NCBI GenBank assembly: GCA_963771885.1
Contig: CAVYVF010000022.1
Coordinates: 128,001-192,000 of the forward strand
Direction of reading: 5' to 3'
Source of the DNA: Candidatus Bathyarchaeota archaeon
Lineage (GTDB): Archaea > Thermoproteota > Bathyarchaeia > TCS64
Length of the DNA: 64,000 nt
Shown here: positions 1 through 64,000 of the stretch, piece by piece
Layout: the number at the start of each line of letters is the position of its first letter
Numbering within the stretch: the first letter of the stretch is position 1
Program-made: the position numbers and the translations under genes
The notes under the pieces: generated by a model
Told to the model about the DNA's origin: nothing
The model's database searches: none
What the model saw: the letters and a program-made list of their open reading frames with translations, nothing else

Positions 1-441
1 CCCCTCGGTGTCAATGACACAGACCTTGCCGCCGAAGCCGCCCTGTTCGACGGGTTGCTGGGCGAGGACGCTGAGGGTGAAGCATATCTGGGTCTTGCCG
101 CTACCGAATTCGCCGATGAGTTCGGTTATGGCGTCTGTCTCTATGCCTCCACCGAGTATTTTGTTGAGGTCGGGGCTGCCCGTGTTGCACTTCATCATGT
201 GCATTCTCTTTTCGAGGACCTCAGTAGCGGGGATGAAGCCGAGGTCTACCTTACCGCGTGCAAGTTGATTGACCTTCTGTGCGGTGTCCGCACCCATACC
301 CGTGAGCTCCTCTATCTCGCGGCTGGGAGTGATGGCTATGGATTCGTAGGTGCTGAGTCCGGCCTTCCTCAGCTTAGCCATTGTGGAGCTTGATACGCCG
401 TCTAGTTCTATCGGGTCTTGCTTCGCGACGTCCTCGGCCAT
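1..441 (-). CDS. radA: DNA repair/recombination protein RadA (5' part; runs off window edge)
   Basis: Hand translation from ATG at 441: [29 protein letters not shown]...[33 protein letters not shown]...IDTEG. N-terminal HhH plus Walker A GEFGSGKT. Not in the ORF track because truncated. Confidence 0.9.
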
Positions 442-519
442 CTTGATCGTTTCGGTTGGGTCCACTTTCGCTTATAACGCGTGCGCACATGTAGCGATGG
501 GGGAGTCGGGTGAAAGTGG

Positions 520-1314
520 CTAGGCGGAGAGGAAGCCTCCATCCACCGCCAGCAGCGCACCTGTGACGTAGCTTGATAGGTCTAAGGCGAGGAATAACGT
601 GGCACGTGCCACCTCATCAGGTTCGCCGAGTCGCGCCATAGGTATTCGCGTGAGAAAGTCATACCCTGTCTTGGCGAGGCCTATGTTTCCCTTAAAGAAC
701 TCCGTCGCGGCGCCCTTCGTACCCTGGGTTACTATACCCCCGGGTAGTAGACAGTTTATGCGAAAGCCCTTATCCCCGAAGTCGCGTGCGAGGCTCCGGG
801 TGAGGCCGATGACACCTGCCTTGGAGGTGTCATAGTGGACCATGCCCTTTTTGAAGGGGAGTATCGCCTCGATGCTGGCGACGTTTATGATGACGCCACC
901 CCTCCTCTTTCGGGCTTCTACCATACGTTGGCACATCCAGAGGACGGATTCTAAATTGATAGCGTAGACCTTCTGGAAGAACTCCTCGTCAATGTCCAGG
1001 AAGTCCTTGAAGGGATAGATGCCCGCGTTGTTGACGAGGGTGTCAGGCTCGCTGCCCTTGAGGTCATTCCAGAGGGCGTCTATCTCGGGTTTCTTTGAGA
1101 GGTCGACCCTCCTCGGTTCGACGTCACCTCCCCACCGCTTCAAATCGGCGCACGTCTCGCCCAACTTCTTAGCGTCAACGTCGACGATTACAAGGTCAGC
1201 GCCTGCCTCCGCGAAGCGGCTGGCCATCGCCTTCCCTATTCCAGCTGCGGAACCGGTAATGAGGGCGCGACGCCCTTTTAAAGAGACGAGTTCACTGAGC
1301 GACTTGTCCGCCAA
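520..1314 (-). CDS. SDR family oxidoreductase
   Basis: TGSAAGIG, NNAG, YDTSK (YxxxK), VDGG motifs. Confidence 0.93.
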   Translation of the reverse strand: MADKSLSELVSLKGRRALITGSAAGIGKAMASRFAEAGADLVIVDVDAKKLGETCADLKRWGGDVEPRRVDLSKKPEIDALWNDLKGSEPDTLVNNAGIYPFKDFLDIDEEFFQKVYAINLESVLWMCQRMVEARKRRGGVIINVASIEAILPFKKGMVHYDTSKAGVIGLTRSLARDFGDKGFRINCLLPGGIVTQGTKGAATEFFKGNIGLAKTGYDFLTRIPMARLGEPDEVARATLFLALDLSSYVTGALLAVDGGFLSA

Positions 1315-1418
1315 CGCACATCACCCCACAGATGCGTAGCTGAATCTTCAATGTTTCTCTAAAGATGCGGTACGTGCCCGATAACCCCATATAAATCCGA
1401 AATACATCACAAACACAT

Positions 1419-1787
1419 ATGTCATACCTCGACCATTGCGGAGTCTACGTAAAAGACCTCGAGAATAGCCTAGCATTCTACAAAGAAATATTCGGCTGGA
1501 AGGAGAAAACGCGTTGGACAAGCGGGGAGGCAAAGATCGCCGTCCTCGATATGGGCAAGGGGTTAATGGAGCTGGTGCAGCGCCCCGGATCACCGGGGGC
1601 ACCCCCAGGGGGTAATTGGACGCACCTCGCAATACACGTCCCCGACTTCACCGACAAGGTCAAAAAGCTCGAGGCAAAGGGACTCGAGTTACGCAAGGTC
1701 ACTATGAGTGAAGGCGCGCACATCGCCTTCTTCAAGGACCCCGACGGGCACACCGTCGAGATCATGGAGAAGGGACTCAGCCTCTAG
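1419..1787 (+). CDS. VOC/glyoxalase family protein
   Basis: DHCGVYVKDLENSLAFY, HLAIHV, FFKDPDGHTVE. Confidence 0.9.
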   Translation: MSYLDHCGVYVKDLENSLAFYKEIFGWKEKTRWTSGEAKIAVLDMGKGLMELVQRPGSPGAPPGGNWTHLAIHVPDFTDKVKKLEAKGLELRKVTMSEGAHIAFFKDPDGHTVEIMEKGLSL

Positions 1788-1827
1788 CCCCAAACCTATT
1801 TCTCCCACCCAGACCATCCTTCATACG

Positions 1828-2049
1828 ATGTCCACCTCTATTCGATGCGCTAAATGCGGAAAGCTAAACCCCATCACACCCACCGAGGCGGCGAAGGAGC
1901 ACACATGCGTGTTCTGCGGCGCTATCATACCACCACAAGCGACAGCCATACACGAGGACGCCACGAAAGACAAGGGACCCAGACGCTTCCCGCTCGCCCA
2001 GTCCGAGGTAAAGCCGGTGAACAAGAACCAGCGCAAACCAATGTTCTAG
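1828..2049 (+). CDS. Small zinc-ribbon protein
   Basis: MSTSIRCAKCGK...TCVFCG; two CxxC pairs; ATG at 1828 within ORF 1708..2049. Confidence 0.55.
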   Translation: MSTSIRCAKCGKLNPITPTEAAKEHTCVFCGAIIPPQATAIHEDATKDKGPRRFPLAQSEVKPVNKNQRKPMF

Positions 2050-2117
2050 TTGGGGAAGGGTTATCTGACAACCGGACCACTCAATATACATGCCGGGGAC
2101 CAAAGTTAGAGGCGCAG

Positions 2118-2717
2118 ATGAAGCAAGATATACCACGCCTCGCCGAGGTCCTATCCCTAGCGTTCTACGACGACCCCACAATGAGGTGGGCGACACGCGA
2201 GGACGAACGCCGCCTCCCCGCCCTCATCGACCTATACAAATACTGCCTCGAGAGCGACCTGAAGTGGGGCGGCGTAACAACCACCAAGGACCTGCAAGCC
2301 TGCGCCGTCTGGCTACCCCCAGAATCCATGTTGGAAAACCCTCCACCACTCTACACTCTGCGCATGCTCCCCCGTTACATGAACTGGTGCGGAGTTGCCA
2401 AACTCGGGAGATGGCTCAAATTCGGCGAGTTATGCGAGGCTAAGCGACCCAAGACCCGACACCACTACCTCGACTTCATAGGAGTCCATCCCGACAAACA
2501 AGGTAAGGGGTACGCTTCAGCACTCCTCCACCACACCCTAAAAGCCCTTGACTCACGGGGCGAATCCGCCTACTTAGAGTCCAGCAACGCTAGAAACAAC
2601 CCCCTCTATCACCGCCATGGCTTCCAGACTACAGACGAAATACATCTCCCAGACGGTCCAACACTATGGTGTATGTGGCGAAAACCACAAAACAACGCAA
2701 CATGCAACACTATCTAA
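2118..2717 (+). CDS. GNAT family N-acetyltransferase
   Basis: YLDFIGVHPDKQGKGYASALL, AYLESSNARNNPLYHRHGF; start estimated. Confidence 0.88.
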   Translation: MKQDIPRLAEVLSLAFYDDPTMRWATREDERRLPALIDLYKYCLESDLKWGGVTTTKDLQACAVWLPPESMLENPPPLYTLRMLPRYMNWCGVAKLGRWLKFGELCEAKRPKTRHHYLDFIGVHPDKQGKGYASALLHHTLKALDSRGESAYLESSNARNNPLYHRHGFQTTDEIHLPDGPTLWCMWRKPQNNATCNTI

Positions 2718-2980
2718 ATCCAACCAAAAAAATCCAGAAAATAAGTCATATAACAGACTTAAAATGGAAATACGGCGATATATAACATCCGTTTGAAGAG
2801 AATATTTTTCGACATAGGTGCTGCGGAGTTGTAAAAATGGCGACCCGTTGCAAGTAAAATTGACACGTTTTAAACGACATAACCGAAAAGAAGCGCTAAA
2901 ATCGCCTAATTTCAAATAGATTATTAACCTAATCCACTATCCAACCGAAAAAAACCATCGAACAAGAATATCTAGGGGAT

Positions 2981-3592
2981 GTGACACCCGTTAAGCAGAT
3001 GTCCGCCGCGCCCACCTTCACCAATGCGACAGCAACGGCCCAGACTAAGCTGCGCCAGACGATCGACCCCGCCTGCACGCTAAAAGTCCACAAGTCGCTT
3101 AACGAGGACCTGATAGAGACGATCCTAAGGGTGGATGCCTACAAGTTCAGGCAAGAGCTCCGCTATAGGCGCGAGGAGGTAATCGAGCATAGCGGCAATC
3201 CCGGGTTCATACTCATCACAGTGGAGACAAACGGGCAACCCCTCGGCATCGTCTACGGATACGACGAGCCCGACGGCGGATTCTTCCTCGACACACTCGC
3301 TAGCATGGTCGAGGGGAAAGGCATCGGGCACACACTTGCAACCCTCATTACCATTCACGCCAAGAACCTCGCCCACAGCCACGTCACCCTATACACAGAG
3401 GAGGAGGACGAGCAGGGACGGAAGCTCAGACAGTTCTACCAGAAGATGGGCTTCGTCTACCTCGGCACGGAGGTGGAGAAGGGCGACGTGATGGTCCTTC
3501 AACTAAATAATAGCCTCATTAAGAGGCTCTACAACCGGTACATTGCGGGAGAATATGCCCAGCCTCTAGTACCTGTCCCCATCTCTGCCTAA
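2981..3592 (+). CDS. GNAT family N-acetyltransferase
   Basis: EGKGIGHTL and LRQFYQKMGF motifs. Confidence 0.75.
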   Translation: MTPVKQMSAAPTFTNATATAQTKLRQTIDPACTLKVHKSLNEDLIETILRVDAYKFRQELRYRREEVIEHSGNPGFILITVETNGQPLGIVYGYDEPDGGFFLDTLASMVEGKGIGHTLATLITIHAKNLAHSHVTLYTEEEDEQGRKLRQFYQKMGFVYLGTEVEKGDVMVLQLNNSLIKRLYNRYIAGEYAQPLVPVPISA

Positions 3593-3625
3593 AGTAAATT
3601 ATACTCACCTGCCCCAGCAATTACA

Positions 3626-4258
3626 ATGCAGACACTCAGAGGAATCTACACAATAGACAACTCCGAGAAGAAGAATCACGGCATGGAGTGCTGGGCACTC
3701 GACTGCGCTGAGGGCGTCGTCCTCGTCGACGGCGGGATGACTCCTCAGCACATCGACAACATCGCTGCCGAATTAAAGGCGATGAAGAGGACGTGGGGAG
3801 ACGTCAGGCTAATACTCGTCACTCACAAACATGGAGACCACACCAAGAACCTTCCCCAGCTCAAGAAGCTAACAGGTGCCCCAATCAAGGCACACAGACT
3901 CGAGGCGCCTCTTATCGAGAAGGCTGTCGGCGTCGAAGTGCAGCCACTCGAGGATGGTGCCGTACTCCCCTACTGCGGTGGAATCCAGCTCATCTGGGTC
4001 CCAGGCCACAGTGAGGGAAACTCCAGCTACTACCTCAAGAACCAGAATGCGATTATCGCCGGGGATACCATCTTTGGCGACGAGAACAGCAACCTGATCA
4101 CACCCCCGGAAAAGTACTGCCTTGACGCCAATCAGGCGGCGAAGGAGATAGATCGCCTCCTGAAGTACGACTTCGACAACCTCCTCTACGCACACGGCAA
4201 GGACATCATAGGCGGCGCCAAGAAGAAGGTCGAGGAGCTGGTAGCCAGAACCCGTTAG
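3626..4258 (+). CDS. MBL-fold metallo-hydrolase
   Basis: THKHGDH, PGHS, AGDT, AHG motifs. Confidence 0.9.
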   Translation: MQTLRGIYTIDNSEKKNHGMECWALDCAEGVVLVDGGMTPQHIDNIAAELKAMKRTWGDVRLILVTHKHGDHTKNLPQLKKLTGAPIKAHRLEAPLIEKAVGVEVQPLEDGAVLPYCGGIQLIWVPGHSEGNSSYYLKNQNAIIAGDTIFGDENSNLITPPEKYCLDANQAAKEIDRLLKYDFDNLLYAHGKDIIGGAKKKVEELVARTR

Positions 4259-5058
4259 TAGACGACCCTTACGGGTATAGCGCGATCCTCGCAGAGCCTC
4301 ACGACGCGCGCCTTAAGGTCCTTGTAATACTGGGACTCCGCCTTCAGCGCCGACTCAAAAATCAGTCTAAGATCCGGGTAATAGGTATCCAATACCCCCC
4401 GGATATCTGGCATGTTCCCGCACTTGATGTTCAGTCGATCTACAAGCAGCCTACCGACTCTGTCCACTAGCACGTTCAGCAACTCCCCCAAGCGGTCATC
4501 GCTCAGGTAGGGTAGCATTGGACCCAGAAAGGCATATGTCGGTATCCCCTCGTCGCTCAACTTTTTCAAAGCCTCAAGCCGAGCAGGGATCGGCGACGCA
4601 CCCGGCTCGAAGACCCTCCTCACCCCATCGTCCAATGAGGTGATGGTCAACCCGACCTCCACATCGTCAAACCTCTTGAAAAGATCAATGTCACGGAGGA
4701 CAAGGTCGCTCTTTGTCAGGATATCGACGCCATAACCATACTCAAGTAGGACCTCCAGGCACCGCCGCGTTAGTCTCCGTTCCCTTTCCAGAGGCTGATA
4801 GGCATCCGTGACACTGCTCAATATCACCCTGCCCCTCGGCTTCTTCGGGGCTTCATTTCTTAGCACATCTACCGCATTCACCTTGATGTCCACAAAGCTG
4901 CCCCACGCCTCCCCGGGGTGACCCATCCTCCTCATGAAGCGTGCGTAGCAGTACGCGCAGGCGTGACTGCACCCGAGATAGGGGTTCACGGCATAATCCA
5001 TGCCTCCGATGCCGCTCTTACCCAGGATGCCCTTGCACCTAACCTCCCCTATCTCCAT
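4255..5058 (-). CDS. Radical SAM protein, spore-photoproduct-lyase-like (SplB/Rv2578c family)
   Basis: NPYLGCSHACAYCYAR (CxxxCxxC), SSVTDAYQPLE, ILTKS. Confidence 0.85.
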   Translation of the reverse strand: MEIGEVRCKGILGKSGIGGMDYAVNPYLGCSHACAYCYARFMRRMGHPGEAWGSFVDIKVNAVDVLRNEAPKKPRGRVILSSVTDAYQPLERERRLTRRCLEVLLEYGYGVDILTKSDLVLRDIDLFKRFDDVEVGLTITSLDDGVRRVFEPGASPIPARLEALKKLSDEGIPTYAFLGPMLPYLSDDRLGELLNVLVDRVGRLLVDRLNIKCGNMPDIRGVLDTYYPDLRLIFESALKAESQYYKDLKARVVRLCEDRAIPVRVVY

Positions 5059-5139
5059 ACAATCACCCCAGCCATCCGGCAACCTATATATAATCCGTTG
5101 GGAAGAGTTGAAACAACAACAGCGCGAAAGTGAACAACC

Positions 5140-5604
5140 ATGAAGGTACTAATCATCTACGACAGCAAGACAGGTAACACCGAGAAGATGGCGACCGCCG
5201 TCGCCGAAGGAGCCAAGGAGGCAGGCGCCGAGGTCACAGTCAAGAAGATCGGTGAGCCATTCCCCCTCACACTGCTCGAGGAGAGTGACGGAGTCGCCTT
5301 CGGCAGCCCGACGCGATACGCTGACGTCACGAACGACATGAAAGACTTCCTCAGCCACGTTGAGGACTATGTAAAGATTGGCAAGATGAAGATGAAGGGC
5401 CGGAAAGCGGCAGTCTTCGGAAGCTATGGATACGACGGCGCCTGGGTCATGGAGGACCGCTTAAGAGGCTACATCGAAGCTCTCGGCTACAAGGTTGCCC
5501 CCAAGGTCTGCGTCAAAGTCGACATAGAGATAAAGACGAGGCAAAAGGAGGCCCTCGCCGAGTGCAAGACCTGGGGCAAGGACTTCGCAAAGACGCTCAA
5601 GTAG
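5140..5604 (+). CDS. Flavodoxin
   Basis: YDSKTGNTEKMA, FGSPT, FGSYG. Confidence 0.9.
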   Translation: MKVLIIYDSKTGNTEKMATAVAEGAKEAGAEVTVKKIGEPFPLTLLEESDGVAFGSPTRYADVTNDMKDFLSHVEDYVKIGKMKMKGRKAAVFGSYGYDGAWVMEDRLRGYIEALGYKVAPKVCVKVDIEIKTRQKEALAECKTWGKDFAKTLK

Positions 5605-6403
5605 CCCCGATACGCCGCCGTAGATCCTCTTCTATCACATCTCTCTCATCAGGCGCGTCGCGCCACCTCTTATCGAGGCTACGCCTCTCATCAGCGGATA
5701 TCACATAGTTACTACGCGCCTTGTTTAAGAGCTCGATAAAGTCTCGGTACCGGCTTGAAGTGGCAACGGGCTTTGAAATCCGAGAATGGATCATCTCCCG
5801 CTGCGTCTTGATAGTTGAAGCGACCTCGATGACTCGCCTCATCTGCGTGAGCGCCTCACGACACTCGTCCCCCACCTTGACCTGAACGAATAGGAGGGAG
5901 AGCATCGTAGTTGCCGGAGCCTCGTACACGCTCCTGCCATCGACGGCCCTCCTACCACCCGCCCTGATCACCTCGGCCTCCTCAACTAATAGCCTAAGCA
6001 CAGACGCGTCGACCCTGCTCGCAACATACTTCTTTATGACGGAGAAGCCCTCCTCCCGGAACCCACGCCGAGATAAGCGGGTCTCGAAGGCTACCGGAAG
6101 CATCCTCATCGAGTCAGCGAAGGCACGCTGTGCCTCCGACTGTGTTGGGTGGAAGAGATTCTTGAGGTGCCTAAGCGAAGCAGCATCGCCGTAGACGAGA
6201 GCAAGGCGGATAACCTCGTCACCTAGCCCAAGCTCGATAGTGGGGAGGGGACGGGGCTCAGCGTCGGTGTTGGCAATCGGGACACTCATCTGGTCATCGG
6301 ACACGTACTCCATAACTGCCTGATCATCGAGTGAGGCAACCAGCTTACCTAGAGTCGACTGGATTACCCGATAATAGGGGAGAAAACGCGCCTTTGTAAT
6401 CAA
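5597..6403 (-). CDS. Hypothetical protein
   Basis: 268-aa ORF filling the gap between flanking genes; no motif recognised. Confidence 0.6.
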   Translation of the reverse strand: MITKARFLPYYRVIQSTLGKLVASLDDQAVMEYVSDDQMSVPIANTDAEPRPLPTIELGLGDEVIRLALVYGDAASLRHLKNLFHPTQSEAQRAFADSMRMLPVAFETRLSRRGFREEGFSVIKKYVASRVDASVLRLLVEEAEVIRAGGRRAVDGRSVYEAPATTMLSLLFVQVKVGDECREALTQMRRVIEVASTIKTQREMIHSRISKPVATSSRYRDFIELLNKARSNYVISADERRSLDKRWRDAPDERDVIEEDLRRRIGAT

Positions 6404-6518
6404 GAAGAATCGAGCGAGATAAGAGATCCCTATCTAATCAACACTTCTATAGGATTATGGACTCGGATTCCTAGAACCTTTTTTCACTAGCTATAAATCT
6501 GCGGGGACGTAAGGGGGT

Positions 6519-7835
6519 GTGGTCGTCATGGCTTCTGGGGTTGCCTATGGTTCGAGGGTTGAGGATGCCCATAAGTCGGGTGACCTCCATGTGCACGGTA
6601 TGGGTGAGGCTGGGGGCTACTGGGCTTCCTGGGACTCCTCCGCCGTGGGGAAACGAGGCGATGTCGCAATCTTCGTCTCGAAGGCGGCGCGCGAGTGGCA
6701 AGGCTTCCAGAGGCTCACGGGATTTGAGTCACTCATTAAAGGAAGAGTCGAGTCGGTCATGCGACTCGTGGAAGGAGGCACGAAAGTCTTCCTCGAGTTC
6801 GATAAGCAGACCCGAGAAGAATCACCTGAGAAAGTTCTATCACTTCTCCAATCCATGAACACGAGGCTCGTCCTCCCGTTGATCGCGTTCACGGACGAGT
6901 ACGACTGGGAGACGACAAACGATCTAACCGCATTCGACGCCGTGAACACACTATGTTCACCCGTATTTATCCACAGGGGGGAAGAAGCAAAGGTCTTTGA
7001 GCCCTGGTCGGGTGGCTTAGCGTCTGAAACAAGCACCGGTGTGCTTGGTATGGTCACGCTTAACCTTCCTCGGGCGGCTTATGAATCAGGGAACGAGAAT
7101 GAGTTTTATGGTCGAGTCGGTGACTTGACGAGGCTGGCGATCGAGGGTCTCGAGGCTAAGCGCTCCAGGCTCGAAGAGGAGCTCAGGGAGGGGAAGTTGC
7201 CGGCGACGTCCTCAATGGTCGACTCGTTGGATGGTTTCTCCTGCGCCGTTGGAGTCGTCGGGGTGAACGAGGCGCTTCAAAACCTCGTCAACAGGGGCAT
7301 AGGCTCGATGCAGGGGAAGGTAATCGCATACAGAACCCTCGAGTTGATACGAGGAATAATCAAGGAGAGGGGTGAGGTGACGGGCCACAGCTTCTGCCTC
7401 GCCGCCGAGCCCTCGGACGGGGCAGCTTACCGCTTGGCGGAGCTGGATAGGGCGAAGTACCCGGAGATCAAGACGGCGGGAGTGGAAGCGCCGTTCTACA
7501 CGGCTTCAACTTGCTTACCCGTAGACTACAATGATGACCTCTGGGACGCGCTTGAGCATCAAAAGAAGCTGCAGACCCTCTACACGGGGGGCACACAGTT
7601 CAATATCGTCGTGGGTAGGAAATTAGCCGACGCTCGGGGCTGTAAATTGCTCGCGAGGAAGATAGTGGAGAAGGTCGGTTTACCCTGTTTCGCTTTCAGC
7701 CCCCCCGTTTCGGTGGAGGGAGTAGGCAGATTTGAGAGGAATGGATACTGGTATAAACCGGTCTCCGAGATGGGGGCTGGTGAGATTGAGGAGGTGCGGA
7801 TACGCAGACCCTTCGCCGTAGCAAGCGGGTGGTGA
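6519..7835 (+). CDS. Degenerate class III (anaerobic) ribonucleotide reductase NrdD-like protein
   Basis: NrdD barrel motifs AHKSGDLHVH, TGVLGMVTLNLPR, AYRLAELDRAKYP, PFYTASTCLPV, LQTLYTGGT; short (438 aa), apparently lacking catalytic Cys and Zn site. Confidence 0.8.
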   Translation: MVVMASGVAYGSRVEDAHKSGDLHVHGMGEAGGYWASWDSSAVGKRGDVAIFVSKAAREWQGFQRLTGFESLIKGRVESVMRLVEGGTKVFLEFDKQTREESPEKVLSLLQSMNTRLVLPLIAFTDEYDWETTNDLTAFDAVNTLCSPVFIHRGEEAKVFEPWSGGLASETSTGVLGMVTLNLPRAAYESGNENEFYGRVGDLTRLAIEGLEAKRSRLEEELREGKLPATSSMVDSLDGFSCAVGVVGVNEALQNLVNRGIGSMQGKVIAYRTLELIRGIIKERGEVTGHSFCLAAEPSDGAAYRLAELDRAKYPEIKTAGVEAPFYTASTCLPVDYNDDLWDALEHQKKLQTLYTGGTQFNIVVGRKLADARGCKLLARKIVEKVGLPCFAFSPPVSVEGVGRFERNGYWYKPVSEMGAGEIEEVRIRRPFAVASGW

Positions 7836-8536
7836 GCCAGGGGCTCCCCATCGTGGGGATTGAGAGGCTGAGTCTCAGCGACTACCCGGGTAAGCTATGC
7901 GCCAAACTCATCGTGCCGGGGTGCAACTTCAGGTGCCCCTACTGCTCGGAGTCTGAGCTCATCTTCGACTTCATACCCATGCCCAAGGTCACCGAGGACG
8001 AGGTGATAGCGTTCCTGCATCCGCGGCTCGGGTTCCTCGACGGCGTATGCCTAACGGGGGGCGAACCGACAATCCACCGCGAATTGCCTTCCTTCCTAGA
8101 GAGGCTCAAGTCGATAGGCAGCCTCGTTAAACTGGATACCAACGGTTCGCACACGAGGAGGCTCGGGCACGTCATCGGTAGGAAGCTCGTGGACTATGTG
8201 GCGATGGATGTTAAGGTGCCCCTGAAGAGGTATGTCGAGGCAGTCGGCTACAGGATAACAGCCGAGGAGCTCCTCGACAGCATTCAGCTCATCAGGAGGA
8301 GCGGAGCCGACTACGAGTTCAGAACAACTGTAGTCCCCGGTATAGTCGACGGGCGTGACCTATTGGAGATCGTGGGGACCCTCGCCGGGTCGAAGAGGTA
8401 CGTTCTGCAGGGGTTCAAGCCGGGGTCGACACTTTCGAAAGAGTGCAGCCTCGTGGAGCCATACAGTGATACGGAGATGAGGCAGTTCGTGGACCTCGTC
8501 TCACCCTATTTCGCAGAAGTAATTCTCAGAATTTAG
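7829..8536 (+). CDS. nrdG: Anaerobic RNR activating protein (radical SAM)
   Basis: SLSDYPGK, GCNFRCPYC, TGGEPT, KLDTNGS, YEFRTTVVP; overlaps the NrdD-like stop. Confidence 0.85.
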   Translation: MVSQGLPIVGIERLSLSDYPGKLCAKLIVPGCNFRCPYCSESELIFDFIPMPKVTEDEVIAFLHPRLGFLDGVCLTGGEPTIHRELPSFLERLKSIGSLVKLDTNGSHTRRLGHVIGRKLVDYVAMDVKVPLKRYVEAVGYRITAEELLDSIQLIRRSGADYEFRTTVVPGIVDGRDLLEIVGTLAGSKRYVLQGFKPGSTLSKECSLVEPYSDTEMRQFVDLVSPYFAEVILRI

Positions 8537-8542
8537 CATACT

Positions 8543-9001
8543 CTAATTGTTTTCGCGGAGGATTTCGAGCGTCTTAGCGGCGGTCCAGTCAACATATTCG
8601 TCACAGTGTGACTCTCCACGCGCCCTGAGCTCCTCACCACGCTTCGCCCTCTCCTCGGGAGTGCATCCCTGGCAACCGAGGAGGTTCCTGCAGACGCAAC
8701 TGCCCCATCGGGTCTCGAAGTCCCTGATGAGCCCCTGGGTGATCTTGCGTTCCTTGACACGTCGCTCGTCGAAGGTTTGGGGAGTCTCGTCGCCTTCCGT
8801 CCCGTGTACGAGCCCGATTGCGATCGCACCTCCGAGCACAGCGCCGCAGATGTCGCCCCAGCCAGCGATGCCTCCGCCGAGGTTGGAGGCTAGTCTCATC
8901 GTCGAGTCGCCGAAGCCGGGGAGGGGGCGTTCCTCGGTGACCTTGAGTAGGACGCTCTCGCAGCAGTTGAAGCGTAGACCTTTCTTGACTATCATGGGCA
9001 T
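8543..9001 (-). CDS. C_GCAxxG_C_C family redox protein
   Basis: FNCCESV, GGG..GDICGAVLGG, SCVCRNL, HCDEYV. Confidence 0.85.
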   Translation of the reverse strand: MPMIVKKGLRFNCCESVLLKVTEERPLPGFGDSTMRLASNLGGGIAGWGDICGAVLGGAIAIGLVHGTEGDETPQTFDERRVKERKITQGLIRDFETRWGSCVCRNLLGCQGCTPEERAKRGEELRARGESHCDEYVDWTAAKTLEILRENN

Positions 9002-9034
9002 CTACACCTTCGCATGGTGGAAAAGGTTGGCGGT

Positions 9035-9655
9035 TTAGACGTAGCCGAGCCAGGCGAGTAAGAGAGGGGTTAACGTTACCTCTATGACAGCGGCTATGAG
9101 GAGTATCGGCGTTATCCTCGTGAGGAACAGTCCGAGGGCAAGTCTTGCCTCCTTCCAGATGTTGCCTTCCCTCCTTAGGGCGTTCATGGCGGCGTATCCG
9201 AGGCTCATACCGATCGCCATGGCGAAGACTATGGCGGGTATCTCAAATATCCCGTGGGGTGTGAGACCGGCGACGATGAATTCCATGCCGTAGATGGAAC
9301 CTAAGCTGTAGGCGATGTAGCCGATGAAGAAGCCGTTGAAGATGACGAAGAATAGGGGTAGGACGCCGCCGATTACTCCGCCTAGCATGAAGAGGAGGCT
9401 CTTGCCAATGTTGTTGACGGCGATGAATGTGAAGAGTTCGGGGAGACTCATTTTTGAGGTGTCGGGAAATGAGCCGAGGATGTCACTCATCGTCGAGGCG
9501 GGAATAGTGTTACCGAGGACGTAGCCCATGCCTAGACTGAAACCGAAGAGGAAGCAGCAGAGGGCGAAGATGGGGACGATTTTTCGCGCATAATCAGCGT
9601 AGGCGCCGAATAATAGACGTTGGAGCCCGCTGGGTCGGGGTTTTGGGTTTGTCAT
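9035..9655 (-). CDS. SpoIIM-like (DUF95) membrane protein
   Basis: NN, NG, PHGIFE, AAVIE motifs; multiple TM helices. Confidence 0.85.
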   Translation of the reverse strand: MTNPKPRPSGLQRLLFGAYADYARKIVPIFALCCFLFGFSLGMGYVLGNTIPASTMSDILGSFPDTSKMSLPELFTFIAVNNIGKSLLFMLGGVIGGVLPLFFVIFNGFFIGYIAYSLGSIYGMEFIVAGLTPHGIFEIPAIVFAMAIGMSLGYAAMNALRREGNIWKEARLALGLFLTRITPILLIAAVIEVTLTPLLLAWLGYV

Positions 9656-9659
9656 CTGC

Positions 9660-9881
9660 CTAGTCTCGTTCTCTCTCCCTGACGCGGGCGGCTCTGATAT
9701 CTCTTTCTAAGACAGTCTTTCTGTTATCCCTGCGGGCGTTCTCGACGGCCGCTTCAGCGATGCGCTGGGCAGCTTCACCGACTGCACGCCTCATCTCCTC
9801 GGCTGCCTCCTCGCTGATCTTGATGTCGCCCTGCTTCTTGATGAGCCTCCTCATCGGCGCCAGTGTGAACTCCTCAGCCAT
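9660..9881 (-). CDS. Archaeal histone
   Basis: LAPMRRLIK, ISEEAAE, RKTVLERDI histone-fold signature. Confidence 0.9.
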   Translation of the reverse strand: MAEEFTLAPMRRLIKKQGDIKISEEAAEEMRRAVGEAAQRIAEAAVENARRDNRKTVLERDIRAARVRERERD

Positions 9882-9976
9882 CGTCCGCCACTGTGCCTAT
9901 GAGTTGACGGGTTATTGACTCTTTCCGGCGTTAGCTATATAGAGGGGGGCGCAGAACTGAGGATGAGGTTTGGATT

Positions 9977-10168
9977 ATGGCTGATGTTAAAGTTGATCTC
10001 ACTAAGTGTAACGGCGCGGGTGTCTGCGCTGAGGTCTGCCCGATGAACGTCTACGACATGGTTGAGATAGGGGGCAAGAAGAAGGCCCAGCCGACACGGG
10101 CGTCTGACTGCATCCTATGCATGGCCTGCGTGAACGGCTGCCCGCAGGGCGCCTGCACTGTAGAGTAG
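9977..10168 (+). CDS. Ferredoxin (dicluster type)
   Basis: CNGAGVCAEVCP and CILCMACVNGCP; the first motif has Ala for the second Cys, suggesting 3Fe-4S/4Fe-4S. Confidence 0.9.
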   Translation: MADVKVDLTKCNGAGVCAEVCPMNVYDMVEIGGKKKAQPTRASDCILCMACVNGCPQGACTVE

Positions 10169-10210
10169 CCCCTGATACGGTTATTATCAGGGACCCCCCA
10201 TATTCTCGTA

Positions 10211-10894
10211 ATGCTAAACGTCCTCTTCGTAGAAGCCGCGCTTGAGGTCGTCCCCCGGAAGATCAGTCGCCACCCTTCGGTGACGCGAAACGCGAAGAGG
10301 GACGGGAAGAACCCTGAGGGGGTTCTGCTTGATAGAAGCCTCCACCACAGGGCCATGCTTGATCTGCCGGAAGGGGAGAAAAGGGGGAGGCCAGATATCC
10401 TTCACTTCTGCCTTCTTGAGGCGCTGGGTTCTCCACTCAATAAAGTTGGGAGGCTTAAGTCGATGGCACAGAACATTAACGGCGACTTCATAGACTTCGC
10501 CCCGGAGCTAAGGCTCCCCCGAGACTGCAACAGGTTTGATAGCCTCATGGAGCAGCTCTTCGCCGAGAAACGTGTCCCCCCAAGCGACGAGGAGAAGCCT
10601 CTCATGACTCTGGTTAGGAAGAGTCTGAAAAACATAAGGGGGGAGATTAAGCCGAGTAGGACGTTTGCGTTGACTAGCCATGGTAAGGCGGAGAAGCTGG
10701 ATGAGCTGTGCAAGCGGTTGGCGGGTGAGGAGAATCCGCTCATCTTTCTCGGCGCCTATCCTCACGGGGCTATGAGAGAGGAAACTCTCGCTGAGGCGGA
10801 CGAGGCGGTGAGCATCCATGCCGAGGCGCTCGAGGCATGGGTCGTCACATCGCGCCTCGTCTACGAGTATGAGAAGGCTACGGGGCTAGAGTAG
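10211..10894 (+). CDS. nep1: 16S rRNA pseudouridine N1-methyltransferase Nep1/Emg1
   Basis: LLDRSLHHRAM, RGRPDILH, LRLPR..RF..LMEQL, GAYPHG. Confidence 0.92.
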   Translation: MLNVLFVEAALEVVPRKISRHPSVTRNAKRDGKNPEGVLLDRSLHHRAMLDLPEGEKRGRPDILHFCLLEALGSPLNKVGRLKSMAQNINGDFIDFAPELRLPRDCNRFDSLMEQLFAEKRVPPSDEEKPLMTLVRKSLKNIRGEIKPSRTFALTSHGKAEKLDELCKRLAGEENPLIFLGAYPHGAMREETLAEADEAVSIHAEALEAWVVTSRLVYEYEKATGLE

Positions 10895-11530
10895 CTTCGA
10901 GGCGAACTCGTTTAAATCGTGCACGACGCCTTCACCGCTGAGTTCACCGCTCCTGTCGAGATGGTATGCTTCGACGCCGAGCTTCTTCGGCGCTCGATAA
11001 TCGAACTCCTCGTGGTCGCCGACATGGGCTAGCTCTTCAGGCTTTATTGCGAGTTCGTCGCAGACACGCTGGTAGAAGTCGGGAGCCTTCTTGACCGCGT
11101 TGAAGTCGGTTGGCGCTGAAAAGACCTTACTGAAGGGGTAGTCTATGCAGCCGAGCTGTATCTGTAGGAACTCGCGTATAGTGTTAGATGAGATTATGAG
11201 AGGATACTTTTTTCCTAGTCGGTTTAAGGCGGGCTGGGCGTCAGGGTATACTCGGCACTCTGTCTTTCGGCGTTGAGGGAGGTTGCGCCAATAATGGGGG
11301 AGCCCGAGTCGCCTCCACCAGTAACCCATGTCGTACCACTCTGGGCGCCCCTCGCCAATCTCCGCGTACTCCGCGAATACCTTCCTCCTCGCCTCCTCGA
11401 GGGGGAGCCCGTGCGCTTCAGCGTAGAGGGCAGGAATGTCCCCCTCCCATATCTGCTTGCTATAACTGTGGTCGACGAGGGTTCCCTCCATGTCGAAGCT
11501 GATAACTTTACATTTCCTAAGAGAATTCAA
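10886..11530 (-). CDS. HAD family hydrolase
   Basis: FDMEGTL motif I, SSN, HVGD motif IV. Confidence 0.85.
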   Translation of the reverse strand: MNSLRKCKVISFDMEGTLVDHSYSKQIWEGDIPALYAEAHGLPLEEARRKVFAEYAEIGEGRPEWYDMGYWWRRLGLPHYWRNLPQRRKTECRVYPDAQPALNRLGKKYPLIISSNTIREFLQIQLGCIDYPFSKVFSAPTDFNAVKKAPDFYQRVCDELAIKPEELAHVGDHEEFDYRAPKKLGVEAYHLDRSGELSGEGVVHDLNEFASKLL

Positions 11531-11978
11531 GACTATAACCCGTGCTAAGCCCTTCAGGAAGAGTGAGACCTCGCGGAATTTTACACTTATGCTCTGCCAG
11601 ATGCAAGATTCTAGAATGTTCTTTGGTGTCGCTAGTCTTACTTCACAGGCTCAAAGTGGGAGTAAGGTTCAGTGGTCGACGGCGCGCGCCCATTGGGATT
11701 GTTATTTATATTCTATTTGTCTTTTATTATTCTTAGATAAATAGGGATTATGTGATTATCATTTTATCAATATCTTTTATTTATTTCTTATGGGGTTTAC
11801 ACTTAATGAGAGATGTTCATCTCTAATTCAGATATGATTTGCAGTGAAAAATTTGCGGTAAAAAATGTCCCACAATGGCGCAATTTGACGCTTTTTGGCA
11901 GTTTTCGATGGATGACTTGCCTGTTTCTAGCCTCTTTTCCGGAAAGGGGTTATAAAAAACGTTTTCAGGTGCATAATC

Positions 11979-12269
11979 ATGCCCATTTCTGACGCTGGTA
12001 GGCGTCGCCGAGCCAGGAGGAGACGTGTTTTTGAGCTTAGATTGATGTGTTGGACCGTTGATCGAATAGCTGCTGAGCTGGGTGTTTGCGAGAAGACGGT
12101 TGACCGTGATATCGCCACACCTGGCGTACAAGCTAGACTGAAGGAGGCTGAGCGGCGGTCACGCCGAAGAACCGCGGAGATGTGGCGGATATCCACGGAA
12201 AACCTATCCCTCGCTCAACGGGATCAGCTGCTCGGGCTTCTGATGAAGCCTATGAGGCGTCGACATTAA
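11979..12269 (+). CDS. Small basic HTH protein
   Basis: WTVDRIAAELGVCEKTVDRDI HTH pattern. Confidence 0.7.
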   Translation: MPISDAGRRRRARRRRVFELRLMCWTVDRIAAELGVCEKTVDRDIATPGVQARLKEAERRSRRRTAEMWRISTENLSLAQRDQLLGLLMKPMRRRH

Positions 12270-12485
12270 TACACATTCCTTCAAGTTGCCTACTCGCGCG
12301 CGAAGTGGGCTTGAGTACGTCAACTAGATACGGGGAATTCACATTTACATGAAGCGATAATAGAGTTTTTTAACACATTACATCTATCGTAAAAACTTGA
12401 CCACTACCTCGACCATCGACGAATAATGCGGGCTCTTCAGTAAATGGCGGAATTAACTGAGTAATTAGGACTGCACGTGCGCAGA

Positions 12486-13376
12486 TTAAGGTTTAATTTG
12501 AAATGTACCCGTATAAAACGCTGATCTTGCCAACTCAACGTCGACTTGCAGCTTTAACATTACATTATATACTTCATTTAAACCAACTTCATCTAGTTTC
12601 GGCTCATTATTAGAACCTATGAGATCGACTTTGTTAAGTTCCATAAGATCTTTATTAAGAACACGCAAAGAGTCTACTTGGATCCTTGTTATGTTATTAT
12701 AATTATAATTGTTCTTGAGTATGAGATATGTCATGTAGACGTTATTCCAATCATTCAGGAATGACCTAAGGTCATCAGCCGCGAATTTTATTTGAGTAAG
12801 TTTTTCGCTGCTAGGATCAATGAGTTGAACGATTTCATCGTAATTTGCCGATAATTCACCCGCATATTCCAAGAGATTTCTCTGAGTCAGAAAATCGATC
12901 TTTTCCTCAGCTACAGTAGCATTCAAGATACCCGTCATTTTATTCGTCAAGTTCCGGTTTTCAGCTAGCACATTTACTAAAATTGAGGATTCCTTACTGC
13001 TTAAACGGTTGAAGTTTACGAAGAGAAAAATGTTAGATAATATTAAGATTACAATTATGAAGACCGCAAAGAATTTAATTCTGCCCATTAGCTTCTGCGA
13101 CTCTATTGTCTTCTGCGACATTTCTACGTTCGAAATCAAGTTTAACGCGGCTTCTCCGAACGTTGTCAGGTGGTAATGACCCTCATCATTCTTAGCGATG
13201 AGATCCCCCATATTTTCGAGGTGGTAGTTGAGGAAACCCGTTGTAACCTGCAGTCTGTTAAGCAGACCAGTGTATTGTATCTTTCCATCGGAGAGTATTC
13301 TCAGGATCATTCTCCTAACGGGGTGCCGTAGGGCCGAGAATATCCTTGAGTACGTGTCCTCTTCGAAATCGGTCAA
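12486..13376 (-). CDS. Membrane-anchored ArsR-like wHTH regulator with a C-terminal domain beyond the TM helix
   Basis: IFSALRHPVRRMIL, TGFLNYHL, YHLTTFG; TM FFAVFIIVILILSNIFLFV; likely start TTG 13376 (ORF track extends to 13484). Confidence 0.75.
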   Translation of the reverse strand: MTDFEEDTYSRIFSALRHPVRRMILRILSDGKIQYTGLLNRLQVTTGFLNYHLENMGDLIAKNDEGHYHLTTFGEAALNLISNVEMSQKTIESQKLMGRIKFFAVFIIVILILSNIFLFVNFNRLSSKESSILVNVLAENRNLTNKMTGILNATVAEEKIDFLTQRNLLEYAGELSANYDEIVQLIDPSSEKLTQIKFAADDLRSFLNDWNNVYMTYLILKNNYNYNNITRIQVDSLRVLNKDLMELNKVDLIGSNNEPKLDEVGLNEVYNVMLKLQVDVELARSAFYTGTFQIKP

Positions 13377-13418
13377 ATCACTCTTATTGAAGTTGCCGGA
13401 GTCTCTAAATAAGTTTCT

Positions 13419-13484
13419 TTGAAAGGATTTCTTGTCAAAATTGTGCAAGTTCCTCTTGAAATCTTTGACAAGGATTGTTTTCAA
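13419..13484. promoter_or_regulatory. Imperfect inverted repeat (putative operator) in divergent promoter
   Basis: TTGAAAGGATTTCTTGTCAAAA (13419-13440) vs reverse complement of 13463-13484, TTGAAAACAATCCTTGTCAAAG, 17/22. Confidence 0.5.
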
Positions 13485-13530
13485 AATCTCTTAAAGGTAT
13501 AGTCGATGGGTAGTTTTACGGGTGAAGTAG

Positions 13531-14013
13531 TTGAATACCCGCAGGAAAGCAGGCATGTTGGTAGGTTTGGTGTTCGTGTTAGTTGTTTCGTCCATGGCAG
13601 GTCTTTTCCCTGCCAAGGCTACTGACACGTACATTTACGCGGAGCCCGATCAAGGGTCTTTTTATACGATAGACTATTCGGTTTCGGGGCCGATCGATGG
13701 TACGACGGTAGTTAAACCTCTCGTTACTTATACTTACATTCCGATCAGCGGCACACTAACGCATGATCAGGGTTGGCAATCATCTAACTATACTCCTTAC
13801 GCGATAAGTGTGAGAATGAGTAGCGTGACGACCGGCTATACCCTGACTTGCTCAATCATATCCGGCGGAGTGACAAGGTGGTCGGGAGAGCTTGGGAGCG
13901 GTCAGAGTTCGCCCACAATAACGGTTAACGGAGCAACAACCTATGTAAGGCTATTGAATCAGAACTCTGCAACTGTCTCCTATTCGGGCACAATCACGCT
14001 GGTGAACAACTGA
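13531..14013 (+). CDS. Secreted Ser/Thr-rich beta-strand protein
   Basis: Signal peptide ending PAKA; TRWSGELGSGQ motif shared with 31216..31707. Confidence 0.7.
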   Translation: MNTRRKAGMLVGLVFVLVVSSMAGLFPAKATDTYIYAEPDQGSFYTIDYSVSGPIDGTTVVKPLVTYTYIPISGTLTHDQGWQSSNYTPYAISVRMSSVTTGYTLTCSIISGGVTRWSGELGSGQSSPTITVNGATTYVRLLNQNSATVSYSGTITLVNN

Positions 14014-14018
14014 ACGAG

Positions 14019-14582
14019 TTGATAGATGTGAAAAAGACCTCGAATTACGTAAAAGCGTTGTTAGTGGCAGCGCCATTCATTTTCATAGGCATGCTGGCGC
14101 TTCTGCCTCCCCAACAACTCGATACAGTTGGCACACAAGTTCTTTCGGCTAGTGATGTTGAAAACCCTGAGACAGCTAAGCAATATGGAATTAAGGGCTA
14201 TGTTAAAGTAACATCCACCAATGAAGAAAAAACAATTATCTGTAAACCTGGAGACACCGTGACAATATTTGGTACAATCGAATACGTTTCTTATTCAGTC
14301 GATAGACCGACAACAACTATCAACGTCAACTTAGCTGACGATAGTCACGTCATGAGACAGGGATTAGGAGATGGAAAAGGCGAAATTAGGATAAACGATT
14401 ACGCCGCTTATGACTTAGCTGGGGAATACACCCTTGTACACGATACACCACTTTCGTACAAACTAACGATTAATATTCCCGAAACCTTCCCACAGACCGA
14501 TTTTTCTCCGTCCTGTATGGGCATTACATCTTCAGTATTCTTAATCAATGACATTGGAGTGACAATTAATGTTCAAAAGTAG
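14019..14582 (+). CDS. Membrane-anchored/secreted hypothetical protein
   Basis: N-terminal hydrophobic helix, beta-rich remainder. Confidence 0.65.
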   Translation: MIDVKKTSNYVKALLVAAPFIFIGMLALLPPQQLDTVGTQVLSASDVENPETAKQYGIKGYVKVTSTNEEKTIICKPGDTVTIFGTIEYVSYSVDRPTTTINVNLADDSHVMRQGLGDGKGEIRINDYAAYDLAGEYTLVHDTPLSYKLTINIPETFPQTDFSPSCMGITSSVFLINDIGVTINVQK

Positions 14583-15441
14583 AATAATCTTAATAACTAC
14601 GATAGTCGCGATGATGTGCCTACCCTCTGTGTTGGCATATCATCCATATATGGGGGCTTACTTCAACCAAACACCAGGAACAACGAACAAGGTAATATTT
14701 GATACTAACTTCGTAAGTGTAAGTGGAGCTAACTTTGGGAGTAATTGGCTGGCAGGTGTCGTATCAATTTCCGGTGGCGGCGGTGCTGGTGGAACTAGTC
14801 CAACTGGGTTCATCTACCAGAATGGTTTCCTTTTACATAGTAATAACAATGTAGAGTGGGCACCTCAGTACTGGTATCTTAATTCCCAAGTGAATGGTTA
14901 TTCAGATGGCAATGTTGGGACGTATACCTATCAGTTTTTCTTTGGTAGAATTGACTACGATTCTGCTAACAGTAGGATTTACTATAGACGTTGGTGTTAC
15001 TCCACAGCATATAATGTTGAGCATGATATTTATACAACAGATGATTGGGAGCATTCAATACCGGCCGGTGATACTAACTTCTTATATGGTGTGGATACAG
15101 GTTACTCTCCCTCTATAAAATATGCGCAGATGGGTGCTGAAGCTACTGCAAATATTACTAATGTAAATTGGAAAAACCAAGACGGGCATTTCAGCGTCTA
15201 CGTTTCTAATGCATGGCGTTATTACGCTGGGCTTTCAACCAGAGGTTCAAACGCGGTTTGTACACGCGTTGGAGGTACTCGCGCCAAAATTGGCGGGTTG
15301 AACCTATTATGTGATAAATATAACAGCGGCACCCAGGTGGTAACTTGGTATTATAATGGCGCTAACATGTTAGCAGAAGGGACAAGCCTCTGGGCTGGTT
15401 CTGGAACAACGAGCCCCATTGTGCAAACGCCATTTAATTAA
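14569..15441 (+). CDS. Secreted hypothetical protein
   Basis: Signal peptide MFKSRIILITTIVAMMCLPSVLA; Gly/Tyr/Asn-rich. Confidence 0.7.
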   Translation: MFKSRIILITTIVAMMCLPSVLAYHPYMGAYFNQTPGTTNKVIFDTNFVSVSGANFGSNWLAGVVSISGGGGAGGTSPTGFIYQNGFLLHSNNNVEWAPQYWYLNSQVNGYSDGNVGTYTYQFFFGRIDYDSANSRIYYRRWCYSTAYNVEHDIYTTDDWEHSIPAGDTNFLYGVDTGYSPSIKYAQMGAEATANITNVNWKNQDGHFSVYVSNAWRYYAGLSTRGSNAVCTRVGGTRAKIGGLNLLCDKYNSGTQVVTWYYNGANMLAEGTSLWAGSGTTSPIVQTPFN

Positions 15442-15465
15442 TCATTGCGCGCGCATGAGTGAAAG

Positions 15466-16041
15466 TTGGAGTGTAGATTCAACATGAAGGTTTTAAAAAT
15501 TGGAAGAGCGAAGCAGTATGCTGTTCTCGTTGTTTTCGCCACTCTTATCTTTTCGATGGCAACACAGATTGTATCAGCATTCTATACCCTGGGGGTAAGT
15601 TGGAGTGGTAGCGTCAATCCACTGTACTACTACGATAATGATGGCTATACAGAAACAACAAGCGCAGCTTCGAGCTGGGCTGTAACTGGGGTATTTTCTT
15701 ATAGCTCAGGTACAAGTGCATCTCCAATTCATGTACATAGTGCCAGAGTAACGGGAGTAGCCTGGGATGGACAAAGTGATATTTCCGGATTTGGAACTAC
15801 AATTACCGATGTTCAAACCATTATCAATACCTACTACTGCGATTCGTATAGCTCCGCTGCAAGAAAGAGTGTCATTTGCCATGAGTTAGGACACGCACTT
15901 GGTTTAAATGAAAATCCTGACATTGAAGTTGTACGTAGCGTAATGAATCCTTACACATTCGGCGATTACTCACGATACGGTTATTGGGCGATTTCGAGTC
16001 CAACAACTGATGACTTTAATGGAGTAAATTATATCTATTGA
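15466..16041 (+). CDS. Secreted matrixin-like (metzincin) metalloprotease
   Basis: Signal peptide; HELGHALGLNE zinc motif and SVM Met-turn. Confidence 0.8.
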   Translation: MECRFNMKVLKIGRAKQYAVLVVFATLIFSMATQIVSAFYTLGVSWSGSVNPLYYYDNDGYTETTSAASSWAVTGVFSYSSGTSASPIHVHSARVTGVAWDGQSDISGFGTTITDVQTIINTYYCDSYSSAARKSVICHELGHALGLNENPDIEVVRSVMNPYTFGDYSRYGYWAISSPTTDDFNGVNYIY

Positions 16042-16053
16042 GGTGAATTAAAG

Positions 16054-16611
16054 ATGAAAAAATATCTTTTACTTTGTAGTATCCTCCTAACAATTACCAT
16101 GGTAGCAGCTTTTTCTGCGATGTCGACTATACCAATGAAAACCGTGACATCTACTGCGAGCTGGGCAATTGGTTACAGAGATATTCCCTCACTTACTAAC
16201 GGCGCCAGTACCGTCATAATGGGGACAGTAATTTCAGAAAAGACCTATAAAGTCAATTATGGTGCTGATTTTATTATTTTCACAAACTATACCATTGCAG
16301 TGTCTAATGTTTACAAAGGTGATGTATTGGAAAATATTATCGTAAAACAAACAGGGGGACTGTTTGAAAACACTCTCTATACTATCGAAGATGATCCGCT
16401 TTTCCCCTCGAGCACTCCGATGATACTTTTCTTAGAACAATTCGGTCCTAACAGTTACTTTATAATCGGTGGTCCCCAAGGGCGGTTCCATGTTGTCAAT
16501 GATAGGGTGTACTCGGTAGGAGAGTTAGAAAACTCCGCAACTGGAACAACAAGTCGACTCAAAACATCAGGAATTTCTTTTAATGAGTTTGTGAAACAAA
16601 TTGGTCCTTAA
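16054..16611 (+). CDS. Secreted protein, possible partner of the metalloprotease
   Basis: Signal peptide; VIMGTV, VYKG, QTGG, ILFL, GGPQGRF pattern. Confidence 0.6.
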   Translation: MKKYLLLCSILLTITMVAAFSAMSTIPMKTVTSTASWAIGYRDIPSLTNGASTVIMGTVISEKTYKVNYGADFIIFTNYTIAVSNVYKGDVLENIIVKQTGGLFENTLYTIEDDPLFPSSTPMILFLEQFGPNSYFIIGGPQGRFHVVNDRVYSVGELENSATGTTSRLKTSGISFNEFVKQIGP

Positions 16612-16937
16612 TTAGGTTCAACTGCCAGTTGATTTTAATTAAAAACTTCTTATTTAGAATATCCTATCCGACGATATTTTCAGTTCGTAATGTCCGACGC
16701 AGATTTTACAGAACCGATACGCGCGCGGGCAGGTTCGAAAGCCAGACCGCATTATGCGCCGAGCTAGAGGAAACATTGTAGGAAATGATCATGGTTAAAC
16801 TCTATCTGATCGGCGGTATCCCTCGCGACCCTCGCCAAGGTCACAAGATCCTCATCCGCGATGCACACGCAGCCGATGAGAAAACGGCATTAATACACAT
16901 TTCTTCAAGTTACCTACTTCGAATCGCGCATTCATTT

Positions 16938-17264
16938 CTAGAGAGTGGCTGTCTTTAGTGTCTCGATGACTGTGAACTCATATACGACGACATCTCTCGC
17001 TGGCTCCCAGGAACCATAGATGCTGATCCACTTCTGCTTGAACTCCGCGAGGCTGTCGAAGCCCTCCAGATATGCCTCCTCCTCGGTGACCTCCCCGAGG
17101 CTCTGGCGGTATCTCTTCGTTATCCTGAAGTGGCGGCTCGTTGACTCGGTTCTGCTGACTTGGATAGAATAGACTTTTCCGACACTGAGGAGCCTTGTGT
17201 GTGTTCTCCTGGTCTGGGTTTTCCTCCCCGATAGGATGAGTGGGAGGAACTCTTTCTTGAACAT
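16938..17264 (-). CDS. ASCH domain protein
   Basis: MFKKEFLPLILSGRKTQTRR (GxKxxxxR), EEEAYLEGF. Confidence 0.85.
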   Translation of the reverse strand: MFKKEFLPLILSGRKTQTRRTHTRLLSVGKVYSIQVSRTESTSRHFRITKRYRQSLGEVTEEEAYLEGFDSLAEFKQKWISIYGSWEPARDVVVYEFTVIETLKTATL

Positions 17265-17716
17265 CAAGGCGCTCCGCCTCCGCATCTATATATGTCTCTG
17301 AGGACGATGAGCTTCGCCTGGTAGAAGTACCCGCCCTCCCGTAGCTCCTGCCTGGTTGGGGGCGTGATGTTCTCTGTGTGTCCCTTGTGGAAGTCGGCTG
17401 CGTGTAGCTCCTCAGCCTTCTCCCATATCTGTGCCCTGACCCTTGGCCAGAACTTGCCAGCCATCAGGAGTCGCCTCAGGGAGTCTCCTGGTAGTTGGCG
17501 CCACCTAGGCGGTTTGCCTCCCGGTAGAAGCTGCGTCTCGAGCTCTAGCGCCTTACCCTGGACAGTGACTGCTATCTCTTCGAGACTCGGGGAGTGTCCG
17601 AGGGTTAAGTCGGATTCGTCGATGCTTACCTCGGCCTCTTGGGTGAGCTCGTCGCGGTACTTCTTCTCGGCGTCGGGGAGGCGTACGTTTAAGCGGACCC
17701 GATAGGTGACGATCAT
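17264..17716 (-). CDS. Hypothetical MGE protein
   Basis: ATG at 17716 overlapping the upstream stop; MIVTYRVRLNV... Confidence 0.55.
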   Translation of the reverse strand: MIVTYRVRLNVRLPDAEKKYRDELTQEAEVSIDESDLTLGHSPSLEEIAVTVQGKALELETQLLPGGKPPRWRQLPGDSLRRLLMAGKFWPRVRAQIWEKAEELHAADFHKGHTENITPPTRQELREGGYFYQAKLIVLRDIYRCGGGAP

Positions 17717-17871
17717 TTCTTTGCCTCCTCTCCTGTGTCGACTACTGTGTCGATGGTGACTTTGCCTTCCCTGATTCTCCTGATTCCTTCCTCGATTGCC
17801 TCCTCCCTGGAGGCTGCGGTTACGGTGATTGTGCAAAGGTCCACCCACCAGGGCGTCTTCTTCCCGGTCAT
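17713..17871 (-). CDS. Small hypothetical MGE protein (52 aa)
   Basis: Hand translation MTGKKTPWWVDLCTITVTAASREEAIEEGIRRIREGKV...; ATGA coupling to the next gene. Confidence 0.5.
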   Translation of the reverse strand: MTGKKTPWWVDLCTITVTAASREEAIEEGIRRIREGKVTIDTVVDTGEEAKK

Positions 17872-18118
17872 GGTTTCCGCCTCCGGTCTCCGTAGGGGCA
17901 GCTGCCACAGTCACTTGGGCAGTTCCCGTTGGCGATCGCGTGGTAGCAGTTTATGATGTTCTCTTTGGCTCGCTCGTCGGGGCACTTATTCGCGCATTGA
18001 GTGCATCCGTCTGCTTGGCAGAGGTCCGGGATGCGTCTGAAGGCAATTCTTGAAGCTCATTATGCAGACGTGTCCGTCGTTCTGCGGGCAGCTCAAGTTC
18101 TCACATGGTAGGCTCATC

Positions 18119-18595
18119 CTAGTCCGCCTCCAGAATGTCGCCTCTGTTGCTGATGACGAGGCTTACCGCCTCTTTGGCTGGTAATCCGAGGAGCATGGCT
18201 CCGAAGGCTGCATGTGTGGCTGCCTTGAGCACACTTGCATCTGGCTGCTGGGACTCAGGTACCCCGATGGTTTCCCTGGCGAAGCTGACCAGCTCTGCGG
18301 GGTACTCCTCGATGCCGTCGTTCCAGAGTATCGCTTCGGCGACGTCTATGATTTGAGCCCTGGTACTCCCATCCACGCTGGGAGTCGGTATATCGGATTC
18401 CTGGACGGAGACGGCGTACTCCATGCTGCCGTCCTCACGCTGGTTGAAGTAGACCTCATCTGATGCCCTGTGCTGCTCGTTGCTCCAGTCCTTGGCGTAG
18501 TCCTTCGCGTATGCTACTGCTTCCTCTTTGTTGAGGGTGGTGAGTGTTATCTTGGGGATGTGGTTGTCTACGGCTATGACCGTGTAGACTCTCAT
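18119..18595 (-). CDS. Hypothetical MGE protein
   Basis: MRVYTVIAVDNHIPK...; 3' part of ORF 18119..18973. Confidence 0.55.
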   Translation of the reverse strand: MRVYTVIAVDNHIPKITLTTLNKEEAVAYAKDYAKDWSNEQHRASDEVYFNQREDGSMEYAVSVQESDIPTPSVDGSTRAQIIDVAEAILWNDGIEEYPAELVSFARETIGVPESQQPDASVLKAATHAAFGAMLLGLPAKEAVSLVISNRGDILEAD

Positions 18596-18818
18596 CTCGC
18601 GTCGCCTCAGAGGTTCGCGGACTCTACCGGTCCCTTGGTGAGGTATTCGAGGCAGATGCCTGCTAGGTCGGTGGCTCGAATGGGCGGTGGCCCTCCTCCC
18701 AGTTGCCGAGGAGGGGTGCGATGGCTCGGATGAGTGTGCAGACGTTGAAGTGGCGCATTTGGTGCAGCTCCGCTTGAAGCTGACGGCTCTCCGGGTGGCC
18801 TGTGGTGGTCTGCATATT

Positions 18819-19700
18819 CTAGGCCGCCTGGAGGGGTATGACCTTGTGGAGGTGGTCGAAGTGGAATATCTTGATGCGCATGTTGGTGGATTGTTGTGCC
18901 AGATGTTTGCGGTGATGTCGTTGTATATGTCCCAGACGGTTTCGGGTTTGGCGTTGAGTGTGGTGGCCTTCATTGGGTCGGCGAGTAGGTAGCTGGGGTA
19001 GACTTTGGCGGGTAGCCTGCTCTTTAGGAGCCTTGCTCTGGAGGTCGTCGAGGTACTTCTCGTCTGCCTTCTTCTTGGCCATCTTCTTGTAGCTCTCGAT
19101 GATGTCTACTGCTCTGTCCATGATGCTGCAGATTATGTGGCTGAGCTGGCCGACGACGGGGTCGATGGCTGCGGTGTGGCGCTTGTAGACGTATTCGAGC
19201 GTCTTGCGCTGGTCGAAGTCCTGGTGGTAGCCCTTTGATCCTGCGAGTACCATGTTTCTGCAGGCGTTTCTGAAGGTGAATACTCCGGCTCCGAAGCTGG
19301 TGGTTCCGTCGATGCTGTTGTGGACTCCTACTCCGATGTGCATCTCGTCTCCGTTTACCTTGTAGGGCTCGTTGAGGGCGTAGAGTGCGTGTACCTTGAA
19401 GCCGTCCACTATGACGTGGTCGTCTAGTCGCTGGAACCAGCTGCCGGTGAACTCGTCGAATGGGACGAGGCCCATCTGCTCGGCGGTGGCGTCTGCTATT
19501 TTGACGGCTTCCTCGTTGGGTAGGACGTGGTACTGGGTGGTGGCTATCTGGGCGATTTGCCCGGCTTGGAGTATGGCCTTGTATTTGGTCTGCTCCCCGT
19601 TTAGGAGGAGTGGTACCTCGGCTAGGTTGTATTGGCTCCAGGTGTCGTCTGGTTGCCCCGATGTGAGGCTTATCTGGTCTGAGGTTTCCAAGTTGTTCAT
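18819..19700 (-). CDS. DUF932 family phage/plasmid protein (C-terminus appears to carry compensating frameshifts)
   Basis: YHVLPNEE and HNSIDGTTSF...FRNACRNM match the DUF932 NSxDG...R.xC.N pattern. Confidence 0.75.
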   Translation of the reverse strand: MNNLETSDQISLTSGQPDDTWSQYNLAEVPLLLNGEQTKYKAILQAGQIAQIATTQYHVLPNEEAVKIADATAEQMGLVPFDEFTGSWFQRLDDHVIVDGFKVHALYALNEPYKVNGDEMHIGVGVHNSIDGTTSFGAGVFTFRNACRNMVLAGSKGYHQDFDQRKTLEYVYKRHTAAIDPVVGQLSHIICSIMDRAVDIIESYKKMAKKKADEKYLDDLQSKAPKEQATRQSLPQLPTRRPNEGHHTQRQTRNRLGHIQRHHRKHLAQQSTNMRIKIFHFDHLHKVIPLQAA

Positions 19701-20048
19701 CCTCGTCTAAAGGTTCGGGGCTGTGAATTTGTTGACTTGTTAGAGCATAAGTGTGAAGGTTGGGGCGAGTAACGTTTGTCTTTCAGGGTTCGGTGCTTCG
19801 CCTGTCAGCGATTATTCTAATTGTAAAGCGGGGAAACGGATGGGTTTATGCTTCCGTGTGAAAGTAGTCAACCTCCCCCAACACGAGCTTGACCTCATCC
19901 TTGAACTGTTAGATGAGGCGCAGGTAGCAGTCTATGGCTCGAGCTCGAGGCCCAGAGCCACTTGATACCCCGTCGTCGTGAAGAGGCTGAAGCCCTCCAG
20001 GGTCTTCACTCCCTCAGCGGCGCGAGCGAGACATTTAATGAAACGATA

Positions 20049-20071
20049 GCAGACCCGGTGGGATTCGAACC
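20049..20071 (-). other. tRNA 3'-end-like fragment (possible att scar)
   Basis: Minus strand reads GGTTCGAATCCCACCGGGTCTGC, i.e. T-loop plus acceptor 3' strand; no 5' half adjacent. Confidence 0.6.
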
Positions 20072-20273
20072 TAAAGGGGTTCAGACCCTTATGAACAATT
20101 TATTCATTGAAGAAATAAAATCCTTTAATTAAAGTTCTATTCATTACAAAAATGCAGTTTATATAATCATTAAATAAAATAAAACGAACTTATAATAATT
20201 CTTATAGTAGAGGTTAGTTTATAACAGATACTTTTCATTTTAAATCCATGAAGCCAATAGATTTGTATAATAA

Positions 20274-20909
20274 CTAAAACTCTTTACTATTTATTTGTTT
20301 TAAGATGTTCTCCATTTCCTCCAATGTTATCTTATTTGAGAAAATAGAGAGATATATCATATTCTCTTCACCCACATCCGACCACTTATCATCAAAAATA
20401 AAGCAATAATTCCTATCGACGAACTCGCTGAAATTCCTCGGCCAATTCGCATACAAAGCATCGATATCAAGAACTGCATTGTAGAAATCCCCCTCAAACA
20501 TTAGGAAACTAGATGCAAGGAAACCACTTACATATTTATTAATTAACTCAGATTGTACTTCTAGTTTTGAGCAATCAGCTGCGAACCATTTTAACTCCTG
20601 TTCCTTCTTGTCAATCCATCTAGTTAACAGCGACGTCTTTCGATAATAGAAGTAGTGACTTATTCCCCTGTTTTGTAAGTATTGCTTTGTCTCTGGGATA
20701 TATCCTGCTTCAGACCAGCTTGGTATAACTCTATAATAAAATGCGACAGACTTTCCTACTCCAAGATGGCTGATCAAATCGACAATTGCTTTTTTATTTT
20801 TTTCAGGACATTTTACCCAGATACGAGTAACGTTTCTCTTTAACTCTGCAGACCGATCCCAGGGCCAATTAGGCAATACTTTATGATTGTTTGTTTCAAT
20901 CTCCAACAA
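20274..20909 (-). CDS. Putative immunity protein for the upstream RHS toxin
   Basis: AT-rich 211-aa ORF starting 3 bp after the RHS stop. Confidence 0.55.
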   Translation of the reverse strand: MLEIETNNHKVLPNWPWDRSAELKRNVTRIWVKCPEKNKKAIVDLISHLGVGKSVAFYYRVIPSWSEAGYIPETKQYLQNRGISHYFYYRKTSLLTRWIDKKEQELKWFAADCSKLEVQSELINKYVSGFLASSFLMFEGDFYNAVLDIDALYANWPRNFSEFVDRNYCFIFDDKWSDVGEENMIYLSIFSNKITLEEMENILKQINSKEF

Positions 20910-20912
20910 TCC

Positions 20913-23900
20913 CTAGTGCCACCTACGTTCTGAAGCATCTATGTAATCACCCAGTGGGATATAAGACTCAACAACGGCTCCAACGAGGGCTCCATTAACT
21001 ATCGCATATGCATTAGCTCCCCCTCCTCGCCTAAACATTGCATCGACTAAAGAATCCATTTTTGGAGCAGCATAGTCCCATTCTTTAAGTGATCTAAGTT
21101 GCGTGTTTCTCGGAGTAACCGCATCAGCTGCTACTGATCCGATCGCTCCTGAAGCAAAGCTAGACCCAACATCAAAGGCAGTAAAATCATCACCGTTGAT
21201 TGTGGATTCGATACCGGCACAGACGACGTTAATTCCGCCCGAAAAAGCATGTGTTAACCCTCGCCCTACAAGGCCTGTAGCTTTCAATCCCCATTCCATA
21301 GCTATTGTTCCAGCAACAGGAGCTGCGAGTACACCTAATGCACCTCCAATAGCACCGCTAGCAGCTGCTGCGAATGCACCTTGTGCCGTCATTTCTTGCT
21401 TGAAAATAATGCTTTCAGCGGCGTAAAAACCTAGACTAATAACCATCCCAATAGCTGCGCCAGCCAGGATCGGTGCAAAAATGAATCTTCCATCTGGATC
21501 TGTATATTTCAATGGGTTGTTTCTTGCATATGCATACCTGTTTAGGCTCTGGGGATCGGTGAGAATAGGTGAAGCAGGGTCCTCTGTGATAAACCGCCCT
21601 ATACTTGGGTCGTAGTATCTTGCCCCGTAGTAGTAGAGTCCCGTGGCTTTGTCTTCTGGTTTGCCCGTGTATCTGAACTCCTCAGAACCAACCTCACCCT
21701 CGCCAACGCCGAAGGGCTGGTAGTTACTCGAGTCGACCACATCACCACCCGCATCCGTCACAAGCCTCGTCGATCCCAAGTGATCTTGGTGGAGATACGT
21801 GGTCACGCCACCCGTCCTCTCCGCCACCTGCAAGCCCACCAACGTAGAACCGAATAGTAGCGTCACCGCCCCCGTCAGGCACCTCATACAACACGTTCAG
21901 CCCAGAGTACACATACCTCATGTTCCCTGAGGCGCCATCGTAGCTCCGTACCCGGCGCCCGTCCGCATCATACGCGTAGCTCCTCACGACGCTGCCCCCG
22001 ATGGACACGTCGGTGAGGCGGTCATAGCCATCGTAGCCATAGGCAGTGGAGCCGCCGCCAAGCACCTGGAACCACAGCTCATAGGGAGAGGTAATCGACT
22101 CCGTCCAAGCCACCAGCAAGCCGGGTGAAGCTCAGCGGGATACTGCGAAGTACGAGTTGCTCTTGTATGTGGAGTTGGCCTCCCCCACCTGGGCTGGCTG
22201 CGACCAGCCACCCGCACCCTCCCGAACGGAGCAGTACATCAAGTTAGCCTGGGGGTGGCCGAGCCAGACGCAAATCAGCCTATCGCCGTCCAGGGAGATC
22301 TGCGGGGTGACGTTCGAAGCCGTGACCGATCCCTGTATCACCACGGGGGTGCTCCAAGCGTTCCCCGCGTAGGTCCAGTTCTGGTACACGATGTCCTTGT
22401 TGCCCTTCGAGTAGACGACGTGAACAACATCCCCCACGGCCACAAGCGAGCTATACGAGCCATCCTGGATCGTATTCGAAGTCGACACAGGCGTACCCCA
22501 GGTCAGACCGTCGAACCGAACCATGCTGATGACCGCACCATCCAACGTGTACTCCGCAGCCAGCTTCCCCCGTCCAAGGCAGCTACCGTCACCTTCAAGG
22601 ACCCAGACGTGGCTGAGAGCTGGTGGGGGAAACCCGAGGCGGTGCTCCACGTGTCATCCGTATTCGCGTTCTTCGTCACGTATGGGAGGCTGTTGCTACA
22701 GAACCCGATGTAAGCGTGGCCATCCGAGTCCACAGCGATCGTCGCCGAGTTCACCGAGGTGAAGCCCGAGATGTATCTCTCCGTCGACCACGATATTACC
22801 CCATCCGAGCCGCAGACGCCTCTCCTGTAGAACATCGTGGTGCCACCCGTCGCGATGACGTAGTAGACGTAGGTGTCGACGATCGCCACCGATAGGTAGT
22901 ATGCGTAATAGTAGCTGGACTTGACGAGTGACGAGTTGCCCCAGTTGACGCCATCTATGCTGCTCCGGTAGACGAGGTTAGAGCCATCACTATACACGAC
23001 CCAGTACCTCCCAGCGGCGTACCATGTCTTCCTCTGGTTGGGGTTGTTGACGTTGTGGTACGTCGTCAAACCGTCCGCCACCATCGATACGGCCGAGGAA
23101 GCGTTAGTGGAGCTTCTGCCCACCATGTTCCCGTTCAGATCATCGGTGAACTCCTCGTCCCCGGCCGTGGTGAGCTCGTTCAACTCGTTGTAGGTGTATT
23201 CGGGGAATCCCTCGACAACATGTTACCCACGGCATCGTATGTGTAGTCTATTGTGCCCCACGGCCCGGTGGTGCCGTTCAGCCGATCCAACATATCGTAC
23301 TCATAGGTCTCCGTGCCGACCCCATCATCTATAGTGAGCACGCTCCCGAGTCATCATAGGTGTAGTTCGGATCCATGAGCGTCTCCCCCGAACCCATGCC
23401 GATCTCCTCGGTGTTCATCGCGACGTCATCCACCGCCACCGTCACGGCGGCGTTCGTCACCACGACGCGGCTAGCCTGTTGACCACCGCGCGCGCGCGCG
23501 CTCGGTCTCGTAGACGCGGGTGACGTTCCCCGAGTCCAGGCTCGCGTAGTCGTTTATGCCGTCGCCGTCGAAGTCCCACCGATACATCGTGATTCGACTC
23601 TTGACCTCACTGGGCGTTACGACGACGCTGAAGCCCGTGAACAGCGGAGAGTCCCCGCGGTCAAATAGAGCACGTCACGGATATCACCGGCTCCTCGACT
23701 CTAGGGAATCTGGGGCCCCGGCTCCGTGCCATTAAGGACGGAGTCACCGGCCTCAATGTCCGTGGCGTTTGAGGCATGCACGGGCCTGAGTACTTGACTC
23801 AGGGATAGCCAAGCCTGGCTAAGCCAGCTTTCCTCTGCTGGTGTCTGCTGCACCATCACCGCCAATGGCAGGGCCAGTGGCCCCGAGGTCAACATCATGA

Positions 23901-23934
23901 CTACGAGCAACGCGGATACGAGGGCACGCTTCAA
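20913..23934 (-). pseudogene. Secreted RHS/YD-repeat toxin, fragmented (signal peptide, PKD remnant, YD repeats, RHS core, Gly/Ala-rich C-terminal domain)
   Basis: MKRALVSALLVVMML signal; YRWDFDGDG PKD motif about 23560-23585; YEYDMLDRL, YTYDAVGN; HQDHLGSTR, GLYYYGARYYDPSIGRF, NPLKYTDPDG; several frameshifts and an in-frame TGA at 22132. Confidence 0.85.
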
Positions 23935-24523
23935 GAATCATTCACCTGAAAATGACCATCACAAACTGGATATTAGATTGTAACTGAATCATTGGCGTGT
24001 AAAGGGTGGGGTAATGGTGAACGTGTGTATTGCATCAGCGATTATAATATTAAATATAGGATTCTATAATTGTTTAACTAATAGGTTAACGATAATTGAT
24101 TATTGATATGTATTTAATATATAGATGAATTGTTGAGTGCTAAGATGTCGACGTTGTATTGGATCAGTGATACCTGATACACATACGTTAAACTAATTAA
24201 CTCCCTGGGCTTAAGCGTTGATTTCCATTGATATATGGGACTGATTCATAACTTTAATTAAGACAGAAGATAAAATGTGTTGCTTAATGTGCTGAGTGTA
24301 CCTGTTGAGCAACTCAGGCATCTGGACGCGTTAGAATGGTCTCCCGCGTACTTGAGATACTCTTATTCAGTAACCATCGACGCCTATAGGGTCTTTTTTT
24401 TGGAACCTTTTCAAGAAGACTTAAGCTCAGTTTTATCACGGTTTTGACCAAGTTTATCTTCAAAGGATTACGCGATCCGAATGATACATACCTTCTCTGG
24501 GCGCCGATAAATTCCTTCTCTCG

Positions 24524-25994
24524 GTGGGCGATACTGTTCACGTCGTCTACTCGAAGGGCAACAAGGACATCGTGTACCAGAACTGGACCTACGCGGGGGA
24601 AGACATTGAGCACCCCCGTGGTGATACAGGGATCGGTCACGGCTTCGAACGTCACCCCGCAGATCTCCCTGGACGGGGATAGGCTGATCTGCGTCTGGCT
24701 CGGCCACCCCAGGCTAACTTGATGTACTGCTCCGTTCGGGAGGGTGCGGGTGGCTGGTCGCAGCCAGCCCAGGTGGGGGAGGCCGAACTCCACATACAAG
24801 AGCAACTCGTACTTCGCAGTATCCCGCTCAGCTTCACCCGGCTTGCTGGTGGCTTGGACGGAGTCGATTACCTCTCCCTATGAGCTGTGGTTCCAGGTGC
24901 TTGGCGGCGGCTCCACTGCCTATGGCTACGATGGCTATGACCGCCTCACCGACGTGTCCATCGGGGGCAGCGTCGTGAGGAGCTACGCGTATGATGCGGA
25001 CGGGCGCCGGGTACGGAGCTACGATGGCGCCTCAGGGAACATGAGGTATGTGTACTCTGGGCTGAACGTGTTGTATGAGGTGCCTGACGGGGGCGGTGAC
25101 GCTACTATTCGGTTCTACGTTGGTGGGCTGCAGGTGGCGGAGAGGACGGGTGGCGTGACCACGTATCTCCACCAAGATCACTTGGGATCGACGAGGCTTG
25201 TGACGGATGCGGGTGGTGATGTGGTCTACTCCAGTAACTGCCGGCGCGCCCTTCGGCGTTGGCGAGGGTGAGGTTGGTTCTGAGGAGTTCAGATACACGG
25301 GCAAACCAGAAGACAAAGCCACGGGACTCTACTACTACGGGGCAAGATACTACGACCCAACCATCGGACGTTTCATAACGGAAGATACCGTGATGGGCGA
25401 TCTGACCTGATCCCCAGTCACTAAACAGATACGCATACGCAAGAAACAATCCGAATAAGTACGTAGATCCCGATGGGAAATTCTTCTTTATTCTTCCTCT
25501 TGCTTATATAGCAATTCCTGCCGCAGTCGCTCTTGGATACATAGTTATTGCCCCCTATATTCCGATAATAGCCCACTATGTTTCTTCGGTATTATCTCCA
25601 ATAACACCGAGTACGGGACGTATTGATGATCCATTAATCGATATACAAGATAATCTATTACGCTGAGTCAGGATCCTCTCGTGAAAAAGAAAAATGGGGA
25701 AAACATGAATCAGATTTTAATGAATATTATGAAGGAGAGAATCCACCTAAAAACGTTGATGAATACAAAGACCTCTGGGAAAATACTTCAAAAATTACAA
25801 TACCAATCACAATGAAGACATTCGGGAATATGAAAGGGCAGATGGTACGAGGGTATTCTATGATAAAAAAGACAATCTATTTGGAATTGAAAATTCTAAT
25901 GGAAGTTTTAATAATTGTTTCCCTCCTAGTGATTATTTGGACTATTATCTACCGTAATCAGTTAAAAAACACGGGTGAATCTTTTTTACCTTAA
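24524..25994 (+). pseudogene. Orphan RHS module 2: inverted near-identical copy of about 21490-22437 plus a different C-terminal toxin
   Basis: Same sequence as the minus-strand copy up to NPNKYVDPDG; then a new tip with KHESDF...ERADGTRVFYDKKDNLFG...FPP (hand translation across frameshifts). Confidence 0.8.
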
Positions 25995-26009
25995 TTCCCT
26001 AAATGTATT

Positions 26010-26395
26010 GTGATTACCTTGTTTAAATGCCCATGTTGTGGTTATCCAACTCTAGAACGACAAAATCAGCAAGATACATGTTTTCTATGTAAATGGGAAG
26101 ATGACGGACAGACTTGATAATGATGCTCATTTAATTTATGGGGGCCCAAATTCCAACTATTCTTCTCTTCTTGAAAGCAAGAAATAATTTTAAAAAAGCT
26201 TTAATAATGTATAGACCAACAGATAACCGTTTTAAATATTTTAAGAATAAGACCATTGATGAAATTAAGAAGCAAATCATATATTTTAATAATATAAAAA
26301 CTAATAAACAAAATAATTTACATATAGATATAATGGATTTAAAAATACAATTAAATAATGAAGAAGAAAAACAATGGAATAAATACCATAAATAA
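26010..26395 (+). pseudogene. CPCC-family Cys-rich (immunity-associated) protein, frameshifted
   Basis: Hand translation FKCPCCGYPTL...TCFLCKWEDDGQ / GGPNSNYS / ARNNF. Confidence 0.8.
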
Positions 26396-26487
26396 TAGGA
26401 AATTAAAGCTTTGACCTGATGATAAAAAAAGTTCTCTGAGTAACTCATTAGAGGTGGGCTGCTACTCTCAGATTCTACGTTGGCTCT

Positions 26488-27341
26488 TTGCAGGTGGCGG
26501 AGAGGACGGGTGGCGTGACCACGTATCTTCACCAGGATCATCTGGGTTCGACGAGGCTTGTGACGGATGCGGGTGGTGATGTGGTCTACTCGAGTAACTA
26601 CCAGCCATTCGGAGTCGGTGAAGGTGAGGATGGTGGCGAGGAGTTCAGATACACGGGCAAACCAGAAGACAAAGCCACGGGACTCTACTACTACGGGGCA
26701 AGATACTACGACCCAACCATCGGACGATTCATAACGGAGGATAGTGTACTTGGAGACCTTTCTGATCCGCAAAGTATGAACAGGTATGTCTACTCGCAGA
26801 AGTAACCCGACAGATCTTAGGGACTGAACTGGGCATTGGCTTGAGACGGCTCTAGATGTATTGGGTCTTGGGCTCGATATACAGGCATACAATGAGGACC
26901 CAAGTTTCTTCAACGCCGCTATGATTGGACTGGATCTCGTTTGCATAGCCTTGCCGAATCGTACCCGCGGTAGGCTGCGTACGATTCATCGACAAAGCAG
27001 ATAATGTAGCAGATGCAGCAAAGTATTTTGATGAGGCTTTAGAAAGTGCAGCAAAATTCTCTGATGATCTCAGGATCTCCATTATATTCACCTGAACATG
27101 CAAAACATGCATTAGATATGGGATATGACACCTTTGGCGATTGGGCTCGTGGATCCAAACAAGAGGCTTAAGGAGGAACACACAAGGTTTAATAAAAGGT
27201 GACTTGAATTACGATTTAATGCGGCAAACGAGCCCACACCCTGAAGGTTGGGTAATAATAAATAATCAAAAAAGGTGGGCAACTACATTTAATACAGATA
27301 GAGTTAATGTACTCACTTCGACATCTATCCTGATACGATAA
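26488..27341 (+). pseudogene. Orphan RHS module 3 (core fragment plus a third C-terminal tip)
   Basis: HQDHLGSTR...ARYYDPTIGRF...DPQSMNRYVY, then TGHWLETALDVLGLGLDI...; frameshifts and stops. Confidence 0.75.
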
Positions 27342-27374
27342 TACGAAATCTTTACTCCGGAGGTTGGAGTCCTA

Positions 27375-27986
27375 TTGGATAAACTATCTAGTCGAGACGG
27401 TATTCAAATCGTATGCTTTCAAACATTTCTTCAAATAATTGAAAAATTAAGTATATTTTTAAATGAAAAAGAATGCATCGAAAAAGAAAAAATATCTGAT
27501 TCTCTTTACGTCTTTCAGTTTATAGGAAACATGTATTATAATGGAAGATTTACTGGCGCGATGAAAAGTGATGTCAAACTTATCCTCAGTTTTTTAGATG
27601 ATATTTTGGAAAAAAAAGGCATGGATTTTATACAGCAGCTTTCAAAGAATCTGGATAAAAGCATTACTTTTTATTCGGATTATTATCAAGTATATAAACG
27701 ACAATTATTATCCTCATCGGAATTTCCATTTGATGGCTTTGAGAATTTTGATATTTTCTTTCTGAGTACAAGAGATAAAATAGAATATATTATTAAGGGG
27801 ATGGGATTAACCGGATATAATGATAAAATTGAAAAATATGAAAATATTATTAATAAGTTAAATCAAGTAGATAACGAATTTAAATCTAATATTTCAAAAA
27901 TGAGGAATGCGATGATAAAACAAAATATATCCATTAACAATATCTCTAGTTTTCCATCCTTCTGGTGGAGAAATGGTTTTTATTAA
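27375..27986 (+). CDS. Putative immunity protein of RHS module 3
   Basis: AT-rich 203-aa ORF directly after the tip; ends FWWR. Confidence 0.55.
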   Translation: MDKLSSRDGIQIVCFQTFLQIIEKLSIFLNEKECIEKEKISDSLYVFQFIGNMYYNGRFTGAMKSDVKLILSFLDDILEKKGMDFIQQLSKNLDKSITFYSDYYQVYKRQLLSSSEFPFDGFENFDIFFLSTRDKIEYIIKGMGLTGYNDKIEKYENIINKLNQVDNEFKSNISKMRNAMIKQNISINNISSFPSFWWRNGFY

Positions 27987-28057
27987 TGATATGGATATTA
28001 AAAATACTTTATGATATTAATGTAGAGATATGCATGGCCATGTGCATGCCTCGTGTG

Positions 28058-28160
28058 ATATGAGGTATGTCTACTCGGAGTTGAATGTGGTGTACGAGGT
28101 GCCGGACGGAGGCGGCACTGTTATCCTGCGCTTCTACGCTGGTGGCCTGCAGGTAGCCGA
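28058..28160 (+). pseudogene. Fourth RHS core remnant
   Basis: MRYVYSELNVVYEVPDGGGTVILRFYAGGLQVAE, homologous to the other copies; ends abruptly at GCGCGCGCG. Confidence 0.8.
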
Positions 28161-28763
28161 GCGCGCGCGATTTATGGATGGCAACTCTTTCCCTTGGCCA
28201 CAATGGGGTTTGGGGCCGTTGAATACAACCCAATGGATTAGGGAATAGATGCCTATTTCGATAGTACTTCGGGAAAATCTATGTTTTACCTTGACGGAGG
28301 GACTAGAGGGATATTAATTACTAATAGTGGCTCAGTACAAGGGACATTTCCAGCTCAATTGTACATTGGAGATACAACATATTATGAACAGTCAATGAGG
28401 TGCTTTATTACAATCTCAGAATTGACTCGGGTCGGCCACCATAAATTCATAGTGAGTTACATTTTTCCTTATTCAATATTATCGTAAACTATAAAATTTA
28501 AACCAATGAATACCATACTCAAACCAACTAACTTTAAAACATTAGGAAAACAACAGGAATTTGGCGGAAAAAACCCTAAAACAAGCCCGTTCTATTTAAG
28601 AAGGAAAAGTGGCATTCATAATCTTCTGGTAAAGTTAAAAACCGCCATTTTACACAAATTTGGGATATTTTCCAAATTCTAAGAGAACACCCTTCCTTTC
28701 CAATCCTTGACCAGGTTAAAAAAAACTTTCCAAGCAGATTAGCCACTAACATTCTCCATACAT

Positions 28764-28810
28764 CTACGCAACCCACCTCCAGCGCCCACCCGGAACCATA
28801 AAAGCGTGAC
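28764..28810 (-). pseudogene. Diverged remnant of the replication ATPase 3' end
   Basis: Reads HAFMVPGGRWRWVA* vs HAFETLGGWRWVA* in 36511..38304; shares CTACGCAACCCACCTCCA. Confidence 0.75.
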
Positions 28811-29099
28811 GCGCGCGCAGACAAGATAAGCGCGAAAACCTTTCCCAGCTCTTATAACTTCCTTTACTCGAGTGTGCGGCGTCGAACTGCTACAGACCCT
28901 TCCTGCAAGTCTAGACTGTGACTTTTTACACACATTTAGTACTTTATCTGCTTGAATGCGTGCGCGCGCGAAACGGAGCCCAAATCAAGGCGCCCCTGTA
29001 AAGAGGCGCGGGAGAGGTATAATACGCCACATCGACGTATGGCTGAATTACTTCTCTTTGACTTAACTCTGTAATCACGCGGTGAATTCATCACATCCA

Positions 29100-29898
29100 T
29101 CAACTGAATACCCGGGATAGGTCTGCTCTCAGCTCCGTGAGGATGACCCCAATCCCGGTGAGAGGCTTTACAGGTGAGAGCCGAGCCAAGCCCATCTTAA
29201 CATATCGTCCCAGAGACGCCTCTAATCCGTCAGGAAAGAACTGATCAAGGCCATCAAACGCCACTCCCTTCCCCACACACTTCTTATAAAAGAGCTCCCC
29301 TCGCCCTCTCGACGTCAACCCTACCGGTTCTAAGCAGCCTCCACACGTCGTAGTAGTCCCTCACCGCTCCCCTCTCGATTATCGCCCTCATCTTCTCAGC
29401 CAATATGTTGTTGATCGAGTACACGAGGATCTCGTACTCCGGGTAATCATACATCTTCGTCACGTTGACACGCTCAGTATCCCCAATGAATGCCTCCCTC
29501 GACACCTCGATCTTGATCGTCCCCCTCGTGATCGGCCCATCGTACCTCGCCCTCACGCGTAGGAAACCGGGGTTCACGTACGGCTTCTCACTGAAGGTCA
29601 ACGCCAGACCACCGCTGAGGGAGGCTACGGTTTCGGGGAGAGCGGAGAGCATCTTGGCAGCGTCTTCGAGCCCCATCCCATCGTTCAGAGTGTAGTCGAG
29701 GTCCTCTGAGAATCCTCCAGCCGGATGGGAAGTGTACCTTCGAGAGAGCGGTGCCGCCCTTGAATATCAGGCACGTCGCCCCGCGTGATCGATGATAGGC
29801 CGATCATCACCCATCCCAGGGCGTAGTCCTTCTCCGCGAGGTCGAGGGGGATCCTCCCTCTCACGCGCTATCCTGCGTAGCTCACGGGCAGCGATCAT
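29100..29898 (-). pseudogene. AbiEii/AbiGii nucleotidyltransferase toxin (frameshifted)
   Basis: EKDYALGW, IFKGGTAL, SEDLDYT by hand translation; ILAEKMRAIIERGAVRDYYD. Confidence 0.85.
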
Positions 29899-30719
29899 CT
29901 AGCCCACCTACCCGGCTCGATGACCGCGTTCACAGGTCATCTCTCCAGCGTTCGTTGATCCTTCCTTCTCCAGGACGCTTTGTGTCGAGTCTAGCGTAGC
30001 CCTTCGACAGCTTCGGGTAACCGAGCATCTCGCTGTATGATTCGAGCTTCAGGGTCTCCAGCAGGTAGCCGAGTCTCTTCAGTATGGCTCCGTTCCTCAT
30101 CCGCTTCGCCATATCGACCACCTCATTGAAGATCGAGAACCTTCGATGCTCGAAGTAGATGGCGCTGGCCACCTCCTCGATGCCCCCACAGTGTTCGGGG
30201 TGGTCGAGGCAGTCCACAACCGTCTTCTCCGGCGTGGAGATGTTTACAGGAGTACCCTCTATTTTTACCTCGGTGACCCCGAACATCTTGCGCTCCGCGA
30301 CCTTGACGAAGACGAACTCGGTGTCGAGTATCTTCCTCCTGTTGCGGGGTTTCGTGGATGCCACATAGACGGCGGGTGGGGTCTGCTCGGTGAGGCCATG
30401 GTAGTTTAGCGCGCTCCAGTGGCTGACGTAGTATGGCTTGACGAGGTGTGAGGCTAAGACGAAGCCGTGGACTGTGTGGCTCTGGGCTCCCAGCTCCCCT
30501 GCCTCTAGGGGTGCTATCATGTAGACGCCATTTTTCAGGCGGAGTATCCAGTTCTTCCTGGTCAGGTTGTAGAGGAGGTTCTTTGGTGTTTTCCGAGTAG
30601 TCACGGATATCGTCGAGGGTGAATATCGTCTTGCCCCTGTAGCTGAGGTCTGAGAGCACCCTCGCCTCCCTGTCCGAGAGGCTCATCCTATATTTCTTTT
30701 TTATTTTTCCTCGATCCAT
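29895..30719 (-). pseudogene. AbiEi family antitoxin / transcriptional regulator (frameshifted)
   Basis: RLKNGVY, YVSHWSALNYHGLTEQ, PEKTVVDCLDHPEHCGG, KRLGYLLE. Confidence 0.85.
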
Positions 30720-31147
30720 GAGACTTCTGATAAAATACTATAGGTAGATGGCTATATGCCTTAGCATATTAGAGGGGTTCACGTCAAGGGTTTCTCCTTG
30801 AGTATTTAGGTGCGCGCGAGCAAAACGGATCAGTAAACACTATTCGTTGAAAGGATCAAAAATCAAGGAGATTCGATCGTCGTTCTATATTTTTTCAGTA
30901 GACCGACCTTCCATTGTGACCCTTATTCGTTAGATCCCAAAAGTATAAAATGGAATTAATTACGCTATGAAAAATGCATTCTTTTTCGAAAAATGAAGTA
31001 AAATGGAAACATCAAATTCCTAAATTGAATCTGTAATTTTTTATATCATAAATTTGGTAAGTCAAGTAAAATAATCAAACTTTATTGCTTTTTCATTGTA
31101 AAGTTTACTATTTTTATTTTATCTCATCCCTATTACTGAAGCATTCC

Positions 31148-31186
31148 TAATCGCAAATTAACGCAGTCTTAACTCCATTAAACGCA
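31148..31186 (+). promoter_or_regulatory. Four phased direct repeats (consensus near TWAACGCA) upstream of a secreted-protein gene
   Basis: TAATCGCA 31148, TTAACGCA 31158, TTAACTCC 31169, TAAACGCA 31179; 10-11 bp period. Confidence 0.45.
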
Positions 31187-31215
31187 CTCTAGAAAAAGGA
31201 GTGTAGGATGAAAAA

Positions 31216-31707
31216 ATGGTTGAGTTAAATTTGAAGAAGATACGTTCGGTGGGCACCCCCGTGCTGATTGGCATGATCTTATTAACCACATTCTCAGTTC
31301 CACTAGCCTTAGCATACCGCTATATTAGTACGCCTTTCAGTGGAAGTGTATACTACGATACTGACGAATTTGACATGGGTTGTCAATGGTTCAGTTATAC
31401 GGTATCAATTAGTAGTGTCTCTCCTTCGGGTAACTCTGTATATGTAGTAGTGAAGGAATGGGTTGATCCGGAAAATCCACCTTCCTATATGATAACTCGA
31501 TGGTCTGGTTATCTGGGGGCAGGTCAAAATACTGGGCTGTTGTACCCGGAGAGAGGTAACTCCATTGTCTACGTCCACGTGTCAAATCCTTCCCATCAAC
31601 AGAACTTGTCATATTGGGGCGCTTGCGAGGGGATCAGTACCAGAGAGCTCCTGATAGAAACTAAAACCTTTTTTTATTATACTAGTTTTTGGTCAATTTT
31701 TTTTTAA
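31216..31707 (+). CDS. Secreted small beta-strand protein (paralogue of 13531 and possibly 35117)
   Basis: Signal peptide ending LALA; TRWSGYLGAGQ motif. Confidence 0.65.
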   Translation: MVELNLKKIRSVGTPVLIGMILLTTFSVPLALAYRYISTPFSGSVYYDTDEFDMGCQWFSYTVSISSVSPSGNSVYVVVKEWVDPENPPSYMITRWSGYLGAGQNTGLLYPERGNSIVYVHVSNPSHQQNLSYWGACEGISTRELLIETKTFFYYTSFWSIFF

Positions 31708-31961
31708 TTTTTTTAGATCATATTATTTACATCTTGACGAAGGATGATTATTAATGATCAGTATGTAGTAGATACAACCATTTTGAAGTATTGACCATAA
31801 TACATTCAATCCCCACATGCTACCTCTTTCCTTTATTTTTAATCATAATAGCTTAGGCTTCACCAAAATCTCCAATGATGTGAATATCCCGGAATACTGA
31901 TGTGCTAAATGTCAATCCATAGTTATAAAAACAAGTGAAATAAGGTATCTTTTGAGTATGG

Positions 31962-32544
31962 ATGAATAATCTCCGGAAAGCAGCCATCGCTGTCTTCTTC
32001 ATCCTGTCCGCAACCACCCTTATTGCGGGTTTATCCTATAACCAGAAGAGCGGACGAGACATTCCATAGAATCAGTGCCACTATCTTCGCGACTAGTGTC
32101 CATACAAGCTACGATATGGCCAAGTTCAAGTTCAACGCGACGATATCAAACATGGGGTCGCTAGACCTCCACCTAAGCGGTCTTAAGGTTGTTATCACTA
32201 TCGGTGGAGCCCCGGTCTACACTGGAGAGCTTGGTCCGTGTACAGTGAAGCCTGATTTACCTTTAACTGTCGTGCTCAACGAGGGCGTTCTGGCGGTCCC
32301 CGTTGCGAGTGAGGCTTTTGCTGATGTAGGTTCAGGCATGATCCGGTTGGGGGTGACTTTCAATGGGGCTGCTTCTGCGGGTGGCTTTACCCGCGTGGTC
32401 TCATTCTTGGAGAAGGGTTCGCTCCTTTTTGGAATCGTTCTTAGAAGCTACTTCTTCATAAAAATGGGATGTCCAGATGCGTATTTTAGTAATATTAAAA
32501 ATGTATGTGTAAATAAAAAGGCGTGTGAAAGACATCGTTTCTAA
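31962..32544 (+). pseudogene. Membrane-anchored hypothetical protein, frameshifted near the N-terminus
   Basis: ATG 31962 gives MNNLRKAAIAVFFILSATTLIAG, then shifts into ORF 32023..32544. Confidence 0.45.
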
Positions 32545-32703
32545 AAAATTTTTAAAACACGCTAATCCTATATCTTATTTGAAATCTCTGTCATGTCACA
32601 TCTTCTTCACATACGTAGATTCCCGAACATCGTTAAGGCACTAAAACGGCAGGGTGCCCCAGTAGAATAATGCCCTTCAGAATCGAATGGCCAAGGACTA
32701 CGG

Positions 32704-33126
32704 CTACGCAACCCACCTCCATCCCCCAAGAGTCTCGAAGGCGTGACCATCACGCTGCAGAGCCTTAAGCAGCAGCCGAGTCTCCTCAACGGGAAACCCA
32801 ACACCCCGAGCGAAATGCTCTTCCCCGACGCCCCGATGCCCGGCCCGACGAAGCACCTCAGCCACCTTATCTAGATGCTGCCTGAGCATCGGCGACAACT
32901 CGTCGCCAGATTTAGCTACTTTAGCTGTCTCATGCGGCTCCTGAGGCTGTATATATGCCCTACGGGTGGAGGTAGAGACTTCGAGTTTAGCCTCGCTCGG
33001 CTTGCCCGAATTTTTCACATCACCCACTCCCACCCCCAGCGCATATAGTCTCGTGCTCCTCTTGTCACTGGGGTCCGTCCTTTCCTCGAGGAAGCCCGCC
33101 TCCTCAAGAGACTGGATAAGGCGGCG
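32704..33126 (-). repeat. 423-bp direct duplicate of 36511-36933 (3' end of replication ATPase)
   Basis: Apparently identical for about 375 bp, then a few mostly synonymous differences; truncated at CCGCGCGCGC. Confidence 0.92.
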
Positions 33127-33383
33127 CCGCGCGCGCATATCCTGAGCCCTGCCCTTGGTTGAATTAATTTTTTTGTTTCTTTTTTAAACGTTTTCAGAAC
33201 ATAAAGTGCCCGAGATTCATCCCCCTCAATTCCGTGAGCTCATTCGTGCATGATATAGTCATTTTTTTAACTGAATTATTATGTGTGAATACCCCTTATT
33301 AGGCAATTAAAATAATAGCACTTAAAGAAACATTATACTCATCTATTTCAACTTTCACTAAAAAGGTTCCCGCACCAACTTCT

Positions 33384-33875
33384 TTATCCACCATATCTCT
33401 TTGTCCCCCAAATATCGTCAATATTTATTACCCGCATGGAATTTGGTTTAATCACAATAGACGATTCAAAATTTGATACTCGAGATGAATTATATATCTC
33501 TTTAATGCTTGAAGAATTATTTACGACGTAAATAAAGACTTTATATTCGATCTTCTCCAAAATCATTTCAGAAGCGGACGTATTCACAATGGTAAAATTA
33601 CCCGATATTTCTTCTCCTATAGCAAAACTATGTTTTGGTAAAAAGATAGTCGCAGATACAGTATCTTGAGCCATATCTCCTCGATGATAAAAGCTATAAT
33701 TCAATAGCAGCGCCGTAGCACCGCCAAGAAGAACCATCAAAACAACTAGCGAAGTAACCTCTTTACCAGAATGGGGGACAGTCGCCAAACGTATACACTT
33801 CGATTTAGATGGTCTAATCACTGTCACGTTGATACACCTCAAGTGGAATAATTTTATAGAATTGAATAGTTTCAT
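33384..33875 (-). CDS. Membrane-anchored Ig-like/beta-rich protein (true start probably near 33780)
   Basis: TM SLVVLMVLLGGATALLL, then FAIGEEISGNFTIVN. Confidence 0.55.
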   Translation of the reverse strand: MKLFNSIKLFHLRCINVTVIRPSKSKCIRLATVPHSGKEVTSLVVLMVLLGGATALLLNYSFYHRGDMAQDTVSATIFLPKHSFAIGEEISGNFTIVNTSASEMILEKIEYKVFIYVVNNSSSIKEIYNSSRVSNFESSIVIKPNSMRVINIDDIWGTKRYGG

Positions 33876-34263
33876 ACACGTTAATTAACGTACTTAATAA
33901 CGAGATTGTAAAAGGTATGAATAACTCTGTATTAACGCTAGCCAAGAATAAAAAGACTGCAGAAATCGATAAGAAAAACATCGCATAAAAAAATGAGCGC
34001 GGTATGAACCATATTCCATACTGATAGAAAAACCTGAGAACTCCAATCCTCGTAGCAACATCTAGGTAATACACTCCATATTGTTTACGAAGCAGCTTAT
34101 GTTTAACGAGTTTCTCAAGATGCAGTGAGGCGAGCGAGGGACTAGATAGTTCTAGGTCGTTGGCTACTTTACGAGCAGTTGCTTCCTTAAATCTCATCAT
34201 ATAAACGTAAATCTTAAAGGTGTTATACTGGCCCGCAACGTCTTTCTCCAGCGAACTCTCCAA
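33814..34263 (-). CDS. wHTH regulator with two C-terminal TM helices
   Basis: TARKVANDLELSSPSLASLHLEKL...GVY, IPRSFFYAMFF, two hydrophobic helices. Confidence 0.75.
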   Translation of the reverse strand: MESSLEKDVAGQYNTFKIYVYMMRFKEATARKVANDLELSSPSLASLHLEKLVKHKLLRKQYGVYYLDVATRIGVLRFFYQYGIWFIPRSFFYAMFFLSISAVFLFLASVNTELFIPFTISLLSTLINVYETIQFYKIIPLEVYQRDSD

Positions 34264-34384
34264 AGGTTCACCGCCGCCATCGGAGTCGTCTCTACCGTAT
34301 CTAGATCAGATAAGGAGTCTACGTACCAAGTATTTTAAACTAAAACCAGATCAAGGTGTTCAAATGTTAGAATAAAATAAACGG

Positions 34385-35080
34385 GTGATAGAGTATACCT
34401 CGGGGATGGTTGATTTGTTAGTATATAGAAAGTTGATTCTCCTCTGCGTTGTTGCGTTTATTTCCATAATGTTGATGAATGTAAACGCAAAACCGGAGGG
34501 TGAGGAAGTTGCTGTTGGCCAAGAAGAATCGATTGAAAAATACCTCGGAAAAGAGGTCCTAGCAGGTGAGGGAGTGCTAACAAAACTTGACTCGTTGATA
34601 GGGGAGGAATATCCAGGGCAACAGATTGGCTACGTCTTAGAGATTCTGGACGAGAAGGAATGTGGAGAATACGATGTGATGGGGATCACGACAAGCTTCA
34701 CGAAATTGGAGAAATATAGGGTCGTGGAGGCTATCGTGGGTCAGACCGCTTTAACCTCTAGCCCCGAGGGGATTACACGTTCGTATCAGTATGGGGCAAC
34801 TCTCAGCCCAGGGTACATATATGCACATGGGAACTACTACTTGACTGGGACCGCCGAGTTTTCAAGCACTACTTCTTGGAATCCAGTCTATTCTTTCCAT
34901 ATTGGTTTATACAATCGCGATACTGAATATTTTGGATATGTTACTAAGACTAGTAGTCCTTCCTATGTTCTGAGCTATAATTGGGACTATCCTTACTACT
35001 ATGCTCATGCTGTGAGAAACCCTTCTGGTAGTGCGGGTGACGTAACGTTTTCCTGTATCTATGATTGGAACTACCCTTAG
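34385..35080 (+). CDS. Secreted hypothetical protein
   Basis: Signal-like RKLILLCVVAFISIMLMNVNA; Tyr-rich C-terminal beta domain. Confidence 0.65.
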   Translation: MIEYTSGMVDLLVYRKLILLCVVAFISIMLMNVNAKPEGEEVAVGQEESIEKYLGKEVLAGEGVLTKLDSLIGEEYPGQQIGYVLEILDEKECGEYDVMGITTSFTKLEKYRVVEAIVGQTALTSSPEGITRSYQYGATLSPGYIYAHGNYYLTGTAEFSSTTSWNPVYSFHIGLYNRDTEYFGYVTKTSSPSYVLSYNWDYPYYYAHAVRNPSGSAGDVTFSCIYDWNYP

Positions 35081-35116
35081 TTCGTGTGAAAAGTAAATAC
35101 AAACTCTGGTGAAAAT

Positions 35117-35554
35117 ATGGAAAACGAAAAACAAAGATTAAGAAAAGGAAATATTAAACTAAATACCGATAGAATAGGAAACGTTATTATTCTCGGTTTA
35201 TTAATGAGTGCAATTGTTATCCCTCTAATTTCTGGTACCATTCAAGATTATGAATCAATTAATTGCTCTGTAAGCGCCTATGACGCTTGGCATGAGTGGC
35301 CAAGTGAAGGGGCATTCTATGGATCAAGTGTTCGAGTCACAATCGACTCTACTAATCCCTCTGGCAAACACGTCGCCGTCTGCATAGTACCTCCATATCC
35401 TCCGTTCGAACCATACTATGATGAGAGTCGAACTGCTGGTCAGAGTACGGGGTGGGTAGATACATACGGTCAATACGCTCCATTCTATGTACAAATTAAC
35501 TACAATGGAGACGTTTGCTCGATGACAGGGCATATAGAATGGATCTACCCATAA
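35117..35554 (+). CDS. Secreted small beta-strand protein
   Basis: Hydrophobic signal; VTIDSTNPSGKHV...TAGQSTGW resembles 31216 (VSISSVSPSGNSV...GAGQNTG). Confidence 0.6.
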   Translation: MENEKQRLRKGNIKLNTDRIGNVIILGLLMSAIVIPLISGTIQDYESINCSVSAYDAWHEWPSEGAFYGSSVRVTIDSTNPSGKHVAVCIVPPYPPFEPYYDESRTAGQSTGWVDTYGQYAPFYVQINYNGDVCSMTGHIEWIYP

Positions 35555-35596
35555 TGTTTTTTTTTGGTTTCGTGAAAATCTAAATGAGTAATCTGT

Positions 35597-36239
35597 TTGA
35601 AACTTAATAACGCTTTATTAGTTATTTTAATACTAGCATCAGCGTCAGTTCTCACAAATATATATCAATATATGGAGGTACAGACCTCAAATCAAAAAAT
35701 AATCGAGTTAACTACAAATTTAGGAGCTATATCAAACGTCATTAATTTGCTTGATGATACCACAGTGCTCAGAAAAGAATCTAATCTATTGTTCCGTTCA
35801 TACTCGAATGTGAATAATTATTATATTACTTTTTTATAACAATGAAAACAGTTCTACTCTCATCGTCGATATTTATCTTCAAGCTTTAAACACCACGATT
35901 CCGTTAAGAGTACAAAAAGGAAACGTATTAAATGAAACTGACGCAACTAGCGAATACACTTTTTATCATCTATATAATGGTACTTTTGTTCCCTATACCT
36001 TAAAATGTGCACCTGTCACCTTTTTCCAAAATATTACAACTACGACAACGGTGAAAATACCCCTCAAGGAACGAGGGTGGTATACTTTAAGCATATTAGG
36101 ACCAATTTCCTTAAGTGATAGATTCTATGGCGTGAGGGAAATCTTTACCGCCAATACATTGTATGTAGAAGCCTCTTACCAAATTGAGAAAAATGGCTCT
36201 CCAACGCTATTCGGTGAAAGAGTCAAGCTTCAAAGGTAA
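35597..36239 (+). pseudogene. Membrane-anchored hypothetical protein split by a frameshift
   Basis: ORF 35597..35839 (TM anchor) continues in another frame to 36239. Confidence 0.5.
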
Positions 36240-36510
36240 TATGAAATCCGATAATATATAGGGCCATTTTCCACCTTCCTCCACTTCTCGTCGTGATGTC
36301 CGCATACGGGTTAAAAAGAGAGGATCTGCGGGTAGCATCTCCATATTTATCTAGTTCAAACCTCAGAGTCCGCATTGGCTAAACCCCACGTCTAGTCATT
36401 TCATCTTCCTAAAGGCAGATTCTCCCGGATCTCCTTAAGATACTCCAAGTGCAGACGCGCCAAAGTAAAAAACCCCATCAAAACCAATTAACCAAAGACG
36501 TCCACTACAA

Positions 36511-38304
36511 CTACGCAACCCACCTCCATCCCCCAAGAGTCTCGAAGGCGTGACCATCACGCTGCAGAGCCTTAAGCAGCAGCCGAGTCTCCTCAACGGG
36601 AAACCCAACACCCCGAGCGAAATGCTCTTCCCCGACGCCCCGATGCCCGGCCCGACGAAGCACCTCAGCCACCTTATCTAGATGCTGCCTGAGCATCGGC
36701 GACAACTCGTCGCCAGATTTAGCTACTTTAGCTGTCTCATGCGGCTCCTGAGGCTGTATATATGCCCTACGGGTGGAGGTAGAGACTTCGAGTTTAGCCT
36801 CGCTCGGCTTGCCCGAATTTTTCACATCACCCACTCCCACCCCCAGCGCATATAGTCTCGTGCTCCTCTTGTCACTGGGGTCCGTCTTCTCCTCGAGGAA
36901 ACCCGCCTCCTCGAGGCTCTGGATAAGGCGGCGTCTGCCCTTCTCGCTCAGCCGCGACTTAAACCTAAGATAGTAGCTCTGGCTAAACCCCACCTTGCTC
37001 AGACCCTCATCCCCAGCCGCCTCCAGCAGCCCCCTGAGCGTATCCCGCCACCAATCATAGACATACGGCGGAAGCCCAATACGGTTACTGATAATCGTGC
37101 GGCTGAGGATCTCCTTCGCCGCCTCAATATCCTCCGGCTCCGCGTAGAGCACGCCGCCAACCGTATACTTCCGCTGAGGAAGATTGAAGAGGGCGTGCCC
37201 CTTCGCCATAGCCACTATCCTCGGGAAGTCCCTCTGATCACGCGGCGACAGATCCCGGGGCTCACCGCCTACTCCACCCTTGAACCAAGCGAGAAGCCCC
37301 GCCATGTCCTCCGGCTTGATTACGACCTCCCGTATGTTAGCGGCTTTGACCATCTCGATCCTGACGCGTAGCATGTTCCCCTCAGGGTCGCCATCGAGCC
37401 TAGCCGAGAACGTCTCCCTATTCCCAAGGCTCTCAGCCTGAAAATCAAGGGAGTCGCCGAGCTTCTCCTGCGTCATATCCGGGGAAATCACGCTGAAGCG
37501 TGTACGCTCCTAATCATCGGGGTTAAAGCTCGCCTGGCAGAAGATCATCGTCGGGTAGCCGACCAGCTTAACCGTCTTCGTCAGGTTCCCACCCGACGAG
37601 CTCTTATCCGTGATGTCGGCGAGGAGCTCCTTCTCGTCATGTGACAGCAGGCTGCGCAGCGGCGAGAGGACCTGATCGTCGGGCGTGTCCTTAAAGATCT
37701 GTATCCGCTTCTCAAGGTTGACCACGTAGAGCTTAGGTACCGCGTCCCACTCATCGCGAAAGCGCCGATAGACGGCCTTGCGTTCCTCCCGCCTCCCCGC
37801 GGCCCGCCTCCTCTCCGCGACGGCCTTCTGGGAGGCGTCGCTCGTGTCGGGTGCGTAGACGGGTGGGTGCTCGCCGTCCCACTCATCCATTCGGCGCTTG
37901 AGGTATTCGGCTCGGTCTTCGAGCGGCTTCCCGTCGGCGGTCTGCAGCTCGCTGTTCTTGTGGAAGAAGGCGCGGCGACTCGTGTAGCCCCGCTTGTCAA
38001 CGTCCTCCTTGGGGAAGTACTTCGCGCACTCTAGTGCGATGTAGCTCTTGCCGGTGCTGCTTGGGGCCTGGAACATTACGTTCTGCTGGTCCTGGTAGGT
38101 ATAGTTCAGGATCATGCTGAGGAAGGTGATGAGCTTGTTGTCGTCGTCGCGCTTGATGGTGCGGCTCAGCACCCTGAGGAGGAAATCTCTGTCCATCTTC
38201 CCGGCGGCGGCCTCGTGTGCCTGTTTCCAGAGGCGCATCTTTTCAGCGGCATCGCTGAAACTATGTGCGCTGTGGGTGGGGGTGGTTGTGTCGTTTTTTT
38301 CCAA
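36511..38304 (-). pseudogene. MCM-like AAA+ replication ATPase/helicase with C-terminal wHTH; in-frame TAG at 37510-37512
   Basis: Walker A APSSTGKS, LRSLLSHD, DD*ERTRF (Arg-finger-like), PRDQRDFPR; the two ORFs are in the same frame. Confidence 0.7.
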
Positions 38305-38485
38305 GGTTTGTTCTCCGGTCAGTGTAGCGGGTACGCCTCTTGGCGCCGCTTGATCTCAGCGTCCTCCGCCGCGGTTCTGATCTTCTCCTCATCGGTTAGG
38401 ATGTCGAGCTCGGCGGGGTCGACTATACACCAGCTGTTGTCGCGGGGCTGTCGTCTTCTTTTCCGGCGCCTGAAGCTGAAGAGGG

Positions 38486-38881
38486 TCAAGTCGAGCCCCT
38501 CGGCTTCGCCCTGTTGAGGAACTTGCCGTCCCTGCTTAGGGTGATCTCGTAGCCTGCCTGGGCGACTTTGCCCATCCGCTTCACAGCTTCGACGAGCTGA
38601 GCCCTGCCAGGCGGGATTGAGCCGTCCCTCTCCTGGACGAAGCCCCACGCCCAACCATCCTCGGCATTCGCAGGTCTTCTTATGCCCGTGTTCTTCTCGG
38701 TCACCCACCACTCGACGACGTCGCTAGGTATGTTGCCCGGTGTGGGTTGCTGTGTAACTGGCGGCTTCGAAATGTATCCGTCTGAGCCCAGCGCTCCGAT
38801 GTAGTCGAGAAGGTCCTGAGCCATGTTTCTAAGCGCCACCATCTCATCAGCCCTAATGGTGACGTAACCGCCCTCGCTCAA
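38486..38881 (-). CDS. Hypothetical MGE protein
   Basis: 131-aa ORF in the operon upstream of the replication gene. Confidence 0.55.
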   Translation of the reverse strand: MSEGGYVTIRADEMVALRNMAQDLLDYIGALGSDGYISKPPVTQQPTPGNIPSDVVEWWVTEKNTGIRRPANAEDGWAWGFVQERDGSIPPGRAQLVEAVKRMGKVAQAGYEITLSRDGKFLNRAKPRGST

Positions 38882-39029
38882 TGCTGGGCTCTCCTGGCGG
38901 CTACCCTTGCCTGAAGGTACTCGAGGAGACGATCAACCTGCTCCTCTTTAATAGGCGAGTCAATCCCTTTTTTGATAGGTGCCTGGGCAGCGCTCTTCCC
39001 TGGCCGGAACGGTTCCGCTTCAGGCACCA

Positions 39030-39212
39030 CTATCTGTCTCCTCCCTCACGCTTCGGTGGGATGTAAGGGCGGATTGTGAGAACACCGTCCACCTCTATGG
39101 CGACGGAATCGATCCGCCTCCCCGCTTCGGCTTCGCAGTAGTCGAGCCAGTCTTTCGGAAGGTAGATCGCCTTTGAGCCTCCACTATTGATGAGTTTCTT
39201 AATCATCGGCAT
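39030..39212 (-). CDS. AbrB/MazE-like small DNA-binding protein
   Basis: KKLINSGGSKAIYLPKDW...VAIEVDGVLTIRP. Confidence 0.75.
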   Translation of the reverse strand: MPMIKKLINSGGSKAIYLPKDWLDYCEAEAGRRIDSVAIEVDGVLTIRPYIPPKREGGDR

Positions 39213-39256
39213 GATTGTCCGGTATAGGATAAACAGGACAAACCATATATAGGAAA

Positions 39257-39925
39257 TTGATAGGTAATATTACACATGGAGGTATGTATACTTTGGTAGG
39301 TATAGTTAAACGCAGTTTAGGAAGGGAAAGGCGACCATTGACGAACAGTGAGAAGGTGGTTCTATCCTACATTCTAGAGAAAGGGCCATCCCATGGCTTC
39401 GGAATACATGATGAGACTGGGGTAACAGAGAAGACAACTTACACGGCATTGAAGAGCTTGACTAAAACGGGATTGTTAAAACCTCGTGCCGAGGGGGAGG
39501 GAGGTAAGCTGAGGCCGGGACTAGAGGCCAAGTTTTACCACTTGACATTGAAGGGCTTGGTTGAGGGACTCGTGACCAACAAGGGCGCGTGGAAGAAGAT
39601 AGACAGGATTGCTGAACAGTGGGAAGGGACACTACCTCTTGTTTTTAATAAATGGAATTATATCACCGCGTCGGGGGTGAGGGCAGTCGCTATAGAACAG
39701 CTTGAACGCATCATTACCGAGGTACACAGTGGACTCGTTGACACGCAGGAACTCCCCAAGGAGTTCTACACGGGAGGTAATGTATACGTGAGAAACGAGG
39801 ACTGGTTTAAGATGCTCGTAAACGACCAGGAGCTGAAGACAATTCTCACAGCTAAGATCAGAGAATGGGATAGAGAAAACGACATGGAGCGCCAAGATAT
39901 TGAGACCCTGAAGAAGAGGCTTTAA
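39257..39925 (+). CDS. wHTH transcriptional regulator (putative element repressor)
   Basis: GPSHGFGIHDETGVTEKTTYTALKSL...KFYHLTLKG; divergent from the AbrB/rep operon. Confidence 0.7.
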   Translation: MIGNITHGGMYTLVGIVKRSLGRERRPLTNSEKVVLSYILEKGPSHGFGIHDETGVTEKTTYTALKSLTKTGLLKPRAEGEGGKLRPGLEAKFYHLTLKGLVEGLVTNKGAWKKIDRIAEQWEGTLPLVFNKWNYITASGVRAVAIEQLERIITEVHSGLVDTQELPKEFYTGGNVYVRNEDWFKMLVNDQELKTILTAKIREWDRENDMERQDIETLKKRL

Positions 39926-41126
39926 CCCGTTCTTTTTGAAGCCTTCTCGAGGAGCGCTGGATTTTCCTCGATGAGCACCTTGAGGTAGTCCCTCATCTCT
40001 GTTTTCATTTCCTCTTTGATCTTCGCGATATCACGATCCTTCTCAGCTTCCACTCTGTCGAGCTTAGCCTGAAGCTCAGCGACAGTGTCCTCACTAACAA
40101 GACCATAGGGCTTCGAGGAGGTAAGTAGATTCAGGTACGGCAGCCGGGTCCTGAAGTGGCTCTTCATCTTGTCAACCACCTGCTCCCCATGAAAATAGCC
40201 ATTAGCATCGACTTTGTGACCCATCATAAACTCGATCTGCTCAGCGTCGCCCCGTCCCCTCTGCGTCCAGTTTGTTCGGGCAAGATCCCTAAGGTTGTGA
40301 AGACCTCGTCCGTACCTGGGTATCTTCCTACTCCCAGGCAGTGGCTTGAGAAGACCTAGGGCTCGGAGCTGCCTAAGCCAATACTCCTGGAGGGACTTTT
40401 TCTCCATTGGATCATGGAACTGGTTCTGGAAAATTGGCCCATTATCTAAACCTCGCCTCTCCTCGATGTACACCTTTAATGCCTCGAAGGCATCACCACC
40501 GAAGAAGGTGCTAAATGAAGTCGTAAATCGGGTGTTCTTACGACCAGGCAACGTAACTGTAACGATATCGATGCCTGAGTCTATCTGCTTCTTCAGGTCT
40601 CGCCATCCCTCATTCGACCAGGTAACGAGGCTCTCCTGATCAAGGGTACTCTGGAACATGATCAAGTAGATAGCCCTGAAGGTCACATTCGACCTGTCGA
40701 TGACAAGCCGAATCTCGTCGAGTGTGAGATCGCAGGGAACCGGCGCGAAGTCGCCCCTAATCCTAAAACTCCGTCCCGGGGAAGGGTCGCCCGGTTGAAC
40801 TCCATGAAGCTCCTCAGAGTCTTAACGTGGTTCTCTAGGTAGCCCTTGCGCCCCTTCTTAGACCTCACCCACTTCTGAATATACTCGTAGAGAAGGTACT
40901 CGGCGTCCTCCTCATCGCTCTTGCGAGACTGCTTCTGATAAGAGACAAGCTCATCAGGCGTGAGGCCTCCAAGCTCCGGGCTATTCAAAGCCAGCCACTT
41001 CATGAAGGACTCGAAAAGGTAGATGTACCCCCGATAGGTACTGGCCCCTAGACCCTCTCTCCAACGCTGCACAGACTGATACTTTTCAAGCCCTGAGATC
41101 GTCGACGAGCCCTTAACACCCTTCAA
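39922..41126 (-). pseudogene. Tyrosine recombinase/integrase, frameshifted near 40690-40770
   Basis: N-terminal core-binding domain (STYRGY..F) plus catalytic motifs GRKN, HNLRDLART, EFMMGH...GY. Confidence 0.8.
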
Positions 41127-41243
41127 ACCCTTACCCGCGAGTGAAGTCGTCGGATTAATACTTAAGTTTTCTTGGATTACCGAAGCTGACTACGCGGATC
41201 GGCATATAGGTACTTTGGACGTTTCACGTTGAAAAGGAAGGCG

Positions 41244-41657
41244 CTAACCCGCGGGCTTGCTCCCTATCTCCTGCGCGAACCTGAGGAGGTACCCGTCGGG
41301 GTCCTGAATGAGGAACTCCTTGACCCCGTAAATGGTGTCTCCTCCTCTATACCAGCTCTCCTTCGGGGGACGGAAGAGGGGGATGCCTTCTACCTCGAGT
41401 GCTTTAAGGAGAGCATCTACGTCGTTCGCATGGAATTGGAAGTTGATGCCCCGCCCGTATGGGTATTCAAGTTCTCCCGTCGCCCAGTGCCCGTTCGTCT
41501 CCTCAATCATCAGCTGCGCGCCTTCACGGCTCAGGTACATGAACTTGTTAGCGGGGCGCTCGTACTCTACCTTGAACCCGAGTGTGTCGACGTAGAAGGC
41601 TCGGCTCCGCGGGAGGTTGGAGACGCTTATCTCGGGAACTAGGGAGTTGAACTGCAT
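41244..41657 (-). CDS. VOC family (bleomycin-resistance-like) protein
   Basis: LVPEISVSNL..SRAFY..LGF, PYGRGINFQ, QDPDGYLLRF. Confidence 0.9.
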   Translation of the reverse strand: MQFNSLVPEISVSNLPRSRAFYVDTLGFKVEYERPANKFMYLSREGAQLMIEETNGHWATGELEYPYGRGINFQFHANDVDALLKALEVEGIPLFRPPKESWYRGGDTIYGVKEFLIQDPDGYLLRFAQEIGSKPAG

Positions 41658-41748
41658 GTGCAGGATATCGTAGTCGAGTGACTAAAGGTTGTGGGATCTT
41701 CTTCGCAAGTGTTAAAATTGGTTCAGCCTGATTCTATACGGTGTTCTC

Positions 41749-42600
41749 TTGGCGAAGATGATAATTACGGCTGCCCTGACGGGAGGCGAACCCGTGCACA
41801 AGGGGATGACGCCCTACGTTCCGAGTTCCCCCGAGGAGATAGCTGAGGAGACGTACAAGTGCTGGGAGGCAGGCGCCTCAATAGTGCACCTTCACGCGAA
41901 GGACCCCGTGACAGGGAAGCCTGCTTCAGACCCTAACCCCTACTTCAAAAAGTACGCGAAGATGATCCGAGATAGGTGCGACATCATCATTAATATGACG
42001 ACCGGAGGCGCACGCCCGACGACTGGCGACAAGCTCGACGAGATGGTTAAGGAGCGCTGCGGCCTCGGTGCAGAGATGATGAGCCTCAATATGGGCACAA
42101 TCAACCTCTGGACTCCCCCATACGAGAACGTCTTCATGAACGAGATACCCCGCATCAAGAAGTGGGTGGGGTACATGTACGAGGCGGGCATCAAGCCGGA
42201 GCTGGAGTTCTACGACACGGGTATGATCAATGCGACGAAGATGCTCGTCAGGGACGGCGTAATGAAGGAGCCACTTCACGTTCAGTTCGTGATGGTTGGG
42301 ACGACTGGCTGGTCGCCGACGCCTAAGGCGCTCATGTACGGCGTGGAGCAGCTAAATCCGAACTGGACATGGAGCGTCTGCTCCCTAGGACGCACCCAAC
42401 TCCCCATGGGGGCGTTCGCGATGACCCTCGGGGGACACGTACGCGTCGGCTTCGAGGACAACATCTACATCCGCCACGGCGAACTGGCGAAGAGCAACGC
42501 CGACCTCGTAAAGAGGATAGTCACAATAGCTGAGGCGTTAAACATCGAGATCGCGAAACCCGACGAGGCGAGGAAGATACTCGGGCTACATAAACCCTAG
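41749..42600 (+). CDS. 3-keto-5-aminohexanoate cleavage enzyme family (BKACE/DUF849)
   Basis: IITAALTG, AGASIVHLHAKD, KPELE, GGHVRVGFEDN. Confidence 0.92.
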   Translation: MAKMIITAALTGGEPVHKGMTPYVPSSPEEIAEETYKCWEAGASIVHLHAKDPVTGKPASDPNPYFKKYAKMIRDRCDIIINMTTGGARPTTGDKLDEMVKERCGLGAEMMSLNMGTINLWTPPYENVFMNEIPRIKKWVGYMYEAGIKPELEFYDTGMINATKMLVRDGVMKEPLHVQFVMVGTTGWSPTPKALMYGVEQLNPNWTWSVCSLGRTQLPMGAFAMTLGGHVRVGFEDNIYIRHGELAKSNADLVKRIVTIAEALNIEIAKPDEARKILGLHKP

Positions 42601-42760
42601 TTCCCTCATGCCTTTATGCTATTCGTCGCAGGTGAATGAGAGGTAACAGAACAAAAATAGGACTATCTTATGGTTGTTTCGCTTAGTCCCTTTTTTCGAT
42701 AGTCCCCACTAATGATTAATATCCCAAGGTTCCCTTGTCTCATTCAGAAGGTTGTGAAGA

Positions 42761-43738
42761 ATGGCTGTAAAGACAACGCCCGAGTATATCGATCTACTCA
42801 ACCATGCGATTGAGAGGGAGATACAGGTAAGCATCCAATACCTCCTCCAGCACGCCAAGATGGAAAAGTTGATAATGAAAAAGATCCCGGAGAACATCCT
42901 CCTCGAGAAGACGACCTACGAGGCCGTGGGAAAGTTCCTCCGCGAGTTCGGAATAGTGGAGATGAAGCACGCCGCCGCTCTGATGGAGAGAATCTACTAC
43001 CTCGGCGGCGAGGCGACGACGAAAGCGAAGAAGCCAACCATCGGCGACTCGCTTAGTCAGTTCGCGAAGCTCGGCGTAGGCGCTGAGGAGGAGGCACTAA
43101 TCCTGTACCGGAAGATCATAGACGAGTCACGCAGGATGGGCGACTATGAGACCCACGACCTCGTCGAGAAGATATATGGGGACGAGGAGAAGCATCTCTT
43201 CAAGTTCCAGGAGTACACGGGCTTCCAGGACGAAGAGCAGAAGGAGAGCATTGAGCTCTCCCCGTGGCGCAAGATATTCACCGAGGACTACTACGCTCTG
43301 CTGAACAAGGCGGTCGCAAGTGAGATCATGGCGATACTCCAGTACACGAACCAGCATGAGAAGGCGGCTCTCCTCAGCCTGCGCATGAAGGAGACGCCTC
43401 TTGAGGTCATCGCCGAGAAGAACAAGACAAAGGCGGTCAGCGAGCTCCTCAAGCCCATTTTTATGCAGGAGATGGACCACCTCGAGAAGATTGCGGAGAG
43501 ACTCTACCTAATCGAGGGCGAAGCCGTCGTCATGCCCAACCCGTTCCCCGTCGTAGGCGCTAATGCGGACGAGTTCCTTCTCCTCGACCACCAAGCGGAG
43601 AACGACGCCATCGTCCTATACAGACACATCATCGACGAGGCTATGAAGAAGGGTGACACCACTACGAGGCGCCTATTCGAGGAGATTGTCCTACAAGAAG
43701 AGCAGCACTACTGGACGTTTGACGACTACGTCCGGTAA
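42761..43738 (+). CDS. Tandem two-domain bacterioferritin-like protein
   Basis: Two repeats each with E..QY..QH, EMxH..ER, E..A..LY, EExH. Confidence 0.85.
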   Translation: MAVKTTPEYIDLLNHAIEREIQVSIQYLLQHAKMEKLIMKKIPENILLEKTTYEAVGKFLREFGIVEMKHAAALMERIYYLGGEATTKAKKPTIGDSLSQFAKLGVGAEEEALILYRKIIDESRRMGDYETHDLVEKIYGDEEKHLFKFQEYTGFQDEEQKESIELSPWRKIFTEDYYALLNKAVASEIMAILQYTNQHEKAALLSLRMKETPLEVIAEKNKTKAVSELLKPIFMQEMDHLEKIAERLYLIEGEAVVMPNPFPVVGANADEFLLLDHQAENDAIVLYRHIIDEAMKKGDTTTRRLFEEIVLQEEQHYWTFDDYVR

Positions 43739-43917
43739 TCGTCATCATCTATATGATAGATTTTTTTTAGTGGCAGTATTGATTTGAGTGATAAGAAAAC
43801 ATGCGAACGTGTATAACTCCCTCATAATCGAAGAGAAGCTCCTCAGATTTCTAGTCGACCAGTTCGGGTCCTTGCTCTATGGGTCGATGCCCTAGACGGT
43901 GGCCGCCGTGAGAGGCT

Positions 43918-44331
43918 CTATGCGCCGAGGTTACGCCGCAACAGCGCCTCAAGGCCCTGTCGTCCTACGGCGCCGAGCACCTGATCTGCCGCCCTTCCAC
44001 CCCTGAAGAGGATGAAGAGTGGTATACTCATGACCCTGAATCTGGTTGATACTGCCTTATTCTGGTCCGTGTTGATTTTGGCGAAGTATGCCTTTCCCGA
44101 GTAATCCCTGGCGAGTGCCTCGGTTATCGGCGCCATCATCCTACATGGCCCGCACCAGTCTGCCCAGAAGTCGACAAGCAGGGGTAACCCAGTCGACGCT
44201 AATGCCTGATCGAAGTTGGTGTCTGTTAGGATGTTAACAACGCCATCCTGGAGCATGCTTGGCTTCGGAGGAGCCATCATCCTCTCAAGCATCCGTCGCT
44301 TTATCTCATCGAGTTCCTTGTCCTCTGACAT
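43918..44331 (-). CDS. trxA: Thioredoxin
   Basis: DFWADWCGPC. Confidence 0.92.
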   Translation of the reverse strand: MSEDKELDEIKRRMLERMMAPPKPSMLQDGVVNILTDTNFDQALASTGLPLLVDFWADWCGPCRMMAPITEALARDYSGKAYFAKINTDQNKAVSTRFRVMSIPLFILFRGGRAADQVLGAVGRQGLEALLRRNLGA

Positions 44332-44397
44332 TTAAGGTGACTCAGGCACCGCATAATAAAAGGAGTGCCCGGAAAAAAGGCCGGATTCGGGGTCTCG

Positions 44398-44865
44398 CTA
44401 CTTCTTGAGGAAGTTTGGGTTTGTGGAGTCGTACTTGTCGGCGTCCTCTGGGCTCTTCGAAATATCCTTGAGCCACTTGTCAGCGGCGTCGCGCTTCCAG
44501 TCGCCAGCCTTCGCGTGCATTTTCACATAGTTCGCGGGCATGGGGTGCGTACCGACTTTGACGGGAAGCCCGACGACGTTCTCGATGTACTTCTTGTGGT
44601 CTTCGATGTATGGACAGATTGGGTAGCCGGCAAGGTAGCAGCTGGCAAGGTAGATGACCTCAGCGCCATACTTCTTCATGTCAGCGGGGGCCGCTTCTAG
44701 GCGCTCCCCAGGGCAACCGCCGCACGCCATCCAACCAACGACCTCGATGGGCTCGCTCTTCGGGTAGTCCGCGAAGACGCCGTCCCTCTCGATGATGCTC
44801 TTGAAGCACTTATTGCCCGTGCAGGTTCGGTTCCGGTCACAGATCATTATACCGACTTTTACCAT
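44398..44865 (-). CDS. CGGC domain protein
   Basis: CTGNKC, ACGGCPG, ASC, CP, GTH. Confidence 0.85.
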   Translation of the reverse strand: MVKVGIMICDRNRTCTGNKCFKSIIERDGVFADYPKSEPIEVVGWMACGGCPGERLEAAPADMKKYGAEVIYLASCYLAGYPICPYIEDHKKYIENVVGLPVKVGTHPMPANYVKMHAKAGDWKRDAADKWLKDISKSPEDADKYDSTNPNFLKK

Positions 44866-44899
44866 GCCTCATACACTCGGTGAGGTTAGAGATAATTGT

Positions 44900-45229
44900 T
44901 TACTCAGAGGCCTCGATGCCCCTCTTTATACGGGTTAACAGCTCAGTGGAAGGGGAGGCGTAAGGGCTTATCCACCGCTCATAGACCTCCCTTATTGGGG
45001 CAACGTTGAGGTAGTTCCAGCGGCGGCGCCCATCTCTCTTCGCTATGACAAGCTCCGCCTTCTCCAGGACACCGAGGTGCTGCATCACCGTACAGCGGTC
45101 GAGGTCGGGGAAATGTCCGATTAGGTCACCTGTAGTGAGCGGCTTCTCCTTCAGCATGTCGAGTATCTCGCGTCTCGTACCCTCGGCGAGCGCCTTAAAT
45201 ACCCGCTCTTGCCTCGCTCCCTCAGACAT
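44900..45229 (-). CDS. ArsR family regulator
   Basis: VFKALAEGTRREILD, QHLGVLEKAELV. Confidence 0.88.
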   Translation of the reverse strand: MSEGARQERVFKALAEGTRREILDMLKEKPLTTGDLIGHFPDLDRCTVMQHLGVLEKAELVIAKRDGRRRWNYLNVAPIREVYERWISPYASPSTELLTRIKRGIEASE

Positions 45230-45234
45230 CACAG

Positions 45235-45260
45235 TATATGTTACAATAGTATAACGTATA
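45235..45260. promoter_or_regulatory. Palindromic operator between the divergent ArsR and SRPBCC genes
   Basis: TATATGTTA-N8-TAACGTATA, one mismatch. Confidence 0.55.
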
Positions 45261-45298
45261 TATTGCTGTCCCCAACAAATCACCCAGAGGAGTCCGAG

Positions 45299-45787
45299 AT
45301 GAAGCTTAAGTTCCAGGTCCAGGCCAAAATACAGAAACCCCTAGCCGAGGTATTCGACGCCGTCTACAACCCAAAGAAGCTGAGTGCATACTTCACATCA
45401 GGGGGCTCAGACGGTCCACTCGACGAGGGACGCACCGTCCTATGGACCTTCGCTGACATGGCGGGGCAGAGCGAGACCGTCCCCGTCAGGGTCGAGAAAA
45501 TGATCCGGAACAAGCTCATCAGGTTCATGTGGGCCGCGAGCGAGGGCATCTACGCCCCTGAGGAAGGCAAAATGCCACACCCCGGCGGCTATGACACCAC
45601 AGTTGATATCACATTCGAGGCCCTCGGCAAGAAGGAGACACTCGTCAAAATTATTGAGGGCGAGTGGCATCCAACAGAGGACGGTCTGCAGGGTAGTTAT
45701 CAGAACTGCCAGGGCTGGACGAACATGAGCTGCTGCCTCAAAGCCTACCTTGAATACGACATCAACTTGAGAAAGGGGTTCTTCTGA
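45299..45787 (+). CDS. SRPBCC/AHSA1 domain protein
   Basis: IQKPLAEVFDAV..P..L..YF, TLVKIIEGEW, GWTNM.CCLKAYLE. Confidence 0.85.
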   Translation: MKLKFQVQAKIQKPLAEVFDAVYNPKKLSAYFTSGGSDGPLDEGRTVLWTFADMAGQSETVPVRVEKMIRNKLIRFMWAASEGIYAPEEGKMPHPGGYDTTVDITFEALGKKETLVKIIEGEWHPTEDGLQGSYQNCQGWTNMSCCLKAYLEYDINLRKGFF

Positions 45788-46446
45788 TGAAGAGGGACCG
45801 CTACTACTCCGAGAAGGAGCTACGGAGCATCGCAGCCGACCTCACCTCCGCCGAGGCCATCCCCGTAAACGTCGAGATAGAAGCGGAGCATCGCGTCCTC
45901 GACCTTAGCGAGGTGGAGAAGATCCTCAAACACTCGGAGAATATTTTCCTCCAAGACTGTGGATGCCGTTCACAGTTCCATAACTGCGACGCTCCCCTCG
46001 ACACATGCCTCGTAGTGAATGTCGGCGCCGACTACGCCGAGAAGTGGCCTAATAACCACTCAAAAAGGGTTGACGTCGATGAGGCGCTCAGAGCGCTGCG
46101 TCGGAGCCATGAGGCTGGGCTCGTTCACATGGCTTACGTTTCCAAGGGGGATGAGGAGCCTCAGCTCATCTGCAGCTGCTGCACATGCTGTTGTCACACC
46201 CTCGGGGGAATAGTCGATCACGGTATCACTACGCAGGTGCTCACCTCAAAGCTCATTGCACAGGACGATGAGGCGAAATGCGTCGGTTGCGGGAAGTGTG
46301 TGGAAAGGTGCTTACTCGGGGCGAGGAAGATGACCGGAGGTAAGATGGATTATGACGCCTCCAAATGTCTCGGCTGCGGCCTTTGTATAACCACCTGCCA
46401 AAAGGGCGCGATTAAACTCGTGGACCGGAAGAAGATCTTAGATTAG
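45787..46446 (+). CDS. 4Fe-4S dicluster domain protein
   Basis: CGCR, ICSCCTCCC, CVGCGKCVERC, CLGCGLCITTC. Confidence 0.85.
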   Translation: MKRDRYYSEKELRSIAADLTSAEAIPVNVEIEAEHRVLDLSEVEKILKHSENIFLQDCGCRSQFHNCDAPLDTCLVVNVGADYAEKWPNNHSKRVDVDEALRALRRSHEAGLVHMAYVSKGDEEPQLICSCCTCCCHTLGGIVDHGITTQVLTSKLIAQDDEAKCVGCGKCVERCLLGARKMTGGKMDYDASKCLGCGLCITTCQKGAIKLVDRKKILD

Positions 46447-47430
46447 TTTGCCGCAGTGGAAGGTCCAGTCCCCAGGGTAGACTGTGGGCTGGTACCTCGT
46501 ATCAAAAATGACCGACCGGTATGGCGCCCTGCACTCCTCGATTACTCTCCCCGCCGTGTCCTTCAAGACGCCGAGAAGTCTGCCCTCATCGACGACAGCT
46601 CCCAGCTCACACGTATTGTACATGACACCGCCGTGCTGCGTCTTCGGCCAGCTGCTTCCGTCACTCACGAGCTGATCCGAGTCTAAACCTACCGGCTCCT
46701 CGTTCAGCATCCCAAGGCCAATCATGGCGTTCTTCACACCCTGTACGCCAGTCTGGACAAGGTTCTCCCAGAGGCGTCCTCCACCGCCCAATTCGGGGCT
46801 GAGTGTCGGTATCCCCGCGAGCCCGGCCTGTATACTCAGGCTCCCCATCATGCTGGGGCGCGTATTGATACCGCCGAGGACTGGGACACCCTGCCCGAAG
46901 AAACGGTAGAGCCTCCTATTGTGCTCCCCGACGAGCCTTTCCGTCTCCGGCGTACCCCTCGAGTGTATGTACCTCGCCATGAAGCCCCGCCCGCCCTCGT
47001 GAAGGTCCACGACCAACTCTGAGTCCTTAATGGCTTGATCCCAGATCTGGGCGGCTATCCTCTCCATGAGTAACCCTTTCGGGTCTCCCGGCCAGACCCG
47101 GTTCATGTTGAGGTTCTCGTAACCCATCGGGGGAGGGGAGGCGCGCTCTGCAGCGTTGAACGCGAGTGGGTTGGAGACGGGGATAGATATTAGCGATCCC
47201 TTGAACTGCTTCACGTCTACGCTGTCGAAGACCCTATTGCTAATTTCCATGCCGCCGTACTCGTCGCCGTGCTGCAGGCCGAGCATGGCCATCCGTGGCC
47301 CATCGCGACTCCCGACAGCGACCCTGATCGTCAGCCCAATCGGCGTGCCGTCTGCGTACTCCCCAACCTTGACGGAAAAGGTCTCAGATTGCCCACGCTT
47401 GATCCTGTGCCTAAAGACGCTCAGCGACAT
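46438..47430 (-). CDS. Succinylglutamate desuccinylase/aspartoacylase family protein
   Basis: HGDE, NMNRVWPG, DLHEG, ELGGG. Confidence 0.88.
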   Translation of the reverse strand: MSLSVFRHRIKRGQSETFSVKVGEYADGTPIGLTIRVAVGSRDGPRMAMLGLQHGDEYGGMEISNRVFDSVDVKQFKGSLISIPVSNPLAFNAAERASPPPMGYENLNMNRVWPGDPKGLLMERIAAQIWDQAIKDSELVVDLHEGGRGFMARYIHSRGTPETERLVGEHNRRLYRFFGQGVPVLGGINTRPSMMGSLSIQAGLAGIPTLSPELGGGGRLWENLVQTGVQGVKNAMIGLGMLNEEPVGLDSDQLVSDGSSWPKTQHGGVMYNTCELGAVVDEGRLLGVLKDTAGRVIEECRAPYRSVIFDTRYQPTVYPGDWTFHCGKLI

Positions 47431-47501
47431 ACATATTCAGCTTGGCGGTGAGCCGTTAAAACCTCGACGCCCTTAATAGTTGATTCAGCGGGGTCTCAGC
47501 C

Positions 47502-48032
47502 ATGGGGATATGGAGGCGCGTCGCCGAGCTCATGGAGTCGCAGAAGGCGGCGAGGCCCGAGATGAGGGCTAGGGACGCCTACAAACTTCTCTACCAGGGC
47601 GTCTTCGGCGTCGGCCACATAATGGGTCCCGGAGCGTGGGACTATCTCCAGAGCGAGGCAACTGCACTGGACATAAAGGATCACTCTGCAGACCCGATTA
47701 TCGAGGAAGTAGCTCTCGACGGCTCCGTTGTCAGGGTAAACCTCCGCCCCTTTCTCCGCGAGGGCTACTCTCTTATCAAACTCATGGAGGCGATGAGGCT
47801 ATCCGACATCGCAGGGAGCCCCGCCGCATTCCTCGAGGCCTGGAACGCATTCGCCGAACTCGTCTGGTCAGGTCAGCTCGACTTCGAGCATAACGAGGTC
47901 GACACTATCAACAAGGTGTTGGACAGGGCAAAGCCTCAGCCAATGCACCACACCCAGCAATATCGAGATGCCTACTACCCTGCCTATAGGGTCGTCCGTA
48001 GGCGCGAGATCCTCTGGATCATCGGCATCTAG
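47502..48032 (+). CDS. Conserved hypothetical protein
   Basis: DAYKLLYQGVFGVGH, VRVNLRP, HHTQQYRDAYYPAYRVV. Confidence 0.7.
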   Translation: MGIWRRVAELMESQKAARPEMRARDAYKLLYQGVFGVGHIMGPGAWDYLQSEATALDIKDHSADPIIEEVALDGSVVRVNLRPFLREGYSLIKLMEAMRLSDIAGSPAAFLEAWNAFAELVWSGQLDFEHNEVDTINKVLDRAKPQPMHHTQQYRDAYYPAYRVVRRREILWIIGI

Positions 48033-48069
48033 CAGGTCTATTATAGAACCAGGGATTCAATTATTCCTC

Positions 48070-49509
48070 ATGAGCCTTGAAAAGACGAAGAAGGATGCCC
48101 TCGACTGGATTGAGAGTAATAGGGAGAGCGTCGTCAAGGTCAGCGACGAGGTCTGGGACTACTCAGAGCTCGGCTTTATAGAATATAGATCGGCGAAGCT
48201 CCTCTCCGACACGCTGGAGCGGCATGGATTCAGGGTTGAGCGGGGCGTTGCGGGTATCCCAACAGCCTTCGTCGCGTCGTGGGGTTTAGGTGGCCCCGTC
48301 GTGGGTGTGATGGGGGAGTACGACGCCCTAATGGGGGTCTCACAGAAGAAGGCCCCCACTCGTGACCCGATAGTCGTCGGTGGGAACGGCCACGGCTGCG
48401 GCCACAACATCCATGGCGCATCAGGCATGGCGGGGGCGATCGCCGCTCGTTACTCGATGGAGAGGAACGGCGTTAAGGGAACTATCAGGTTCTTCGGCAC
48501 TCCCGCCGAGGAGAGCGGCAGCGGTAAAGTCTGGATGGTCCGATCAGGAATATTTGACGGTGTCGACGCCGTGCTGAGCCACCATCCGGGCGCCATGAAC
48601 TACGGCGGACTCGGCAGTAGCCTCGCAAACAACAGCGTCAAGTTCCACTTCTACGGGAAGACGAGCCACGCGGCGGGGAGCCCTGAGCAGGGAAGGAGCG
48701 CCTTAGACGCCGTTGAGCTGATGAATGTCGGCGTCAACTTCCTCCGCGAGCACGTTGTCCAAGATGCTCGCATGCACTACGTTATCGAGTCCGGCGGTGG
48801 ACAGCCAAACGTCGTACCCGACTACGCCCGCAGCTGGTATCTGATCCGCGCCCCGGAGCGGGATCAGGTTGACTCCATTTACGCACGAGTCCTCAAGATA
48901 GCAGAAGGTGCCACGCTCATGACCGAAACCACCCTAAAGGTCGAGTTCCTCAAGGCGGTCTACAACAAGATCCCCAGCAAGGCGCTTAGCGAGCTCATCG
49001 CCGATAATATGCGACTTATCGGAACCCCAAAGTACACGCCTGAGGAGACGCAATTCGCCGAGGAGCTCTCCCGCAACGTCCCAACGGAGCAGAAGAGGGA
49101 CGCCCTCAGGAAGTCGAAGCGCCCCGGTTGGGAGAAGTTGGAGGGCGTAGTGATGGACGGCAGCGTCCCCGACGCGTGGGACGAAGGGGAGGTCAGCCAC
49201 GGTTCCACCGACGTCAGTGACGTGAGTTGGAAGGCGCCGACGATGGAGTTCTCGACGGCGACCTGGCCACTCGGTACCCCGGGGCACAGCTGGATGAACG
49301 TCGCCGCATCGGGAACGGGCATCGGCCACAAGAGTCTCATATTCGCCTCTAAGATCATCGCCACCTCAGTGATTGACCTAGTATCGAAGCCTGAGTTGCT
49401 CGCTAAGGCTAAGGAGGAGCAGGTCAGAAGGACAATGGGTAAGACTTACAGGAGCCCGCTTCCCGCCGACGCCCAGCCACCCCTCAACATGTGGGGAAAG
49501 ACTAGCTGA
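48070..49509 (+). CDS. M20 amidohydrolase, AbgB-like
   Basis: EYDAL, GHGCGHN, PAEE, HAAGSPEQGRSALDA, GSTDVSDVSW. Confidence 0.9.
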   Translation: MSLEKTKKDALDWIESNRESVVKVSDEVWDYSELGFIEYRSAKLLSDTLERHGFRVERGVAGIPTAFVASWGLGGPVVGVMGEYDALMGVSQKKAPTRDPIVVGGNGHGCGHNIHGASGMAGAIAARYSMERNGVKGTIRFFGTPAEESGSGKVWMVRSGIFDGVDAVLSHHPGAMNYGGLGSSLANNSVKFHFYGKTSHAAGSPEQGRSALDAVELMNVGVNFLREHVVQDARMHYVIESGGGQPNVVPDYARSWYLIRAPERDQVDSIYARVLKIAEGATLMTETTLKVEFLKAVYNKIPSKALSELIADNMRLIGTPKYTPEETQFAEELSRNVPTEQKRDALRKSKRPGWEKLEGVVMDGSVPDAWDEGEVSHGSTDVSDVSWKAPTMEFSTATWPLGTPGHSWMNVAASGTGIGHKSLIFASKIIATSVIDLVSKPELLAKAKEEQVRRTMGKTYRSPLPADAQPPLNMWGKTS

Positions 49510-49526
49510 GAAGCGAGATCCGATAA

Positions 49527-50165
49527 CTACGGCTTGTAAATTTCGCCGGTTTTAAGAATAACGACCTTCGTGGCGCCGCCTGCCTCGACCTTCTTCTTGA
49601 AGACATTTGGGTCGGTGTCCCAGATGTGCATGGGCAGGGCGACCTTCGGCTTGATGGCGAGGGCAAGCTCTGCAGCCTCGTCATTGTCCATTGTGTAGGT
49701 GCCGCCGGTGGCGATGAGCATCACATCGATGCCCTTGAGCATCCTTATCTCGGGGACAGCCTCGGTATCGCCGGTGTGGTAAACGGTCTTCCCCTCGACA
49801 CGGATGAGGTAGCCAACTCCGAAGCCCTTGGGGTGGAAGGGGACACCGGGGCTCCTCATCCTCACTGCATTATAGGCCTCGACTGCCTCAACTTCGACGT
49901 CACCGATCTTGATCTTGTCGCCGGGCTTGAGGCTGGTTGGCTTGATGCCGACCTTGGCGCAGTCGGAAGGAGCAATGAAGATCGTCCCGGGTCCGACGGC
50001 CTGCTTGACCTTGTCCTCCTTGCAGTGGTCCTGGTGAGAGTGGCTGCAAATTACTATGTTCCCCTTCTCCGGATATTCGCCCTCGTAGGGGTCGATATAG
50101 ATCGTCTTACCCGCACTCTTGAGCATCCAACTCGCGTGGCCCAGCCATTTAATCTCCAATAGCAT
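49527..50165 (-). CDS. MBL-fold metallo-hydrolase
   Basis: WLGHAS, IDPY, SHSHQDH, YHTGDT, PMH. Confidence 0.9.
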   Translation of the reverse strand: MLLEIKWLGHASWMLKSAGKTIYIDPYEGEYPEKGNIVICSHSHQDHCKEDKVKQAVGPGTIFIAPSDCAKVGIKPTSLKPGDKIKIGDVEVEAVEAYNAVRMRSPGVPFHPKGFGVGYLIRVEGKTVYHTGDTEAVPEIRMLKGIDVMLIATGGTYTMDNDEAAELALAIKPKVALPMHIWDTDPNVFKKKVEAGGATKVVILKTGEIYKP

Positions 50166-50196
50166 TCACGTGGTGTTGGTCGTTATAGAGGTTTAT

Positions 50197-51409
50197 CTAA
50201 CTTGCCGTGGCTGGCTTTGACTCCCTGATGCCCAGGAAGGCGAATCCAATCGTGAATCGGAGGAAGGCGGTGAATAGGAGGGCCATGCTGATGGCAGAGT
50301 AGTCGGTGGAAGCTATGAAGCCTTTTGTCACCATCCCCATGATGTAGGAGCCTAAGAAGTTTGAGACGCCCATCGCCGTCATGCTGGCCGCGAGGTAGGT
50401 CGCCCTGAGCCTCGGCGGTGCGATGTCGATTATGTACGTCGACTGGCTGCAGGCCCAGGCAGCGAGCTCGATGCCGACGAAGGCCTCGACGGCGACTATC
50501 TGCCACCAGTCGGTGGCGAGGGCGTAGACGACTGTGGAGGCGGCCATGCCGACGCGGCTGAAGACGATGACGGGGCGTCTTCCCACCTTGTCGATGATCC
50601 TCCCGAAGACCCTCTGACTGACAACGCTGAGGGCGAGGTTGGCCGCCGCGGTGGCTGCTATCTGCCATACACTCATCCTCAGCTTGCCGACGGTGATGAA
50701 GGAGAAGAAGGGGGAGGCGGTTGCGGCGCCGAAGCCGAAGACGAAGCTGACTATGAGGAACTTCCGTCAGGTCATGGTCGGCGAGGAGGGAGGCGAATTC
50801 GAGTTTACGTCTACCCGCCGTTTTTGGTGCCCTCTCCTCGGTTAGGGAGATGAAGAAGGCGGAGGTGAAGCTGGAGACAGATGCAAGGATGAGAAGCGGT
50901 GTGAAGGAGGCCATGCTCATAGGCCCAGTCTGGGTGAGTGTGATGAGGAGGGCCATCATCATCGCGGCGAAGCCCCCGATCTGGGCGACGCTGTTGATCC
51001 TTCCAATGATGGTCCCCCTTCGCAGCTCTCCCGCGTAGTCGCCGACGAGGCTTCCCCAGGCGGGCTGCGCCATCGCTATCGAGACGCTGACGGCGACGAC
51101 CATGGCGAGCAGCCAGAAGGGGGTGTTAACGAATGCTAGCGCCGCGAAGGTGATACCGCAGAGGACGCGTCCCGCGATGATAAGTCGCCTCTTCCCGATC
51201 TGGTCGGCGAGCCCCCCGAAGAATACTTGCGGGAGGGTGAGTGCTAGCTGTCTACCGCCGTTTATGAGCCCCGACTCGGCAACGTTCGACCCGACGGCGA
51301 CCGCCATCGTGCTCGTGAACCTGTCGATAATGGTGTCAGGAACTGACTGGCTCGCGCCGGCGAGGTAGAGCGCCTTGGACTCTTTGAGGTGCTCCTCGTC
51401 GGCTCCCAT
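50197..51409 (-). pseudogene. MFS transporter with one frameshift near 50765 (possibly a sequencing error)
   Basis: GGLADQIGKRR in the N-half, GRIIDKVGRRP in the C-half; paralogue of the adjacent MFS. Confidence 0.8.
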
Positions 51410-51443
51410 GGCTCCATGGGTGTGAGCTATAGGTTATTTGAAG

Positions 51444-52655
51444 CTATGGTTGCCTCTTCGGCCTGGACTCGTAGGCGGTGACGAAGGCGAAGCCGAGGGT
51501 GAACCTGAGCACGGCGGAGATGAGAAGCCCCGTGGTGATCGCCTCCAAGCCACCGCTTGAGAGCACGTGCTCGGTGACGTAGCTACCGAGGAGGCTACCT
51601 GCGAAGCTGGCAAGGCCAAAGGCGGTGGCGCTAGCGGCGAGGTATGTGGCGCGCAGTTCCCCCGGTGCGAGGTCGATGGCGTATGTACTCTCCGAGCTCA
51701 TCCACGCCCCCATGCCCATGCCCAGGAACACCTCGGCGACAACTATGTGGAGCCAACTAGTCGCCAGTGCGTATGAGAGCGGTGCGAGGGCCATTATCAT
51801 CCGGCTGAAGACGATGACCGGTCTTCTCCCCGTACCGTCCATGAATCTCCCCGCGAACCTCTGCGTCATGAGGTTCGCCGCGGTCTCCGTGATCGCTAGT
51901 ATAGCGACCTGCCAGACGGGCATACCCAGCTTCTCAGTTATTATAAAAGGGAACAGGGGCCAGGCGAATGCCATCCCGATGCCATAGGACGTGTTGAGCA
52001 GGAGATACCTCCGAAGCCTGATGTCGCCGATGAGCTTAGAAAAGTCGAGTGTCTTGCTAACCTGAGCGTGATGCTTCTCTTTTGTGAAAAGCACGAGGAC
52101 GCTCGAAAGGAAGCTGGCGCCTGAGGCCATAGCCATAACGGGGAGGTAGCTGGCACGCGTGCTTGGTCCGTCCTGGGACAAGGAGATCGCGAGTGCTATG
52201 AGCATCGCCGATAGTCCGCCGATCTGCGCCAGTGAGTTTATGCGCCCGATTACCTCCCCACGCCTACCCTCAGGTGCGTAGTCGCCGAGAAGGCTGTTCC
52301 ACGAAGGGAGCGCCATCGAGACGAAGATAGAACACAGTACTATGAGGGGTATCAGCCACTCGGGAGCCTCGATGAAGATCACGGCAGCGAGGATAACGCC
52401 GTTAAGGAACCTTCCGACCGCTATAAACCGTCTCTTCCCATACCTGTCCGCCATCCTCCCGAAGAGTATCTGGAAGAGGTTGCTCGCGACGCTCTTCACG
52501 GCGTTAAGGACGCCGAGTTGGTCTACAGTGGCTCCAACGGCTATAGCGAGGAGCTGTATGAAGCGGTTGTAGAGCTGGTCGGCGAAGACCTGGAAGCCCC
52601 CCGTCAAGACGAGCGGCTTCGATATCTTGAGCGGCTCCTCACCGGCCTCCGTCAT
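51444..52655 (-). CDS. MFS transporter
   Basis: GRMADRYGKRR, GRFMDGTGRRP; multi-TM pattern. Confidence 0.9.
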   Translation of the reverse strand: MTEAGEEPLKISKPLVLTGGFQVFADQLYNRFIQLLAIAVGATVDQLGVLNAVKSVASNLFQILFGRMADRYGKRRFIAVGRFLNGVILAAVIFIEAPEWLIPLIVLCSIFVSMALPSWNSLLGDYAPEGRRGEVIGRINSLAQIGGLSAMLIALAISLSQDGPSTRASYLPVMAMASGASFLSSVLVLFTKEKHHAQVSKTLDFSKLIGDIRLRRYLLLNTSYGIGMAFAWPLFPFIITEKLGMPVWQVAILAITETAANLMTQRFAGRFMDGTGRRPVIVFSRMIMALAPLSYALATSWLHIVVAEVFLGMGMGAWMSSESTYAIDLAPGELRATYLAASATAFGLASFAGSLLGSYVTEHVLSSGGLEAITTGLLISAVLRFTLGFAFVTAYESRPKRQP

Positions 52656-52741
52656 GGGCACTCTGTCTCCGGTCGGGGCTATAAACACAGACGGCTCTGG
52701 GTATAGCTTTTAAAGAGGACTCGTTTCTAGTTAGAGGCGTC

Positions 52742-52826
52742 GCAGGGGTTCCCGAGTGGCCAAAGGGGTCAGGCTTAGGACCTGATGGTTAGTCCTCCGT
52801 GGGTTCGAACCCCACCCCCTGCACCA
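52742..52826 (+). tRNA. tRNA-Leu(TAG), intronless, CCA encoded
   Basis: Acceptor GCAGGGG/CCCCTGC, anticodon arm TCAGG-CTTAGGA-CCTGA, long variable arm, GGTTCGAAC T-loop. Confidence 0.95.
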
Positions 52827-53188
52827 TTTCCCTTTACACCCCATTAGTTAACAATTGTTTAGTGGTTGAATAGGTTGAGTGTGATTCTTGTTGGGGGGGA
52901 TTACGCGCGGGCTTCAGTTATTTTAACAGACGAAAGGATCGTTTTCACTCGCGCTCCTGCTTATGCCCCGAACCTATAATAACCACGCACCCACAGATTA
53001 TGAAAGAGTGAAATAAAAGTATGCCAACGAAAAGAATGACGAAGAAGAAGGATCACAATAGAAAACCTCATAAAAAGGAGTTGAAGGGAGATAGACTTCG
53101 ACACACACCCAAAAAGGTCGAAGATGCCCCAATTACAGCTTAATTCTATTAAGGATCAAATGACGCCAAGCGCGCGCAATTGGCCACA

Positions 53189-53527
53189 TCAACCAGACTC
53201 GTCCCAGATATAATCCCGAATATCAACCTCATTCTTCCGAGTCCAATTCTCGAGAACAAATTGTTTCCTCATCACCTTCCCGAGAGGATCCCAGATAATA
53301 AAACCCCCAGCCTCAGGCGAATAGGCTCGAATAATCTTCTGCTCCTCAACAACCCCCGTGTATCTATTCATCCTATACCGCTTATCAGGAGAGTAAGCGA
53401 ATATTTTATGCCAAACTATCAATAAGATGAGTACTCCTGCTAAGATGAGTAAGGCGAAATCGATTATTACATCGATAGTTGTGAGAGGATAACCCACTTG
53501 AAAATACACGAGTTTGGCGTTGCACAA
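53189..53527 (-). CDS. Small membrane protein (hypothetical)
   Basis: One TM helix; in the AT-rich islet after the tRNA. Confidence 0.45.
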   Translation of the reverse strand: MCNAKLVYFQVGYPLTTIDVIIDFALLILAGVLILLIVWHKIFAYSPDKRYRMNRYTGVVEEQKIIRAYSPEAGGFIIWDPLGKVMRKQFVLENWTRKNEVDIRDYIWDESG

Positions 53528-53600
53528 CTCCTGAACACGAGGACCGCGTTTGGTATATATTACAATCAGGTGTAAGTGAGGATAAGATTTTTTATACGTT

Positions 53601-54193
53601 AGATGAGGCTAACTGGAAAGAGTCTTGGGATTATGGTTTCTTAATGGAGTATAAATTCACACATGCATTGTCTACTCTATAGAATGTTGAATATTCTAAA
53701 TCCTAGGATAGTACACTAAAGATCGGATGAAACTTTACCAGATACTAGCTACACTCCTAATGCTCCAACTCCTAGTATTTCTGCCACCGATTAAACTATA
53801 CTCGGATTCATTTAATCAAAAATATCCCATAATTTACCCTCATTTCGATGTTGCCACTTACGGAGAAAAAGTACTCTCTCTCGCATCTACGGGCGGCATC
53901 GGCCCAGTAGTATTTCTAAGACAGGACACAGTTGGGGTTGTTATCAGTGATCTGGAGATCAGGTGGGAATACCATTATACTGCTGCTTATCTGGGAAACA
54001 CTCTTTTGGATATACTACTCATAGGTCTAGTTATCTCAACATATAGAATAGAAAACTCGGTTACTACGCATACTCTTACAAAGATACGCAGAGGGTTAGA
54101 CCATCTCATGATGAGCGCGCGCTTAGCACGCGTACGAGTTCTTGTAAGATGAGGCTAATCGGAAAGAGACTTTAAGATTAAATTTTCTTAATG
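53601..54193 (+). repeat. About 46-bp imperfect direct repeat pair (53601-53646, 54147-54193)
   Basis: AGATGAGGCTAAnnGGAAAGAGnCTT..GATTA...TTTCTTAATG in both. Confidence 0.8.
53727..54152 (+). CDS. Membrane protein (hypothetical, possibly truncated)
   Basis: N- and C-terminal hydrophobic helices; lies between the two repeats. Confidence 0.5.
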   Translation: MKLYQILATLLMLQLLVFLPPIKLYSDSFNQKYPIIYPHFDVATYGEKVLSLASTGGIGPVVFLRQDTVGVVISDLEIRWEYHYTAAYLGNTLLDILLIGLVISTYRIENSVTTHTLTKIRRGLDHLMMSARLARVRVLVR

Positions 54194-54236
54194 AGGCGCA
54201 TGCGTTTCCAGAATCTAATAGGGAGAGGTAATAAAA

Positions 54237-54944
54237 TTAGAGGTTTGTTTCCGCGATGATGGCTCCGCTCTGTGCATACTTGACGACCTTGACACCAATT
54301 CTACCTTCGAGCGTGTCACACATCGTCCTAATTATCAAATACATCGTCGTGGCGCCTATGTCCTGGTGCCCTCTGCTACGCTCCCCGAGGTAAGCTGCTC
54401 GCCCCTTCGTCGCCACGAGGTCGATAGTACTTTCGAGGCCGCTCTTCGCCGCGGCAACAGCCCTCCCCAGCGCTCCGATTAGGTTTACCGATGAGTCGCC
54501 AACCGACTCGTTAAGCGATTTCACAGCAGGGTCAAGGGCGTCAATTATCGTCTTCTCCCCCGGCTTCGTCCCACCGCTCATTTCAAGCATAGCTGCGTAG
54601 CCAGATGTGAAAACGGAGGCAAGAGCCACCTTATCGATATTTTTTCGTCCCTGAAGCGACGCTCCTCCCCCTGTGAAGAACATTCCATAAAGGGCACCAG
54701 CAGAACCTGCAGCTCCCTCCATCACAGCCATTCCCACCGTGTTGAGGACCTCCTCCACACTTGGGTCGTTGAGCGCAGAGACTCTCTCATGCACGAGTCG
54801 GAAGCCCCGGACCATATTGATGCCGTGGTCCGCGTCCCCTATCTCTGCGTCGAGGCTCGTCAGGTAGTCCTCGTTCGCCTCTATGACCTTTAAAATGTTG
54901 TTCATCATCCTGATGAGTGTCGAGGAGTCTATGGCGTCGACCAA
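54237..54944 (-). CDS. dhaL: Dihydroxyacetone kinase subunit L
   Basis: LDAEIGDADHGINM, GEKTIIDAL, ATKGRAAYLGERSRGHQDIGA. Confidence 0.9.
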   Translation of the reverse strand: MVDAIDSSTLIRMMNNILKVIEANEDYLTSLDAEIGDADHGINMVRGFRLVHERVSALNDPSVEEVLNTVGMAVMEGAAGSAGALYGMFFTGGGASLQGRKNIDKVALASVFTSGYAAMLEMSGGTKPGEKTIIDALDPAVKSLNESVGDSSVNLIGALGRAVAAAKSGLESTIDLVATKGRAAYLGERSRGHQDIGATTMYLIIRTMCDTLEGRIGVKVVKYAQSGAIIAETNL

Positions 54945-54976
54945 AGCGTCTCTGATCTCGCGGGTAGGCTAAGCCT

Positions 54977-55981
54977 TTAAAATAATATCGGGCCGGGCTG
55001 CCTGATTGCAATAGACTCGGAGGGAGCCGAAAGTAGTCTCTTAAGCTCATCATCAAGCTTAAGGAGAGTCACAGATGTGCCAGCCATCTCTAGGCTCGAC
55101 ATGAACTCGCCGATCCATGAGACATGTATCTTCACCCCTCTCTCTGCGAGGTTCTTGTTGACGCGCCTGTAAAAGATCAGTTTCTCCATAATGGGTGTGC
55201 CCCCGTTGCCCTGCACGAGGACGACGACCTCGTCCCCTTGAATTAGCCCGAGGTCATTCGCGCATGCATCGGTGAGGGTGTCTGCCGCGTCGTCGGCAGT
55301 CATCATCTTGACCCGCTTCACACCACGCTCGCCGTGTATACCTGTGCCGAGCTCCATCTCGTCGTCCGCCAGCTCGAAGCTGGGCTTCCCCGCTCGGGGA
55401 ATGGTGCAGGGTGTGATGGCGCATCCCATCGATCGGACGTTGGCGATGGTCTTCTGGGCTACCGCCTTGACCTCTTCGAGTGTGGCGCCCTCCTCCGCTT
55501 TTGCGCCGGCGCACTTGTGGACTAGAACAGTCCCTGCTACGCCGCGGCGCATCTCCGGTTTCTCTATCGCGACATCGTCGTTTACGATGACCCATTCGGT
55601 CTTTATTCCGCTGGTACGCGCCATCTGTGCGGCGGTGCGGAAGTTCATCACGTCTCCATTGTAGTTCTTGATGATGAGAAGTGTCCCGATTCCTCCGTTG
55701 ACTGCCTTTATTGCAGCCAGTACCTGTGGGACAGGGGGTGATGTGAATACCTCGCCACAGCATGCTGCTGATAGCATCCCCTTTCCCACATAGCCCGCGT
55801 GAGCAGGCTCGTGTCCACTCCCTCCGCCGCTCACAAGAGCCACCTTCCCCTTCACTGGTGCGTCCGGCCTCAAGATGTTGTTCCAGTTAGGCATCTTCGC
55901 CGCCAACGAGGGGTAGGCAAGCACCATGCCCTCGAGCATCTCCTGGACCTCATCGCCGGGTCTGTTGATCAGCTTTTTCAA
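54977..55981 (-). CDS. dhaK: Dihydroxyacetone kinase subunit K
   Basis: MKKLIN, SGGGSGHEPAHAGYVG, KNYNGD, RRGVAG, GIHGE. Confidence 0.93.
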   Translation of the reverse strand: MKKLINRPGDEVQEMLEGMVLAYPSLAAKMPNWNNILRPDAPVKGKVALVSGGGSGHEPAHAGYVGKGMLSAACCGEVFTSPPVPQVLAAIKAVNGGIGTLLIIKNYNGDVMNFRTAAQMARTSGIKTEWVIVNDDVAIEKPEMRRGVAGTVLVHKCAGAKAEEGATLEEVKAVAQKTIANVRSMGCAITPCTIPRAGKPSFELADDEMELGTGIHGERGVKRVKMMTADDAADTLTDACANDLGLIQGDEVVVLVQGNGGTPIMEKLIFYRRVNKNLAERGVKIHVSWIGEFMSSLEMAGTSVTLLKLDDELKRLLSAPSESIAIRQPGPILF

Positions 55982-56126
55982 CGTTTAAACACCGAGTAAG
56001 AGACCATTCGTGAGCACATATATTAAATCCAACACGTGACGCGCGTCGGTTCGATCTGCATTGTCTCCATGCAGCCTCTCCTTTGCGGGGGTGCATCTTT
56101 ATCACTTCACGGAGAGTTATTCACTT

Positions 56127-56759
56127 ATGTCGACGAGGATACTCCCGGCGATAATCGCCTCCACCCAGGAGGAACTCGACGGGATGTTTACCCGCCTCGA
56201 GGGTAAAGTCGAGTGGGTCATGCTAGACCTAATGGACGGGGCTTTCGTCTCCACAAAGGCGCTCATGTTCCCCTTTAGACTCAGGAAGGGCCTTCGCTAC
56301 GAAGCGCATCTCATGGTCAAGAGACCCCTCGACTACCTGCCCGCCCTCAAGGGCATAGTCGAGGCGGTGATCATCCATGTAGAGTCAGACAACTTCCATA
56401 AGGCACTCACGAAAGCGCGTAGCCTCGGATTCGAGGTAGCCGCAGCCATAAACCCCGGCACATCACTACAAAAGCTGGAGCCACACCTCAAGGAAATCGA
56501 CAGGGTCCTCGTTATGACCGTCGAACCTGGAAGATACGGTGCACCTTTCGTTCCAGCCACGCTGGAGACCGTGAAGAAGCTCAAGGTAACAGCCCCTAGC
56601 CTACCCGTCGAGGTCGATGGCGCAATGAATCCCGAGAACGCCAGGAAGGCACGCGTAGCTGGCGCCACAATCTTCGCTTCAGGGAGCTACCTCATGAAGT
56701 CATCGGATTTAAAGGCAGCATTAAAGACCCTGAAAGAGGCGATCAGTGATATAGCGTGA
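56127..56759 (+). CDS. rpe: Ribulose-phosphate 3-epimerase family protein
   Basis: DLMDGAFV, EAHLMV, IHVE, INPGT, MTVEPG, EVDG. Confidence 0.85.
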   Translation: MSTRILPAIIASTQEELDGMFTRLEGKVEWVMLDLMDGAFVSTKALMFPFRLRKGLRYEAHLMVKRPLDYLPALKGIVEAVIIHVESDNFHKALTKARSLGFEVAAAINPGTSLQKLEPHLKEIDRVLVMTVEPGRYGAPFVPATLETVKKLKVTAPSLPVEVDGAMNPENARKARVAGATIFASGSYLMKSSDLKAALKTLKEAISDIA

Positions 56760-56958
56760 GAATTGCTCCTTCCTGGTGTAGTTTGTTACTTCGTTGAATT
56801 TCTAGTCAAGATTGGGTCTAGGTAGTCGTTTTATTAAATCATATGCCGAGTTGACACAGGAGACTTACAAACGGCGCGAGTGACCACCTCAATGCGCGCG
56901 CGCATGTTAGATCGCTACGAAACCGTATTGCGCGTGCGCTGGGAAGTGCACATCTGGA

Positions 56959-57910
56959 TTAGGGAAGAGGTATTGTCCCCGCGACCCTGAGCCTGCCGCC
57001 GTCGAGGTAGACGAGCACGGCACGAGCCCCCGTAGGGTGAACTAGGGGACGTTCAAGTGTGATCCTTAACTCGGGCTTCCTGTCGCCTGTGTCTGTGATC
57101 TTTGTTACTCTGGCGAGGTTGAGTTGGAGCCAGTGACCTAGGTGGAGCGTGCTGCCCTCGTGGAGTTGCGCTTGGAAGAATGGTATCATATCCGCCTTAG
57201 CCGATATGGTCGTTGTCTGCATTAGTTCCGCTCCGGTGAGAACAGTACCCCTATCGATGTCCTCCGCCTCTACCCCCTTGAGGGCGATGCCGACGTGGTC
57301 TCCAGCCTCCGCGGATTCAAAGTCCTCGTCATGCTTCTGAATATTTCTGACCTCGGCCACCTTATCCCCTGGGAGAACCTTGAGTTGGTCGTGCTTCTTG
57401 ACGGTGCCACTCTTGATGTTTGCGAGGGCGACGGTGCCGATTCCTCGGACGTTGAAGGCAGCGTCGACGGTTAGCGTACCCGGCCTGGGCTGGGGCTGCT
57501 TCGGCGCCTCAGCCAGGGCGATGAGCCTGTCCCTCAGCTTCATCGGGTCGTCCTCCATCACCGTGTAACTCTCAAGAACAGTGCCCTTCCTCAGCGCTTT
57601 GAGTTGGTCCTCGGTGATATAGTTACGGAGCACTATCGTGCCCTCCTTTACGCCACAAGCGTTGATCATGAGGAGGCTCTCGCCGAAGTACTGGTCGAAT
57701 CTTTTCGGCCACGAGGACGGCGTGCTCCCCGAAGGCAGCAGAGTAGTAGAGGCTCTGTATCTTCTCAGGGTACCGGCTCGGCTCGACCATGGTGACGACT
57801 GTCTCACTCTTCTTCAGGTCGTAGAACGTTACGTCTGTCTCGCCGCTCTTCTTCCCGAGCTGCTTGGCGTATCCGGGGCTGCCTATGACTGAGGCGTTGA
57901 GGCTGGGCAC
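56959..57910 (-). pseudogene. EF-Tu/SelB-like archaeal factor (degenerate G domain); one frameshift near 57700
   Basis: LGKKSGETDVTFY, EPSRYPEKIQSL, VDAAFNVRGIGTVAL, VRNIQKHD. Confidence 0.75.
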
Positions 57911-57988
57911 ATTGGCTGAGGACTGCGAGGCGGTTTATATGGGTTGAGGATGGGCTAGGCTTAAATCACATCCCTCACCGGGTATCTC

Positions 57989-58201
57989 TTGATAGCATTG
58001 GGCAAGATTGATAAGGGCCAGAAATGTACGGTCAGGAACTGCAAGAACGACGCAGTGCGCTCAGTCAACGTTGCCAAGGCGAAGGTCGCCGGCCTCGACG
58101 TCGAGGGTAAGAACGCATACGTCTGCGAGGAGCACTACAAGCAGTTCAAGAAGGGAAACAAGAAGTCAGATCAGATAGAGAAGTGGCGCCACCCGCTCTA
58201 G
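57989..58201 (+). CDS. Small Cys/His zinc-binding protein
   Basis: CTVRNC...YVCEEHYK. Confidence 0.7.
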
Positions 58202-59655
58202 ACGCTGAACTTTGGGCGCTGCTGTAGGTACCGTGGGACCGGCAACGGGCGCCACGGCTTGTCGCCAACGACGCCCTTGATCTCCGCGGCGAGGTCCGCG
58301 GGAGAGTACTCTGAAAGCTTCCCCGTCTCCCTGACGCGTACGGGTATCTTCTCCTTCCCCGCCTCCTTCTCGCCGATGACGAGGGTGTAGGGTATCCATT
58401 CCTTCTCGGAGTCCCTAATCTTCTTCCCCACGGACTCGTCCCTGTTGTCGACGTCGACCCTGATCATTTCAGACTCAATAGAGGCGGCGATCTTGTCGGC
58501 TGCGCCGAGGTAATCCTGGCTGACAGGGATAACTCGGACCTGTGTTGGCTGGAGCCAGAGAGGGAGCATGGGGCGCTTGCCGACCTTCATGTCGAATGCA
58601 GCCTTCTCGAGAAGGGCGTAGATGTCCCTCTCTATGGCGCCGCTGGGGCTGCAGTGGAGGATGTAGGGGTGCTTGGTGGTGCCGTCCTCCTCCATGAACT
58701 TGATATCATAGCGCTCACCGTTCTCCACGTCGATCTGGTCGGTACTCAACGCTGACGCCTTGTCGAGGTTGTCGACGAAGTTCCTCTCCCACTTCAAGAT
58801 GAAATAGAAGATGCGCTCATGCCACATCTCAACGAGGACCGGCTTGCCGTGGGTCTTGACGAGGTTTACGACGAAGTCCTTGTTGTTCTGCCAGAACTCC
58901 TCGGTTAGGCGGACGCCGAGCTCGTAGTCGCTGTTGTGGATGCCTATGCCCTCGAGGACGTTGGCGCTCATGTTGAATCGGACCATGAATTCCTCCTTCG
59001 CCTGCTCGAGATCGCGGCACATTGCGTGCACATCAGGCATGGTGAAGCTGCGTAGCCTACGGAGCCCGGTGAGCTCCCCCTTCTGCTCCCTGCGGAAGCT
59101 GTAGCGAGTCAACTCGTAGATCTTCAGGGGGAGATTCTTGTAGCTGATGGTGGCGTCCTTTGCCATCAGGAACTGGCCGAAGCAAGCGGCGAAGCGGAGG
59201 AAGTACTTGTCGTCGTCCGACTCGATGGTGTACTGGCGGGCGGGGAAGCGGTTGAGGTAGTTCGCGAGGGTCGGGTGGTTAAGGTTATACATGATGGGAG
59301 TCTCGACCTCCATGCCGCCGTACCTGCCGACCTCCCTAGAGACGTACTCCTCGAGCAGCGCCTTAATCATCCTGCCCTTGGGGTAGAAGCGCATGTTCCC
59401 TGGGTCGCTGGCAGGCTCGTAGTCGACGAGCTCAAGCGCCTTCATCATCGTGACGTGTGGGGGCTCCTGCTTGACAGTCCTGTCCTTGTCGACCTCGTAG
59501 CCCGCGAACTTACGCAGGTTGTCGCGGCCCTTAAAGTTGAACTTATCAATTTCATGCAGGTTGCCCTCGGTGTCGAGGATGTACCAGTGTGACTTGAGCT
59601 TCTCCTCCGCCTTAAGGGCGGCTGAGACTACCTCTTCCTTCTTCTTTTCAGCCAT
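58198..59655 (-). CDS. thrS: Threonyl-tRNA synthetase, archaeal type, without the N-terminal editing domain
   Basis: [49 protein letters not shown], anticodon-binding domain. Confidence 0.92.
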
Positions 59656-59820
59656 TGTTTATGCCTTCCAGTTGGAGGCGGCGACCACTAACCCTTTTTT
59701 AGGTTGCTTCCTTAGAATCTCGGGGGAGCGTCTGGGGTTGCTCAGGGCCTTGCGGCCTAACCTGTTTGGCGGGCGGTCACCGCGCTCTCCTCTGAACATC
59801 AACGGTGAGGAGGATTGTTT

Positions 59821-60504
59821 TTAACCTTTATGTGCTTTGGGGGCGAGGTGAGCACCTTTCACGGCGTAGGTGCCGCTCGTGCCCTCCCAGACCACCTCGG
59901 CCTCATCGATGACGAGCCTCTCCTTGAACCAAGGAGCGTCGACGACCAGGCTCTCGTACTCACCGCCCTCACCACAGACATTAATGCCATACTTTTCACC
60001 CAGCTTCGCCAACTCCACCGCCGCGGCCTCATCGATCCTCCTGCCGAGCCAGCTCTTGTCTAGCCCGTTGGCGGCTACGTGGACCATGACAATCTCCATC
60101 CCCGACGCTATCTCGTCATCAAGAACCTCCCGCGGGCTCCTCCCCCAGAGCGGTGAGAGGTGGCTTATCCCGAGTTCGTTACAAACCCTATTGACTCTGT
60201 CGCGCTGATAAGTCGAGGCTATTGCGCCGGTAACGACACCCTCCACGTCGAGTAGCTCGATCAGGCTCTTCAACTCGTCGACCTCCTTCTCCTTCTCACC
60301 GCTGCTGGGGGCTGAGGTGAGTGGCTTGCCCAGCGCCTCGGCGATGAGGGGGGTGAGGTGGATGTTAACGCCGTGGAACATGTAGCTGTCCCCACGGGCG
60401 GGGCACATACTTGCGAATATGGAGACCTCGTGCCCCCCCTTCTCCACGAGGTGGGCCGCGTATGTGCTGTCCTTCCCCCCGGAGAACAGAGCAGCCAGCT
60501 TCAT
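59821..60504 (-). CDS. dph6: Diphthine-ammonia ligase
   Basis: LFSGGKDS, DSYMFH, GAIASTYQ, GEGGEYES. Confidence 0.9.
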   Translation of the reverse strand: MKLAALFSGGKDSTYAAHLVEKGGHEVSIFASMCPARGDSYMFHGVNIHLTPLIAEALGKPLTSAPSSGEKEKEVDELKSLIELLDVEGVVTGAIASTYQRDRVNRVCNELGISHLSPLWGRSPREVLDDEIASGMEIVMVHVAANGLDKSWLGRRIDEAAAVELAKLGEKYGINVCGEGGEYESLVVDAPWFKERLVIDEAEVVWEGTSGTYAVKGAHLAPKAHKG

Positions 60505-60574
60505 GGTTGGAAAAGGGTCGCCGAGTCTTTATTAGATGTAGTGCGTGGAATTAGGCTTCACTTGTTGGAGGAAG

Positions 60575-61882
60575 TTAGTAGGCTTCCTTCTTGTCGGCGT
60601 CGTACCTCTCGTACTCCTTGTTGTCGACGATGGCCTTAAGGTGCTGTACAACCTGCCAGATCTCCTGGTATGAAGTGTAAAGAGGGATTGGGCTGAGGCG
60701 TATCGTCGTCGGCGGTCGGAAGTCAGGTGGGACGCCACGGGCGGTGAGCGCCTCGCAGATGCGGCGCGCCTCCCTATGCTCGCAGGCGACGTGTCCGCCG
60801 CGCCTCTCGGCTTCTCGGGGGTTGCCGACGCTGAAGTTGTAGGGCTTCTTCGTGAGCTGCTCGTCGATGAGGTACATAAGGTACTCAGTAGCCTTGAGGC
60901 TCTTCTCCCGTATCCTGTCGAGTCCCGCCTCGACTATCATCTTGCTGCTGGCGTAGACTGGGGCAACGCCGAAGCCTATGCTGAGGTTGCTGCCGAGGTG
61001 CCATGAGGCGGCGTTGCCCGTTGGGGTCCACTCCTGCTTGAAGTCGAACCTGTTGCCGGGGTTATTACCCCACCATGTGGGTAGGCCGGGGGTCTCCTTG
61101 AAGTGGTCGCGGTGGACGTAGAGGCCCGCGATGGCGCCGGTGCTGCCATTCATGTATTTGTAGTTGCACCAGAGGGCGTAGTCGACGCCCCAATCATGGA
61201 ACCTGTGAGGTACGACGCCAACGCTGTGACAGCAGTCGTAGCCTATGATGATGCCGTGGTCGTGAGCCGTTTTGGTGAGGCGCTTGATGTCGAGGAGCTG
61301 GCCACTGACGAAGTATACGCTTGGAAGGTGACAGACACTCACCTCGTCACTCATGGCGGCGATAATGTCCTCCTCGGCGATGGTTCGCCCGTCGCGGCTC
61401 TTCACGATTACAAGGTCATTCTCGGGGTCCCTGCCCCTAAGACGGACGTCGCCGGCGAGTGCGTAGATGTCGCTGCTAAAGTTTAACTCGTCCGCGAGTA
61501 TCTTCGTCCTCTTGCCCCTGGGTTTGTAGAACGTTGTGACGAGGGCGTGGATGTTGACGGATGCCCCGCCGGTTACAATGACCTCCTCCTTCTCGGCTCC
61601 GACGAGTTTCGCCTGCAGTTCGGCGGTCTTTTTATCGATGCCGCTCCTGCGAGCAGTGAGGTTCTTCCACCTCTCGAACTCCTCCTTGAGTTCTTCCTCG
61701 GCGTCCTTTGAGGCGAGGCCGAGGCTATTGCCGTCCATGTATATGATGGGCTTGACGGACTTTGTTTTCCCGTCCATGCCAAGGCTCTCCCTCTCAGGGA
61801 TGTAGAACCTCTTCTTGTAAGCTGCTAGTGGATTGGCCTTGTCGAGCTTCTTGGCAAAGTCGAGGTCGGTCTTGTATTCCAT
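60575..61882 (-). CDS. kynU: Kynureninase
   Basis: YMDGNSLG, DCCHSVG, VDYALWCNYKYMNG, RRGGHV, DFRPP..IRL.P.PLY. Confidence 0.88.
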   Translation of the reverse strand: MEYKTDLDFAKKLDKANPLAAYKKRFYIPERESLGMDGKTKSVKPIIYMDGNSLGLASKDAEEELKEEFERWKNLTARRSGIDKKTAELQAKLVGAEKEEVIVTGGASVNIHALVTTFYKPRGKRTKILADELNFSSDIYALAGDVRLRGRDPENDLVIVKSRDGRTIAEEDIIAAMSDEVSVCHLPSVYFVSGQLLDIKRLTKTAHDHGIIIGYDCCHSVGVVPHRFHDWGVDYALWCNYKYMNGSTGAIAGLYVHRDHFKETPGLPTWWGNNPGNRFDFKQEWTPTGNAASWHLGSNLSIGFGVAPVYASSKMIVEAGLDRIREKSLKATEYLMYLIDEQLTKKPYNFSVGNPREAERRGGHVACEHREARRICEALTARGVPPDFRPPTTIRLSPIPLYTSYQEIWQVVQHLKAIVDNKEYERYDADKKEAY

Positions 61883-61970
61883 TGAGATCGTTTGATGGTC
61901 GGTTCTGCGCTTATATTACCTGTCTTTTCTCCACCACTTTTATAAGACCGTCCGGTCGGTCTGATTATTA

Positions 61971-62582
61971 ATGTGCCCCAACGCCACACATGAGGAACGC
62001 CAGAAAACACATAAACGTATACTAGAATCGGCCGAGGCGCTCTTCCTCAGAAACGGCATAACTCAGACATCGATGAACGACATAGTCACCGAGTCCGGCC
62101 TAAGCAAGGGGGCGCTCTACAACCACTTCGAAAGCAAGGAGGCGCTACTACTCGCCATACATGAGAGACAAGTTGAGAAGACGCTCGGACAACTCGTTGC
62201 ATCCTTCCCCGAAGACGCGACCCCCATCGAAAAACTGAGGATGCTCGGTGACCTTGTCTTCGCCTCAAGCGCCCATTTCCCGCGGGAGTTCCTCGCCATG
62301 AACATAGAGTTCTTCGTAGTCGCGTCAAGGACACCTTCCCTCGCCCCGGGGCTTGTGAGGCGGTACAGAGGCGTCCACGGCTTCATAAAGAGGATAATAG
62401 AGGAGGGAGTCGAGTCGGGCGCCTTCAGGGATGATGTCACCCCAGAGCATGTATCGGCGATCCTCTTCGCGACTGCGGATGGACTCAACCTCCACTACGC
62501 CACCGCCGGCGTTGACTTCGACTGGCGCCACACCGAAGGGGCGTTCCTCGACATCGTATTCAACGGCTTGCTAAGGAGGTGA
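61971..62582 (+). CDS. TetR/AcrR family regulator
   Basis: TSMNDIVTESGLSKGALYNHFESKE. Confidence 0.92.
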   Translation: MCPNATHEERQKTHKRILESAEALFLRNGITQTSMNDIVTESGLSKGALYNHFESKEALLLAIHERQVEKTLGQLVASFPEDATPIEKLRMLGDLVFASSAHFPREFLAMNIEFFVVASRTPSLAPGLVRRYRGVHGFIKRIIEEGVESGAFRDDVTPEHVSAILFATADGLNLHYATAGVDFDWRHTEGAFLDIVFNGLLRR

Positions 62583-62757
62583 ATACATGGACTTCGAAAT
62601 GCGTCTATATTCGTTGGTCATCTGGCTTTCCGCAAGCAAGTCGTTCAGGTGGGTCGTAGCCGCGTACAAGCATGCTGAGGCGTGGTGGTGTACGAACCTT
62701 TTCCATTGTAAATCACATTGATACCACTTTTTAAACGGTGAGTGTATCGATCGGGTT

Positions 62758-63321
62758 ATGGTTACTAGTAATCAAGTTCTCGACGTAATCAAGAGGAGAC
62801 GCTCGTGGCGTGCTTTCGAGGCAAAACCTGTGCCGAGGAAGCTCTTACAGGAGGTTATCGACGCTGGTAACGAGGCGCCCAGCGGTATGAACAGACAGCC
62901 GTGGCGCTTCGTCGTCGTCGAGAGCGAGGCGATGAGGAGGAGGCTCTTCGACGCCGCCTACCCGAAATGGAGGAAGGTCTACGAGGACCTGATGAAGAAC
63001 CCAGCCTCCGCTAAGGACGCGGCGAAGTATGGCCTGATGGAGGACCCGGTCTACTACCGGGCCCCAGTCGTGGTCTTCGTTATTGGGCAGGGCGCTGTGA
63101 ACTGCGCCCTCTGCTGCGAGAACATGATGCTCTCCGCCGAGTCCCTCGGCCTCGGAAGCTGCTATGTCTACTTCGGCTCACTGATCAAGGATGACCCTGA
63201 GATCGTGGAGGTGTTGGAACTCGGGGAGAAGGACGAGATATACGGCCCCATCCTTCTGGGCTACCCGAAGGGGGAGCCCGAGGTGCCGCTGAAGAAGCCG
63301 GCGAAAGTGAAATGGGTCTAA
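62758..63321 (+). CDS. Nitroreductase family protein
   Basis: RRSWR, APSGMNRQPWRF, LGLGSCY, LGYP. Confidence 0.92.
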   Translation: MVTSNQVLDVIKRRRSWRAFEAKPVPRKLLQEVIDAGNEAPSGMNRQPWRFVVVESEAMRRRLFDAAYPKWRKVYEDLMKNPASAKDAAKYGLMEDPVYYRAPVVVFVIGQGAVNCALCCENMMLSAESLGLGSCYVYFGSLIKDDPEIVEVLELGEKDEIYGPILLGYPKGEPEVPLKKPAKVKWV

Positions 63322-63322
63322 T

Positions 63323-64000
63323 TTACCAGCCGAGCGCTTGTCCGTCGCCGCGTGGGTCGCTGCCCGCGGTTAGAGCGCCCGTCTTGTGGTTCCTGTAGAT
63401 TATCTGGCCTTTGCCGAAGATGATGCGGTTGGCTCCAGCGACGGGGATGACCTCGTGGCCCATGCGGGCTAGTGTCGCCATGGTGTCGACGGGTATCCCC
63501 TCCTCGAGACTGACCTTGCCGCCAGCCGTGCCGTCGAGTATGCAGAAGCGGGGCGCGTCGAGTGCATCCTGCGGCCCCATGCCGTAGTCTATCATATTCG
63601 AGACGACCTGTACGTGGCCTTGTGGCTGCATGAAACCGCCCATGACTCCAAATGGGGCGAAGAGGTCGCCGTTCCTCGTCATCATACCCGGGATTATGGT
63701 GTGGTAGGGACGCTTTCCGGGGCTGAGGACATTAGGGTGCTCCTTCTCTAGTCTGAAGCCCGAGCCCCTGTTCTGGAGTGTGAAGCCGCAGCCCCGGGGG
63801 ATGAGGCCGGTGCCGAAGCCGCTGTAGTTGCTGTTTATGAAGCTGCAGGCGTTGCCCCAGCGGTCGACTGTGCAGAGGTAGACGGTGTCACTGCCTGTGA
63901 CGGGTGAGCCGTGTACCCTGTCTAGGACGGCCTTGGCGGGGTTTATGTGCTGGCGCCTCTCCTCGGCGTAGCCCTTGGAGATGAGCTCATCGATGGGGAC
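63323..64000 (-). CDS. ggt: Gamma-glutamyltransferase family protein (3' part; runs off window edge)
   Basis: SDTVYLCTVD..GNACSFINSNY.GFG, LQNRG, KRPYHTIIPG, GVMGGFMQPQG, GSDPRGDG. Confidence 0.9.
   Translation of the reverse strand, partial: VPIDELISKGYAEERRQHINPAKAVLDRVHGSPVTGSDTVYLCTVDRWGNACSFINSNYSGFGTGLIPRGCGFTLQNRGSGFRLEKEHPNVLSPGKRPYHTIIPGMMTRNGDLFAPFGVMGGFMQPQGHVQVVSNMIDYGMGPQDALDAPRFCILDGTAGGKVSLEEGIPVDTMATLARMGHEVIPVAGANRIIFGKGQIIYRNHKTGALTAGSDPRGDGQALGW

Follow-up and report, generated by a model that had tools for sequence, protein, structure and literature searches.

We find that short alternating (GC)n tracts in a bathyarchaeal genome are, as alignments with relatives and paralogues indicate, new sequence set down at the joint between two DNA ends, in most cases following loss of the intervening DNA. 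Once made, a tract is inherited, and some later joints reuse old tracts. A family of IS1182/IS5-like insertion sequences (ISs) sits in such tracts. In this archaeon and in many relatives, a self-pairing GCGCGCGC patch, newly written, closes the sites of lost or reshuffled DNA; together with a jumping-gene family residing in precisely these patches, this points to an undescribed form of DNA rejoining. The window, by which we mean the whole stretch of DNA analysed, comprises 64,000 nucleotides from a Candidatus Bathyarchaeota archaeon (genome G000).

An earlier note on this DNA had listed 12 tracts of at least 8 nt and four shorter ones, all of which we locate (Table 1). The long tracts compare with a mean of 1.86 and a maximum of 5 in 100 dinucleotide shuffles of the window, and, as the note had said, none of them lies in an intact gene of the window, where the longest are 7-mers at 4305 and 6687. 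Its proposed comparison with a dinucleotide null by region gives, genome-wide, 148 tracts in intergenic DNA against 14.8 expected, a tenfold enrichment, and a depletion in typical coding DNA, with 42 tracts against 88 under synonymous-codon shuffling (predicted typical genes contain 42 of the 208 tracts in the genome). The outcomes that the note had named as refuting its claim did not occur: enrichment is clear, genes are depleted and the tracts are common to independent assemblies. Alternating AT and AG sequences are barely, if at all, in excess. Tract length is narrow, 7-10 nt with a thin tail, and peaks sharply at AGCGCGCGCT (29 of 42 8-mers in the regions of G140 and 10 of 15 in G111). A strict 10-nt maximum holds in G000 save for one 15-mer, but relatives reach 18 nt, and ATATATATA counts reveal no switch to an (AT)n counterpart in tract-poor genomes. 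Among 580 flanks we find no shared consensus except in duplicates, and no repeated flank; no consensus extends past one flanking base, as a conserved integron-like recombination site would require, and an Rfam scan of the window returns tRNA only.

Table 1. Alternating GC tracts of the window and the island that holds most of the long ones; "no reference" marks tracts at which no reference was available.
Feature	Position	Context
Island, 29.7 kb	11503..41180	absent from G003; contains 9 of the 12 long tracts
(GC)4 tract	11682..11689	within the island, about 180 bp from its left end; no reference allele
8-nt tract	12295..12302	joins two unrelated pieces; left paralogue at 16871-16918, right paralogue on contig C2
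8-nt tract	15447..15454	ORFs 14569-15441 and 15466-16041 lie 24 bp apart, with the tract between them; no reference
8-nt tract	16720..16727	intergenic; no reference
15-nt tract	23487..23501	longest in the genome; PKD-like frame 23474-23674 (minus, sub-threshold) enters it; no reference
6-nt tract	25244..25249	within an RHS-like remnant; two paralogues have only GC there, a net difference of +4 bases
9-nt tract	28161..28169	terminates RHS-like remnant 28048-28161; both paralogues run on without a GC repeat
9-nt tract	28810..28818	near the end of a remnant resembling 36506-36535
9-nt tract	28962..28970	left of AbiEii/AbiEi pair (29284-29676, 29930-30604); no reference
7-nt tract	30812..30818	right of the AbiE pair; no reference
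9-nt tract	33128..33136	truncates a 95-99% copy (32697-33127) of winged-helix-like ORF 36511-37491; parent without tract
6-nt tract	52904..52909	between tRNA-Leu (52742-52826) and a module with a 40-aa ORF
8-nt tract	53170..53177	ends the small-ORF module
8-nt tract	54115..54122	downstream of Dak genes; no reference for the tract itself
6-nt tract	56040..56045	53149-56040 is missing from G003, which retains a GC run at the same edge
10-nt tract	56894..56903	right flank matches G003; no tract in G003

The further claim that homology stops at the tracts stands for some loci and needs correction at others. It stands at 12295, where both sides end with different partners and the tract is missing from both paralogues (parental matches of 0 and 2 nt), at 28161, and at 33128, where homology stops 1 nt before the tract; at 56894 it ends about 4 nt away. 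At 28810 the clear match already ends about 21 nt before the tract, so that this junction is not cleanly shown. The remnants that the note called rep are ORFs with weak winged-helix matches below cut-off, and of its broken PKD domain at 23487 the frame change is seen, the apparent continuation being in a different frame, while the domain match is sub-threshold (E 0.045). The borders of the island are a 9-bp direct repeat (11494-11502 and 41181-41189), not GC tracts. Downstream of the small-ORF module, at the 53170 site, a tract is also present in G003, G002, G009 and G013 with differing neighbours, and at the 56040 edge G003 has another left partner, which is a case of reuse.

The origin of the tracts is best seen at 13 junctions with two comparable flanks (ten against G003, two against G000 and one against a paralogue, with seeds judged by eye), where the tract stands in place of 8-3,902 bp. 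Because no junction has GCGC at both parental ends (0 of 13, with GCGC at 2 of 26 single ends) and nine of the 13 need 6-11 new bases, the tract is new filler. The 44 one-sided junction rows divide sharply: parental identity covers 0-2 bases of the tract in 35 rows, 7-9 in nine and 3-6 in none, the nine rows (seven distinct) being reuse of old tracts. At A-flanked loci the flanking A, too, belongs to the new sequence in at least 4 of 9 rows. The joints hold bases found in neither parent, as end-joining filler does, and this filler is neither random nor copied from nearby DNA, being a fixed alternation of G and C over 7-10 nt with 0-2 parental matches in every one of the 35 non-reuse rows. The joint sequence that a microhomology deletion would leave at both parental ends is not there, nor is the duplicated native target without net deletion of a cut-and-paste footprint; deletions prevail, with one 8-bp duplication among the G000/G003 junctions. 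The earlier note had proposed an end-joining or recombination process that inserts or uses (GC)n at junctions, and aligning relatives, its own way of telling filler from microhomology, bears out both halves: new bases, with tracts mostly missing from both parental sides, and sometimes reused sites.

These rows also bear on the idea that (GC)n was there beforehand, as fragile or Z-DNA-prone break sites or as signals, with nothing being written. The reuse of old tracts fits this idea, which may describe later reuse, but most junction tracts are missing from both parents and the flanks share no consensus beyond duplicates; it is refuted as an origin, and we leave it a very slight chance. A canonical footprint, in which an IS duplicates a native GCGC target and its excision or an adjacent deletion leaves GCGC+GCGC, would fit the AGCGCGCGCT peak, and 45 of 62 IS copies fit a 2-nt tip plus a 4-bp duplication. 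It is nevertheless refuted for the compared junctions, by the scarcity of parental GCGC given above and by the 35 non-reuse rows, none of which matches more than two parental bases, A-flanked loci included; overall we take it to be highly improbable.

Tract richness is patchy across Bathyarchaeia, and sister species differ 10- to 30-fold in tract abundance. The GC content of relatives was read from fetched regions, so that counts in the 60-65% GC genomes (G004, G006, G015 and G017) are partly background. We give almost no credence to library or assembly chimeras as the source of the tracts. Raw-read coverage amounts to just 22 reads from one run, whose contigs cover 52904 and miss 53170 by 31 bases, and to that extent leaves room for them; yet 130 tracts of at least 6 nt are identical between G000 and G003, richness recurs in dozens of assemblies made separately, some of them single contigs, and the tracts are depleted in genes and have lineage-specific flanks.

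Now we consider the IS1182/IS5-like family, which is nearly confined to Bathyarchaeia and carries GC tracts at both ends in 62 copies; an inverted-repeat search with no GC requirement gives GC runs at the ends of 44 of 45 copies (by eye). The elements are 1.1-1.25 kb long and have the terminal inverted repeats and the DUF772 plus DDE_Tnp_1 transposase (310-360 aa) of the IS1182 family. In NCBIfam the best match is IS1182 in 5 of 5, at 92-176 bits against a cut-off of 270, and IS5_4 gives 77-128 bits against 140, so that neither cut-off is passed. The IS appears to lack a full 6-nt GC tip of its own: the bases at outward positions 4-6 are not fixed (G 121, C 118 and G 109 of 124 ends), one copy has 4/4 runs, and two IS ends share a single 6-mer. 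At 24 of the 124 ends the run is 8 nt or longer. The left plus right run minus 4 is 8.9, against 8.6 for free tracts (p 0.055), and minus 6 it is 8.0 (p 0.005), a poorer fit to free tract lengths. The flanking bases follow the host, two transposase clades alike having T in genus g1 and the flank in G140 being TA, and the 62 copies show no duplication beyond chance outside the GC run. No pair of IS-filled and IS-empty alleles was found, a metagenome scan giving three chance matches.

Could the IS itself seed the scar? An IS1182-like transposase would create the joint, either through an insertion that replaces its target or through a deletion next to it, and then leave; 2-4 GC tip bases would remain on both ends, and host repair would extend and anneal them into the 8-10-nt patch. 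We consider this the main alternative, though a rather unlikely one. The GC runs at both ends are consistent with it, as are remnants in G000 and G033, a patchy distribution, which is usual for ISs, and the way IS ends track tract richness within the host family (at least 2 ends in 10 of 14 rich against 1 of 26 poor; rho 0.67, kin not being independent). Precedents are IS1272, whose insertion duplicates no target and removes 21-85 bp (PMC5678879), and IS3, for which insertion, deletion and excision are demonstrated with IEE (PMC8860574). However, seeding demands hundreds of IS visits per genome, and the transposase profile search has no match in tract-rich G003, G111 (a single contig) and G213; G052 has no IS end motif, and G037 has 6 IS ends yet few tracts. 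The G000/G003 junctions show no clean point-insertion footprint apart from the one duplication, the +4 at 25244 coming from paralogues, and deleted stretches inspected by eye have no stem-loop ends. Tips alone are insufficient for 9-11 new bases.

To our reading there is an even chance that host end joining writes the self-pairing (GC)4-5 patch and that the IS homes to it. A host end-joining activity would extend broken ends with alternating G/C. Since (GC)n self-pairs, any such tail could find a partner in a second tail, a native GC/GCG seed or an older tract, and ligation would follow once about 8-10 bp had formed. The candidate writer would add untemplated bases and copy across ends, most plausibly PriSL primase or PolX. 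The IS would target the patch, to which it contributes about 4 GC bases overall, and patches may be cut anew by its transposase, shuffling gene modules. The new bases at the 13 junctions and the parental matches of 0-2 or 7-9, never 3-6, argue for this order of events, as do the narrow tract length, the variable IS tips, the minus-4 length fit, the host-following flanks, the new A in A-flanked rows, the tract-rich G003, G111 and G213 with no profile match, and the terminal transfer and GC-pair annealing described for Saccharolobus PriSL (PMC12019639). Against it, IS ends track richness in the host family, IS copies in tract-poor surroundings still have 6/6 runs, and none of the host genes tested (LigD Pol, PriS, PolX, RT, PolB, Thg1 and a second ligase) tracks richness; a universal enzyme alone leaves the 10- to 30-fold differences between sister species unexplained, and PriSL is published as leaving indels of 1-2 bp, not (GC)4-5.

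The search for Ku/LigD that the earlier note had suggested finds in G000 a full Pol-Ku-Lig/PE-DUF72 cluster (ligase-PE read from sequence), that is, all the Ku, Pol, ligase and PE genes of Ku-LigD NHEJ, and Ku occurs in 16 of 19 genomes of the family and 0 of 12 outside it. That this system writes the patch is nonetheless improbable, and as a sole cause it is largely refuted: LigD Pol, present in 12 of 23 tract-rich and 18 of 39 tract-poor genomes, does not track richness and was rejected as author of the tracts. It was not found in 11 tract-rich genomes, including single-contig G033 and 96%-complete G043 (a count for LigD Pol), and beyond genus g1 the LigD-positive genomes have at most 18 hits per Mb. 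PolX, also on the note's list, is present, but it occurs in 5 of 5 genomes, both rich and poor, with its catalytic motif intact in either kind, so it does not discriminate. PriS is likewise in 5 of 5, and the PriS and PriL needed for PriSL MMEJ/PADT are there in tract-poor genomes too; PolB is in 5 of 5, and the AEP-family genes of G000 are two only, PriS and LigD Pol. Other candidates were set aside: RT (none in G000; 1 of 5 genomes), Thg1 (family absent from G000; in 17 of 201 genomes, none strongly tract-rich; motif matches judged by sequence to be exosome subunits), a second ligase adjoining a second FEN1 (widespread, 135 of 201 genomes) and an IS630/Tc1-mariner footprint (DDE_3 transposase in 0 of 5 tract-rich genomes).

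End joining by TdT, Pol mu or LigD Pol leaves N-nucleotides or filler, new joint bases found in neither parent, and such fillers, where known, have a random sequence, span very few bases or derive from adjacent DNA. The tracts share the new bases at the joint and differ in being stereotyped, self-complementary, length-limited and reusable. The nearest archaeal likeness is Saccharolobus PriSL, described as a terminal transferase that supports microhomology end joining by annealing 2-4 GC pairs, with G/C-biased insertions (PMC12019639; PMC3333859). Its products there are mostly 1-2-bp indels giving CC, GGC, CGG or CCG, or G runs in vitro, unlike the alternating 8-10-nt palindromes at kilobase deletions seen here. 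IS1272, of the IS1182 family, has a related DDE transposase, palindromic targets, loss of target DNA and no target duplication, but its transposase has 548 aa and it is described as replacing 21-85-bp stem-loops of any sequence (PMC5678879), whereas the elements here are always in (GC)n. IEE-driven excision also combines an IS with an end-joining polymerase to give deletion joints from which the IS is gone; it is described as joining through at least 4 bp of homology and leaving barely any trace (PMC9943667; PMC8860574). ISs that target REPs similarly home to a dispersed intergenic palindrome (PMC1525189), REPs being presented as 20-40-bp sequence families (PMC3733652) in contrast to an 8-10-nt patch made at joints. 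The literature searched, which includes few subscription papers, held no description of such (GC)n joint patches.

Going further, and somewhat more tentatively, Bathyarchaeia may have an undescribed end-joining pathway. Its enzyme would put a self-pairing (GC)4-5 universal adaptor on DNA ends with no genomic template, making any ends joinable, foreign fragments included, and a dedicated IS family would have evolved to home there and reuse the adaptors as cut sites, amounting to self-generated cassette shuffling. To our knowledge, template-free double-strand break repair is still an open question in most archaea. A fixed scar, present in hundreds per genome and recording each event, brings this question within reach of tests on four candidate enzymes, read out by sequencing. 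An enzyme that writes self-pairing adaptors, or a (GC)n-specific transposase, could serve as a tool, and the tracts mark sites of gene gain and loss in one of the most widespread groups of uncultured archaea.

The 12 long (GC)n tracts (pure alternating runs of at least 8 nt) and four shorter ones listed in the earlier note are all found in the window exactly where it placed them, and shuffled versions of the window hold a mean of 1.86 long tracts. The whole genome (G000; 2.46 Mb, with the window part of its contig C22) contains 208 long tracts, 122, 60, 25 and 1 of them being 8, 9, 10 and 15 nt long; by the gene calls made in this analysis, 151 are intergenic, typical genes contain 42 and the other 15 fall within atypical ORFs. 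The suspected enrichment outside genes is borne out against the shuffled null: we find 148 intergenic tracts versus 14.8, a tenfold excess, and a depletion in typical genes, with 42 versus 88. The sole flank signal is the base 5' of the tract, which is T in 46% of cases versus 31% of controls (p = 2e-8).

We compare G000 with 0.42 Mb of G003, a 96%-identical relative; this sample is tract-enriched because its regions were picked mostly around G003 tracts. Among 30 simple indels, 11 shorter alleles have a run of at least 7 nt at the joint, the comparison rate being 1.2% of random intergenic windows. A stricter two-flank test keeps 13 joints, after dropping three rows of near-equal length, one direct-repeat deletion and three cases of reuse (a later joint made at an old tract). 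At these joints, where 8-3,902 bp were replaced, reading by eye finds GCGC at both parental ends in 0 of 13, four matching parental bases at 2 of 26 ends, and 6-11 new bases required at nine. In the clearest case, a 10-mer stands in place of 2,078 bp of a paralogue that has no GC at either edge. The remaining fetched loci contain 388 free tracts, and 44 rows among them have a one-sided reference; some of these rows are reciprocal pairs, six come from loci of G000 itself and two are substitution noise. Here the parent matches 0, 1 or 2 tract bases in 17, 12 and 6 rows, 3-6 bases in none, and 7-9 bases in nine, which are reuse at seven distinct sites. Neither a native-target footprint nor plain microhomology accounts for the joints compared, since their GC does not come from the parents. 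Point insertions are scarce (+4 at window position 25244 and one 8-bp duplication), and 130 of 223 queried G003 tracts of at least 6 nt are identical in G000. Judged from these alignments, the tracts are new bases at DNA joints, and are then inherited. Within the window the pattern of new bases at a joint holds at 12295, 28161, 33128 and 56894 and is weaker at 28810; 53170 and 56040 are of the reuse type, and these verdicts apply to tracts other than the seven that have no reference allele.

Features located in the window, elsewhere in G000 and in other genomes
Feature	Location	Strand	Remarks
Island, 29.7 kb	window 11503-41180		9-bp direct repeat at bounds; absent from G003
Basic ORF, 40 aa	window 53021-53143	+	after tRNA-Leu; conserved in four relatives
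Pol-Ku-ligase/PE-DUF72 cluster	G000 C23:378512-382788		archaeal; complete
Second FEN1-like gene adjoining second ATP-dependent ligase	G000 C23:532639-535246		ligase common across class
Long poly-T/poly-A stretch	G000 C1:86304-86813		probably an assembly artefact
IS end motifs that face each other across 170-200 bp	G043:C38:151263-151430; G007:C32:1585-1784; G036:C87:6061-6229		probably MITEs belonging to the GC-associated IS family

Inside the island are RHS-like remnants together with an AbiE pair and some orphan genes. The module of the 40-aa ORF is 97-99% identical between relatives G002 and G009, yet its neighbours differ and it ends at tracts, a combination that suggests recent transfer. 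On G000 contigs C2 (1-12 kb), C3, C5 and C6, the same accessory genes recur in varying order with tracts at module edges, perhaps as versions of a single island from different strains. Contigs C17 and C18, which are free of long tracts and duplicate PolX and its neighbours, are likely contamination.

The trait is present in 15 of 17 same-genus genomes and extends to several of the family's genera; a survey of 201 genomes from the class shows it to be patchy, with 10- to 30-fold differences within single genera. An excess of tracts, mostly outside long ORFs, is borne out in fetched regions of other genera and likewise in a single-contig genome at 39% GC. In other genera, the base 5' of the tract is T at 50 of the 92 ends read. 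In some lineages A and T flank the patch instead, AGCGCGCGCT making up 29 of 42 8-mers in regions of G140 and 10 of 15 in G111, and the flanking A is itself new in at least four of nine A-flanked rows.

A DDE_Tnp_1 search locates related clades of insertion sequences (IS; 1.1-1.25 kb) with GC runs directly outside both inverted repeats. Their transposases are IS1182/IS5-like, score under family cut-offs and form at least 2,453 protein clusters; 74 of 77 loci carry the Bathyarchaeia label, and such named records identify the class surveyed here as Bathyarchaeia. Over 62 distinct copies (124 ends), outward positions 4-7 read G 121, C 118, G 109 and C 52/A 50 (positions 1-3 are fixed by the search pattern), duplication outside the GC run does not exceed chance, and a search without the GC requirement finds runs at 44 of 45 copies. 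The most common run is 6 nt at IS ends and 8 nt in free tracts, and left plus right end runs minus 4 agrees with free tract lengths. One end motif occurs at least twice in 10 of 14 tract-rich versus 1 of 26 tract-poor family genomes, largely within one genus. G000 has remnants only, outside the window; transposase searches of G003, G111 and G213 return no match, and no pair of alleles with and without the IS was found. Two IS ends abut each other at locus L323, where a single 6-nt tract serves both, and again at L361, where no tract separates them.

Literature searches turned up no account of the patch or of this IS family. The patch works like end-joining filler, yet tests of membership place it outside known filler, and outside microhomology joining, LigD end joining, transposon footprints and cassette systems as well. 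The earlier note's lead to Ku/LigD turns up a full cluster in G000, but the LigD Pol, present in about half of the family, occurs in 12 of 23 rich versus 18 of 39 poor genomes and was not found in 11 rich ones, including single-contig G033. Rich and poor genomes both have PriS, PolX and PolB, and RT, Thg1, IS630 and the second ligase do not follow the trait; none of the genes searched stands out as the writer.

Who, then, makes the patch? We give an even chance to host end repair writing it and the IS subsequently homing to it, on the grounds of variable IS end runs, the 6-mer common to two IS ends, host-following flanks, the arithmetic of run lengths, and tract-rich genomes that lack the IS. 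That the joint is the work of the transposase, with short GC tips left behind for repair to extend, strikes us as rather unlikely; it fits the patchy distribution, the correlation of IS with trait and the target-replacing insertion of IS1272 (PMC5678879). In bacteria, insertion of an IS into existing breaks has been proposed (PMC11708052). Host-first or IS-first, both orders would require alternating GC to be lengthened. PriSL has untemplated-addition and end-copying activities, with reported products that differ from the patch (PMC12019639, PMC3333859). We infer that lengthening would proceed in rounds, bases being added without a template and then copied where two ends pair, up to the point at which the duplex could be ligated.
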